This document shows, one piece after another, positions 1 to 64,000 of a stretch of DNA of 64,000 nt. Positions within the stretch are counted from its first letter, which is position 1. Every line of letters begins with the position of its first letter. The stretch lies in NCBI RefSeq assembly GCF_964355755.1, contig NC_092670.1:34770388-34834387 (forward strand). Direction: 5' to 3'. The position numbers were made by a program, and so were the translations under genes. This DNA comes from Antedon mediterranea. Its lineage: Eukaryota; Animalia; Echinodermata. Under the pieces are notes generated by a model. It was given only the letters and a program-made list of their open reading frames with translations, was not told the DNA's origin and ran no database searches.

Positions 1-1262
1 TGATTTTGAGTATTTCTTATCTGTTGCCGATCTTGTAATACAAAATAAACTGAATATTTTATAGAAATATATTGTGATGATTCTGAAACAGAAACTCTAG
101 TGCTTGTTTGTGGTTGTTCACAAATTATTATCTTATTTCTTGATCTTATATGATTCTTTTTTAAATGTATTTAATCTATTTTGTCATCTGTAAGTGTAAT
201 CGAAGGTTTTTTTTTGATGATTTTAATCTGCTATATATAGAATTATACATTTATTATAATTGGAAACAAGAAGTACCTATGCCTTTCCTTCAATATTAAA
301 CTAAGAGCATTTTCATAATTTCATATTTCATAAATATTTGAGTTGTGTTGGTAAGCTGATGGTATTATAACGAATAATGTTTTGGCTGGAATCTACATGT
401 TGTTCCCAAATGCTTATGGCACAGAATCTGACCCTCCATATAGAATCTAAGAGCTGATGATCACTTTCTATCGAACCCTTAAAGAGGTGGTCCATGGCCC
501 AAGTAACGATCTGAAATTACATATACATAGTCTGCTTTATCATGTTTGTAATTTAACAAGGCCATACATGGCTGCAGTCGTGTGCTCAAGTTAGTGTTTA
601 CCGACCGACCGTCCAACCAACTGACCGACATAGTGAGCTGTAGAGTCACCTAATTGTCAAACTTGTGATGGTTACTACTGAATGGGCAAAATTAACTGAA
701 ATTAAGTAAAATACCCAAACACCAATCAATTGGTTTAGATATTGATGTTTATTAATATTACCCATTATTAATTTTTTATAAATACAACTAAAGAGTATTT
801 AGTTTAAAATTCAAATCTAATTATTTTATTTCTTCTGAATGCAGTGTTTGATATTCTGCTCACCGGAAGTGGGTTGGCAACACTCCCTTGAAGTAGTTGT
901 CTTTGCCTTTGATAGCTCAACTATAGCTAATTCCTAGAACAGGAAAATGTGGTTGTTTTTGTTGTTGCACACAATATATTACTGTAAATCAAGTTGCTAG
1001 TTAGCACTGTACACTGTACAATAAAATAATCCAGAAAAGCATGTGTATAGGTAGTATAAATAAATTCATTTGTGGTAGAAAAAGTTAAGAAGAAACAATT
1101 TAATATGATTGATGCACAAATAATGTGGTGTTTTGCATAATTCCTAATGCTATATCTAATGTTGTCACCGTCTCTAAACCCATTGTTGTTGTTCTTGTCA
1201 CAGCCGCCAGTAATAATATACTAATAACATTACTTGAAAACAGGTCGCTGGAACACTGACCA

Positions 1263-1330
1263 TGTTTCTTTGATAGTGCATGGCAGGTTCTTGTTTCTTG
1301 TGATGTTTTTTCTTAAGTAGGTGTAGCAAC
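1263..1330 (-). pseudogene. Short relic of the receptor juxtamembrane segment
   Basis: tgtttctttgatagtgcatggcaggttcttgtttcttg matches A1 at 2451-2520. Confidence 0.5.
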
Positions 1331-2373
1331 ATAATTATATGTTATAATTAAATAATGTTTTCAAAGTTACACACATCACATGTAGCCCTTCAATATATTG
1401 ACAGTTGACGATTCATTATATTATTTTTTTTATTAAGCGCTGTTTACATAGCGCTTTACACTTGCAAAATGGTACAAACAACATCAAACTAAAGTTGAAT
1501 CTAGGTGGTGAGAACAAAATTAATTCAGTTTTGGCATAATTCAATTTTAACTTTAATGCATCCAGGAGCGGACATCGTTGACACATTTATTTGCCAATAG
1601 ATAACCTGAAATCAGCGTAAAGATGAAACAATACACCACCATTCTTTAAAATATTTGGGATTGGTTTTGTTTTAGGAAAACATATGGTAGCAATTTTAAT
1701 AAATGGAAACATGTATGACAACTCTTTATATTTACAGCATATTTCAAATAATGGGAAAATTACAATTCACAAAAGACAAAAAATCTATAATGTCTATTTA
1801 CAAGTGGAGAGGGGAATTTTTGTTTTTTTATTTTTTTAAATTAAAGCCTTTTAATAATATGAGCCTAAAGTAAGGAGAAAATATGGTGGTATATTCAGAA
1901 TTCTGACTGAAAGTCATTTTGATTATATAATGAAAACTTATCTTTATCAACATCAGAATTAATTTTGGCAGAAATTGTCCACTTTATTATCAACATTTTT
2001 TTTCTAATACCGGCGAAAATTTTCATTTAAAAAGTTTGATTAGCAATAGTTATATTTTTGTTCAAGTCTTAAGTAGAAAACATAGTTTGAACTTTTGCTT
2101 GCTACACTACACTAGCAAATTGTTTCAATACTTTACGGTATTTTGTTGAGGATATGCAGCAGAAACAGTTGTTTACTTGGACTTTGAAGTTAACTGTATT
2201 AGCAGAAAGTACTCTCATTGCAAGTAGTGGATGTGTTATAAAAAACAATTTATGAAGATTCAAGTACAAAGTATTGTGGTGTTTCTGCATCATTTATATT
2301 CTTATTTACTTCGTTATTTCCATTTGTACACTGTTTATGGTTCTCTGTCACGTCCGTATACTCATTCTCAGCC

Positions 2374-3528
2374 TTATCTTCCAATTGTGTAGTATACCTC
2401 TTCTTGCGCACTGGTCTGTGCAACATTTGAAGTGTCTTGGACATTTTCAGTGTTTCTTTGATAGTGCATGGCAGGTTCTCGTTTCTTGTGTTGTTTTCTC
2501 TCAAGTAGGTAAAGTAACACAATAGTAACAAAACCAAATACAGTAGTTGATGTTGCCAATAGTATGGTTAGTAATCCATCTTTGACTTTTATAACCTGAT
2601 GCTGTGTTGTGCATTGACATGGCAAATCATTGACAATGAATTCCATTGTGTCTGAGGCATTCTGTACATCAGTACTTACCAGACACTTGACAGTGTAAAT
2701 ACCAGCTGGTAAATTGTTGAAGCATCTTTCATTATTCTCTTGGTTGTGATCATCCACTGTACAATCTTCTCCATTTAAATTCCATTTGTAAATTTTCATT
2801 TTACCAGATCCACCTTCTGCATAGCATTTGAAACAGTTTTTATCCAAAGGTAGTTCAGGTCTTTCATACAATCTTTTTATTTTCACAATTAGTTGAGGGT
2901 GAACATTTAGTATTGTTGTGGAGCACCTATATCTTATTAAATTAGAAAGCGTTTTAAAAATGCAATAAAAGAATATACCATCTCCAGTTTGAAAACCAGT
3001 CAAAGTGTGGTTAAAACTTGAGTTAGCCAATACATTATGTGACTGTATAGTGTTGTTTCTTCCTTGGATCCATCCAGTTGTGAGTTTGTGTACCTCTTGC
3101 TCAGTTTGATCATCATTTTCATTTATTAAGATACATGTATTATTTACTTGTTTACCTTCAATGATGTTCTCAGAATCACATGAAGCTTTCAGCTTTGATT
3201 CTTTGATCTGATGAACTTGAAGATTTGATGGAACTAAACAATGTTTATTTTCACTATCTTGACATGTGTATATTCCTTCATTTTGTTGTACATTGAAAGA
3301 TATCAACAATTGACAATTCACTGTTTTGTCATAAGCAGGATATTTATGAGCATACCTGCCAAACTGTTTACTTGATGGTAGTATTTCTAGATGGTACAAA
3401 TTAGGGCTTTCTGTATCAGCTCTATAATTCCACCATACAGCATTATCAGTGACAATGACATCCAACATACAAACTACTGCTACATAGATAAGAAGAAGAG
3501 TTGACCTAGACATTTTGTAAAATATCAT
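2374..3528 (-). CDS. Ig-like type I membrane receptor, copy A1 (384 aa, single-exon CDS)
   Basis: Hydrophobic N-terminus (LLLIYVAVVCML); V-like motif LLISFNVQQNEGIYTC; second domain C..GW..TLTGFQTGDGIFFYC; third domain CFKC..GGSG..YKWNLNG..AGIYTVKCLV; TM LLTILLATSTTVFGFVTIVLLYLL followed by basic residues; tail ends EVYYTIGR. Confidence 0.8.
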   Translation of the reverse strand: MIFYKMSRSTLLLIYVAVVCMLDVIVTDNAVWWNYRADTESPNLYHLEILPSSKQFGRYAHKYPAYDKTVNCQLLISFNVQQNEGIYTCQDSENKHCLVPSNLQVHQIKESKLKASCDSENIIEGKQVNNTCILINENDDQTEQEVHKLTTGWIQGRNNTIQSHNVLANSSFNHTLTGFQTGDGIFFYCIFKTLSNLIRYRCSTTILNVHPQLIVKIKRLYERPELPLDKNCFKCYAEGGSGKMKIYKWNLNGEDCTVDDHNQENNERCFNNLPAGIYTVKCLVSTDVQNASDTMEFIVNDLPCQCTTQHQVIKVKDGLLTILLATSTTVFGFVTIVLLYLLERKQHKKREPAMHYQRNTENVQDTSNVAQTSAQEEVYYTIGR

Positions 3529-4434
3529 GAGATCTCAATGTTAATAGTATACTATAACCTATAACAAGGAAAAATAAAAATGTTTAGTTTCATAAATTAA
3601 TATAGGAAACTGCAGTATAACTATTGTTTCCTTCATTATATTATGATTTTATGACCTCAGATATTATTTTTAGATAATGTTGATTGTTGAACCTGTGGTT
3701 GTATAATAGCCATAGTTGTCCTATTTATACAAATACTTTGCCTTGAGAGTATCTTGGAGTATCTATTCTAAATTAGTACTACCAATTACAAATTAACTTA
3801 AAATATACAGAATGCCTATTTTTAATACCTTTTTTCATATTAATTTTAATTTAAATCTACTAAACTAGTTAAAACTGAGTATAAAACTAAGTATAATTAT
3901 ACATTAATTCAATGAAAAATTGAGTGCTCTATTTTTAACTCGGCTCCGCCTTGAAAATATTCTCACTTATTCTCCTACTTTAATATACATTGATTATTTG
4001 TATACTAACGAACAAAAATATATTGACGGTATTAGACACTTTTTCTATAGTCAACTCTAACAAAAATCAGACTTTTTGACGATTAGTAAATTTCAGTATT
4101 CACACTTTCATAAGTTTATAAGGTTTCAATTTCTTTCTTACTATTTAGTATTATATATTCTAAAAAGACTTTCTGGAAAATTCAAAATGTTTTCATCAGT
4201 TTTGCTACTAGGTCTGTTTTACTTTTTAGGTAAACTACTACTAAATATTCTGCATATGTATACCATTAGTGATTAATTTATGCTTAGGCTTAGTCTATTT
4301 TTAAATGCTAAAAACATATATTACATTGTGCTTTTTAAAAATTTCACAACAAACAATCTTATATAAACTTATAAAAAGCTTGCTTCGTACCTTCCAATTA
4401 TGTATAAAATTAAAATCAGCTTCTTCTTTTTTTA

Positions 4435-5720
4435 TCTATATATAAATTTACGTAAGGGCAAAATTCGGTAAATCTCGGTTTATTTCTAGAATTTCTACTC
4501 AATGGTATGTAAAGTTGGTTCATACTTTCGGTACTGATTTTAACCATCTGATGTAACCCTGTTTACTAATTAAATTGAGTTAGGTAATTAGTTATTGACG
4601 ATTAAAACGAATTTAGGTTCAACGATTTGCCCCAAATAGGGGTGTTTTCCGATCGTGGTATACACTGTCTAATGGATGTCCGTCTTGAAAAATACCCGCC
4701 ACAAAAATACGAGGAGGCTTCGCATTTTCCTATCTCCTCCTACGATAATTGTTTTTAATAGCTGAAAACTGGTTGAACAGCTAGAGTAGAGCATCATAAT
4801 GTTGAAGACAGGCCGATTTTCTTTAAAAAATACTATTTTGATACATGTAATATACGTTTTTACAAATGTATTGATTTGTGATGAATGGAACATTCCAAAT
4901 TATTTGGTTTAACCATAGAGGTATAGATTTAGATTTATGGGCCCCCTTTGAGAATAAACATAAATAGTATTGCAATGCTGTACAATACTGTTAAGGTATT
5001 GACCACTTTTGATCGCAATTTGAATCGCAAATTTCTTACTGTGAGTGTTGGTACTGTTAGATATAATATAAACAAATATACAAATAAACTTTATTACTGT
5101 GAGTGTGGGTAGGCCCTACTGTTAGATTATAAACATATGATATACAAATAAATAAACGTTATTACTGACAGTTGCTTCTCAACGTTTGTATTAATTAATA
5201 ATTTAAAAATATATAAACGTCGTAGTGGTGTATCGTTACATGTACTTTACTATTTCAATCGACTATGACAGTGAGAGTTTTAACAAAGTATTAAATCGTA
5301 AATGTTTTACTGTATTTAGTGGTATATTATTTATAGGCCTATAAAACATTAAAAACAATATTTCGTTACTGAGTGGATAAGAATATATTTTAAAATGTTT
5401 CCTCTTTGTACCTATCTTCTTCCCCCATCCCTCAACCCTTAATGTTACATACAAAACACAAATTGGGTTTGTTTAAATGAGTCCAAATAAAATAATTGAC
5501 TCATTTTGTTTCTCTCTCGGAAGTAATTCCCAGGGTGCTAATTTTGGTTGACTACATAAATCATTGTGTATATTTATTCGTTTCTGTAAACGAAAATTTA
5601 TTATAGTCCTGCAGTTCATTTGAAATCTCCATTTTTTCTCGCTGGAAATACTGTGTATTCGAGAACCATCTGTGGGCACGACCTAGATGGTACGCGAGCG
5701 AAAGCGAGCGTGCCATCTAG
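4435..5720 (+). mobile_element. Non-autonomous Helitron-like element (1286 bp)
   Basis: Absent from the paralogous site near 20056 (ttta|tctccaaaat). Starts TC, ends CTAG, inserted between A and T without TSD, and has a 3' hairpin ctagatggtacgc...gcgtgccatctag. Confidence 0.8.
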
Positions 5721-6044
5721 TCTCCAAAATTCAGAGTAAATGTATTGGATACAACATAATGTTAATCCCATGATCTTGAATTAACAAATTTATAAATAAT
5801 TTATCTCTACTTTACTTTACTTTAATTTATCAATGAATAGATTTGATACTTGAAATATAAAAAGTAAAATTTAAAAATATGATTGGAATTTACCGTTTAG
5901 AAATTACATATTTAAACTATATTAATAATTTGTATGGAAATTAGCTCCGTCTTATGTAAACACAAAACTAGTTAAGTTAGTAATTTGGGTATTTAGAAAG
6001 TGTTCATCTTAGAAGAAATGTTAAGCTGTATGGTTTTTTTTTTC

Positions 6045-6414
6045 TACTGTCTGCTTGTTGAATGTTCTGTGACATCGATACTGCATTCATTTGTTTTATT
6101 ACTGAAGACATTTTCATCTTCATTGTCATCTATTCCATTCTGATGTCTGCTTGTTGAGAGTTCATCTGTGACATCGATACTGCATTCATTTGTTTTATTA
6201 CTGAAGACATTTTCATTTTCAGTGTCACCTATTCCATTCTGATGTCTGCTTGTTGAGAGTTCATCTGTGACATCGATACTGCATTCATTTGTTTATCACT
6301 GAAGACATTTTCATTTTCAGTGTCACCTATTCCATTCTGGTATCTGCTTGTTGAAAGTTCACCTGTGACATCGATACTGCGTTCATTTATTTTATTACTG
6401 AAGACAATTTCATC
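6045..6414 (-). repeat. ~99-bp (33-codon) tandem repeat, 4 copies, derived from receptor tail coding sequence
   Basis: ctgtgacatcgatac recurs at 6067, 6166, 6265 and 6363; the same unit is translated in B2 (NKTNEYSIDVT...). Confidence 0.85.
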
Positions 6415-8161
6415 CTAAGTTTTATCCACTTCATCAATACTATAAGAGTCATGTGTTTTATTATAAAAAATATCGACTTGATCTATTTCATCTTCTACTG
6501 TTTCTGGTTGTCTGTTGCTTGTGGATGGTTTCTCATTGTCTTTGATCTCATAATAGATCGGTTCACTGTCTTTATGTTGACTTCTTGAGGTTTGTCTAGT
6601 TGTCAGACTGTGTTTTTGTTGTTCATCTGTGATTTTGATACTGTTTCCAGTTTCATTACTATTTTTGTTTTCAGTTCGATCTTGTTTTTTCTGCTGCATG
6701 CTTGTCGATGATTCATCTGTGACATTGATACTGCCTCCAGATGTTTCATTAGTAAAGAAATGTTCATCTTCAGTTCTACTAACTCCTTTTTGCTGTCTGC
6801 TTGTTGAGGGTTCATCTGTGAATTCAATACTGTATTCATTTATTTTACTATTAGAAATCTTGACATCTTCCATTTCATCAGTGTTATATACCGCGTTATA
6901 TATGATTTGTGAAGTCGTTTGAGAATCTGTTTGTCTGTTGCTGCTTGTGGATGGTTTCTCATTGTCTTTGATCGCATAATATATCGCTTCACTGTCCGTC
7001 TGTTGGCTTCTAGAGGTTTGTCTAATTGTCATATTGTGTCCTTGTTACCATTGATCTCTAGAATTTCACTGTCGCTGCCACTAGTGTCACTATTTCTATG
7101 ATAATATATATTCTGTGGATTATTGTAGTGTTTTCTTTTTTGTAGGTAAAGTAACACCATTAAAAAAAAACCAAATTTGATTGTCGATGATACCAATAGT
7201 ATAGTTGTTAAGCCAGCTGTTGATGGTTCCAAAGCTAGGTCTAGAACTTCTTCATTTGCTTCTACAATTGATGTATAAGGATGAACGAACACATTTGTCT
7301 CATCTGACCTGTTCTGAACATCAGTACTCACCAAACACTTCACAGTGTAATTACCAGCTGGTAAATTGTTAAAACATTTTTTATCATTCTCTTGGTTGTC
7401 ATCAACATCTGTAATTTCTTCTCCATTTAAAGTCCAAATGTAAATTGTACTATTACCAGATCCACCTTCTGTGTAACATTTGAAGCAATTTCTATCCACA
7501 TGAACTTCTGGTGATTCGTTCAACCTCTTTATTTTCTTTATTTTATTTTATTTTCTTCATAATATATGATTGTGAAATAATCCTCCATGGAACAACAAAA
7601 GAATATCCCATCTCCAGCTTGGAAACCAGTTAATGTCTGATCAAAATATAAGGTGGTTCTTCTCTTTATATTATCATGTAGCTGCAAATTCATATATTGT
7701 CCTTGAATCCATCCCATTAATAATGATGTATTTAATGCAGATCGGGATCCTGTTGTGCATGTGACTCTAACTTCTTCTGTTTCAAAAATGTTTTTGAAAT
7801 TTTCACATTTAATATTTGTATACGTAAATTCAAAACCAGCTAACCAACTAACTTCAGTGGGAACCACATAATGTTTATCCTCATCATCTTGACATAAGTA
7901 TATTCCTATATTTTGTTGTACATTAAAATATATAAACAGATTACACTTCACTGTATTATTGTTGTCAGGAAATTTTCCATCAATTTGACCTCTGAACTGT
8001 TTACTTGTTGGCAGTATTGCTAGATAATGAATATTGGTAGTTAATTTTGGAGCCTCAGTTGCATGAGAGTGAGACCACATTACAACATTACCTGGTACAG
8101 TACTGACACCTGAGAAACAAACCACTGCTACAAAGATAATAAAAAGTGATGCTCTAGTCAT
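6415..8161 (-). pseudogene. Ig-like receptor copy B1, disrupted
   Basis: ORFs 7538-8176, 7029-7523 and 6415-7032 align end to end with B3. A ~40-bp segment is replaced by TTTTA-like filler, creating a stop near 7538, and there is a 7-bp deletion near 7048. Confidence 0.8.
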
Positions 8162-8479
8162 TCTACTATTATTCACCTCCTCAAAATTCTATGTCATTTT
8201 AGTGTAATTCAACTATTGTGATCTTGTAAAATACGATCAAATGAATTCTACATAAATAAATTGTGCCTGGCGTCTGAATTGGAAACAAATTATTAGTATG
8301 CTGCTTTCGGTTGATAAACTTTTATCTTATTTCTCTATCTTGTATTGAAGATGATTTATAGAGTATCTAGAGATTCTATTTTTATGTATTTGATCAGTAG
8401 TCTACTTTCACTAATTATTATTTCTGAACGATTGTGTAACAAAATTTAAATAGCAGAGTATTTTTTTAAACAGCAATGT

Positions 8480-8841
8480 CAAAAAATTGATCCTTGTAAT
8501 GTATCCTATATTATTTTCCATAGCATGTGAGCAAGATTTATTTTAACAATTTGTGATCTAAATACTGTATTTAGATATGAACCAATGCAATTCTATTATC
8601 TGAACCAAGAGCTTGTAACTTGTTAATTAGAAAATGATAAAATGTATTTGAACGATTGTGTTGAGTATTTTCAAAAAATTGATCCTTGTACTGTGTCCTA
8701 TATTATTTTCCATAGCATGTGTGAGCAAGGTTTATTTTAACAATTTGTGATCTAAATACTGTATTTAGATATGAACCAATGCAATTCTATTATCTGAACC
8801 AAGAGCTTGTAACTTGTTAATTAGAAAATGATAAAATGTAT
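8480..8841. repeat. ~190-bp direct tandem duplication upstream of B1
   Basis: The block aaattgatccttgta...gataaaatgtat occurs twice here and once in the paralogous regions at 22740 and 30300. Confidence 0.75.
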
Positions 8842-10008
8842 GAAGGATGCACATATCAGAACAATTACGAAATTTCCGATTTTCACAAACGCTCTTGCCG
8901 TACAGCCATTGTGAATTGACTTTGACATCACTGATGCATTGGAAAATCTACTGAGTGAGTTTTCATTGTTGTTAACATGCAAGTAGTTGTACTGTGACTG
9001 CTGTAATTCTACTCAAAAACATTACAAGAAAAACAAAGAAAAAATAGTACACTTTTATGACAGTGAGAAATTTCATTTATTCAAAGAGGAAATTATATTC
9101 TGTATTAATTATACAAATATAGGCAGAGATGTTTCTAGCAATTAAAGAATTAAACAAAAAAAATTGAAGAAGACAGCTAAGTTCTGTCAGCCAACAAGTG
9201 TCTCAAAACATTTGTTCCCTTCTGACATTGACTAAAATTTATTTATTTACATCACTAAACTATTTTTCAAAATGAAATACAAAATTAGATTTGTACTTGT
9301 CATCTGCGCAAATGCAACGTGCATGCATGTTAAAACATGAACGCAGAAAATGAGATGCGCTCTTTGTGATTATCTGGTACAGAGAAAAAATCCTATTTAA
9401 AAAATGTAAGTGACATCACAGCATCTGGTAGGTAAAGATTGTACATGAATTCATATCTACAACTTATCATTCATTCATTAGTGGAAATTCATTCATTAGT
9501 GGAAATCATCATTTCCTTTTATTGTCATTTGCATATACAGTAAAACAACATATATACATAGAAATTGTGTTTGCTCTGAGACACAAAATACATAAAGCTT
9601 GGATAATCAGCTTCCATAATAATAAGTTGAAGAAAATGGTAGGTCACCATCCATCCTAAAGTGCTATAATAGACATAGTTTTTTACAAAATTTAAACTTA
9701 ACTATACATACTTTTTTATTTCATTTATTTTTTTATTTTTTTTTTATTTCAACCACATCCAAAAGCGAAAAAAATTACAGGATGCCTTAAAACTCTTTAG
9801 ATATAAATATAGAATAAAAAGCACATTAAAATACAAAACATGAAACATACAAAATGGCAAACTTAAATCGATTTAAGAACTTTAGACTTAAATTTTGAAC
9901 AAAGTGTCAAAAAAATATCAATAGTCTTGAATTGAAATTGAATTAAAAAGCTTGGATAATCTTTGATTGAAACCATTTTTAGTTTAGTGTCTGTTTCCTC
10001 TCTGTTTC

Positions 10009-11472
10009 TCATTTTTGGTAACTACTGCCATACATGTCATTGGTAAAGAGCTCAACATGTTCAGTTTCAGTTGTACTTTGTTCTTTGTTTCTGGTTTTCT
10101 GAGATTCAGAACCGGTTACTTTCATCTTGCTTGTTGAAGGTTGATCATCATCTTTGATGTTATAATAGATTTGTTCTTCTGTTTTGTCTTTCTCTTGTCT
10201 TGAGGTTTGTTTTTTAATGTGGAAATAGCTTGAATCATCTTCTGTTTTCCTTAGTTTCTCTTGTTTGCTTTTAGATGCTTCATTTATGTCATAGTAGCTT
10301 TCTTCATCTTCTGTTGTTTTGTCTTTTCTATCTGAAAGTTTCTCACTATCTTTGATGTTGTAATAACTTGCTATTCCCTCTGTTTCTTTTTGTTTGCTTC
10401 CGGATGTTTTAATATTATCATCATGTTGTCTACTTTGAATTTGCTTCACAGTTTGTGAATACACATAGTGTTGTCTTCTTTTAAGTATATATAGCAATAT
10501 TAGTACAAACAGTAGCAGTAGGCCAGTTGTTGTTGCAAGTACAATAATAGTTATATCTGTATTATGCTTTTCTTGATTGAACGGTGTAGCTTTTGGCTCA
10601 ACACCCTTGACTGTGAACTCTATCTCATCTGACCTGTTCTGCACATCAGTACTCACCAGACACTTGACAGTATAGTTACCTGCTGGTAAATTGTTAAAGC
10701 ATTGTTCATCTTTTTCTAGAATGTCATCCTCTATAATTTCTTCTCCATTTAAAATCCAATTGTACATTTTATCACCAGATCCACCTTCTGTAAAGCACTT
10801 AAAGCAATTTTTATCCAAATGGACTGCTAGTGATTCATACAACCTTTTTATTCTCACAATTAATTGTGAGTAAACATTTAGTATTGTTGTGGAGCACCTA
10901 TACCGTATTGAATTGAAAAAAAACATTTTAAAAATACAATAAAAGAATATACCATCTCCAGTTTGGAAACCAGTCAAAGTGTGGTTAAACCTTGAGTTAG
11001 CCATTATATCATGTGACTGTATAATGTAGCGTCTTCCTTGAATCCATCCAGTTGTGATTTTATGTATCTTCCCCTCAATTTGATGAATGTTTTCATTTAT
11101 TAAGATACATGTGATATTTACTTGTTCATCTTCAACGATATTCTCAAAATCACATGAAGCTTTTAACTTTGGTTCATCGATTTGACGAACTTGATGACTT
11201 GATGGAACTAAACAATGTTTATTTTCACCATCTTGACATGTGTATATTCCTTCATTTTGTTGTACTTTGAAAGATATCAAGAGTTGACAATTCACTATAT
11301 TATTGTTATCAGGATATTTTTGAGTATGTTGACTTAATGTTAGTATTGCTTGATGATACAAATTAGGTCTGTCTGTATCGTAATAGTCCCACCATACAGC
11401 TGTACTTGCATCAGTGACTTTCAATATACAAACCACTGCTACAAAGATGAAGTGAAGAGTTGACCAAGTCAT
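10009..11472 (-). CDS. Ig-like type I membrane receptor, copy C (487 aa, uninterrupted)
   Basis: Same three-domain ectodomain; TM ITIIVLATTTGLLLLFVLILLYIL; tail with SYYNI, SYYDI, SYFHI, IYYNI and terminal LFTNDMY. Confidence 0.85.
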   Translation of the reverse strand: MTWSTLHFIFVAVVCILKVTDASTAVWWDYYDTDRPNLYHQAILTLSQHTQKYPDNNNIVNCQLLISFKVQQNEGIYTCQDGENKHCLVPSSHQVRQIDEPKLKASCDFENIVEDEQVNITCILINENIHQIEGKIHKITTGWIQGRRYIIQSHDIMANSRFNHTLTGFQTGDGIFFYCIFKMFFFNSIRYRCSTTILNVYSQLIVRIKRLYESLAVHLDKNCFKCFTEGGSGDKMYNWILNGEEIIEDDILEKDEQCFNNLPAGNYTVKCLVSTDVQNRSDEIEFTVKGVEPKATPFNQEKHNTDITIIVLATTTGLLLLFVLILLYILKRRQHYVYSQTVKQIQSRQHDDNIKTSGSKQKETEGIASYYNIKDSEKLSDRKDKTTEDEESYYDINEASKSKQEKLRKTEDDSSYFHIKKQTSRQEKDKTEEQIYYNIKDDDQPSTSKMKVTGSESQKTRNKEQSTTETEHVELFTNDMYGSSYQK

Positions 11473-13085
11473 TTTGTGGAATAACTTGAGTCTCTCCTAA
11501 TGTTTCTAAATAGAAATTCAGTGTTCACAATAACATTTTCTAGTTTGTATAGAATAACATCCATGAATATCTTTGGCAAAGTTGCAACAAGGAAAGATAA
11601 ACATTTTTGGTTTATAGATGAATATATGGAACTGCAGTATAACTATTGTTTCCTTCATTATTATGATATCATGACCTCAGATATTATTTTTAGATATTTG
11701 TTGGTTGTTAAATCTGTGGTTGTATAATAGCCATAGTTGATACCATCCTTTTTTTATGTTTGTATAATTCTATAATTGCAAACCAATGCATTCTGAGATA
11801 TGTGATATCAGTAGAAACTTACATACTGCAATCTCATCAATTCTATTGTTATTTGTTTGTATTCGTACCTTGAATGTAAGAAAACAAACTCAAACAGAAC
11901 ACTTAATGACTGAGAAAGAAATTTGATTTATTCAAATGGAGAAATTATGTCCTAATTATACAAATACTTTGCCTTGAGAGTATCTAAGAGTATCTATTCT
12001 AAAATAGTACTATACTAGTCTACCAATTACAAATTAACTAATAATATATAATATGCCTTTTTTTCATACTATGTTAAAATCTGGTATAAAACTGAGTTTA
12101 AAACTAAGTACATTATGCTTTAATTCAATGAAAAATGTACTGCTCTATTTTTAACGCCGCTCCGCCTTGAAAATAATCTATCCTAATTATAAACGGTCAT
12201 TATAGGAACAAAAATATATTGACGGTATTAGACACTTTCTGTAGTCAACTCAAAACTAAACTAAAAAACCAGACTTTTTGATGATTAGTAAATTTCAGTA
12301 TTCAGACTTTTGATAAGTTAAAAAGGTTTCAATTTCTTTCATTACTATTATATATTCTAAAAACTAGACTTTCTGGAAAATCACAAATGTTTTTATCAGT
12401 TTTGCTACTAGGTCTGTTTTAGGTAAACTACTACTTAACATTCTGCATATGCATACCATTAGTGATTAATGTATGTGTTTAGGCTATTTCTAAATGCTAA
12501 AAACATATATTACATTGTACTTTTTAAAAATTTCACAACAAACAATATCTTATATAAACTTATATAAAAGAGCTTGATACCTTCCAATTATGTAGGAATT
12601 TAAAATCAGCTTTTAGTAAAGTTATCTACAAAATACAGAGAAAATGTATTGGATACAATATAACCTTTATCTCATGATCTTGAATTAACAAATTTGTAAA
12701 TTATTTATCTTTATTTATAACTACTAATATATCAAAGAGTAGATTTGATACTTGAAATATAAAAAGTAAAATTTAAAAATGTGTGATTGGAATTTACCGT
12801 TTTTTAGATATTAAATATTTAAACTATATTGATAATTGATATGAAAGTTAGCTCCGTTTTATATGTAAACACAAAACTAGTTAGTAACTGCAGCTGACTG
12901 GGTATTTAGAAAGTGTTCATCTTAGAAGAAATTTTAAGCTGTATGGTTTTGTTAAGCGTTCTGTGACATCAATACTGTAGTCATGTTTTATTATTAAGGA
13001 ATTTCATCTTCAGTTTCTTCAACTTTATTCTGCTGTCTGCTTGTTGAGTTTTCTGTTACATCGATATTGTAGTCATGTTTTATTA

Positions 13086-15046
13086 TTAAGAAATTTCACC
13101 TTCAGTTAATTCAACTTCTTTCTGATGTCTGCTTGTTGAGAGTTCACCTGTGACATCGATACTGTATTCATTGGTTTTATTACTGAAGACATTTTCATCT
13201 TCAGTGTCACCTATTCCATTCTGGTGTCTGCTTCTTGAGAGTTCATATGTGACATCGATACTGCATTCATTTGTTTTATCCACTTCATCAATACTATAAT
13301 AATCATGTGTTTTATTATAAAAAATATCGACTTGTTCTATTTCATCTTCTACTGTTTCTGGTTGTCTGTTGCTTGTTGATGGTTTCTCATTGTCTTTGAT
13401 CTCATAATAGATCACTTCACTGTCTTTATGTTGGCTCCTTGAGGTTTGTATAACTGTCAGACTGTGTTTTTGTTGTTCATCTGTGATTTTGATTCTATTT
13501 CCAGTTTCATAACTATTTTCGTTTTCAGTTCGATCTTGTTTTTTCTGCTGCATACATGTCAAGGGTTCATCTGTGACATTGATACTGCCTCCAGATGTTT
13601 CATTAGTAAAGAAATGTTCATCTTCAGTTCTACTAACTCTTTTTTGCTGTCTGCTTGTTGAGGGTTCATCTGTGAACTCAATACTGTATTCATTTATTTT
13701 ACTATTAGAAATCTTGACATCTTCCATTTCATCAGTGTTATATACCGCATTATACATGATCTGTGAAGTTGTTTGAGAATCTGCTTGTCTGTTGTTGCTT
13801 GTGGATGGTCTCTCAAAGTCTTTGATCTCATAATATATTATTTCACTGTCTGTCTGTTGGCTTCTAGAGGTTTGTCTAATTGTCACATTGTGTTCTTGTT
13901 GCTGTATACCATTGATCTCTAGAATGTCACTGTCGCTGCCACTAGTGTCACTATTTCTATGATAATATATATTCTGTGGATTATTGTAGTGTTTTCTTTT
14001 GTGTAGGTAGAGTAACACCATTAAAAAAACCCAAATATGATTGTTGATGATACCAATAGTATAGTTGTTAAGCCAGCTGTTGATGGTTCCAAAGCTAGGT
14101 CTAGAACTTCTTCATTTGCTTCTACTGTACAATTGATGTATAAGAATGAAACGAACACATTTGTTTCATCTGACCTGTTCTGAACATCAGTACTCACCAA
14201 ACACTTCACAGTGTAATTACCAGCTGGTAAATTGTTAAAACATCTTTTATCATTCTCTTGGTTGTCATCAACATCTGTAATTTCTTCTCCATTTAAAGTC
14301 CAAATGTAAATTGTACTATTACCAGATCCACCTTCTGTGTAGCATTTGAAGCAATTTGTATCCACATGAACCTCTGGTGATTTGTTAAACCTCTTTATTT
14401 TTACAATTAATTGAGGATAGACCTTCTGTATCAATGTGTAGCACTCATAATATATGATTGTGAAATAATCCTCCATGGAACAGCAAAAGAATATCCCATC
14501 TCCAGCTTGGAAACCAGTTAATGTCTGATGAAAATATAAGGTTGTTCTTCTCTTTATATTATCATGTAACTGCATATTCATATATTGTCCTTGAATCCAT
14601 CCCATTAATAATGATGTATTTAATGCAGATCGGGATCCTGTTGTGCATGTGACTCTAACTTCTTCTGTTTCAAAAATGTTTTTGAAATTTTCACATTTAA
14701 TATTCGTATACGTAAATTCAAAACCAGCTAACCAACTAACTTCAGTGGGAACCACATAGTGTTTATCCTCATCATCTTGACATAAGTATATTCCTATATT
14801 TTGTTTTACATTAAAATATATAAACAGATTACAGTTCACTGTATTATTTTTGTCAGGATATTTTCCAAAAATTTGTCCTTTGAACTGTTTACTTGTTGGT
14901 AGTATTGCTAGACGATGAATATTATTAGTAGTAAATAGTTTAGGCGCATGAGAGTGAGACCACATTACAACATGACCTGGTACAATACTGACACCTGAGA
15001 AGCAAACCACTGCTACAAAGATAATAAAAATTAATGCTCTAGTCAT
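13086..15046 (-). pseudogene. Ig-like receptor copy B2 with a 1-nt frameshift in the TM poly-T run (may be intact if this is a sequencing error)
   Basis: ORFs 14021-15046 and 13086-14021 abut. B2 reads GGG TTT TTT TAA TG where B1 and B3 read GGT TTT TTT TTA ATG. Confidence 0.75.
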
Positions 15047-15401
15047 TCTACTATATTCACCTCCTCAAAATTCTATGTGATTTTAGTGTAATTCAACTAT
15101 TGTGATCTTGTAAAATACGATCAAATGAATTCTTCATAAATAAATTGTGCCTGTAGTCTGAATTGGAAACAAATTATTATGCTGCTTTCGGTTGATAAAC
15201 ATTTATCTTATTTCTTGATCTTATATTATAGATGATTTATAGAGTATCTAGAGATTCTATTTTTATATATTTGATTAGTAGTCTACTTTAAACTCTAATT
15301 ATTATTTTTGAACGATTGTGTAACAAAATTTTAATAGAGTATTTTCTAAAAAGCAAGGTAACAAAATTGATACTTGTAAATGTATCCTATATTAATTTCC
15401 A

Positions 15402-16385
15402 TAGTCTGGGTTCCAAACGGAGTTTTGTCTTAATATTAGTAAAAAGATAAATATTTTGGCACATATGGCGTTTCATACGTATACTACAGTACTTGATTTT
15501 GGATACTCCGTCTGGGGAAACACGCACAAGTCACGTGGTTTGACACCAAGAATTCTTGGTGCATACGATTATCCGGTTGACTAGTTTCAGCTGCATGCGA
15601 TTGGCTACTCACTCGTACACCGTTTTAATATTCATATTTCAGAATTTCAAAGTCTCAACAACTAAGATGATGCGCATGCGCTATGGTATGTACTTTGGTA
15701 CATTTATGAAAGTTTCTGAAGGCTAGAAATTATTTTATATGCCTAGTAGTCTGGTAAACATTTGATGGGATTTTTCCCAAGAACATGAAAACTCGTCTTG
15801 ATATGATAGGCTAGCTTCTCCGCAAATCAAACATTGAATGGATCATTTATTACGCGGAGATAATTTTGATTTAATTCTCACCCAGACCATAGAGATATTA
15901 TAATATCTCTATGCCCAGACCCTGTCCTGTTCTGTGTGGTGGTGTAGCCCTGTTGTTGTGTGCCGCCGGTGGTGGTATGTAGGAGGCCTACTTTATTGGC
16001 GTTTTATTTGGCAGGTCATACGTGCGAATTTAGGACCTACGAAAGAGGCCTAGGCCAAGGACTAAACAATTAATAAACAAAACAACTTGGCATTACGATT
16101 TTATATTTCAACAGTCTCGATCGTACATTCAGCACTGTACGTACTCGATATTTTTAATTTTGAAACAAAATGATCATTGGTTGATTCGAAATCCATATTT
16201 ACATACCGCCCGCCCCATATAGCCAAATACGGTATGATAACCTACGTCATTCTTATCGGATGTTTGCGGTCTGCAAATCGATTTCTATACGTATTTCACA
16301 AGTCTGTATTTTCAGCCAAGAATCGCGGTCGAAATAAAAACAAATAAATAAAAAAAAAAGTTAATACAGACTTGGGGCAAGTCTA
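15402..16385. mobile_element. Non-autonomous DNA transposon, AcademH-like (TAG...CTA ends, 9-bp TSD)
   Basis: TSD taatttcca at 15393-15401 and 16386-16394; empty paralogous site near 30324; ends TAGTCTGGG and AGACTTGGGGCAAGTCTA. Family assignment is inferred from the end and TSD pattern. Confidence 0.7.
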
Positions 16386-16939
16386 TAATTTCCATAGCAT
16401 GTGAGCAAGATTTATTTTAACAATTTGTGATAAATACTGTATTAGATATGAACCAATGTAATTCTATTATCTAAACCAAGAGCTTGTAACTTATTAATTA
16501 GAAAATGATAAAATGTATGAAGGATGCACATGTCAGAACAAATTTCCCATTTTCACACACGCTCTCGCCGTATAGCCATCGTGAATTCACTGTGACGTCA
16601 CTGTTGCATTGGAAAATATACTGAGTGAGTTTTCACTGCCATGCAAGTAGGTAGGTATTCGTCAAATTACTAGATCTAGTAATGTTTTACTACTTCTCCT
16701 TTTGTATCTGGTTACAATAATAGTAATAATGTGTATGATATTCTCTCTTTATTTCCAAAAAATACAAAAATATTGACTTTATATCTTGTGCCAAATGGCC
16801 AAATTGAATGTAAAAATCATGCCAAAAATACCTCATAAAATGTAAAATAATCAAGACAGCATTAAAAATGTAAAAAAAGTTTTAAAAAACAAAAGAAACA
16901 GGCATATAAAACATCAAAAGTCAAAAAAGGCAAGAGCAG

Positions 16940-17640
16940 TAGCAAGTCAGCAGCGAAGGTAAAATTGAATCAAAATTGAGAATTTAATAATTTGATGAAC
17001 AACGGTACAGGAATATTAGCAAATCTAGTTGCTTTAGTGACTAGTTGGGTAATTTTGTTTTTATTTCTTTTAAATTCCTACCATGACAACCAACCTAGTC
17101 GGTGGAATAAGATCAGCAGTCTGTTTGATCTTGGAAAGATCCTTGGCATACTTCCGACAATGCTCTACCCCTCTATGAGCCAACGTTGCAAGTTTAAAAA
17201 ATTCAAAGGCGCCAAAGTATGAAGAGTAACAATTACCTAAAATAATTCAGCAAGCCCACTTTTGCACATTTTCAATATAATCACTTAATCTACTGGTCAA
17301 GCCAGGATCCCATACTACATCAACATACTCCATCAACATACTCCATAACTGGAATAATATACCCACAAAATGTCCTTTTTAAGCTCTACACCAAATCAAA
17401 TCGTTTTAATGATCGTAAGAGAATCTGGGTCATGCTACAGTAAATCCAAGAACCAAAATGCGTAGTTACTTTTCAGGAGGTTTCCTCCTTTTGTAAGAAT
17501 AAACAATCCATTGACAACTATATTTACAAGTCTGTAAACTCCAACGCCTAGAATAAAGCATTTACTAATAATATCATGCCCACTCATGAAAAAAAAGGTG
17601 ACAAAGGTTCACGATTAACAAATGTTGTAAACTACGAATA
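16940..17640 (-). mobile_element. Decayed LINE 3' relic (duplicated at ~30890-31560, partial at ~29560-29880)
   Basis: Minus-strand reading IIPVMEYVDVVWDPG resembles the PxLEYxxxVWxP motif C-terminal to LINE RT. Confidence 0.45.
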
Positions 17641-17754
17641 CATCCTGATCCGTGGGGACAAACATTCTTTCACTTTAATACTATTAGTCATTTGTTTGTT
17701 TTTTTTTATTAGAAATCGTAACATGTTTCATTGATGTTATATTTCTCATCAATA

Positions 17755-17895
17755 ATCTCTGTCTACACTATATCAACCTAGTTTAACAAAAAAGTGTGAT
17801 GTGCCCAAATATGGTAGTGATATGACATCATCATGTTCATATATGTGCACATCACATTTTTTTGTCACATAAAGTTTGATAGTGTAGACAGAGCT
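17755..17895. mobile_element. ~140-bp MITE family (TIR agctctgtctacactatcaaact)
   Basis: Inverted ends; further copies at 31676-31798, 44355-44502 and 46966-47134; partial copies near 30121, 36075 and 39397. Confidence 0.85.
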
Positions 17896-19143
17896 TTACA
17901 TCTGTGAATCATCGTTTTGTGTTTCTTCTGCTTGTCTGTTGTTGCTTGTTGATGGTTCTTTAATATCATAATAGATCACTTCACTGTCTGTCTGTTGGCC
18001 TCTAAAGGTTTGTCCAATTGTCACATTGTGTCTTTGTTGTTGCATTGCATGGACATCTGGAATGTCACTGTCACTATTGTCACTGTTTCTTCTATAATAA
18101 ACAGGCTCTGGCTTCTGGTGCTTTCTTTTGTGTAGGTAAAGCAGCACCATTATAAGAAACCCAAATATGGTTGTTGATGATGCCAATAGTATAGTTATTA
18201 AACTAGGGACTCTTTCATTTGCTTTTACAATTGATGTAGAGGGATAAACAAAAACATTTATCTCATTAGACCTTTTCTGTACATCAGTAATCACCAGACA
18301 CTTGACAGTGTAATTACCAGCTGGTAAATTGTTGAAGCATCTTTCATTATTCTCTTGGTTGTGATCATCCACTGTACAATCTTCTCCATTTAAATTCCAT
18401 TTGTAAATTTTCATTTTACCAGATCCACCTTCTGCATAGCATTTGAAACAGTTTTTATCCAAAGGTAGTTCAGGTGTTTCATACAATCTTTTTATTGTCA
18501 CAATTAGTTGAGGGTGAACATTTAGTATTATTGTGGAGCACCTATATCTTATTGAATTAGAAAGCGTTTTAAAAATGCAATAAAAGAATATACCATCTCC
18601 AGTTTGAAAACCAGTCAAAGTGTGGTTAAAGCTTGAGTTAGCCAATACATTATGTGACTGTATAGTGTTGTTTCTTCCTTGGATCCATCCAGTTGTGAGT
18701 TTGTGTACCTCTTGCTCAGTTTGATCATCATTTTCATTTATTAAGATACATGTATTATTTACTTGTTCACCTTCAATGATGTTCTCAGAATCACATGAAG
18801 CTTTCAGCTTTGATTCTTTGATATGATAAACTCGAAGATTTGATGGAACTAAACAATGTTTATTTTCACTATCTTGACATGTGTATATTCCTTCATTTTG
18901 TTGTACATTGAAAGATATCAACAATTGACAATTCACTGTTTTGTCATAAGCAGGATATTTCTGAGTATACCTGCCAAACTGTTGAGTTGATGGTAGTATT
19001 TCTAGATGATACAAATTATGGCTTTCTGTATCAGCTCTATAATTCCACCATACAGCATTATCAGTGACAATGACATCCAACATACAAACCACTGCTACAT
19101 AGATAAGAAGAAGAGTTGACCTAGACATTTTGTAAAATATCAT
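17896..19143 (-). CDS. Ig-like receptor copy A2 (415 aa): A1-type ectodomain with D-type TM and tail
   Basis: Near identical to A1 up to YTVKCLV, then near identical to the C-terminus of ORF 31799-32833; tail motif VIYYDI. Confidence 0.85.
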   Translation of the reverse strand: MIFYKMSRSTLLLIYVAVVCMLDVIVTDNAVWWNYRADTESHNLYHLEILPSTQQFGRYTQKYPAYDKTVNCQLLISFNVQQNEGIYTCQDSENKHCLVPSNLRVYHIKESKLKASCDSENIIEGEQVNNTCILINENDDQTEQEVHKLTTGWIQGRNNTIQSHNVLANSSFNHTLTGFQTGDGIFFYCIFKTLSNSIRYRCSTIILNVHPQLIVTIKRLYETPELPLDKNCFKCYAEGGSGKMKIYKWNLNGEDCTVDDHNQENNERCFNNLPAGNYTVKCLVITDVQKRSNEINVFVYPSTSIVKANERVPSLITILLASSTTIFGFLIMVLLYLHKRKHQKPEPVYYRRNSDNSDSDIPDVHAMQQQRHNVTIGQTFRGQQTDSEVIYYDIKEPSTSNNRQAEETQNDDSQM

Positions 19144-20699
19144 GAGATCTCAATGTTAATAGTATACTATAACCTCAAACAATGTTGCAACAAGGAAAAA
19201 TAAAAATGTTTAGTTTCATAAATTAATATAGGAAACTGCAGTATAACTATTGTTTCCTTCATTATATTATGATTTTATGACCTCAGATATTATTTTTAGA
19301 TAATGTTGATTGTTGAACCTGTGGTTGTATAATAGCCATAGTTGTCCTATTTATACAAATACTTTGCCTTGAGAGTATTTAGGAGTATCTATTCTAAATT
19401 AGTACTACCAATTACAAATTAACTTAAAATATACAGAATGCCTATTTTTAGTACCTTTTTCATATTAATTTAAATTTAAATCTACTAAACTAGTTAATAC
19501 TGAGTATAAAACTAAGTATAATTATGCATTAATTCAATGAAAAATTGAGTGCTCTATTTTTAACTCGGCTCCGCCTTGAAAATATTCTCAGTTATTCTCC
19601 TACTTATATACATTGATTATTTGTATACTAACGAACAAAAATATATTTACGGTATTAGACACTTTTTCTGTAGTCAACTCTAACAAAAATCAGACTTTTT
19701 GACGATTAGTAAATTTCAGTATTCACACTTTCATAAGTTGATAAGGTTTCAATTTCTTTCTTACTATTTAGTATTATATATTCTAAAAAGACTTTCTGGA
19801 AAATTCAAAATGTTTTCATCAGTTTTGCTACTAGGTCTGTTTTACTTTTTAGGTAAACTACTACTAAATATTCTGCATATGTTTACCATTAGTGATTAAT
19901 TTATGCTTAGGCTTAGTCTATTTTTAAATGCTAAAAACATATATTACATTGTGCTTTTTAAAAATTTCACCACAAACAATCTTATATAAACTTTAAAAAG
20001 CTTGCTTCGTACCTTCCAATTATGTATAAAATTAAAATCAGCTTCTTCTTTTTTTATCTCCAAAATTCAGAGTAAATGTATTGGATACAACATAATGTTA
20101 ATCCCATGATCTTGAATTAACAAATTTATAAATAATTTATCTCTACTTTACTTTACTTTAATTTATCAATGAGTAGATTTGATACTTGAAATATAAAAAG
20201 TAAAATTTAAAAATATGATTGGAATTTACCGTTTAGAAATTACATATTTAAACTATATTGATAATTTGTATGGAAATTAGCTCCGTCTTATATGTAAACA
20301 CAAAAGTAGTTAGTAATTTGGGTATTTATAAAGTGTTCATCTTAGAAGAAATGTTAAGCTGTATGGTTATTTTTTTCTATTGTCTGCTTGTTGAATGTTC
20401 TGTGACATCGATACTGCATTCATTATTTGTTTTATTACTGAAGACATTTTCATCTTCATTGTCATCTATTCCATTCTGATGACTGCTTCTTGAGAGTTCA
20501 TCTGTGACATCGATACTGCATTCATTTGTTTATTACTGAAGACATTTTCATTTTCAGTGTCACCTATTCCATTCTGGTATCTGCTTGTTGAAAGTTCACC
20601 TGTGACATCGATACTGCGTTCATTTATTTTATTACTGAAGACAATTTCATCCTAAGTTTTATCCACTTCATCAATACTATAAGAGCCATGTGTTTTATT

Positions 20700-22423
20700 T
20701 TAAAAAATATCGACTTGATCTATTTCATCTTCTACTGTTTCTGGTTGTCTGTTGCTTGTGGATGGTTTCTCATTGTCTTTGATCTCATAATAGATCACTT
20801 CACTGTCTTTATGTTGACTTCTTGAAGTTTGTCTAGTTGTCAGACTGTGTTTTTGTTGTTCATCTGTGATTTTGATACTGTTTCCAGTTTCATTACTATT
20901 TTTGTTTTCAGTTCGATCTTGTTTTTTCTGCTGCATGCTTGTCGATGATTCATCTGTGACATTGATACTGCCTCCAGATGTTTCATTAGTAAAGAAATGT
21001 TCATCTTCAGTTCTACTAACTCCTTTTTGCTGTCTGCTTGTTGAGGGTTCATCTGTGAATTCAATACTGTATTCATTTATTTTACTATTAGAAATCTTGA
21101 CATCTTCCATTTCATCAGTGTTATATACCGCGTTATACATGATTTGTGAAGTCGTTTGAGAATCCGTTTGTCTGTTGCTGCTTGTGGATGGTTTCTCATT
21201 GTCTTTGATCTCATAATAGATCACTTCACTGTCCGTCTGTTGGCTTCTAGAGGTTTGTCTAATTGTCACATTGTGTCCTTGTTGCTGTATACCATTGATC
21301 TCTAGAATTTCACTGTCGCTGCCACTAGTGTCACTATTTCTATGATAATATATATTCTGTGGATTATTGTAGTGTTTTCTTTTGTGTAGGTAAAGTAACA
21401 CCATTAAAAAAAAACCAAATATGATTGTCGATGATACCAATAGTATAGTTGTTAAGCCAGCTGTTGATGGTTCCAAAGCTAGGCCTAGAACTTCTTCATT
21501 TGCTTCTACAATTGATGTATAAGGATGAACGAACACATTTGTTTCATCTGACCTGTTCTGAACATCAGTACTCACCAAACACTTCACAGTGTAATTACCA
21601 GCTGGTAAATTGTTAAAACATCTTTTATCATTCTCTTGGTTGTCATCAACATCTGTAATTTCTTCTCCATTTAAAGTCCAAATGTAAATTGTACTATTAC
21701 CATATCCACCTTCTGTGTAGCATTTGAAGCAATTTGTATCCACATGAACCTCTGGTGATTCGTTAAACCTCTTTATTTTTACAATTAATTGAGGATAGAC
21801 CTTCTGTATCAATGTGTAGCACTCATAATATATGATTGTGAAATAATCCTCCATGGAACAGCAAAAGAATATCCCATCTCCAGCTTGGAAACCAGTTAAT
21901 GTCTGATCAAAATATAAGGTTGTTCTTCTCTTTATATTATCATGTAGCTGCATATTCATATATTGTCCTTGAATCCATCCCATTAATAATGATGTATTTA
22001 ATGCAGATCGGGATCCTGTTGTGCATGTGACTCTAACTTCTTCTGTTTCAAAAATGTTTTTGAAATTTTCACATTTAATATTCGTATACGTAAATTCAAA
22101 ACCAGCTAACCAACTAACTTCAGTGGGAACCACATAGTGTTTATCCTCATCATTTGACATAAGTATATTCCTATATTTTGTTGTACATTAAAATATATAA
22201 ACAGATTACAGTTCACTGTATTATTTTTGTCAGGATATTTTCCAAAAATTTGTCCTTTGAACTGTTTACTTGTTGGTAGTATTGCTAGACGATGAATATT
22301 ATTAGTAGTAAATAGTTTAGGCGCATGAGAGTGAGACCACATTACAACATTACCTGGTACAGTACTGACACCTGAGAAGCAAACCACTGCTACAAAGATA
22401 ATAAAAATTAATGCTCTAGTCAT
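20700..22423 (-). pseudogene. Ig-like receptor copy B3 with an early frameshift and a late nonsense change
   Basis: 1-nt deletion near 22154 (catcatttgac vs catcatcttgac in B1 and B2); TAT to TAA at 20700; tail with VIYYEI twice and IMYNAV. Confidence 0.78.
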
Positions 22424-23794
22424 TCTACTATATTAACCTCTTCAAAATTCTATGTGATTTTAGTGTAATTCAACTATTGTGATCTTGTAAAATACGATCA
22501 AATGAATTATGTATAAATAAATTGTGCCTGGCGTCTAAATTGGAAACAAATTATTATGCTGCTTTCGGTTGATAAACATTTATCTTATTTCTTGATCTTA
22601 TATTATAGATGATTTATAGAGTATCTAGAGATTCTATTTTTATATATTTGATTAGTAGTCTACTTTAAACTCTAATTATTATTTTTGAACGATTGTGTAA
22701 CAAAATTAAAATAGCAGAATATTTTCAAAAAAGCAATGTAAAAAAATTGATCCCTTTAATGTATCCTATATATATGATATATAATTTTCATAGCATGAGC
22801 AAAGTTTATTTTAACAATTTGTGATCTGTATTAGATATCAACCGTAGTAATTCTAGTGTCTAAACCAAGAGCTTGTAACTTATTAATTAGAAAAGGATAA
22901 AATGTATGAAGGATGGACATATTAATAGAACAATTACGAAATTTCCAATTTCCACACGCACTCTCATCGTACAGCCATAGTGAATTGACTGTGACGTCAC
23001 TGATGCATTGGAAAATCTACTGGGTGAGTTTTCACTGAGTAAGTTGTTAACATGCAAGTATGTATTCGTCAAATTATTAGATCTAGTAATACTTTATTAA
23101 TGTTTATCGCTTTTATATCTGGGCTGTATCACGTTACAGGGACCAAAATGTGTAGTTATATTCTGTCTTTATTTCCAAAAAATACAAAAATACTGACCAA
23201 CTTTACATCTCATGGCCAAATTGAATATAAAAAACATCTAAAGTCTATATATATCGTGCCTGCTTACCTGGATAAACACGACATAAGCCCTTTTCCACGA
23301 AGTGCGAAACAATTACGAAAAGAAGAATTTAGCGGTAGCTCACGTGACCTCCATGATAAATGGGACAGTCCGCTATAGCGCCCTCTAGTGGGACCACTCC
23401 CACGTAATACCGTCATCATTTCTTTTCGTATCGTCGTAGTTGACAGACACGAAGTTTTTTCGAAGAGAAGACGAATTTCAAGGAATTCTACAGACTAGAA
23501 TAGTCTAGCTAGCCGAGGCTAAGTTTAACTTTACATTATTTGATACGTTGGAATACGTTGCCGTTGTTGTTTAAACAAGGCAGAAATATCGTTTCTTATT
23601 GTTATTTTGAGAATTTGATACGTTGCAAACCGTTGACTCGCCTAGCAAGCGAGTCAGAAATAGCTTTAGAGTTCACCGGGGTCACCGGCCGAGTGTAGGC
23701 AACGCAATACAACAGAATCAGTCAGGCGCTAGGTTAAGAGACTGTTTGTTAGGTAGTTGATTGTGTGTCTGTTAGACTGGTGTTTTGCACCATC

Positions 23795-26688
23795 ATGCCT
23801 AAGCAAGAGTGTGTCCAGTGTAGGGGTCCGCGGACGACGGTGAAATGGGATCGCCACATGCGATGTATTAAGTGCCGTACGTGCAATCAGGATAACCTGT
23901 GTGACGTTTGCGTTCGCTGGACGCCAGCCAAGTTTGCGTCGCTTCCGCGGCCCGTGGAACGCACTGTTGAGGTCGGTGTTCCGGAGGAGTCCGCGCCTGT
24001 GGCGGCTCCAGTGGTAGCTACGCACGATGTCGTGCCACGCGAGGAAGAGCCTGTGGCTTCCGTTCCACTTGCGAAGGAGGTTATTCTCGGCGCCGCGCCT
24101 GTTCCCGCTGCGGCCTCTGCAGCCCCGGACCCTAATGAGTTGTCTCCGGCGTTGCTGCATGCCATTGCGGCGGCGGTAAGGGCTTTACCAAGGGACGAGC
24201 CTACGGTAGCCCCAGCCCAGCGTCCTCCGATTCCGTATTATCCGGTGCCCCCTCCTCAGACACCACTACCGCCCTTTTCTGAGGGTGCTTCGATGGAAGA
24301 CGACTATTTGTCTGATCGGACTATGGTCACGCTCTCGGATGAGGAGAGAGCCGCGTCGCTTAGGGGGCCCGGTGAGGAGGGATTACAGGCGCTCGTGAAC
24401 AGAGTTCTTCCGGCGGTACTGGCCTATCTTGGAATCGACTACTCGCTCCGCGAGCCTAAGCCTACGCCTTCAACTAAGCGGTTTTCTACATTCGGCGTGC
24501 GTACGCCTCTTAGGAAAAGCACTACCTGTCCGGTGGTGCTTCTCGACCAAGAACTGGTCGACCGCTTAGACATGTTTGCGCGCGACTCAACAACGACACG
24601 TAGAGCCGCACCGTACATTCTCTCGTCTGCTTTTCCGGTGCCGTCAGCGCAATTTGATAAGTACATCATTGCACCGGGAGTGCCTGATGCAGCCAAAGAC
24701 CGCGTCCGAGAGGACCAGGGCGTAGAGGCTGGCAAGACCAACTACTTGGCTCCGAAGGCTGCTAAGACAGAAGAGACGCTTCTCGCAGTTGATAGAGCGG
24801 CCCTCGAGACAGTACGCGTGACGTCTATTTCTGGTTATCTCTTGTCGTTCCTGGCGGACCCGGAACACCCTAGAGAGCGCGATGACGAGGTCATCGCTTT
24901 GCTGCAGCAAATAACTGGTCTTATCGCTGATCAGCAAGCATTTATTTCCGTTACGTCGGCCGCTGCTCGCCGGGTCAACGTCCTCCAGGGGACAGATATC
25001 GCGCCAGCGCAATATCGTAGATTCACTACATCGGAATCTTTCGGCGCTAAGGATCTCTTCTTCGGGAGTTTCTCCCAAAAGGAAGATAAGTGGGCGCGTG
25101 AGCGGGAGGCACGTCGTGAAACTCTAGCCGTGGACGTTCAGGACCATCTAGACCGCCTCCCCCTTTTCCGGCTCCAGTACCGCCAACGCAACCGCCAGTA
25201 CCGACACCGGCGCGTCCTGATACGCAGGCTTCTACTTCTTCCCGCGTTCGCACCCCACATGACATCAACAGATATCCCCGACCTGCACGAGGCAGGCCCG
25301 GAAGATATGACGCCAGCCATAAGAGCGGCAGGCGTCCGGGTGCGTTCGCGCGTCGCCGGTGACGCGATCGGTACGCCCGTCCCCAACATCGACGGGCAGG
25401 TGGGGGGTCGCCTAAGACGGTTCGCCCGAGTGTGGGAGACCCTGTCGGAGGACAGGTGGATTCTCGCCACCATAAAAAACGGCTACAGCATCGAATTTAC
25501 GAGCCCCCCGGTGAGCGGGGGCGCTCGGTCGACAAGAATTCCGCCAGAGCCTCTAAAGAGATATGCGCTTCTGGACGGCCTCAATTCTCTACTCCAAAAA
25601 GGAGCAGTAGAACCAGTTGACGAACGATGCGCCGTCTCGGGACACGAGTCGACCGTCTTCTTCACAGAAAAGAAGACAGGCGACTGGCGACCTATTTTAA
25701 ACCTGAGGAGTCTAAACAGGCGGTTTATTCGGCCCCAAAGGTTTCGGATGGAGACAGTCTCATCCATCCTTCTGGGGCTAAGACGAGGAGACTGGGCAGC
25801 CTCGATAGACCTGAAAGATGTGTACTTTCACGTTCCTATCGCAGAGGCAGATCGACGTTGGCTACGTTTCAGAATCCTCGACCAATTGTACCAATTCGTC
25901 GCTTTGCCGTTCGGCCTATCGACGGCTCCACGCGTATTTACACGCATAGTCAGAACGCTGGCGTCGTTCTTCTACAAACATGGAATAAGAGTATTCATGT
26001 ATCTCGACGATTGGTTGGTCGTGGCCCAGTCCAAGGACAGGCTGATGAGCAGTCTACAATATGTCCTTCTCGTAACGGAACAGGCAGGTTTCATTGTCAA
26101 TCGGGAGAAGTCGTGCCTGGTGCCGACACAGCTCCCGTTATACCTCGGAGCACAAATAAATCTCGTGACGGGCTTGGCGTGTCCATCCCAACAACGCATC
26201 GCGTCTGCAATGAGTGCAGTACGCAATCTAATATCTGCTCGTGCTCCGACGGCTTACGAATGGCTCAGAGCACTGGGTTGTCTGGCCAGCTTCGTTGCCT
26301 TAGTTCCGTATTGCCGGCTACGTATGAGACCTTTACAGCTGCATCTGCTGGCTCATTACCGACCGCACATAGACTCCCTACACAAAGTGGTTCCGTCGAA
26401 TGCATTCATTCAGACGCATCTCGAATGGTGGCTGGTAGAAGGCAGGTTGACTGTGGGAATGCCGATTCAAAAATCTTTGCCGGACGTCCGTATAGAGACA
26501 GACGCATCCGAGACAGGCTGGGGCGGTTGCTCCAAGGCACTCCGGCCTTTGGACGGTCGAGGAGGCGCGCTCCCACATCAACCTCCTAGAACTCTGGGCA
26601 GTCGTCAGGACCTTGAAGGCCCTTCGACCTCACGTGTCCGGTCGTCACGTCCTTATCCATTCCGACAACACAACAGTGGTAGCATATA
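23795..26688 (+). CDS. DIRS gag plus reverse transcriptase/RNase H (frameshifted and interrupted)
   Basis: Cys/His-rich gag N-terminus; RT motifs VGGRL, WRPILNLR, IDLKDVYFHVPI, LPFGLSTAPRVF, YLDDWL; RNase H TDASETGWG, then HINLLEL and SDNTTVVAY in a shifted frame. Confidence 0.9.
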
Positions 26689-27451
26689 CAGTCGACTCCG
26701 CCTAAGTCGAATCTAATGGGACCGGTATAAAAATTCGAGTTACGCGAACTTCGACTTACAGATTTGCCAAAAAAATGCTAGGCCTAGGCCTAGGTTCACT
26801 CACTAGCTGCACTATATGGCTAGGCCTAGGACCCTGCCCTGTCGCGATGAGCCTTCTTGAATTGAATTTGCTTAGCTAGCTAGCTAGGCCTAAAAAATGC
26901 TAAGCCTCTTTATCGGCAATGATAAACTGTATTTTTCCGAAACAATACAAAAACGTATAATAAATACATTTCGATTCTTATTCTCGGTGTTTATTGCCAT
27001 TTGCCTAGCACAAAATAGGTACCCACAAAACGCCGCTCAAGTTCTCAACTCGACTGAAACAACTCAAACACTATATACACACTAGCGCGAGTTGTAGGAC
27101 GCCGCCTATACTATACAACCTGCTTGAGAGAACCGATATGGTCCCACATTATCCCCTCTGTTGTTTGTTTATCGAATTACGTACATTTCATCATGGAGGT
27201 GGTTTCATCGGCTTTTTTAACGCGTTGTTGCCGCGTAATTTGTGACTTCGACTTATACGAAATAAATCACTAAAGAATGTGTGTATTCGGACCGCAAAAA
27301 GACGTCGACTTAGACGAATTTCGACTTAGAAAAATTCGACTTAGAAATAAAAATTACACAGTAATGTATAGGAAAGAATTGGGACTTTCCTAAAAATTCG
27401 ACTTTCGCGATTTTTCGACTTACGCGAATTCGACTTAGGCGGAGTCGACTG
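26689..27451. mobile_element. Tc1/mariner (pogo/Tigger-like) MITE, 763 bp, nested in the DIRS RNase H
   Basis: Perfect 23-bp TIR CAGTCGACTCCGCCTAAGTCGAA and TA TSD. Removing it restores DNTTVVAYINRQGGTRS. Confidence 0.92.
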
Positions 27452-28147
27452 TATAAATCGTCAGGGAGGCACGAGGTCACCGACGTTATGCTGTCACCGA
27501 CGTTATGCTTCCACCTCTGGAGACTGATGATGTGGTGCATAGGCTACAACATCAAACTCTCGGCTGCCCACATTGCGGGCAGCCTCAACATTGTGGCGGA
27601 CGCTCTGTCCCGACAAACACTTTGTCCCACGGAATGGCGCCTTCTACCCAGCATTGCCACACTGATATTCGACCACTTCGGGCGGCCTCATATAGATCTG
27701 TTTGCGACGTCAGACAACACACAGCTCCCGACCTTCTGCACAAGGTTTCGGGATGCACGTGCGTGGGCGGTGGATGCCCTATCCATACCGTGGGACGGAC
27801 TATGGGCTTATGCGTTTCCACCGATCTCACTAATACCAACTGTTCTGACGCACATTCAGCGCCATCCTTGCCGGGTCCTTCTGATCGCCCCGGGCTGGGC
27901 TCGACAAGCGTGGTATCCACTGCTTCTCGACCTGCTCTACGATCATCCCCTGCGTCTTCCAGTTCAAGAGGATCTGCTGACGCAGGGCCGAGCTGTGTTC
28001 TCACTACAGAACCTACAATCCCTGCGCCTGACTGTATGGCCATTGTCAGGGATCAGCTCCGAGACTCAGGCATTCCAGATGGCCCTGCCGCCCTCGCGGC
28101 GAAATCTCGTCGGGAATCTACTCTTACCGTCTACAATAGCCGATTAA
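27452..28147 (+). CDS. DIRS RNase H C-terminus plus adenine-methyltransferase-like domain
   Basis: HIAGSLNIVADALSR (end of RNase H); IDLFA and WAYAFPP motifs of the DIRS MT domain. Confidence 0.85.
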   Translation, partial: YKSSGRHEVTDVMLSPTLCFHLWRLMMWCIGYNIKLSAAHIAGSLNIVADALSRQTLCPTEWRLLPSIATLIFDHFGRPHIDLFATSDNTQLPTFCTRFRDARAWAVDALSIPWDGLWAYAFPPISLIPTVLTHIQRHPCRVLLIAPGWARQAWYPLLLDLLYDHPLRLPVQEDLLTQGRAVFSLQNLQSLRLTVWPLSGISSETQAFQMALPPSRRNLVGNLLLPSTIAD

Positions 28148-29064
28148 AGCATTTCTTTACATGGTGCAGGCGCCAACAAATAACACCAGGGTTGGTTACC
28201 CTTGGTCAAGTATGCGCCTTCCTGCATTACCTATTTGAGTCAGGTCTTCAGGTCCGCACCATTTCAGGCTATAGGTCCGCCATTGGGGCGATGACACCAA
28301 CACTGAAAGACGGTTCTACGATTTCGTCATCCTCCGTTATCACTCAGCTGATACGGGGGATGTTCAGACAACGACCTCCAGTCAAGGTCTTGATTCCTCG
28401 ATGGGATGTCAACGTCGTTCTAGCCGCTCTTACACGCCCGCCATTTGAGCCTATGAGTAAGGCTTCTCTTTACAATCTCTCGCTGAAGACGGCGTTCCTG
28501 CTCGCATTGTCATCGTGCAAACGCCGAGGCGAGCTGCACGCTCTTTCCTTAGAACCAGGGCATGTGAGGTTCGAGCGAGGCGGCGTGAGGCTAGTGTTTA
28601 GGAAAGATTTCCTAGCAAAAACTCAGACGTTGAAATATTCGCCGCCGGCTGTGTTCGTCCCCACCATCACATCTTACTCGGCGGTTGACGGAGACAAACT
28701 TTGGTGCCCAGTGAGGGCCCTCAAGTGGTATATCCACCGCACAAAGACAAATAGAGACGGAGTGTCTCACCTGTTTGTCACCTCTGTTCCACCACACCGC
28801 GCCGCAGCTAAATCGACCATAGCAAGGTGGGTCGTATCTACAATTCAAAACGCTTACACGTCATCGGACACACCGCCGCCGGCACACATGCATCAATTGC
28901 GCGCGGTTGCCACTTCGTGGGCGTTGTTCGCGGGTGTCCCTGTAGCTGACATTATGGAAGCGGCATGGTGGCGAACACAGTCTACATTCACCTCTTACTA
29001 TCTTTCGGATGTGTCCGCTAACCTAGCTCCAGTGGCGACAGCAGTACTGAAGCCTCGTCTATAG
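27505..29064 (+). CDS. DIRS tyrosine recombinase
   Basis: Catalytic pattern R (KRRGEL), HxxR (HQLR) and Y (FTSYYL), plus the CPVRAL motif; overlaps the pol frame. Confidence 0.92.
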   Translation: MLPPLETDDVVHRLQHQTLGCPHCGQPQHCGGRSVPTNTLSHGMAPSTQHCHTDIRPLRAASYRSVCDVRQHTAPDLLHKVSGCTCVGGGCPIHTVGRTMGLCVSTDLTNTNCSDAHSAPSLPGPSDRPGLGSTSVVSTASRPALRSSPASSSSRGSADAGPSCVLTTEPTIPAPDCMAIVRDQLRDSGIPDGPAALAAKSRRESTLTVYNSRLKHFFTWCRRQQITPGLVTLGQVCAFLHYLFESGLQVRTISGYRSAIGAMTPTLKDGSTISSSSVITQLIRGMFRQRPPVKVLIPRWDVNVVLAALTRPPFEPMSKASLYNLSLKTAFLLALSSCKRRGELHALSLEPGHVRFERGGVRLVFRKDFLAKTQTLKYSPPAVFVPTITSYSAVDGDKLWCPVRALKWYIHRTKTNRDGVSHLFVTSVPPHRAAAKSTIARWVVSTIQNAYTSSDTPPPAHMHQLRAVATSWALFAGVPVADIMEAAWWRTQSTFTSYYLSDVSANLAPVATAVLKPRL

Positions 29065-29133
29065 GTATGTACTGGTAAAATTTTGTTTCTTGTCACCCAC
29101 CGCCGACTAGATATCTAGTCCGGTGCTACACTG

Positions 29134-29230
29134 GCTTATGTCGTGTTTATCCAGGTAAGCAGGCACGATATAGACTACACAAACCAGAAATGGTGTTGGT
29201 AGTCTATGAGTGCCGCTTACCTGGATAAAC
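29134..29230. repeat. DIRS internal complementary region (ICR)
   Basis: Reverse complement of the left terminus (…aggcacgatatagac) joined to the reverse complement of the right terminus (tacacaaaccagaaatgg…). Confidence 0.9.
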
Positions 29231-31798
29231 GCCCGCCCGCTGTCCCCTCAGACAAGAGGTCTTGAGAAATGATGACGGTATTACGTGGGAGTGGTCCCAC
29301 TAGAGGGCGCTATAGCGGACTGTCCCATTTATCATGGAGGTGAGCTACCGCTAAATTCTTCTTTTCGTAATTGTTTCGCACTTCGTGGAAAAGGGCTTAT
29401 GTCGTGTTTATCCAGGTAAGCGGCACTCATAGACTACCAACACCATTTCTGGTTTGTGTAAGAATCAAGACAGCGTTAAAAATGTAAAAACCTTATAAAA
29501 AGTTTAAACAAACATAGAAAACATCAAAAGTCAAAAAAGGCAAGAGCAGTCGCAAGTCAGCAGGGAAGGTATTATTGAATTATATTTAGAAGTTGACCCA
29601 GCTCACGCGTCGATATCTGGGTCATGCTACAGTAAATCTAAGAACCAAAATGCATACTGTAGTTACTTTTCAGGAGGTTTCTTCCTTTTGTAAGAATCAA
29701 TAATCTATTCACAACTATATTTACAAGTCTAATTTCCACTGTCTACTGTTGTTGGGTTGTTAACTCAAACGCCTAGAATAAAGCATAAATGTACTAATAA
29801 TATCATGCCCGCTCATGAAACAAAAAGTGACAAAGATTCACGATTAACAAATGTTTAATTTACAAATACATCTTGGTCCGTCAAAAACATTTTGTGGTAC
29901 AATTTAGATTGTTGAAGTTATGGTTTAGACAGACTATAATTATATTCATTAGGGACCAAACTCGTCATAGAGATTTCCATCTTCAGTGTCATCTACTCAT
30001 TTATATCTGTTAAGAGTTCATCTGTCACTTTAGTACTACATGTATTTTTTTATTTCATTTGTTTTTTTTATATTAGAAATCATAACATGTTTCATTGATT
30101 TTGTATTTCTCATCAATGATCTGTATACATATCAACCTAGTTTGACAAAAAAAGTATAGATGATTTATAGAGTATCTAGAGATTCTATTTTTATTTATTT
30201 GATTAGTAGTCTACTTTAAACTCTAATTATTATTTTTGAACGATTGTGTAACAAAATTTAAATAGCAGAGTATTTTCTAAAAAGCAAGGTAAAAAAATTG
30301 ATACTTGTAAATGTATCCTATATTAATTTCCATAGCATGTGAGCAAGATTTATTTTAACAATTTGTGATCTAAATACTGTATTTAGATATGAACCAATGT
30401 AATTCTATTATCTAAACCAAGAGCTTGTAACTTATTAATTAGAAAATGATAAAATGTATGAAGGATGCACATATCAGAACAAATTTCCCATTTTCACACA
30501 CGCTCTCGCCGTATAGCCATCGTGAATTCACTGTGACGTCACTGTTGCATTAGAAAATATACTGAGTGAGTTTTCATTGTTGTTAACATGCAAGTAGGTA
30601 TTCGTCAAATTACTAGATCTAGTAATGTTTTACTACTTCTCGCTTTGTATCTGGTTACAATAATAGTAATAATGTGTATAATATTCTCTCTTTATTTCCA
30701 AAAAATACAAAAATATTGACTTTATATCTTGTGCCAAATGGCCAAATTGCATGTAAAAATCATGCCAAAAATACCTCATAAAATGTAAGATAATCAAGAC
30801 AGCATTAAAAATGTACAAAAAGTTTTAAAAAACAAAAGAAACAGGCATAGAAAACATCAAAAGTCAAAAAAGGCAAGAGCAGTAGCAAGTCAGCAGGGAA
30901 GGTAAAATTGAATCAAAATTGAGAATTTAATAATTTGATAAACAACGGTACAGGAATATTAGCAAATCTAGTTGCTTTAGTGACTAGTTGGGTAATTTTG
31001 TTTTTATTTCTTTTAAATTCCTACCATGACAACCAACCTAGTCGGTGGAATAAGATCAGCAGTCTGTTTGATCTTGGAAAGATCCTCAGCACACTTCCGA
31101 CAATGCTCTACCCTTCTATGAGCCAACGTTGCAAGTTTAAAAAATTCAAAGGCGCCAAAGTATGAAGAGTAACAATTACCTAAAATAATTCAGCAAGCCC
31201 ACTTTTGCACATTTTCATTATAATCACTTAATCTACTGGTCAAGCCAGGATCCCATACTACATCAACATACTCCATAACTGGAATAATATACCCACAAAA
31301 GGTCCTTTTAAGCTCTATACCAAATCAAATCGTTTTAATGATCGTAAGAGAATCTGGGTCATGCTACAGTAAATCCAAGAACCAAAATGCGTAGTTACTT
31401 TTCAGAAGGTTTCCTCCTTTTGTAAGAATAAACAATCCATTGACAACTATATTTACAAGTCTGTAAACGCCTAGAATAAAGCATGTACTAATAATATCAT
31501 GCCCACTCATGAAAAAAAAGGTGACAAAGGTTCACGATTAACAAATGTTTTAAACTACGAATACATCTTGGTCCGTGGGGACAAACATTCTTTCACTTTA
31601 ATACTATTAGTCATTTGTTTTTTTTTTTATTAGAAATCGTAACATGTTTCATTGATGTTATATTTCTCATCAATAATCTCTGTCTACACTATATTAACCT
31701 AGTTTAACAAAAAAGTGTGATGTGCCCAAATATGGTAGTGATATGACATCATCATGTTCATATATGTGCACATAAAGTTTGATAGTGTAGACAGAGCT

Positions 31799-33627
31799 TT
31801 ACATCTGTGAATCATCGTTTTGTGTTTCTTCTGCTTGTCTGTTGTTGCTTGTTGATGGTTCTTTAATATCATAATAGATCACTTCACTGTCTGTCTGTTG
31901 GCCTCTAAAGGTTTGTCCAATTGTCACATTGTGTCTTTGTTGTTGCATTGCATGGACATCTGGAATGTCACTGTCACTATTGTCACTGTTTCTTCTATAA
32001 TAAACAGGCTCTGGCTTCTGGTGCTTTCTTTTGTGTAGGTAAAGCAGCACCATTATAAGAAACCCAAATATGGTTGTTGATGATGCCAATAGTATAGTTA
32101 TTAAACTAGGGACTCTTTCACTTGCTTTTACAATTGATGTAGAGGGATAAACAAAAACATTTATCTCATCGGAACTGTTCTGAACATCTGTAATCACCAG
32201 ACACTTGACAGAGTAAGTACCAGCGGCAGCTGTTAAATTGTTAAAGCATATTTCATCTTTTTCTTTGTTGTCATCTGTCAGAATTTCCTTTCCATTTAAA
32301 GTCCAATTGTATAGTGTCTTATTACCCGATCCCCCTACTGTGTAGCACTTGAAGCAATTTGTATCCAACTGGATCTCGGGTGTTTTGTACAACATTTTTA
32401 TTTTTACAGTTAATTTAGAGAGAAGAATAGGTTTGAGGATAAGATCTTTTACTGTAAATTCTATCCCATCTGAACTGTTCTGGACATCAGTAAACACCAG
32501 ACACTTGACAGTGTAATTACCTGCTGGTAAATTGTTGAAGCATCTTTCATCATTCTCTAAATTGTCATCATCCTCTATAATTTCTTCTTCATTTAAAATC
32601 CAATTGTACATTTTCTTATCACCAGATCCACCTTCTGTGAAGCACTTAAAGCAATTTTTATCCAAATGGACTTCTGGTGATTCATACAATCTTTTTACTT
32701 TCACAATTAATTTAGAAAGAGGAATAGTTTTGAGGAAAAGATCTTTGACTGTAAACTCTATCTCATCAGACCCGTTCTGTACATCAGTAATCACCAGACG
32801 CTTGACAGTGTAATTACCTGCTGGCAAATCCACAAAGCATCTTTCGTCTTTCTCCTGGTTGTCATTATCCTCTGTAATAGGTTTTTCTCCATTTAAAGTC
32901 TAACTGTAAATTTTCTTACTTTCAGATCCACCTTCTGTGTAGCACTTGAAATAGTTTGTATCCACATTACAAAGTTCAAGCGTTTCATACAATCTTTTTA
33001 TTTTCACAATTAATCGAGAATAAACATTTAGTATTGTTGTGGAGCAGCTATACCACATTGAATTGAAAAATATTTCAAAAGTACAATAAAAGAATATACC
33101 ATCTCCAGTTTGGAAACCAGTCAAAGTGTGGTTAAACCTTGAGTTACTCATTACATCATGTGACTGTATAGTGTTATTTCTTCCTTGGATCCATCCAGTT
33201 GTGTATACCTCTTGCTCATTTTTCTCAGCATTTTCATCTTTTAAGATACACGAGACGTTCGCTTGTTCACCTTCAATGATGAAAAATCACATGTAGGTTT
33301 CAACTTTGGTTCTACTGTTGATTGATATACTGAATCTGATGGAACTAAATAATGTTTATTTTCACTATCTTGACATGTGTATATTCCTTCATTTTGTGGA
33401 GCATTGAAAGATATCAAGAGTTGACAATTCACTATGTTATTGTTATCAGGATATTTGCCATGAGTATTCCCATCAAACTGTTGACTTATTGGTAGTATTG
33501 CTAGACCATTCAAATTAGGCCACTCTGCAACAGCTGTATAAAACCACAATACAGCTGTACTTGCATCAGTGACATCCAACATACAAACCACTGCTACAAA
33601 GATGAGATGAAGAGTTGATCAAGTCAT
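31799..33627 (-). pseudogene. Ig-like receptor copy D with three tandem copies of the membrane-proximal domain
   Basis: C-like N-terminus with TGG to TGA at codon 3, a frameshift near 33270 and a stop at 32900; the FKC..GGS..Y.W.LN..AG.Y.VK unit occurs three times. Confidence 0.8.
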
Positions 33628-34684
33628 TTTGTAGAATAACTTGAGTCTCTCCTAATTTTTCTAAATAGAAAATCAGTGTTCTACACCATTTTCTAGTTTG
33701 TATAGAATAACATCCATGAATAGCTTTGGCAATGTTGCAACAAGGAAAGATAAAAATTGTTGGTTTTATAAATGAATATAGGAAACTGCAGTATAACTAT
33801 TATTTCCTTCATTATATTATGATTTTATGACCTCAGATATTATTTTTAGATAATGTTGATTGTTGAATAGCTATAGTTTTTGGCCGGTAAATATAAACCA
33901 ATGCATTCTGGGATATGTGATGTCAGTGGAAATCTAGCATACTGCCATAAATTCTATGTTACAGTTTTTTTTGTTCTGCTTTAATTCTACTCACAAACAT
34001 TACAAGAAAAACGGAGCAAAAAAGTGTACTTTTATGGCAGTGAGAAATTTATTTTATTCAAAAGAAGAAATTATATCCTGTATTAATTATACAAATTTAG
34101 CCAGAAATGCCTCCAAAATAGTACTAGCAATTAAAGAATTTAAAAAAAAGGATTAAGGATTCCCTTATGACAATGACTAAAATGTACTTATTTACATCAC
34201 TATTTGCAAAATCAAATACAAACTAGATTTTAACTCGTCACTTTGGACAAGTTAGGTTATCCGCTGAAGTACAACTTGCATGCACGTTAAAATATGAATG
34301 CAGAAAATTGTTTAAACAAGAATATTTTATAATATGGAAGAAAATGGGGGACAATTTTGATTCTTTCCTGTTGCACTATTGCCACATGAAAACTGACCTG
34401 ACCTTGGAGTTTGTACTGCAGAATTCTTCATTTTTATTAAAGAAGTATAAACAATTATAACTTTATTGATATATTGTTATTTTATTAAGGAACAGTGAAT
34501 GAATATTTTTTTGTTGTTGAAATGTTTGTATTTCATAAGGTCCAATAATTGTGCTTACATTTGTTATTAATATGGATAGGGCAATTGAAGTATTACCAAG
34601 CATTCATTTAACAATGTATGGATTGAATATACTTCAATTTAAAGATAATAGCAACATTTTGTAAAATCGTTTTTCATTCTATAG

Positions 34685-36674
<1,990 letters not shown>

Positions 36675-37206
36675 CAATATTATAACTTTTTTTCATGGTG
36701 TCAATGTAATCAAGAAAGAAGTTTGGTTTGGACATCTAAAACATATGTAAGGTCAACAGATTGAAACACGGGAGAGATGTCTACTGTGTCCCCTGTATTT
36801 TGAAATCCCAATAATATAATTCATAATCTTGTGATATGTCAAGGTATGCAGGATGTTCTGTAATCTATAAAACATGTTTATGAAACCAAGGCAATGTAAC
36901 AACGGGGCACTGAGCATTGCTAATCAAAAGGTGTTTTTCGTCAAGGCCGTGCAAGGCCATAAATTATTCTTAAAATTAACAACAGAGGTAAATATACAGT
37001 GTGGTATAAAAATAGAGAAAATTTTCCCATGATAAAAACATAAAAACAATTTTAACCTACTGTAAGCTACACAATACATTCAAGCAAGTAATAATAATTT
37101 GATTTAAAAGTAAAAATGATTAATGAATGAACAGAATATATAAAAAGAAAAACAATTTAGCATCCTGTTGTTGAAGAAATAATACTGTATCTATTGGATA
37201 GACAAT

Positions 37207-37689
37207 AGGGAGGTTTCGCAACCTTACGAATACGATAACGAAAACGTCATACATTTGTGAAACTTTTGAGCTGATCACCATTTCATATTCGTAAAGCGTA
37301 TTCGTGTTGACTAATATCACCAGTCATATTCGTAACTACAAAACGAGTATAGTTTTTGATCTATTTGCACATTTTGCATTTGAATCAGGAATGATTCATG
37401 ATTATAATATAATTATAGATTTATTGAAAGTAATTTACTAAAGTAATTTACTAAAATGCCAGGTCAATTTTGATAAATAGCAGTTTTTAAAGTCGTCACT
37501 CGGCCTAGGCAGCCAAGCACCAAGCAACACGTACCTTCGCCGGCTCAAATTTACCGCAGTCATATTTTGGACGCGCCTCAATATTTCGTTGCCATGCGAA
37601 ACAGATTTTTTTATGGCTTACGAAAACGAATATGTGTGCGTGACGTATCCGTTTTCGTTATCGTATTCGTAAGATTGCGAAACCTCTCT
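37207..37689. mobile_element. PIF/Harbinger-like MITE
   Basis: ~40-bp TIR agggaggtttcgcaaccttacgaatacgataacgaaaacg; 3-bp TSD aat. Confidence 0.8.
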
Positions 37690-39177
37690 AATATTGCAGC
37701 ACAATTTTTTTTACATACGTCAGCAGTTATATTTAAACTTTATTTTTGATTAGTAAGTATTGTATTAATTTGAAAAACCATAAAAATTGTAGATCATCAT
37801 ACTATATATATGTTGTAATATAATTTTGTGTGTATATGCATGCGGTCGACGTTTATTTGAGAAAATACTTTTATTTGAAAAGGGAAGCGGGGTTCTGTTT
37901 ATTCCAAACAAAAACAATTTTCTATAGGGACGTTTATTCTAAACAAATAAATACGGTAGCACATACAGTAACTAGTAATTTTTATGTGCTGGATCAAACA
38001 TAATTATAACTCTCCCAGACTCTTTAATAATAGGCACCTTTTCTAGATCAGAATGTTCTTGTTTAACAGGGTCTATAAAAGGATTTTTTAGAATGTCAGA
38101 CATTTTACGGAAGCCCAATAGTTTTGTGAGAGTTGACTTTAAAATAAATAATAATGTAATGTAAATAAATAACTTTAGAAGTGATTTAGAAATTAAAATT
38201 TTCACTCACAGTTTGACTTTTTTTATAAAATAATATGTACGAACTACAAAAAGCTCAGAAAGATAAACAATTTGTTTTATTTTCTACTTATTTATTTATA
38301 ATTTTAAATAGTTTATCACTTTAATACTGGTCTAATAGTAGATGACCATATAAGGAAATATTTTTCATAATCCGGCCTCAAAACCAAACAAGGAAGCACA
38401 TGAGTATTGTATTCAAAACAATTGATTTTACAGAAATCAGCTAAAACAACAACACACATACAAATTACCGCAATTTGATAAATTTCTGGAAACTAATCGG
38501 GAAGAGATTAAATTTTAAAATTGTTATTGTTATTTCATTTTTCCATTGAGGAAATTTTTTTTTTAAAAACCAAAATGATTGAAAACTGCACAACATGCTA
38601 TTTTTATCGAAAAAAAAGAAAGAAAATGAAGTAGTAATAATGGGAGAGAAATAGGTTGTACTATGCAAGCCAACAATTATAATATGTTTGAGATGTAATT
38701 GTCCCCTGAAAAAATAATTTTTTTTTGAATATGCCATTTTATTGTAACATAATAGTTGAAAACAAAAATGTATTTATCTGAAAAAAATTTATTTTAAAAG
38801 CAAAAAAATAGTCAAACTGTCTGACAATGGGTTTTTGGTTAAATTGAACAATTTATTTTGTCTTTTTATAAGGGAAAACATTATTTGTTTTTTTTACAGA
38901 AGTGATTAACTTTATTAAAACTACATAGTAGTCTATTCAAAGTCTGATTTTATTAACCTTCATTTTCCATGTTTTTGGGGGATAATACATCTTTAATCAA
39001 TACTTTACAACATAATATATTGTAATCTAGAGACTTGATTTTACAGTTATACTAAAAACAAAACAAATATTAAATAAAAAAACACAATATATAAATTTCT
39101 GATAATATATTTTGCAAAGTCAATTACTGCTTTTGCACCACACACTTCAATTAACCTACATCCCTGATTTCTAATTA

Positions 39178-40410
39178 TTATTTTTTAAAGATATCTTTAA
39201 GCGATGAAAACATAACAGATACGTGCGTCATATCACAATACGGTGGGTTACTTGTCTGTTTACATTGACATAAAAGGACGGACTTGCTTTGATCAAACTT
39301 TAATCTGATTGGTTTAAATTCTGTTCCTTTGTGACTCCCATCGCAGAATGGCTGAAACAGAAAAGCAAGAATGATATTGTTAAGCTCTATCTGCATTATC
39401 AAACTTTATGTGACAAAAAAAATGGGAAGTGCCCATATATGGAAATGATGTCATACCACTAGCATATCACACTTTTTTTGTCAAACTAGTGTAAACATAT
39501 TCTTTTCTGTAATTCAAAAAACAAACTCAAACATGTTAAATTGTGGAAAAAATACTGCGCCTTTTCCTGGTCAGTTGCTGTTCTTTGAAATGCCCTTCCA
39601 AACTCAATCAGGAAAGCCGAATCACTCGCCACATTCAAACAACTCCTCAAATCCCACATTTTTAATTTGTACTTTCAACATTAATTCATTTTGAGCTTTT
39701 TACATTTTCTGTTGATTGTTCAGCGCTTAGAGATGCCCTGAATTTTGCTCTATATAAATTGAACATTATCAAATGTTTAATCTTTGTTTAGTACCTGTTT
39801 TTTACTTAGACCGCATGCACACCAGGAATATCGTTTGTTTGCTTCTAATTTCTTGAAAGCTGGTATTTTTTTTGCAATGTATGTTCCTTTAATTCCCTTC
39901 TTCAGTTCTGTTGTACTTGAATTCACCTACAAAAATGTATGCATTTTTAACAAAATATTGCTAGGCCTAGGCTATACCTTCTGTATTGCTGTACCTTCAT
40001 TATTAATTATAAAGTGTATTTATCTGTTAACAATTTATTGGCAAATTGTTAAGTATAACCATTTAGTTTTGTGGTGGTGTAATAATCCGAAGTGGCCCAA
40101 ATCATCTGGCCTTTTGTCCACCACTGGTATAGCTAGGTTATCTCACTGTAGTACTAGATAGTTGAGTTTAGCTAGCTAAAATCAGGAGCTAGGCCTAGAT
40201 ACGTCTAGTCTAGGCTAGAGGGAGGGCTATTTAGTATTCGCCATTAGTAATAAAGAGTATAGGGCTAGGCCCTAGCCCTATAGGCCTGGTCATGGTAGAG
40301 ACATTATCAACAGAACATTCACCTTTCCACCAACTTACATAGGGTTGTCTGAATAATGAACATATTCTTGGTTTTATTACTAAACAATTTAACCTAAAGG
40401 ATAATGCCAT
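39178..40410 (-). CDS. CISD3: CDGSH iron-sulfur domain protein 3 (exons 40410-40339, 39926-39795, 39351-39178)
   Basis: Two CDGSH-type motifs, WCACGLSKKQPFCDGSH and LCQCKQTSNPPYCDMTH; phase-0 splice sites; basic N-terminal presequence. Confidence 0.9.
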
Positions 40411-40689
40411 ACTAGTCCTATTTTAGTGTTTAAACTAGAGATTGTTTTGGCTCCTTCTTCGTGCAAGAAGAGATGGGAAAAATGTGCAACGAAGCATGTC
40501 GTGTTTACATTTCGTATACGAGGTCAACTAAAAGGTGAATCTAATTTGCATATATATCCGGTTTGTTTTCCTTGGCAACAACAAAACACCAATTTTGCAT
40601 ATGGATGGGTGATGAAGAAACAAATATCTCGTAAACTACAGTAACTATAGATTGATTAACTTAACACAAAACTTGCATTATTCCTCAAG
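40411..40689. promoter_or_regulatory. Short bidirectional promoter region CISD3/SPAG6 with an X-box-like site
   Basis: Divergent ATGs 280 bp apart; gttttccttggcaac at 40565-40579 resembles the RFX X-box. Confidence 0.55.
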
Positions 40690-43600
40690 ATGAGTTCTAG
40701 ACAAATTTTACAAGGTAAGTGTATCTAGATTTTGCTAGGGCTATTGGTAGGCTCTTTTTCCGTAATAAAAACCCATGCAACAAGTTTTAGTAAGTCAGGC
40801 AGGCTAGACAGGCCCATCACCTCCACATCGCATGCATTTTTTCATGGATGGCCGATGGCCGGCTGCCTCCAGTGCGTGTGGAGCGCTAGTCTTTGGCCAA
40901 GCTGTAGTAGGCCTAGGCCTACATTGAAGACTGTCTGGAATTTTAACCCATCTAATAATTTGTGTTAAATACAATACAATAAAAAAACTTATTTATATTA
41001 ATTAATTGAGAAGAATAAATTAAATGTGAAGTAGAAAGTGAAATGAAGAAAGAAAGAAGTTTTTAAAATTGTATTTTATTTATTTAAAAAATGTGGGTTT
41101 GTTTGTTTTCCTTCTATTTTAGTGTTTGAACAGTATCAGAAATCAAGAACAACATTTGTACAGACTGTTGCTGAACTTGCATCACGGCCACAGAATATAG
41201 AAACACTACAAAATGCAGGTTTGTCTGATATACTTAATAAATAGGCCTATAATGCACTTGTCAATTGTATGACCCACTATACGACCCCCGGGAGAGGTGC
41301 GTCATTTGTCCGATGTGTGTCATACTTTTGACCATGACGCACCCGTGCGTAAAAAAGGTGACTTGCCTTTAGGTGACCATGACGCACCCATTTTGACGCA
41401 CTGTGACCATGTTGTTTATGATATGGTGGGTGGTAAAGTGACGGACATTGACGCACCTTGTTCATTGATGTGACGTACCATCTAGGTTTTTTGACGCACC
41501 CCTGCGTCAGTAATTATTTGTAAATGACGCACCCATGACGCACCTCTCCCGGGGGTCGTATAGTGAGTCATACAATTGACAAGTGCATAATAGAACATAT
41601 TTCCTTAGATTAAAATTTCATATGCATTGATTGGAAATTGGACATAAAAAATGTTTATATATTTTAAGACTTATGAGTATGACCCAATTTTTGACAATGG
41701 CGTGATTCATTTTCAATTGTTATGTTTCAGGTGTTATGTCTCTATTGCGTCCACTTCTGCTGGACGTTGTGCCCACCATTCAACAGACGGCAGCACTAGC
41801 ATTGGGTAGGTTAGCTAACTATAATGATGACCTAGCAGAGGCCGTAGTAAAAGGCGACATCCTGCCACAGCTTGTGTACTCATTAGCTGAACAGAATGTA
41901 AGTAAAATCATCTTTTTATGGCTGTTTTTGACACCCTCCTATTGTTACTTAATTACATTTACATCATGATTTTTAGAAGTTTTAAACCAAAATATTTCTT
42001 ATTTTACAGAGATTTTACAAAAAAGCAGCAGCATTTGTGCTCAGAGCAGTGGCTAAGCACTCGCCCCAGCTAGCCCAGTCAGTTGTGGACTGTGGTGCCT
42101 TAGATGCATTGGTTATATGCCTTGAAGAGTTTGATCCTGGTGTCAAAGAAGCTGCCTCATGGGCTTTAGGCTACATTGCCAGGCACAATGCAGGTACATG
42201 CACTTACCGTTTGACCAAGTTATAAGTACATAACTTGTGATGAATAGGAACTAGTTGTACTATATGTCATGTCAATTCAGAATTATTGTCTGAATGTGAA
42301 GACATGCTTCCTCTCTTAATCCATTGACACAGTTTTAGTTAATTCTATGTATTTATTCAGGTGACCAATACAACAATGCGTAGGTCAAATCGTAAGCTCT
42401 CTATTTTTTATAATTATGACCAAAAAGCTAAATATTACTCTATCGCTACTCAAACATCATGTCATTTGAAATTTTTTTGTGTATAATTTTTGAATTGTGA
42501 TTTATTGTAAATAAGACTTCTATTTTTGTACAGTGCTTTAATCTCTGAGAAAAGAACTATATATTATAAATCACAATAATAATAATAATAATAACTGGGC
42601 CCTCTAAAAAGATAACTGGGCCCTCTGGGAAACCAGTCTTTGACTGAAAAGGTTGCCCAGTATAAATAAAATATTTCAATCAATGATAATAAAGTCAATA
42701 TAGAAAATCCTTAATTCTTCCCTGTAGAACTTGCACAATCTGTAGTGGATGCCGGTGCTGTGCCTCTTCTTGTGTTATGCATCCAGGAACCAGAGCTGTC
42801 TCTAAAACGCATTGCAGCATCTGCACTCAGTGACATCTCCAAACACTCACCAGAACTAGCACAGACAGTTGTGGATGCTGGTGCTATCGCTCACTTGGCA
42901 CAAATGATCCTAAATCCTGATGCAAAGCTCAAGGTATCTATTTGGTGTTTTTAAATAATATAATATATTATTGAAAAAGCCTTTTGAATAACCACACTAA
43001 AGAAAGGGCTTTTTCTAAGGAACTCTACTATACTGTCCTAAAAATGATTTATCTATAAATAAATAATTGTGCCTTTTCTACAAAGCCTATCTATTACAAT
43101 AAGATAAAAAAATGTTTTTAATGCCCAGATTTTTTTTATTCATTTATCATCATCGTCCCTTACAGTATCATGTAGAATATAAATAATCATAAAGTTGTTA
43201 TGTCTTTGTAGCGACAAGTCTTCTCAGCCCTCAGCCAGATCTCAAAACATTCGGTAGACTTAGCCGAGATGGTGGTTGAAGCTGAAATCTTCCCCGCTGT
43301 GCTAACTTGCCTTAAAGATCGCGATGAGTATGTGTGCAAGAATGTGGCTACTCTGATCCGCGAGATTGCCAAGCATACGCCAGAGTTGTCGCAATTGATT
43401 GTGAATGCAGGTGGCGTTGCAGCGGTGGTTGACTATATCGGTGATTGCAAAGGCAACGTTCGTCTTCCTGGTGTTATGATGCTGGGGTACGTTGCAGCCC
43501 ATTCCGAAAATCTTGCTATGGCAGTTATAGTGTCAAAGGTAACATTTATTTTTTATTTTTGGCACGTTGCCAAGGATAACCATTTGTTATTTCATTCTCT

Positions 43601-44673
43601 GTCCTCTAAGTTGGCACAAGTTCACAGGACAAACATATATACAAGATTTCTACATAACAAGTCTTTAGGAGTGTCATATGAAGTTTGTTAGTGTATTAGT
43701 GATAGTGTAATCATATTTTACTTTTTCAGGGTGTAACTCAACTTGCAATAACACTAGCTGAGGAACCTGAAGATCACATTCAGGCAGCAGCTGCCTGGGC
43801 CTTGGGACAGATCGGCAGACATACCCCAGAACATGCTAAGGCTGTTGCTGTTGCTAATGTACTACCTAGGCTTCTTCAGTGCTACCTCAAACATGATGCT
43901 TCAGAAGACCTACAAACTAAGGTACAGTATAATGATTAATGTTAAAACATGGATAATTCTCTATGGTTAAAATAAATGTGATGATGACATCATCAATTTG
44001 TCTTTTGGATATGTGATAAATTAAAAAGTTTTTTTTTACAATCTGTAGGCTAAGAAAGCCCTGAAAAACATACTCCAGAAATGCGTGCATCTGCCTGCTC
44101 TTGAGCCACTTCTGCACGACGCCCCACCAAACATTCTCAAACACGTCGTCGGCCAATTCAGCAAGGTTCTGCCACACGACACCAAAGCTCGCCGATTGTT
44201 TGTCACCAGTGGTGGCTTGAAGAAAGTACAAGAAATCAAATCCGAACCTGGAAGCGCCCTCGCTGAGTACATTAACACAATAAATAACTGCTACCCTGAA
44301 GAGATTGTTCGGTAAGAGAAAGTTTGTTTTAGTTGTTTTTTAGTTGTTAAGTAAAGCTCTGTGTACACTATCAAACTAGTTTGACAAAAAAATGTATGTT
44401 CCCAAATATGGTAGTGATATGCCCAAATATGGTAGTCATCATGTTCATAAATGAGCACAGCACATTTTTTGTCACATAAAGTTTGATAGTGTAGACAGAG
44501 CTTAAGAGAATATTTGTTAGTTTTTTTTTATTAGTACAGTACATCTGAATGCGTTTAGTATACTGTATTATGAAATTTAATTATTTTTTTTGTCTTCGTT
44601 GCTTAGGTACTATTCTCCAGGATATTCAGAACAGCTTCTAGACCGAGTTGAGCATTATCAACCTGTTGCCTAG
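40690..44673 (+). CDS. SPAG6: Sperm-associated antigen 6 (PF16 homolog, armadillo repeats), multi-exon
   Basis: MSSRQILQVFEQYQKSRTTFVQTVAELASRPQNIETLQNAGVMSLLRPLLLD...YYSPGYSEQLLDRVEHYQPVA*. Confidence 0.96.
41250..41590. mobile_element. MITE in SPAG6 intron 2
   Basis: ~55-bp TIR atgcacttgtcaattgtatgacccactatacgacccccgggagaggtgcgtcat; internal tgacgcac repeats. Confidence 0.85.
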
Positions 44674-45258
44674 CAACATATACAAACACCCAGTAACACC
44701 AAACCTTGTAAAAATAACTTTTTATGTATTAACGATTTCAATGATTGAAAATAAATAAGATAATCTATGTAAACATTGTGTATATATTTTATTTTTCCAA
44801 CACTTTTAATTAAAAATAAGAATGTATTTAATGGTTAGAGGCTAGTTATGTACTGTATACCCTAATGTTGTTCAAATATTAAAAACGGCAACAAATATGT
44901 TTCATAAAATAAATATTTTTTTCAATAAAGACCTATCAAATTATGTTTCGAGACATGATGGTCATAAGTTATTTATTTTGAAAAAAAAAGTTATTTTTTT
45001 GTAAACATTTACACTATATTCAACATGCCTTACCTTAGGCAGTTTTAAATTTATTTTCAAATAGTTCAGGAAAATTCACAAAGTACCTGTCTGTAGAATG
45101 GAAAAGAGATGTGGTAGGCATTATTATTGACAATATGGTTGTTTTTATTGGTAAAAATAAATTTGGAAATCTGGTTTTGGGAGAGTTGTAGACTCAATTC
45201 AATAATATGTATTCTGTAATTTACTGATTGTCATAAAGTTTGTTTCATGAATAAATTG

Positions 45259-45503
45259 TTTATGAATGTGCACTTGTTCAGTGTGTCCCTTAAAAAAATT
45301 GAAATGTATGAATGTGCACTTGTTCAGTGTGTCCCTTAAAAAATCAAGTTTATGCATGTGCACTTGTTCAGTGTGTCCCTTAAAAAATCAAGTTTATGCA
45401 TGTGCACTTGTTCAGTGTGTCCCTTAAAAAAAATCAAGTTTATGCATGTGCACTTGTTCAGTGTGTCCCTTAAAAAATCAAGTTTATGCATGTGCACTTG
45501 TTC
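45259..45503. repeat. ~44-bp minisatellite, about 5.5 copies
   Basis: atgtgcacttgttcagtgtgtcccttaaaaaatcaagtttatgc repeated. Confidence 0.9.
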
Positions 45504-46106
45504 ATTACAGGCACAAGACATGAAATTTGTGACATCAATTGTAATAAACGATTTTGAAAAAAAAGATTTTTGTCAAATTGTTTATACAAAACTTATTACC
45601 CTTTGTATACTCCCTTTTTATTGACAGTTATTCTTTGGTCATGCAAGTCACTCTAGTCTTCCGAATAAATCAAGGAAAAAACCGTATATGCATGCAGCAT
45701 CTGAAGCAATCGACTGCTTACTACTACTACTAGGGCAACAAACAAAACTACTACAGTTATACTGTACTTTTGTGTACAATTTTTAATTGCTATAAATATT
45801 CACAAATACATAAGATTGTTATTCAAATCCTATTTCAGGCCATAAAGGCCTTGAATTCCGACTTATGAGATTTAATAAAATTATAAAAGATATAGTTAAT
45901 TTACAGCCTAGGCTTTTCGTCAGATTTCAGCTCCTGCTAGATACTGTTACAAAAGGTAGTCAATTCAGTCAATGTCAATTCTACTCTGTTCACAATATGA
46001 TTCTGTTATCATGGGGTTGTGGCTGAAAAGCACTAGTGACATTTCTTGGAACATGTAAAAGCTTTTTGAAACTTGTATTATTTTCATAAGTTGTGTACCG
46101 CAGAGT

Positions 46107-49100
46107 TTAATCCATTCTTCCTTTTAATGTTCTTGTTGTTACCTTGTCATTTTCACTACATAAAAAAAAAGTAAAATATATTAGAACAATTTGTATTTAT
46201 CATGGCCAGCAAGCCCATCCAGTTTGTGTCAACAACATGACAAGTTTGATTAAATCAAATTTATTCCGATCCTTATTATTGAAACATAAGCTTACATAAT
46301 ATGTACAACAGCTCCCCAACCAGATACTGCATCTCGGTCCACCGCGTTAAGTAATGCTTGAGAAATTGTTTCAAATAAATCATCTGGTTCCTAAAAACAA
46401 ATTAAGTCATGATTAACAGAAATGAATAACTTTTAGTTAGGTCTCACATCTAGCTAGGCCTAGATTAGTCTAGGCCTAGCTAGTGACCACTACGTGAATA
46501 AAGTAGGCAAATGAAGGCTCTACTGCACAGTAAATTATCTCCAATTCCATACTTTGTTGGATGTGTAATTTAAATGTTTCGTTAACTTACTAGATCAGGT
46601 ACCCATAGGGATTCACACATTCCATAAAGCTGTTCAGAACAGGTGCCCGACACTACAAAATCGTCGGTAAACATAGGGCATCCAATGAGGTCTAGGTTAC
46701 AGATGAATGGTTCCGATGTTGTGGGATGAAGTCCAGCGATAACAGGCTCAATAAAGTATGGTCCAAACCTTTGAAGTAAATCATAAAAGTCAATATTTAC
46801 GTATATTTAATACGTTTTGGTTGTGTGACTGTTTAACTAAGAAAATTTCTTTTTAATTCTGGTTCCCAGTTCATGAGGTAAAAAAAATATTTGATTTTTT
46901 TGGTGTTCCTAACATCCCTCTTTGTCACAAGCTTTGTTTGGATATATTGTACATTGTTTATCTTAAGCTTTGTCTACACTATCAAACTTTATGTGACAAA
47001 AAAATGTGTTGATGTATGTGCCTATATGGACATGATGTCGTCATATCACTACCATATTTAGGAATATCAAAACCATATTTGTGGGCTCATCACACTTATT
47101 TTGTCAAACTAGTTTGATACTGTAGACAGATGCTTAAGTTATTGATTTATATTGTTGCATTATGTATTTTATTTAATTTATAGACAACCTATTATTAGTC
47201 GGATCTACTAATTGTTTTATCATTAATTCATCAAAATTATTATTTTAATAATAATCATTAAACCAGTACCTTCTTTCATATAAAAGATTTGAAACCATAT
47301 TCATAAATGTCTTGGGTTTAATTTCTCGGTTTTCACGTAGTTGATACATGTTTAAGCGGAATTTTAACCTATTTGCACTGAAAAAAAATTATTATTAAAA
47401 ATTATTATTATCATATAAAAGATTTTAACCTATTTGCGCTGAAAAAAAGTAAAACAATTTGATGAAGAATTAGCACATTTGACATTATAAACATATTATA
47501 ATTATAATATTAGTGTATGAGTAAAAATGTAAATAATTTCATTTTTTATCAATTTTATTGAATGTAATTTCTTACACTGTCTGTACATCTGTAGCTAAAC
47601 CTGCAAGTCCAATGTAAAGTCGTGATCCCATCTCATAAATCTTTTGAAAGTCTGTTGACACTGTTTGTGCTTGGATTCCAAACCTTCTATCGGAGGCTAT
47701 TGCTACACAATTCTTCCCTCTCATTGCCACTATGGCCGCTCCATTGTATGACATAATACTCTAAAAAATAAAACAATACATTGCTGACAAATATTGGTGG
47801 TGCACATTCACTATTTTGGGATATTTTGGTACTTACTAGTAGGTACCTGCAACTTATGGTGACACGCCCCTTTTTGATGTCGCCAAAAAAGTGTGACCTG
47901 ATATTCAGTTCGCGCTGAAGGTCCTTTTTAAAAAAAATCTTTAAAATTACTTCTGGTGGGCTAATGATGACATTATTGGTACCAAAATGTCAACAGGAAG
48001 TTGTTCTACTGCTGGGAAATTTTTTCTTTTCTTTTCTGATGTTTATTTCATGAGTTACAACGATTCGAAAATATGCCTCATCAAAATACGTCTTTTTTTC
48101 ATAAAAAGTGAGTTAGTCCATTATTTTCATGTTTCAGTCCATATACTACATGCTATTACGATTATTTTGACATAAGTTTTGTGTATATTGATAGATGTTA
48201 CAATGGAATTTTTAGATGTTGAAATTTTGTATTTTTTCGACATGTTTACCTAGCATAGCATAGCAAACGCAGGGATGTATCTCCCTGGTTAAAGAATAGG
48301 CCTTTGACGGTCTATGTCGACTCCTTTGTATACATAATATATTTCACTCTAAATATGTTTTAAAAAGTAGGAAATAAAAATAAAACAATGTTTGATTAGA
48401 ATACAGCGATTTTAAAAGATTGCAAATAAATATTTTTCATTAATAACAATAACCCGTATGAATATTAGTACGCTAGGTTGTCAGTTTACAATGCGGCCAA
48501 TCAGAGTGTGTGTTTTTACCCAAGCTGGTGTAGATTATGATTTTTATTGTCTATTGTCCATTTAAACTTTGACCCTTAATTTTTTGTTTTTTCATCTGGT
48601 TGAATTGCTTGTACAGTATTTCGTTATCTTTCACTTATTTATAACAACACATTCTTTAACTAAAAAAAAATAAATTTATTTGTTTAAAAAAATATATATA
48701 GTTAAATATGCTAAATATATATTATTTTAATGTACAGTTGTTGTGACGATCCATAGTATGGAGGAACCACTGGGATTGACTCTGCTGCAATTTATCAGAC
48801 CGCACTATCTTGAGATACCAAGCGATGCAGGTTCGATTCGATACAAAACGGTCAAACTGGATCCACCATCTCAGAACCACAATCATCATCAACAGAAACC
48901 ATTACAGACCAAATATATTTTTAAAATTTGGTAAATTGTGAGGGGATATGCAGGGATTAGGTATATTGATGTAATGAGATACTTTGTAAATATGTACAGT
49001 ATATTGACAATGTATAGAAAATAAATTTAAAGAAAACTATTTTGTAAAAATACTTTATTTCATCATCGTTTTAAATTGTTGCAACTTTTTTTTATGTCTG

Positions 49101-52100
49101 TTTTTTATTGTTGTTTTAATCTACCAAGCAAAGTGAATTTCCATTTTTATGGACAAATAAAATTTCTTGAATCTTGAATCATACTACAGTGACCACACAT
49201 CACCATTAACAGGGCTGAAAGACAATATAATAGATAATAAATTAGACAAACTTAGACATTATACAAAACCTTTTTACGGAAACATGCAAGCGAATCAAGG
49301 AAAATATCAACAGAACCTTCAACTTTACACAGTGATTATAGGCCTTACGGCGAAGCTGAAATGATGCCTGGAAAAGCAATCCCGTTCCTCATCAAGCATA
49401 ATACTTTTTTACCACATATTCTGTTCTAAATAAATACTAATAGTACAAAAAGTAAAAGTTCCACAAAAAAATACCTGGCGTTTGGTAGAAAATTACCGTT
49501 AAAGTTGGTAAATATGCCAACGATTTCTTACGAAATAGCGAGGCTGAAACAACTGGTGGCGCACTATAACTAGACTGTACTATTATTATCACGGTTTATA
49601 AGAAATATATAGGCAAGTTATTTATTATCAAAATAGATTTATTCTTTATTTTTTTAAATAAATTTGGTGAATACAAATTTATATTAACTCTAAAATTGAA
49701 ATTTAGAGTTAATAATTATCCCCCGACATTAAAACATTTATAATTACAAATGGCTTCAACTGTTCGTATAATGGTTTCTCCCGACAGGTAGGCTATTAAT
49801 AGCAGTAGAAATACAGCAGCAATAATGCTAAGTTTATACCGTAGGATGTACATAGTGACTGATATGATTTAACTGTGAAACATATAGAACACATATTCCT
49901 AGTAATAAACACCAATGCAATAGTAAATTTAAATTATTAAATAAAATACAAACATCAAATATTTGTTTTGTTTCAATGTATTTGTATTTATTCTCATGGT
50001 TAATATTTTTCTTTATATTCTCATGGTTACACAATTTCTTTTAATGGTTACACAATTTCTTTATATTCTTATAGTTACTATTTTTCTTTATATTCTCATG
50101 GTTACAGTTTTTATTATTATATTCTCATGGTTACATTATTTATTTATATTCTCATGGTTACAGTTTTTATTATTATATTCTCATGGTTACATTATTTATT
50201 TATATTCTCATGGTTACAGTTTTTATTATTATATTCTCATGGTTATATTATTTATTTATATTCTCATGGTTTCCATTTTGTTTTCATTTTTTTTAAATCT
50301 TTTTTTTTATTCACATGCTCACAGTTTCTGTTTGCATAACCATGGTAGTGTTTCACATTGGTTATAGTGTAGGCCTATTACATTACAGTTACTTTTTATG
50401 ATGATTTTGTTGCATTCAAAACCGTATAAACTACAGTATATTTCATATTCATCTTCCTCATATAGTCTAATTCCTCATAGTCCAATTCATCATAGTCTAA
50501 TTCATCATCTTCAATGCCATAGTCTGGTGTGTCTTCTTTTTCTTCTTCTTCTTCTCTTGTCCTGTTTTCACACTCATCTCATTCACACTCGAACAGTTAA
50601 TCCTAGAGCAAGTGACTTTGGAGTCTGCCTTCTTCCTTTCCAAGGTACAGGATTTCCTGGCATATCGATAAAATTTTCGTTCGAGTTTCTTCAGTAACAT
50701 CTGAAAATGAGGTTTGTATAGTATCTTCTGCAGCACCAACACACTTTGCGATTAGATTAAACAACTCATATGGCACAATTTCAGATATGTCAACATCATT
50801 AATGTCTGCTGCTCTTGGAGGCCATTCACTCTGCATACCTTTGTTTGATTTGATGGCATTATTTACTATCGTACCTGCAAGTATATTTTATAGCATTCGA
50901 TGAATGAAACATAGTAATAATAAATTTATATAAAGCATATACTGTATTGTGTACAGCATTTATGATCGACACCACTTACTATCATAACAGTTTTGTTTTC
51001 TGAGTGCATACAGCTTTCACCTCTTTGATCCACAGCATTTCCTTAATTATGCAATAACATTTATTGTTGTTATTTAAAAATAAACCAATATATACAAGTT
51101 ATTGTATTTTAACCGTACCTGCAAAATATAGAGTCCTTAGTTTGTCTCTATTGTCACCATCAGTGGAGATTTTGTGTGTTGTAGAAGTAGTTGGAATATC
51201 TATGTCATACTCTGATGATTCATCTGTCTCCGTTGTACTTTTTCCTGATGACAAAAATGGATCAGCCACAAATCCAGGGGATACATTGCTAAAGTACACC
51301 AGAACTGATTCATTTCTAATTAAGAAAAAATAAACAAAATATTTAGTTTGACCAATCCACAAAAAGATTTTTTTTTAAATTATCCCTGGTGAAATAATCA
51401 TTTAATATAAACACACTAAGCAACTAACCTTCTTGTGGGTGAATGAAAAATTAGGTTAGGATAATCCATCCTGAGCTTCTTCTTTAATACGTCTGATCTA
51501 TAAATAACAGATTAATTGATTATAATTAATTGTTACACAGATACAATGAAGAAATTATTACAGTAACTGGATCTCAAAAATATTACAATTATTTCATCGT
51601 TTTTAAGAAGGGATCGACAGCCTACCTTATAGTTGACAAGTAAACATTTTCTGTTTTTTCAATTGATTTCATGAAAAGCTTTTGGAGTTTTGCGAGTCTT
51701 GGTATCTCCTGTCCATACTGTAACCGTTTATCAATTACATCTCTGCAAAATACCTTATAGCTTTGCTTATATGTTAAAAAAACACTTTCCAATTCCCTGT
51801 AAATAATAATAAATATTATTAAAATATATTTTAATATTTTATAGATTTTGGTGTTTAAAAATTCAACATTTAGACTGAAGCAAATAAAAAAAAATTCAAA
51901 ATGTAAATTCAAAAAACCAACAAGAGTTTTAGAAAGTTACGTTTTACTCACTTTCCAGAATATAGAGCCTATATTGGTATTTAACTAAAATTAATTGTGT
52001 AGCCTACTGAATAATATATACTGTATAATATAATATGGCCTAGGGCCTAGGCCTACGTAGTAGTACTGGTACTACAGTAGTAGAAAGCCCAATCAACAAC

Positions 52101-53999
52101 CAAGCACAGAAACTCTACACAATATAGATCTAGGCCTATCTATAGATATTATAGATCAGTAGCACCCTATATACTGTATCATTTAACTATATTATTAACT
52201 CTTAGAGTATTTTGATAATAATCGAAACCAAATATTACCTTTTTTAGTCGAGATGTATCAGTATATCGCCTGTAACAGGTAGCATGAAAACCTAAGCCTG
52301 GATGCTCGCGTACGACATCGTCAAACGATTTACCTTCATCAGACATACCAAGAAGCTCCGTCAAATGTATGGCGATTTCCTTGCCGTCTCCATCTAATTT
52401 TATCCAACTCTTTGGACAGAGCAACACTTTATTCCATCGAATCTCAGTAATTGGACTGATAATTTCATTTGAATGCTTGTAAATTTGGAAAAAACAGTTC
52501 AACTTTACTTTGTCTGAGCGAGAAGATCCTTCCTCGTCGGACGCCATTTCGTGTTTACATCGTGTGATTTTGACGTCTGCTGCCTAAACGTCGCGTATGA
52601 TTGGTTTAACTGATGTCATGTGATACAAAATGGCAACTGCGAAAATATATTCTTTTATACTTTTAAAATCAAGATTTCTTTAAAATGTCAGGAAAATTTT
52701 CGTGGAACTTTTTAATACGTGATTAATTTATTTTTATGTATATGAATCAAGAGAGTTCACTTATTATGCTTAATGAGGAACAAGAAAAAATGTTTTCATC
52801 TTCACCGTAAGGCCTAGTGAGTGGTATTACACCAGTGAATGAGTCTGTCAACATCATCTTGTAACAACAACATATTATTTAAGGTTTGTATAGACTTAAA
52901 TAATTTAATATCTTCAGCAAACATAAGAACAAACATTACAAAACATTAGAATAATGAGGAACAATGGAAAAATCGTTGATAAACATAACAAAAAAAGAGG
53001 CCCCAAAATTGGTCCCCTTGCCATTTGAGTTGTCGGGAGCTTCACATTTAACTATTTAATAACAGCCCTTTTATCTCGGGTAGATTAAATTCTCCTAAAA
53101 GCATATCATGGTTGGTGTTGTCAGAGGGTAGGGAAAAAGTTGTTATAAAGTAATTGGATTTGGGTGTGCAAGTATAGTATGTTTGTGAATATCAATTCGA
53201 CTGAAAGACAATTTGTAATAATTTCGGGGGAGGGGGGGGGGGGGTGTTTGTCAGAGGGTAGGGAAAAAGTTGTTATAACGTAAATGGGTTTGGTTGTTGT
53301 TGAGAAGAGATAGATTCATGTTTGGAAAAATAATAAATTTAAATAATAATTTTAAAACAATTTTTAAGAATATTGCACTTCATTGCCACACTTTTTTTTT
53401 CTTATGCATTGAAATGCTTATACTGATTTTTTATGAAAAAAAAACATTAAAAAAATTATAAAAAATTACCATGTTGACGAATTTTAATTATTTTTGTGTT
53501 ATTAAATTTCTATTTTTTCCTTCATTTTTTGATGTATGATTCGATCTGTTTCAATAAGTTTGAATTTTTATGTTAGGTACCTATTAAAGTATTACTAGCC
53601 TCTAGGCGCAGCTACCTAATTCGGAACCTAGCTAGCCTAGATAGCTAGGCCGAGCATATTAAATTTACAATATTAATTCCTAGGTAGGGCCTAGGCCCTA
53701 GGCTAGTTTAGTATTATTTGTATGTAGGTCTAGGCTAGGCCTAGCTAGGTTCTAGGCTTGGTTCTAGCTAGACCTACTTACTTTCTTTTTATATGGTAGG
53801 GTCTACTAGTACTTAAGTGCACTTTCCACTTTCATCCATAGAATAGAGCACTATAATATCTTTATGTCCATAGTAAGATTAAATATCTAGGCCTAGGCCT
53901 AGGATACACGGATGATACTCAGCAGGCAACAGCCATCAACCGCCGCAGAAAGGGAGGGGTTAGACCTGGGTTATTATAGTCGTGTTTAACACTTACCAT
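46107..53999 (-). CDS. PSMB3: Proteasome subunit beta 3 (exons 53999-53997, 47760-47576, 47377-47270, 46768-46591, 46390-46296, 46155-46107)
   Basis: M|[32 protein letters not shown]; [13 protein letters not shown]; DLIGCP; DRDAVSGWG; RTLKGRMD*. The ATG-only first coding exon (ATG followed by gtaagt) is inferred. Confidence 0.92.
49339..52816 (-). mobile_element. Internally deleted Academ-like DNA transposon with an intron-containing ORF relic
   Basis: TIR TAGGCCTTACGG(C/T)GAAG(C/A)TGAAA plus a shared subterminal gttcctcat.aagcataata; exon-like ORFs 52547-52179 ([10 protein letters not shown]), 51622-51800, 51099-51320 and 50603-50870 ([12 protein letters not shown]). No clear TSD; family is inferred from recalled motifs. 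Confidence 0.65.
49985..50272. repeat. AT-rich minisatellite (tatattctcatggttaca core)
   Basis: About 10 copies of 23-30 bp; explains the spurious hydrophobic ORFs here. Confidence 0.85.
52817..53100 (-). mobile_element. LINE reverse transcriptase relic
   Basis: Minus-strand [12 protein letters not shown] and [27 protein letters not shown], matching degenerate RT motifs. Confidence 0.7.
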
Positions 54000-54333
54000 G
54001 TTGAAAATAATTTATTCTTTCACTCCTAATGAGTCAAAAGACTTATATTCAAATAACTTGACGACTTTTTAGCAATAGCACACTTAGATTGCAACAGATT
54101 TTTAAATTACAAATGTCTTCGCTACCAACTCAAAAATGTTAACTCATTCGAGAATAAAGAGGGCAGTATAACCAAAACAATCACACTTTGTGGCACGTGA
54201 TTCAACAATTCGAAAAGTCACCTGTTTTGTCATGTTTTCTTTTAATTTCAATTCATTCATTCTTCGAGTGGAGTGGCTCGATTTTTACTTTACAGTATAT
54301 TTCTTTAAAAAGTGATAGCAATTTGAGCCAAAC

Positions 54334-57300
54334 ATGGCATTTTTCAAGGTACTTTTGCTTTAAATTATAATATACAGTAATTAACAATTAATAATATTAA
54401 TAGGCCTATTTATTAAAATTTATAAAAAGTCTAAACTTTTTAGATACAGATTACAGTACAGTATAGCCTACCTACCTAGCTAGGCTCTAGGGCCTACGCC
54501 TACTACTAGTACTACTAGAGGTAGGCCTGTGAGTGTGTAGCTATTAATATTATTTTGATAACTATTGTTCATGGAGGTATAGGCCTAGGCCTATATCATT
54601 AATATTAAATATTATTAATTATAAAAAATAACCTGAATAGTTGCATTCCGCCACCACCAGGTGTAACCACAGCAAAGATATAACTGACGTGGAAATGTGC
54701 CGATTATTAAATTTATAAATTTCATGCACATATACAGTGCATATAGTTATGTTTTTGGGTTTTTTTTGTCTTATGTAGGATCGACCCACTTTTATTTCTT
54801 CATCAATAAAATGTTTGTTTACAATGCATTGCACTTGAGTAATGTAATATACAATACAATATAACTGACATTTAATAACTTTCAGTACATCTTATATTTC
54901 ACTCCTACCATATAATTATAGGTAATAGTAAGGAAAGAATAAAAAAAAATTTTTTTCCTCTTTGTTATACACTCTTACACGTTTTTCAATCTTTAACAAT
55001 GTACGTATAATTTACCACAGAATTCTTTATTTTATAACTCTTTTTATCTCTTTCAGGCAATCAAAAAATAGTTATTTTACTTTACCTAAATATCAACTTT
55101 ATAAACGTTAATTTTATACCTTGCTAAATTGTTACGTCCATATCTGACCACAGTTTTTTTGCCTTTTCTTTATTTATTAAAAGCTCACAATTGATTATTC
55201 CTTCTAACTCTCAGCAGTAAACATTAACCATGGACATTTTTTAACAAGTCCAAGTCTATGTCTGACTTTACTTTTATAAATACAGAAAGTTAAAATGGAA
55301 AAAATGTCATTAATTTTGACATCTAATCATATTTTCCAAGTACAATTTTCTAGTTTTTTTAGTCTAGTTATGTTTATTTAATAAAAATATTAATGATTAC
55401 GCCATGCCTATTTTGTCAGTTGCGATGTAGTCCAATAAATGATAAGTAGGATTACAGAATAATTGATTTAAAAATGTTGAAATAATTACGGTAATAGCTA
55501 AAATTGCAACAAAACAAACAATTAATTTGTTTTTTTTCACATACAGTTTATGTTAAGTCTGCTGGTTTTACTCTGTAATATAAATTGTCTACATAGTTTG
55601 CGAATTCTTTACCCGAATCATCCGCAACATACGCTGAAAGCAAAGCAGAGTATAGATCCCGGCAAACCGTTGATCCTGACCCCGTACATCGAGTCTGGTA
55701 ATATTGATGAAGGTAAAGACAATTGACGAAAACAAATACCGTATTATTTACCTGAAAAAAACTGTAATTGAAAGCAAAAAACAGTCAAATTGGCTGCCAG
55801 CCAATAGGTTTTTGGTTGAATTTAAGAATTTATTTTGTCAATTTATAAGTGAAAATTTTTTTTTTTTTTTCTACAAAAGGGATTAACTTTATTAAAACTA
55901 CAAAATAGCCTACTCAAAGTCTGATTTAATTAATCTTCATTTTATAAGTGAAAACGTTTTTTTTTTTTTCTACGAAAAGTGATTTACTTTATTAAAACTA
56001 CAAAATATCGTATTCAAAGTCTGTTTTAATTAATCTTCATTTTTCATGTTTTTGGGGAACAATACATCTTTAATTGTCTAAATCTAACAAGAGGTAGCCG
56101 CAGGAATAGTGTTAATTAATAGACAAGACAAAGTTTAACACAGAAAACTAATGACAACAATAATGTTTTGAGAATGTAATTTTAAAGAAAAAGACAATAA
56201 ATTTAGACATATCTATACAAAAAATCTTTTTTTCAGGACGAAAATTGAGTTTAGTCAGTACGTTGAATTCTACCATCAAAAGCTATGCAGGTAATACTAC
56301 AAGAATATTTTTTTTTTAATGTTTAAATAAAAATTATATGCGCAGATCTAAAATCTAAAAGTATGTACAGTATCAGAACATTGGCAACAATTTACATATC
56401 TTGCATAACCAAAAATGTGAATTAAATTAATTTATTATTTCTGTTTTGCAGGATATTTTACTGTTGATAAAACTTTTAATAGTAATACATTTTTCTGGTT
56501 TTTTCCTGCTGAGGTGAGTAAAATACAATAATAATCAAATGTAATTATTTGAATGTATATGTTTGATAACATTGAGTGACCACACATAAAGCACGGTACG
56601 TGACTAGACACACATTTTAATATTATGAAACATTTTTTTCGCATTGATAATTTTTGTTTCTGCATGTTTTTTTTTCAGGTTAACTCGGAAACAGCTCCTG
56701 TGTTGTTATGGTTACAAGGGGGACCAGGAGGATCATCAATGTTTGGACTATTTTCTGAGAATGGACCATTTTATGTAACAGATGATATGAAATGTAATTA
56801 ACTAAAGTTTACTTAATTAATTATGATTTAATAATGAATTAAGAAGTGATGGTGCAGAATATGTGATAATGCAACTCTTTTAGGGATGGATTCAGGAACG
56901 TGGGGGTGGGGGTGGGGGGCAGCTGGCTCAGGCCCCTCTAAACAATTGTAATGCAGCATCTTAACCGTGCCTAATCATCCATGATACAGGCATCACATGG
57001 GATACACATGAGATGCTATATTATGGAATTTGCCTGAGATACTGGACAAATATTGTCATACAGGTGGATATACAGCGCTGGGAATCGGTTGCTTCAGATC
57101 CTAAAATTATCAGTTCAAATCCCAACTTTGGTCAACCATTTTAAAAAATTTGAATTTTTAGATGAAAAGTTTTGAAACTAAAAAGCTATTAAAATAATGA
57201 AATATTCTTTTTTAAAAACTGAAGTGAAACCAAGAGAGTGGAGTTGGACAAAAAAATATTCAATGATATACATTGACAACCCAGTGGCTACCGGCTTCAG

Positions 57301-60300
57301 TTTTACTAATGGTGGATTCGCTCAGAATGAGACCGCAGTCGGATGGAATCTTCACAGCGCCCTCACTCAGTTTTTCCAGCTATTCCCAATGTACCAGAAT
57401 AATGAATTATACCTAACTGGTGAGGTTAGTAGTGAAATGTATTTACTAACAGTAAATTTAACATAGAGTAGAAACATGAATTAAGCTGGGGTAGTAGTAA
57501 CATTTCATTTTGTTTAGCCATTTGGCGAAAGTCAAAATATTTTTTTTAGTCAAATCAGTTTATCTATAGCCAAAATGGCTAAAGTCCAATTTTTTTATTT
57601 ACCTGAATAATTCGGTCTTTTGGCGAAAATTTAAAATTGATTGATAAAATTTTAATCAATTAAGCCTATACATTGTACCCTGAGGCATTAAGAGAGAGTA
57701 AGGCCTAAATCACTGTATGATTAAAAAAAAAAATTATTTTAATGCGAGCCCATTTACGGATTAAAACAGCTTATTTGAAGGGTTAATTATTGATCTTGTC
57801 TCTTTTTTCTTTTTCTTTTGCTTACATGTCTCGTATTTGCTGGTCTCAAGAATAAGTTGTCATGTTTTTCTTGACATTTAATTAAAAAAGTTCCCTTGCT
57901 ATTTTTGTTTTGTTTATATATTGGATGTTCATTTGATTAGCAACAGCTTTAAGAACAAAGTGAACAATGATTCTTTTATTCATACATGTATAGTCACGAA
58001 TTTGGTTTTAAAATTGTAAATAGTCTTTTTTTGTAATTCTTTATTTCATTTTGTTTGTCTAAAGTTGGAGAGACACGCCATTTGGCGATAGTTGTCTTTA
58101 ACAGCTCTTGTCTCTCTTCAGTGCTCCCTTTTTTTGTTTCACTGAAAGGATTAAATAAATAAAAAAACATTTCTCATTTTCATTATTTTAATTCAGTCGT
58201 ATGCGGGAAAGTACATACCTGCTCTAGGTTTCCGCATCCACCAGGAAAACCCAAAAGCTTTTACAAAAATCAATTTAAAGGGAATGGCAATTGGAGACGG
58301 ACTGTGTGATCCTGAATCGGTAAGTAAAACATCTTTCCCAGGTTGCATTGTGTTTTTAATTTTAGGTTACATTTATAATTGAATTGAATTGTTCATCCCA
58401 GTGGCCATATTCTCCATTCTCTCCATTCATATTTAGGCAAAGAGAACCACATTAAACAATTTGAAATTCTTTTCTAAATCTTTTACTGAAGTAAAACACT
58501 CATTTTAGTATGGTTGGTACAAGTATGTGAAGTGAATCTGTCTGAACACATCTTCTGTTCTGGTAGTATTCCTAGAGGTTCTTTGATTTCTTTTTTCACA
58601 ATCTTACATTGTGTACTAATAATAAGTATTACTGTAGATGTTTCCTGCATATGGAGATTTCCTCTATCAAATTGGCGTGATGGACAACAACGAAAAGAAC
58701 TATGTGGACACTCAGATTGACACTGTTGTACAACTGATTCAAGAAAAACAATTTTTAAAAGCTAATCAGGTTAGATTTCTTCATTTTAACTTCATGAACT
58801 GAAAAGATGAAGAAAAAGTTTACTGTAAGTTAGGAAGAATGGTACCAAGTAAACACATTAATTATTCATTGTTCAATACATTTTTGGAAACTTAGGTGAT
58901 AATTTTATATAGTCATATCCATTTTCATAATTGCAATGGTATAATTTATATTTGCATAATTTACATGGCATAATCTATATTTGCACAATTTACATTTGCA
59001 TAATTTACTTTTACATAACTCACAGCATAACAAATCTCTCGTATGAGGCATAACTCACATTTGCATAACTCACATTGGAATAACTTGCATTTGAATAACT
59101 CGCATTGAAATAACCCACATTTGCATAAACTCACATTTGAGTAACTCACATTTAAATAAACCCACATTTGAATAACTCACATTTAAATAGCTCACAGCAT
59201 AACAAATCTCTTGTATGAGGCAAAACTCAAATTTGCAAACCTCACATTTGAATAACTCACAGCATATCAAATTTTCTCACGTATAAAAAAGTTTGGTTTT
59301 TTATTTTGAAAGGTGTTATCTCCCATCATTGAAGGAGGAGATTCTGGCAGGCCATCATTTTTCACAAATGTCACAGGACTCAGTAGCTACTACAATTACC
59401 TTGATGATACGGTAGGTAGACCTAAAATTTGCATGTTTTTCAAATGCGTTTTACATTAGTTGCAGGTGTTTAAATGCTTTCTGGAAAATCAAATATTAAA
59501 ATGTCTATAAATTGCCAAAAGTTTTATAAAATACATTTTTTATCAATTAATTATGAAAAATTATTGTGTGGGGATTGTTAGTAGAAGACTGTTTGTGGTG
59601 GTTGTTTGTGGGTTTTTTTTATTACCTAAAATTTATCAATATTCTATAATTGACAATTAAAAAATACCTGAATTTTAATTATAAAGCCCCCACCATTTGG
59701 AGACTATGCTGCATTTTTAAACCAAGACGAGGTTCGGAAGGCAATTCATGTTGGGACTGTTCCATTTAATAATGGGGATGATGCAGCGAACAATCTAGAA
59801 GTAGACATCACTCAGACTATTAAACCTTGGTTGGAGACTCTAGCAGACAATTACAAGGTCAGAGGTCATTTATATAACTTATTATTACTAATTTTTTTAA
59901 CTCCAGAAAGTTTGATCTATTAGTTTATGCGAGAATATTTAGTCTGTAAATACAAAATATTTGTAATAATTTTCACTTTATTATATCAGGCCTAAGTAAG
60001 TAAGTAAGTAATATTTATTGCGTTCCAAATACAGTACACATAAATAAAACAGTATAATGTAAATGAAATAAAAAGAGAAACATTAAATATAAAAATACAA
60101 GACTAGACAAGAAAATAAGCATGGAAAGCAGGGGATGGCCCTTTAAGCCCAGAGGCTTGTTTCCAAAGGGGTCCCCAACATAATAAAATAATATTACAAT
60201 AATTATACAAAAATATGGATCTATTATTATTTTATACAGTATTACAAATTAATTTAATTACATGTTAGATTTATGCCGAATTCTGATAATCATTATTATT

Positions 60301-61736
60301 ACAAAAATATCTACTATTATATACAAGAAAAGTCAATCATAATTTTAGGTCTATATAATTTGCATATTTGTTAATAAAAATTTCTTAAGAGTCCTTCTAA
60401 AACTATTGTGTGTAAAAATATTTTTTATTTCTATTGGTAATTTGTTCCACAGTGTGATTGCATTAAAAAAAAAGGTCTTACTAACAGTATAGTTATTCAT
60501 TGGAACAATAAAATTGCAATCTTTTCCTCTAGTACCATGGTTATGATTTATCCTATTAAAATTATTTAACATAAAGTCTGGACAACTTTTTGTATATATT
60601 GTCTGTACGTGTTGTAGTGTCATTTGTTCGGCCCTGGTTTTAACATCTAATAAACCAAGAAAAGTATAATCGTCTTTGGTGATATGGTATCTATTATGTT
60701 TCCCTAAGATGAATCTAATTACTTTATTTTGTGTTCTTTGAAGTTTAGTACGGAATCCGCGGTTGTACCCCAGTACCAGGTAATTTGTCAATTTTAAATG
60801 GTGTTTTCACTATGCCAATTTTGGTAAAACATATATAAATAACTAATGTATTGCATTACTACTTGTTGATAGGTTTTGATATACAATGGCCAATTAGATA
60901 TCATCGTAGCTACACCCCTTACCGAGCGCTTCCTCCTCAAGGCTTTCACGTGGAAAGGTTCAGAAGCTTTCCAAAAGGTTAAGAAGGTTATTTGGAAAGT
61001 TAACAAAGATGACAAGGACGTTGCTGGCTATGTGCGACAAGTGGATGACTTCATTCAGGTACGTAAATTGATGAATTGCCAAATGTTGACTTTATAAAAA
61101 AAGAGAAATTGTGCAAGAGAAATTGTGCAACTAAATGTTCTGTGGGAATTCATGGGAAAAGGGTGTAAATACCCTGTAATCACATTTTCATACAGTACCT
61201 TATATGTGGACCTTCGAGCCCCCAAACAATGGTAGTGTGAGTTCATGGAGGTATCAAAATAGAAACTCCATGGTGACCAGCCATAAGAAAGCATGATAAC
61301 ATACCTGAATAGATCATTGTCTTTGATTGAAGGAGGATTGTGCAACAATACTTTGACACTCTTATGTCAGAGTGCATATTCTTGTGTTACACAGTCAGCA
61401 ACCGGAATATGACGCGACGCTAGGCTGTGAGTTGAAAATCAGCATATATTGTCACGCCGTCTTTAATGGTTCTACTCTGTGTCCAATCGAATAGCCTTTT
61501 TCGAATGGTTTAGACCATGGCCTAGCCTCTTGTTAGAAATAATATTTGCCCTCATAGACATTAATTATTTGTATATACTATCAAATCCGATAAATATTTT
61601 GATTAAATAATCTAAATCAAAACTATATTTACAGGTAGTAGTGAGAGGTGGCGGACACATTTTACCTGCTGACCAACCAGAGCGGACATTTAATATGATT
61701 GATAGATTTGTATCTGGGACTCCTTTTGATGCTTGA
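54334..61736 (+). CDS. CPVL: Serine carboxypeptidase CPVL (family S10), multi-exon
   Basis: Signal peptide MAFFK|FMLSLLVLL; DPGKPLILTPYIE; WLQGGPGGSSMFGLF; YIDNPVATGFS; GE|SYAGKY; YNGQLD; GGGHILP. Confidence 0.9.
58935..59270. repeat. ~15-bp degenerate tandem repeat (taactcacatttgca)
   Basis: Directly visible repeated unit in a CPVL intron. Confidence 0.8.
59995..60791 (-). mobile_element. 5'-truncated LINE 3' end
   Basis: ORF 60351-60791 (LQRTQNKVIRFI...TFFFNAITLWNKLP) is typical of a LINE ORF2 C-terminus, followed by AATAAA and a (TTAC)n tail. Confidence 0.8.
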
Positions 61737-62102
61737 CTGAAACCTGAGCCATTCAAATATTTTTTTTAAATAGCAGCAGCTGATTCTTGAAGATGAAAAA
61801 AACCACTTTTTTCATTACAATAATTGAAATACAAATAATAGAGTAAAATTAAAAAATAATATTTTCATGATAAAATTACCAATATCATAAAAGATTAGCT
61901 TTAAATACAGTACACACACAGTGGTGTAATAGCTAGGAGCGCTCATTGGCTAAACCCAGGGTCCAGAGGAAACAGGCTTTAAAATATTTTGAAAAAGGCT
62001 GAAAACACTTGATACCTCCATCGTTGGAGAGCCACTTGGTGTTCCTAAACAAGGGGCCCAGACCGCTGTGTTGCACCACTGTACACATGCGGTACAGTGA
62101 GA

Positions 62103-62377
62103 CTAAATCCGATTTTCCACTAGATGAATTTGTTCGTGCGAGTGCTTATGAAAGCAGCATCGTAGCTCATTTCCTGAGCTCTGATTGGTTGCGCAATATT
62201 TCGCTTCGCAAAAAGTAGAAAAAATTCGAACTAGTAAATTTCACTGAAGCGAAAAAATCAAAGGAACTAGAATTCGTCGCAGGAGGAAGGATGACAGAGA
62301 GAAACTTGAATACACATGGGCATACATGACGCTTTGGATTCGCGCAAACAAATTCGCCTAGTGGAAAACCGGCTTTA
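62103..62377. mobile_element. MITE between CPVL and ENKUR
   Basis: Imperfect TIRs ccgattttccactagatgaatttgttcgtgcga and tcgcgcaaacaaattcgcctagtggaaaaccgg. Confidence 0.7.
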
Positions 62378-62817
62378 CTGGCGAACAGACTTAAACTTGC
62401 TTTATTATGGCATCCTTTTTGTATAGATAGAAACATGACTGGTACAGTTAATCATGAAGGTATTTTCTTGGGAATGCATGTCTAATATGAAGTTTTGTAT
62501 CAGCATGGTTGACCTTGCTTATGCATAGTTGACCTATAAGTTCACAATGTGTACTGTGGTACCTTTTTTGTTGCTACAAAAAATAAATTAACTTCCATAT
62601 CAATACATTTATTTACATACAACATTTAAAATTATATACATTCATTATTAATTTAGTATTTTTACATATGATATTTGTTTCAATAATGTTTTGTTAATTT
62701 AAAACAAACTTTGGTTTTTCTAAAGTGGGGAAGCTACAAACAATGGAATTATTAAATGATTAATTACAAACAGTTTTACACAATGTTGTATTTTATACAA
62801 AAAACGGTATTTGTTGT

Positions 62818-63883
62818 CTAATTTGAAATATAAATAATGTTATGTTTTTCAAGAAGCTCAATGTCTCTTTCTAATTGTTTCATTTCCGACTCCAATCGTT
62901 CCTTTCGTGCTTTTTTCGGAGCAGTGTCTGTGACCATTGATAATCCTTGGTACTGGTGATGGATTTCTTCCCAGTTTTTCTTCAGGCCGTCAATAATGCT
63001 TTTTCGTTCGTTGTCCGACAGACTTTTCATGGCACCTCTACGATAATGCTCTTTGATGTACTCATCATATTCCTCCTGCGCACGCTTCACTTCATCATTT
63101 CTCTTTGTTAGGTAATCTGGAACGTTGCCATATTTCTGCCATAAAAAAAACAAAAATGTTAATTTATTGCAAACATTTTTAAATTTACTTTAAACACTAT
63201 ACTGTACATTCCATGATATTTCATAAGAAACTTGAATATATACTTTGGGCCATAGTGAGACTCGTTTTTCACCAACCCCGCCAGAATTAGGAAGATACTG
63301 TACATATGCCCGGACAACTTCTTGAAAAACCAGATAACTGGGTTAACATCCTTTAAACTAATTAACTAGGCTAGTTAGCTGGTAAACTAGCCCATACCAT
63401 CAAAAAAATAAATTGATGCATGGCTATTTATTCATGTTTAAATATGCATGTGAACTACAAAAATAAGACTTGAATGTGAACTATTGGATTTCTATACACA
63501 AACACACCTTCATTCTGGTGTATACTGGTTTCAAACCAGATGGATCAAGAGGGTGAGTAGCCCCACGAACTGTGTCAGCAAAGTTAGCTGCCGGCTTTTT
63601 GGGAACAGACAATATATTTTCAACAGCATTTGTTTTGACAAAGTTCTTGTTCGACTTCAGACCCATCAATGGCTTCTCTGTGGCTTTCGGTACAGGAGGC
63701 CGCTTTCTGTCATCATCGCTGTATTTGAATGGCTTCGTTGTTGAAAGGTCATGTTCCCCTGAACGTCTCTTTAAAAATTCTGAAGTTTTAGGTTGTTCTA
63801 CTTTTGCTGGTCCCATTGTTTTACTTGGTGATTTGTTGGTTTTTGTCTCTTCTTTTACTCTGCCACGAAATGTTGATTTGTAC
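62818..63883 (-). CDS. ENKUR: Enkurin, last two exons (63883-63508, 63135-62818); 5' end outside the window
   Basis: RYKSTFR..KTMGPAKV; YGNVPDYL; LKKNWEEIHHQYQGLS..DTAPKKARKERLESEMKQLERDIELLEKH. Confidence 0.9.
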
Positions 63884-64000
63884 CTAAAAGAGTAAAGTAA
63901 AAAATTTAAAATATGATTCATGATGAATAAATGATTTTAGTATTAAAGCCCTTCTTAATATTATTATTATAAGTTGTTGTACCAGCCTAGCCTTACTACT

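Follow-up and report, generated by a model that had tools for sequence, protein, structure and literature searches.

A tandem array of single-coding-exon genes for predicted Ig-fold receptors antisense to XPB/ERCC3 in the feather star Antedon mediterranea, a candidate immune recognition family

The receptor array and its surroundings

The window analysed here (the whole stretch of DNA, 64,000 nucleotides in length) contains seven paralogous receptor genes, all on the minus strand, in the order D, B3, A1, B2, C, B1 and A2 from position 33627 down to position 2374 (Table 1). The preliminary description of this DNA had reported seven co-oriented paralogs, and tBLASTn, self-BLAST and inspection of the reading frames copy by copy bear this out. 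The array is antisense to, and just upstream of, the last four exons of XPB/ERCC3. Since no exon for XPB residues 1-611 is present anywhere in the window, the XPB intron ahead of these exons is the likely site of the array, and the receptor genes together with a DIRS-type element would likely be contained in a single intron of more than 34 kb. The DIRS element is not a component of the receptor genes. Rfam gave no matches within the window, and none of ten window ORFs was present in the protein collection by exact look-up.

Table 1. Coordinates of the features in the window
Feature	Position	Strand	Basis or remark
Sequence like the immediate 5' flank of the B2 start codon	1..154	-	71% alike
73-bp fragment	1263..1335	-	89% identity to A2 across its TM-end and juxtamembrane part
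Copy A2, open, 379 aa	2374..3513	-	ORF
Copy B1, pseudogene	6415..8161	-	frame analysis
Copy C, open, 487 aa	10009..11472	-	ORF
Copy B2, broken	13086..15046	-	frame analysis
MITE-like inverted-repeat element, ~145 bp	17754..17896		end of A1
Copy A1, open, 410 aa	17896..19128	-	ORF
Copy B3, broken	20700..22423	-	frame analysis
DIRS-type tyrosine-recombinase retrotransposon, young	23250..29460	+	between D and B3
Remnant of an additional B copy	29969..30460	-	sequence match
Copy D, pseudogene	31799..33627	-	alignment to other copies
XPB/ERCC3, last four coding exons	34685..36674	+	protein identical to P0022 residues 612-780
XPB exons	34685-34805, 35265-35413, 35796-35918, 36555-36674	+	

Three copies (C, A1 and A2, with lengths counted from the aligned ATG) are open, and hydrophobic N-terminal and TM segments were found in each of them; the other four of the seven are broken. 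In 50 shuffles of positions 1-23000 the longest stop-free run was 163 codons (mean 105), so the receptor ORFs are far beyond what chance would give. The count of three uninterrupted and four disrupted genes given previously is thus correct, with the qualification that the stop codon of A1 directly adjoins the inverted-repeat element and that the A2 tail shifts frame. The genes had also been called intronless, which holds for the coding sequence, a single ORF from ATG to stop, but a 5'-UTR intron may exist. Three ectodomain domains had been assigned to every copy; D instead has five units, domain 3 being tripled with a 297-bp period. The copies form a repeated two-gene doublet, B followed by A or C, and the doublets B3+A1 and B1+A2 match at 93-95%.

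C is the sole copy without sign of a lesion, with domains at residues ~24-90, 103-201 and 205-288, a TM segment at ~309-331 and a tail of 156 aa. A1 consists of a signal peptide, three domains, a TM segment at ~310-333 and a 77-aa tail with a single strict ITIM, VIYYDI, and has a further in-frame ATG upstream at 19143. The MITE-like element at its end is common to A1 and D (~31673-31799 in D), and because tail-like sequence continues past the element in A1, it has likely shortened the A1 tail. A2 likewise has a further in-frame ATG upstream, at 3528. Its tail looks frameshifted: it runs on for 43 codons in another frame, with two further tyrosine motifs, and the remaining tail likely lies in this second frame at 2253-2381.

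Copy D is a chimera with a C-like 5' part and a TM segment and tail that are 99-100% identical to those of A1, including the strict ITIM VIYYDI; it carries a stop at codon 3, a 4-nt deletion near 33281 and a stop at 32900-32902. B3 has lost one nucleotide of domain 1, at 22154, and at 20700-20702 it reads TAA in place of the TAT of B1 and B2. B2 has a net loss of 1 nt in a T run of the TM-coding part near 14030, and B1 has a 22-nt deletion near 7537 and a 7-nt deletion near 7046. Each B copy thus has its own, different lesion. The additional B remnant combines B-type upstream sequence, 87-97% identical to the flanks of B1-B3, with a piece of B tail repeat, and lacks the coding part. At the other end of the array, a copy of greater divergence may start immediately beyond the window, adjoining positions 1..154.

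Sequencing runs X1, X2, X4 and X5 were examined over positions 30000-49900, an interval that includes only D of the seven copies; the DNA runs among them derive from a single sample. X5 is RNA-like, with a depth of 135.8 at three presumed exonic positions of an ARM-repeat gene and none at two presumed intronic ones. Contigs from X5 overlap D and its flank in part (31101-31714 and 32524-33079) and extend over two XPB introns as well (35390-35803 and 35891-36582); because introns are covered and the contigs carry no strand, XPB pre-mRNA accounts equally well for the cover of D.

Ectodomain fold and relatives of the family

AlphaFold2 models the ectodomain of C (pLDDT 71.8, pTM 0.66) as three all-beta domains, with blocks of residues 103-288 mostly at pLDDT 70-92. 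The best Foldseek matches are tandem-Ig receptors, namely IgLON5 (E 3.1e-6), PTP-delta, CEA, Sidekick and CD22. With VIA-align the best match is CD22 D2-D3 (Z 9.8-10.0, 160-168 residues aligned, rmsd 6.2-6.5), a single-domain example is Dscam1 Ig7 (Z 8.6, 83 aligned, rmsd 2.9), and the matches at Z 8-10 comprise CD22, Dscam, Ig C and PKD domains. A profile search matched CEA (E 1.4e-5), and of the ten ESM Atlas rows listed for the ectodomain nine are assigned to Ig families of Pfam, with scores of 0.89-0.90. The fold matches, at Z of only 8-10, are as much to adhesion and neural proteins as to immune proteins.

Domains 2 and 3 are therefore predicted to adopt an Ig-type beta-sandwich fold, as had been expected of structure prediction and Foldseek for the ectodomain as a whole; domain 1 is short, and its model is of low confidence. 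In domain 2 of copy C the core residues C122, W143 and C179 are located within the strands predicted at 117-126, 136-145 and 172-183, and the same Cys/Trp/Cys set is kept in the window copies and in the related proteins P0001 and P0002 described below; a core disulfide in this domain is probable. Domain 3 has C226 and W239 in place, and its F-strand Cys, C271, lies four residues past the Tyr and not two, a spacing that we take to be that of a PKD-like strand. It also gives a weak match to Pfam Y_Y_Y, below the cut-off. Domain 1 has only five predicted strands, with pLDDT 48-71 in context and 45.6 when folded alone; its E-F-G part aligns to CEA, and those of its Atlas rows that name a family give V-set/ig (0.89-0.90). 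No conserved B-strand Cys was found in the mature chain of domain 1. Cys15 was considered for this position and set aside, being part of the hydrophobic N-terminal helix and absent from P0007. Searched alone against 48,161 chains with VIA-align, domain 1 gave a best Z of 3.5 and nothing at Z >=5, at a fold confidence too low for the result to carry meaning. Modelling of C domains 1-2 as a homodimer scored 0.00, with the partner fold uncertain.

Pfam Ig families (ig, V-set, I-set, C1, C2) had no match at the curated cut-off in any of the seven receptor ORFs, nor in P0001, P0002 or P0007. Relatives of the full family were found only as two unnamed proteins of Antedon mediterranea and one unnamed fragment, in agreement with the earlier suggestion that the family is lineage-specific and not recognisable as a named one. 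XP_071950092.1 (P0002), an 'uncharacterized protein', aligns end to end with C (175 of 505 residues identical, 35%) and has a signal peptide, a TM segment and a tail, with a domain 1 longer than in the array; its tail contains no YxxI/L/V motif. XP_071957072.1 (P0001), also an 'uncharacterized protein', is a 249-aa model with neither signal peptide nor TM segment. Both keep the three-domain cysteine pattern of the array copies and are true members of the family. The relatives sit on two separate Antedon contigs (30.6 and 41.4 Mb). None of 32 candidates proved to be a shorter relative, and no related locus was recovered by pattern among 42 matches in viral contigs and 408 in metagenome contigs. 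A strong match to a viral or TE protein had been named as evidence that would count against a receptor family, and nothing past generic beta-sandwiches was seen. In the literature covered, largely outside the subscription journals, we found no paper on this receptor family.

Tyrosine motifs, tail exchange and selection

For motif definitions we followed the available text of PMC12582321, with a strict ITIM as I/L/V-x-Y-x-x-I/L/V and a strict hemITAM as [ED]3-x-Y-x-x-L. The motifs quoted in the preliminary description are all present: B2 and B3 contain VIYYEI and IMYNAV, A1 and D contain VIYYDI, and B1 contains IIYNAV. It had given ITIM-like motifs to each tail; a strict ITIM occurs in five of the seven copies (A1, D, B1, B2, B3) and in only one of the three open copies, A1, and the tails of C and A2 have none. 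B2, with the longest tail (304 aa), and B3, whose tail is long and repeat-built, have three strict ITIMs each. In 2000 tail shuffles the expected numbers were 0.34 for B2 (P 0.002), 0.16 for B3 (P<0.0005), 0.04 for the single motif in A1 and in D (P 0.042) and 0.11 for the single motif in B1 (P 0.106), values that are generous because internal duplication gave rise to the repeats and the sequence had already been viewed when the patterns were picked. With four broken copies among the seven, and with two of the three open ones apparently shortened in the tail, most strict ITIMs are in dead copies. The tails had further been described as acidic, which is so for the B copies (B2 has 60 D/E vs 33 K/R) and is not for C (31 vs 29) or A2 (6 vs 7).

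The C tail consists of four acidic-Y[Y/F]xI repeats at a spacing of ~22 residues and includes two YxN sites and one hemITAM-like site, DEESYYDI, with Ile for Leu. The corresponding site in A2, QEEVYYTI, also has Ile for Leu, and its first acid is replaced. Neither an ITAM nor a strict hemITAM was found in any of the seven tails, and the TM segments read contain no K, R, D or E. An inhibitory, ITIM-based reading would suit only the A1, D and B tails, with C and A2 fitting better as hemITAM-like or core YxxI.

The ectodomains of A1 and A2 are identical at 268 of 283 residues, and their TM segments and tails differ. At the DNA level the two genes are 94-100% identical from the start codon to ~18326/2711 and 44-69% identical from there on. 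We read this as a paired-receptor pattern, apparently produced by recombination within one exon, and the combination of near-identical outer parts with exchanged tyrosine tails suggests what may be an on/off immune recognition system. The preliminary description mentions neither this tail exchange nor the DIRS element nor the position relative to XPB/ERCC3.

The ectodomain has been under past purifying selection (omega 0.27-0.63), strongest in the membrane-adjacent part. For domain 1 (7 pieces) the GY/MGK models give an omega of 0.39/0.61, for domain 2 (7 pieces) 0.55/0.63 and for domain 3 (8 pieces) 0.27/0.34, below 1 in all three domains (p 0.046 to <1e-5). Within the C/A1/A2/D subset, domain 3 is at 0.28-0.35 (p<1e-5), and domains 1 (0.61-1.10) and 2 (0.80-0.88) are indistinguishable from 1. 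Codon models gave no positive selection in any domain. Pairwise NG86 ratios of 1.2-1.7 among C, A and D had raised the possibility of positive selection in domain 1, which maximum likelihood did not uphold (0.61-1.10, p 0.25-0.83); dS is low, and the bootstrap intervals of the NG86 ratios above 1 include 1.

Interpretation and comparison with known systems

It is very probable that the array represents a once-functional Ig-fold receptor family that evolves by birth-and-death, a mode of turnover proposed earlier and supported by the broken, chimeric and repeated copies. That the job of these proteins is non-self recognition with tyrosine signalling we hold to be somewhat better than an even proposition, and similarly the evidence leans, by a little, towards tandem single-coding-exon type I receptors of fast-turnover immune recognition in inhibitory and activating versions. 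An immune role would be a reasonable reading of the locus. A founder without coding introns, probably a retrocopy, would have landed antisense in the XPB intron, the single exon being what points to retrotransposition, and unequal crossing-over would have multiplied it. Breakpoints near the end of domain 3 would then join one ectodomain to the TM segment and tail of another copy, such that joining of tails at the DNA level would replace the exon shuffling and splicing of Alr and FcoR. The variable distal domains might bind a foreign or cell-surface ligand, upon which a Src-family kinase could phosphorylate the acidic-YYxI sites; the V/I-x-pY-x-x-I/V tails of A1, D and the B copies would dampen the response by bringing in an SHP-type phosphatase, and the hemITAM-like tails of C and A2 would recruit SH2 proteins of the Syk/Src/Grb2 type.

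The same Ig-fold proteins could instead serve a non-immune role, in gamete or fertilisation recognition, neural or skeletogenic adhesion or regeneration, with the tyrosine repeats as a scaffold for Src/Grb2-type adaptors. We consider this unlikely. The structural neighbours include IgLON5, Sidekick, contactin, nectin-like proteins, NCAM and Dscam, C, which has no strict ITIM, carries two YxN sites, and the P0002 tail is entirely without YxxI/L/V motifs. Retrocopies are often expressed in the gonad, and gamete-recognition proteins evolve fast. However, high turnover, many pseudogenes and tail swapping are unusual among conserved adhesion molecules, and the turnover, the four pseudogenes among seven copies and the tail swapping seen here match clustered immune families such as the sea urchin TLRs and Alr. 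The high proportion of broken copies could also mean that a once useful family is here silent or decaying, its open frames surviving through recent duplication or conversion. The A1 and A2 tails look cut, every B lesion is different, transposons have inserted all through the locus, omega for A1/A2 (0.81, pairwise, interval 0.46-1.69) is indistinguishable from 1, and so are domains 1 and 2 of C, A and D. This explanation is quite improbable, as C is free of lesions across 487 codons despite a dS of ~0.3 to A1, purifying selection on domain 3 persists within C/A/D (omega 0.28-0.35, p<1e-5), and the single-base lesions of B2, B3 and A2 may be confined to one haplotype.

A genuine locus of allorecognition (histocompatibility) of the Hydractinia Alr or Botryllus fuhc type, whose alleles are matched between individuals, would likewise show clustered unusual IgSF genes, pseudogenes, domain shuffling and tails with ITIM and hemITAM-like motifs, and the two-gene repeat unit resembles the FF/FcoR pairs. 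The gene structure, however, is unlike that of Alr and FcoR, and both genes of the doublet have tyrosine tails, which the FF genes lack; feather stars are also solitary and are not known to fuse naturally. We hold this to be a very improbable function. We give still less credence to an endogenous viral element, in which intronless Ig-like glycoprotein genes of a large DNA virus were later amplified. The genes are indeed intronless, tandem and limited to one lineage, and viral Ig-like glycoprotein families have such a look. Crinoid viruses are poorly sampled. There is also a weak Pfam match to an adenovirus E3 model (E 0.021, TM segment only). The viral structure matches, though, are generic phage and herpes beta-sandwiches at 8-15% identity, no other viral genes were found between the copies, and the relatives are on two different Antedon contigs. 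GC3 is 0.26-0.27, like that of two of the three host XPB exons measured (0.27, 0.30, 0.45).

Returning to the reading as immune receptors, the closest parallels are with clustered families elsewhere. Vertebrate paired Ig receptors (KIR, LILR, SIRP, CEACAM, CD22/Siglec, fish NILT/NITR/DICP) have near-identical ectodomains with differing signalling tails, and their genes are multi-exon. The array is matched best by CD22 in fold and by CEA in profile, at an identity of 10-17% that amounts to a likeness of fold only, and the array TM segments read lack the charged residue for an ITAM adaptor. According to the available text of PMC12582321, Botryllus FcoR are, like the array genes, clustered type I IgSF receptors of an invertebrate deuterostome, with ITIM, hemITAM(-like) and core YxxI/L/V tails, swapped inhibitory and activating motifs and copy number that shifts in two-gene units. 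FcoR, as described there, are multi-exon, and their motifs swap by splicing or between alleles or isoforms, whereas the array has a single coding exon and exchanges tails by recombination; the array also has no tyrosine-less FF partner, as both genes of its B + A/C doublet carry tyrosine motifs. We found no sequence link between the array and FcoR.

In the part of 10.1101/2022.03.04.482883 that was available, Alr resembles the array in Ig domains too diverged for Pfam, up to three Ig-like domains followed by a TM segment and tail, numerous pseudogenes, domain-level mosaicism and an ITIM in few tails. Alr, however, is described there with Fn3-like ECS and ITAMs and no core disulfide, each domain, the ECS and the TM segment being a separate exon, whereas the array has one exon, no ITAM, a retained core Cys and Trp in domain 2 and a short domain 1. 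No Alr name occurs among the ten of 17 profile matches that were looked up. The sea urchin TLRs, from what could be seen of PMC3367398, are also tandemly arrayed receptor genes of an echinoderm with one exon each, of which 67 of 253 are pseudogenes (26%), and they show lineage-specific turnover and documented expression in coelomocytes and gut; they are LRR-TIR rather than Ig-fold proteins, and the family is far larger.

Clustered tyrosine-motif Ig receptors occur in vertebrates, in one tunicate and in one cnidarian, apparently with a separate origin in each. Crinoids are the earliest branch of the living echinoderms, and an example from them would close a gap on the other deuterostome branch and test whether the design recurs convergently. 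A fuller proposal, and in our judgement a doubtful one, is that this would be the first echinoderm paired-receptor system, specific to crinoids and antisense in an intron of the housekeeping gene XPB, with ITIM and hemITAM-like versions made by one-exon recombination, copy number and intact alleles that vary between individuals, and a ligand bound through a truncated non-canonical Ig domain. Because neither Pfam nor the protein collection had matches here, nested antisense genes may escape annotation in other invertebrate genomes as well. The single-exon layout eases population typing and cloning, and A1 and A2, with one outer part and two tails, are a natural experiment.

Array layout and mosaic copies

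Six-frame ORF listing, tBLASTn and self-BLAST together place seven paralogous receptor copies on the minus strand of the window, as the preliminary description had proposed, and its division into three uninterrupted copies (C, A1 and A2) and four disrupted ones (D, B1, B2 and B3) is borne out. In 50 shuffles of the window's first 23 kb, stop-free runs reached 163 codons at most. The signal peptide, three domains and TM helix claimed for each copy hold for C, A1 and A2, which by hydropathy have an N-terminal hydrophobic segment and a single TM segment each, but not for D, in which domain 3 (counted from the N terminus) occurs three times. The single-base lesions, read from the assembly alone, may be fixed, haplotype-specific or assembly errors, and the B-like sequence at the window edge suggests that a further copy may lie beyond it. 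About 45-100 nt before their ATG, D, A1, C and A2 share a pyrimidine tract ending in AG that could be a 5′-UTR intron acceptor, a weak signal in AT-rich DNA.

Features of the window, with receptor copies in transcription order
Feature	Position	Strand	Remarks
Copy D	33627-31799	-	first; two stops, 4-nt deletion
Copy B3	22423-20700	-	second; 1-nt deletion, late stop
Copy A1	19128-17896	-	third; open ATG to stop, 410 aa
Copy B2	15046-13086	-	fourth; net 1-nt loss within T run
Copy C	11472-10009	-	fifth; open ATG to stop, 487 aa
Copy B1	8161-6415	-	sixth; 22-nt and 7-nt deletions
Copy A2	3513-2374	-	last; open ATG to stop, 379 aa
Remnant of fourth B copy	29969-30460		
TM fragment	1263-1335		73 bp
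B-like upstream sequence	1-154		
B 3′ tandem repeats	6048-6413; 12960-13279; 20399-20651		92-99-bp unit
MITE-like family	17754-17896; ~31673-31799 (at D); 44354-44503; ~46960-47135; 30117-30150		~145 bp
DIRS-type retrotransposon	23250-29460	+	between D and B3
Internal complementary region of DIRS	29133-29230		
Element within DIRS	26685-27455		770 bp
XPB/ERCC3 exons, four	34685-36674	+	PDB match E 1.6e-19
Armadillo-repeat gene	41700-44312	+	multi-exon; PF00514
Proteasome subunit gene	46200-47760	-	multi-exon; PF00227
Open frames, 94 and 134 codons	50606-50887; 52182-52583	-	no Pfam match
Serine carboxypeptidase, last exons	60900-61733	+	PF00450
Enkurin-like exon	63484-63936	-	no Pfam match

Each repeat unit pairs a B gene with a downstream A or C gene, and the doublets B3+A1 and B1+A2 match at 93-95% in self-BLAST. 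Individual copies are mosaic: the DNA identity of A1 and A2 is 94-100% through the end of domain 3 (268 of 283 residues) but 44-69% beyond it, the TM and tail of A1 are 99-100% identical to those of D, and the 5′ part of D is nearest to C. At its 3′ end, every B copy carries a tandem repeat that codes for the ~33-residue unit also present in the B tail; since it is in frame in B2 and past the stop in B1 and B3, tail length shifts as repeats are gained or lost.

Among the three open copies, A1 and A2 seem to carry shortened tails. A 145-bp MITE-like element, its inverted arms 18 and 39 nt long, adjoins the A1 stop codon, and tail-like sequence restarts past it; the A2 ORF ends three codons past its YYTI motif, and another frame runs 43 codons more with two further tyrosine motifs. 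The MITE-like family, whose target-site duplication is too unclean for superfamily assignment, is probably among the commonest repeats of the genome, its summed read depth exceeding the single-copy level by a factor of thousands in each of the four runs mapped on 30000-49900.

Ectodomain fold, selection and tail motifs

None of the seven receptor ORFs matches a Pfam Ig family, and the ectodomain profile matches carcinoembryonic antigen (CEA; E 1.4e-5). For the C ectodomain, AlphaFold2 modelling from 13 sequences (pLDDT 71.8, pTM 0.66, with three of the five models scoring 64 or higher) predicted a signal helix plus three all-beta domains, and the Foldseek matches of this model are tandem-Ig receptors. 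The tandem Ig folds expected from such predictions were recovered for domains 2-3, where VIA-align matched residues 99-290 to CD22, Dscam, antibody constant and PKD domains with Z 8-10, a level that supports the predicted fold and singles out no family. By sequence reading, domain 2 retains its core Cys, Trp and Cys with an additional Cys pair, and domain 3 has its F-strand Cys displaced and looks PKD-like. Domain 1 has only five predicted strands and no conserved B-strand Cys, and it gave no fold when modelled by itself. Its last three strands resemble Ig E-F-G in the CEA profile alignment and Atlas leans towards V-set (0.89-0.90); it is probably a truncated Ig domain.

Codon models run on unjoined in-frame pieces gave omega (GY/MGK) of 0.39/0.61 in domain 1, 0.55/0.63 in domain 2 and 0.27/0.34 in domain 3, although recombination among copies violates their single-tree assumption. 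Since omega is below 1 in each domain, the family was functional during its divergence; no positive selection was demonstrated in domains 1-3. With C, A1, A2 and D only, omega was ~1 in domains 1 and 2 and ~0.3 in domain 3. Recognition receptors show such a gradient, with distal domains near 1 and a constrained membrane-proximal domain, and relaxed constraint gives the same pattern too.

Under the ITIM, hemITAM and core motif definitions in PMC12582321, strict ITIMs number one each in A1, D and B1 and three each in B2 and B3, so strict ITIMs back the claimed ITIM-like tails in these five copies and are missing from C and A2. ITAMs and strict hemITAMs are absent from all seven tails. The C tail carries four acidic-Y[Y/F]xI repeats against 0.06 expected in shuffles; one is hemITAM-like but has Ile in place of Leu, and two show a YxN pattern. 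A2 has a single hemITAM-like site, in which the first acid is substituted. The tyrosine motifs are real and enriched, yet labile, and their signalling sign is ambiguous. V/I-x-pY-x-x-I fits the consensus for SHP phosphatases, acidic-pY-x-x-I that for Src or Syk SH2 domains and pY-x-N that for Grb2.

Relatives and the XPB setting

A word-based search with A1 yielded one relative among 1222 candidates, the uncharacterized protein P0001 of the crinoid Antedon mediterranea (XP_071957072.1; 48% identical). Searching 1.84 billion representatives with the profile gave 17 matches at E 0.001 or better. Three are P0001, itself part of the profile; P0002 (XP_071950092.1; E 1.2e-58), another Antedon protein, whose alignment with C extends from the signal peptide into the tail (175/505 identical) and whose tail has no YxxI/L/V; and P0007 (E 1.9e-7), an unnamed fragment of 133 aa. 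The other 14 are long multi-domain proteins in which short stretches matched. Identity checks covered ten of the 17, and Pfam scans likewise ten; the named non-Antedon matches comprise Ig-repeat proteins of fish and oyster and one Toxoplasma protein, and a further match is a bacterial-type SdrD repeat protein. On these matches the family appears Antedon-restricted as far as the libraries searched reach. That it belongs to no named family, as first thought, agrees with its unnamed profile relatives and the lack of Pfam Ig matches, and a literature search at the level of titles and abstracts found no published account. The array is real, lineage-restricted, Ig-fold by prediction and previously undescribed.

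All four XPB exon translations are exact substrings of the XPB protein P0022 (residues 612-780), and the three later introns measure 0.38-0.64 kb. Neither tBLASTn with three full-length XPB proteins, which gave no credible match to residues 1-611, nor a scan for short helicase motifs found the missing part in the window. Because the four exons are undecayed and have a proper acceptor at their start, the simplest reading would place the whole array antisense within one intron of XPB, at least 34.7 kb long; alternatively, the 3′ half of XPB would be detached from the rest of the gene. The contigs that hold P0002 and XPB (P0022) are equal in length (41,379,608), so the two are probably on the same chromosome.

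Proposed function and neighbouring elements

One coding exon, likely XPB nesting, tail swapping and a short domain 1 make an unusual gene plan. From the architecture, we lean towards an array of recognition receptors whose ectodomains would be fused, by recombination where domain 3 ends, to tails of opposite sign, the clearest such pair being A1 (ITIM) and A2 (hemITAM-like). It would work like vertebrate paired receptors, Botryllus FcoR (PMC12582321) and Hydractinia Alr (10.1101/2022.03.04.482883); as FcoR and Alr are multi-exon, the array is a member of neither. It is built like the sea urchin TLR arrays (PMC3367398), and an Aplysia FREP without introns is on record (PMC11999971).

Non-immune adhesion or gamete recognition is the strongest competitor to a recognition-receptor array, though an unlikely one. 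A decaying relic seems improbable; allorecognition proper is very doubtful, and viral origin scarcely credible. A recognition-receptor array in Antedon would surprise comparative immunologists, and testing is easy.

In the DIRS-type retrotransposon, reverse transcriptase (PF00078, E 5e-21) lies in an ORF of 973 aa, and an ORF of 519 aa gives weak tyrosine-recombinase matches; its inverted termini are 100% identical over 82+77 nt, and it is therefore very young. The 770-bp element between the reverse transcriptase ORF and the downstream ORFs is bounded by perfect inverted ends of 28 nt and contains short repeats. Farther along, the armadillo-repeat gene resembles SPAG6, the proteasome subunit gene, whose depth is high in sequencing run X5, resembles beta type 3, and the exon at 63484-63936 resembles enkurin. 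The two open frames of protein-like composition may be transposon remnants.
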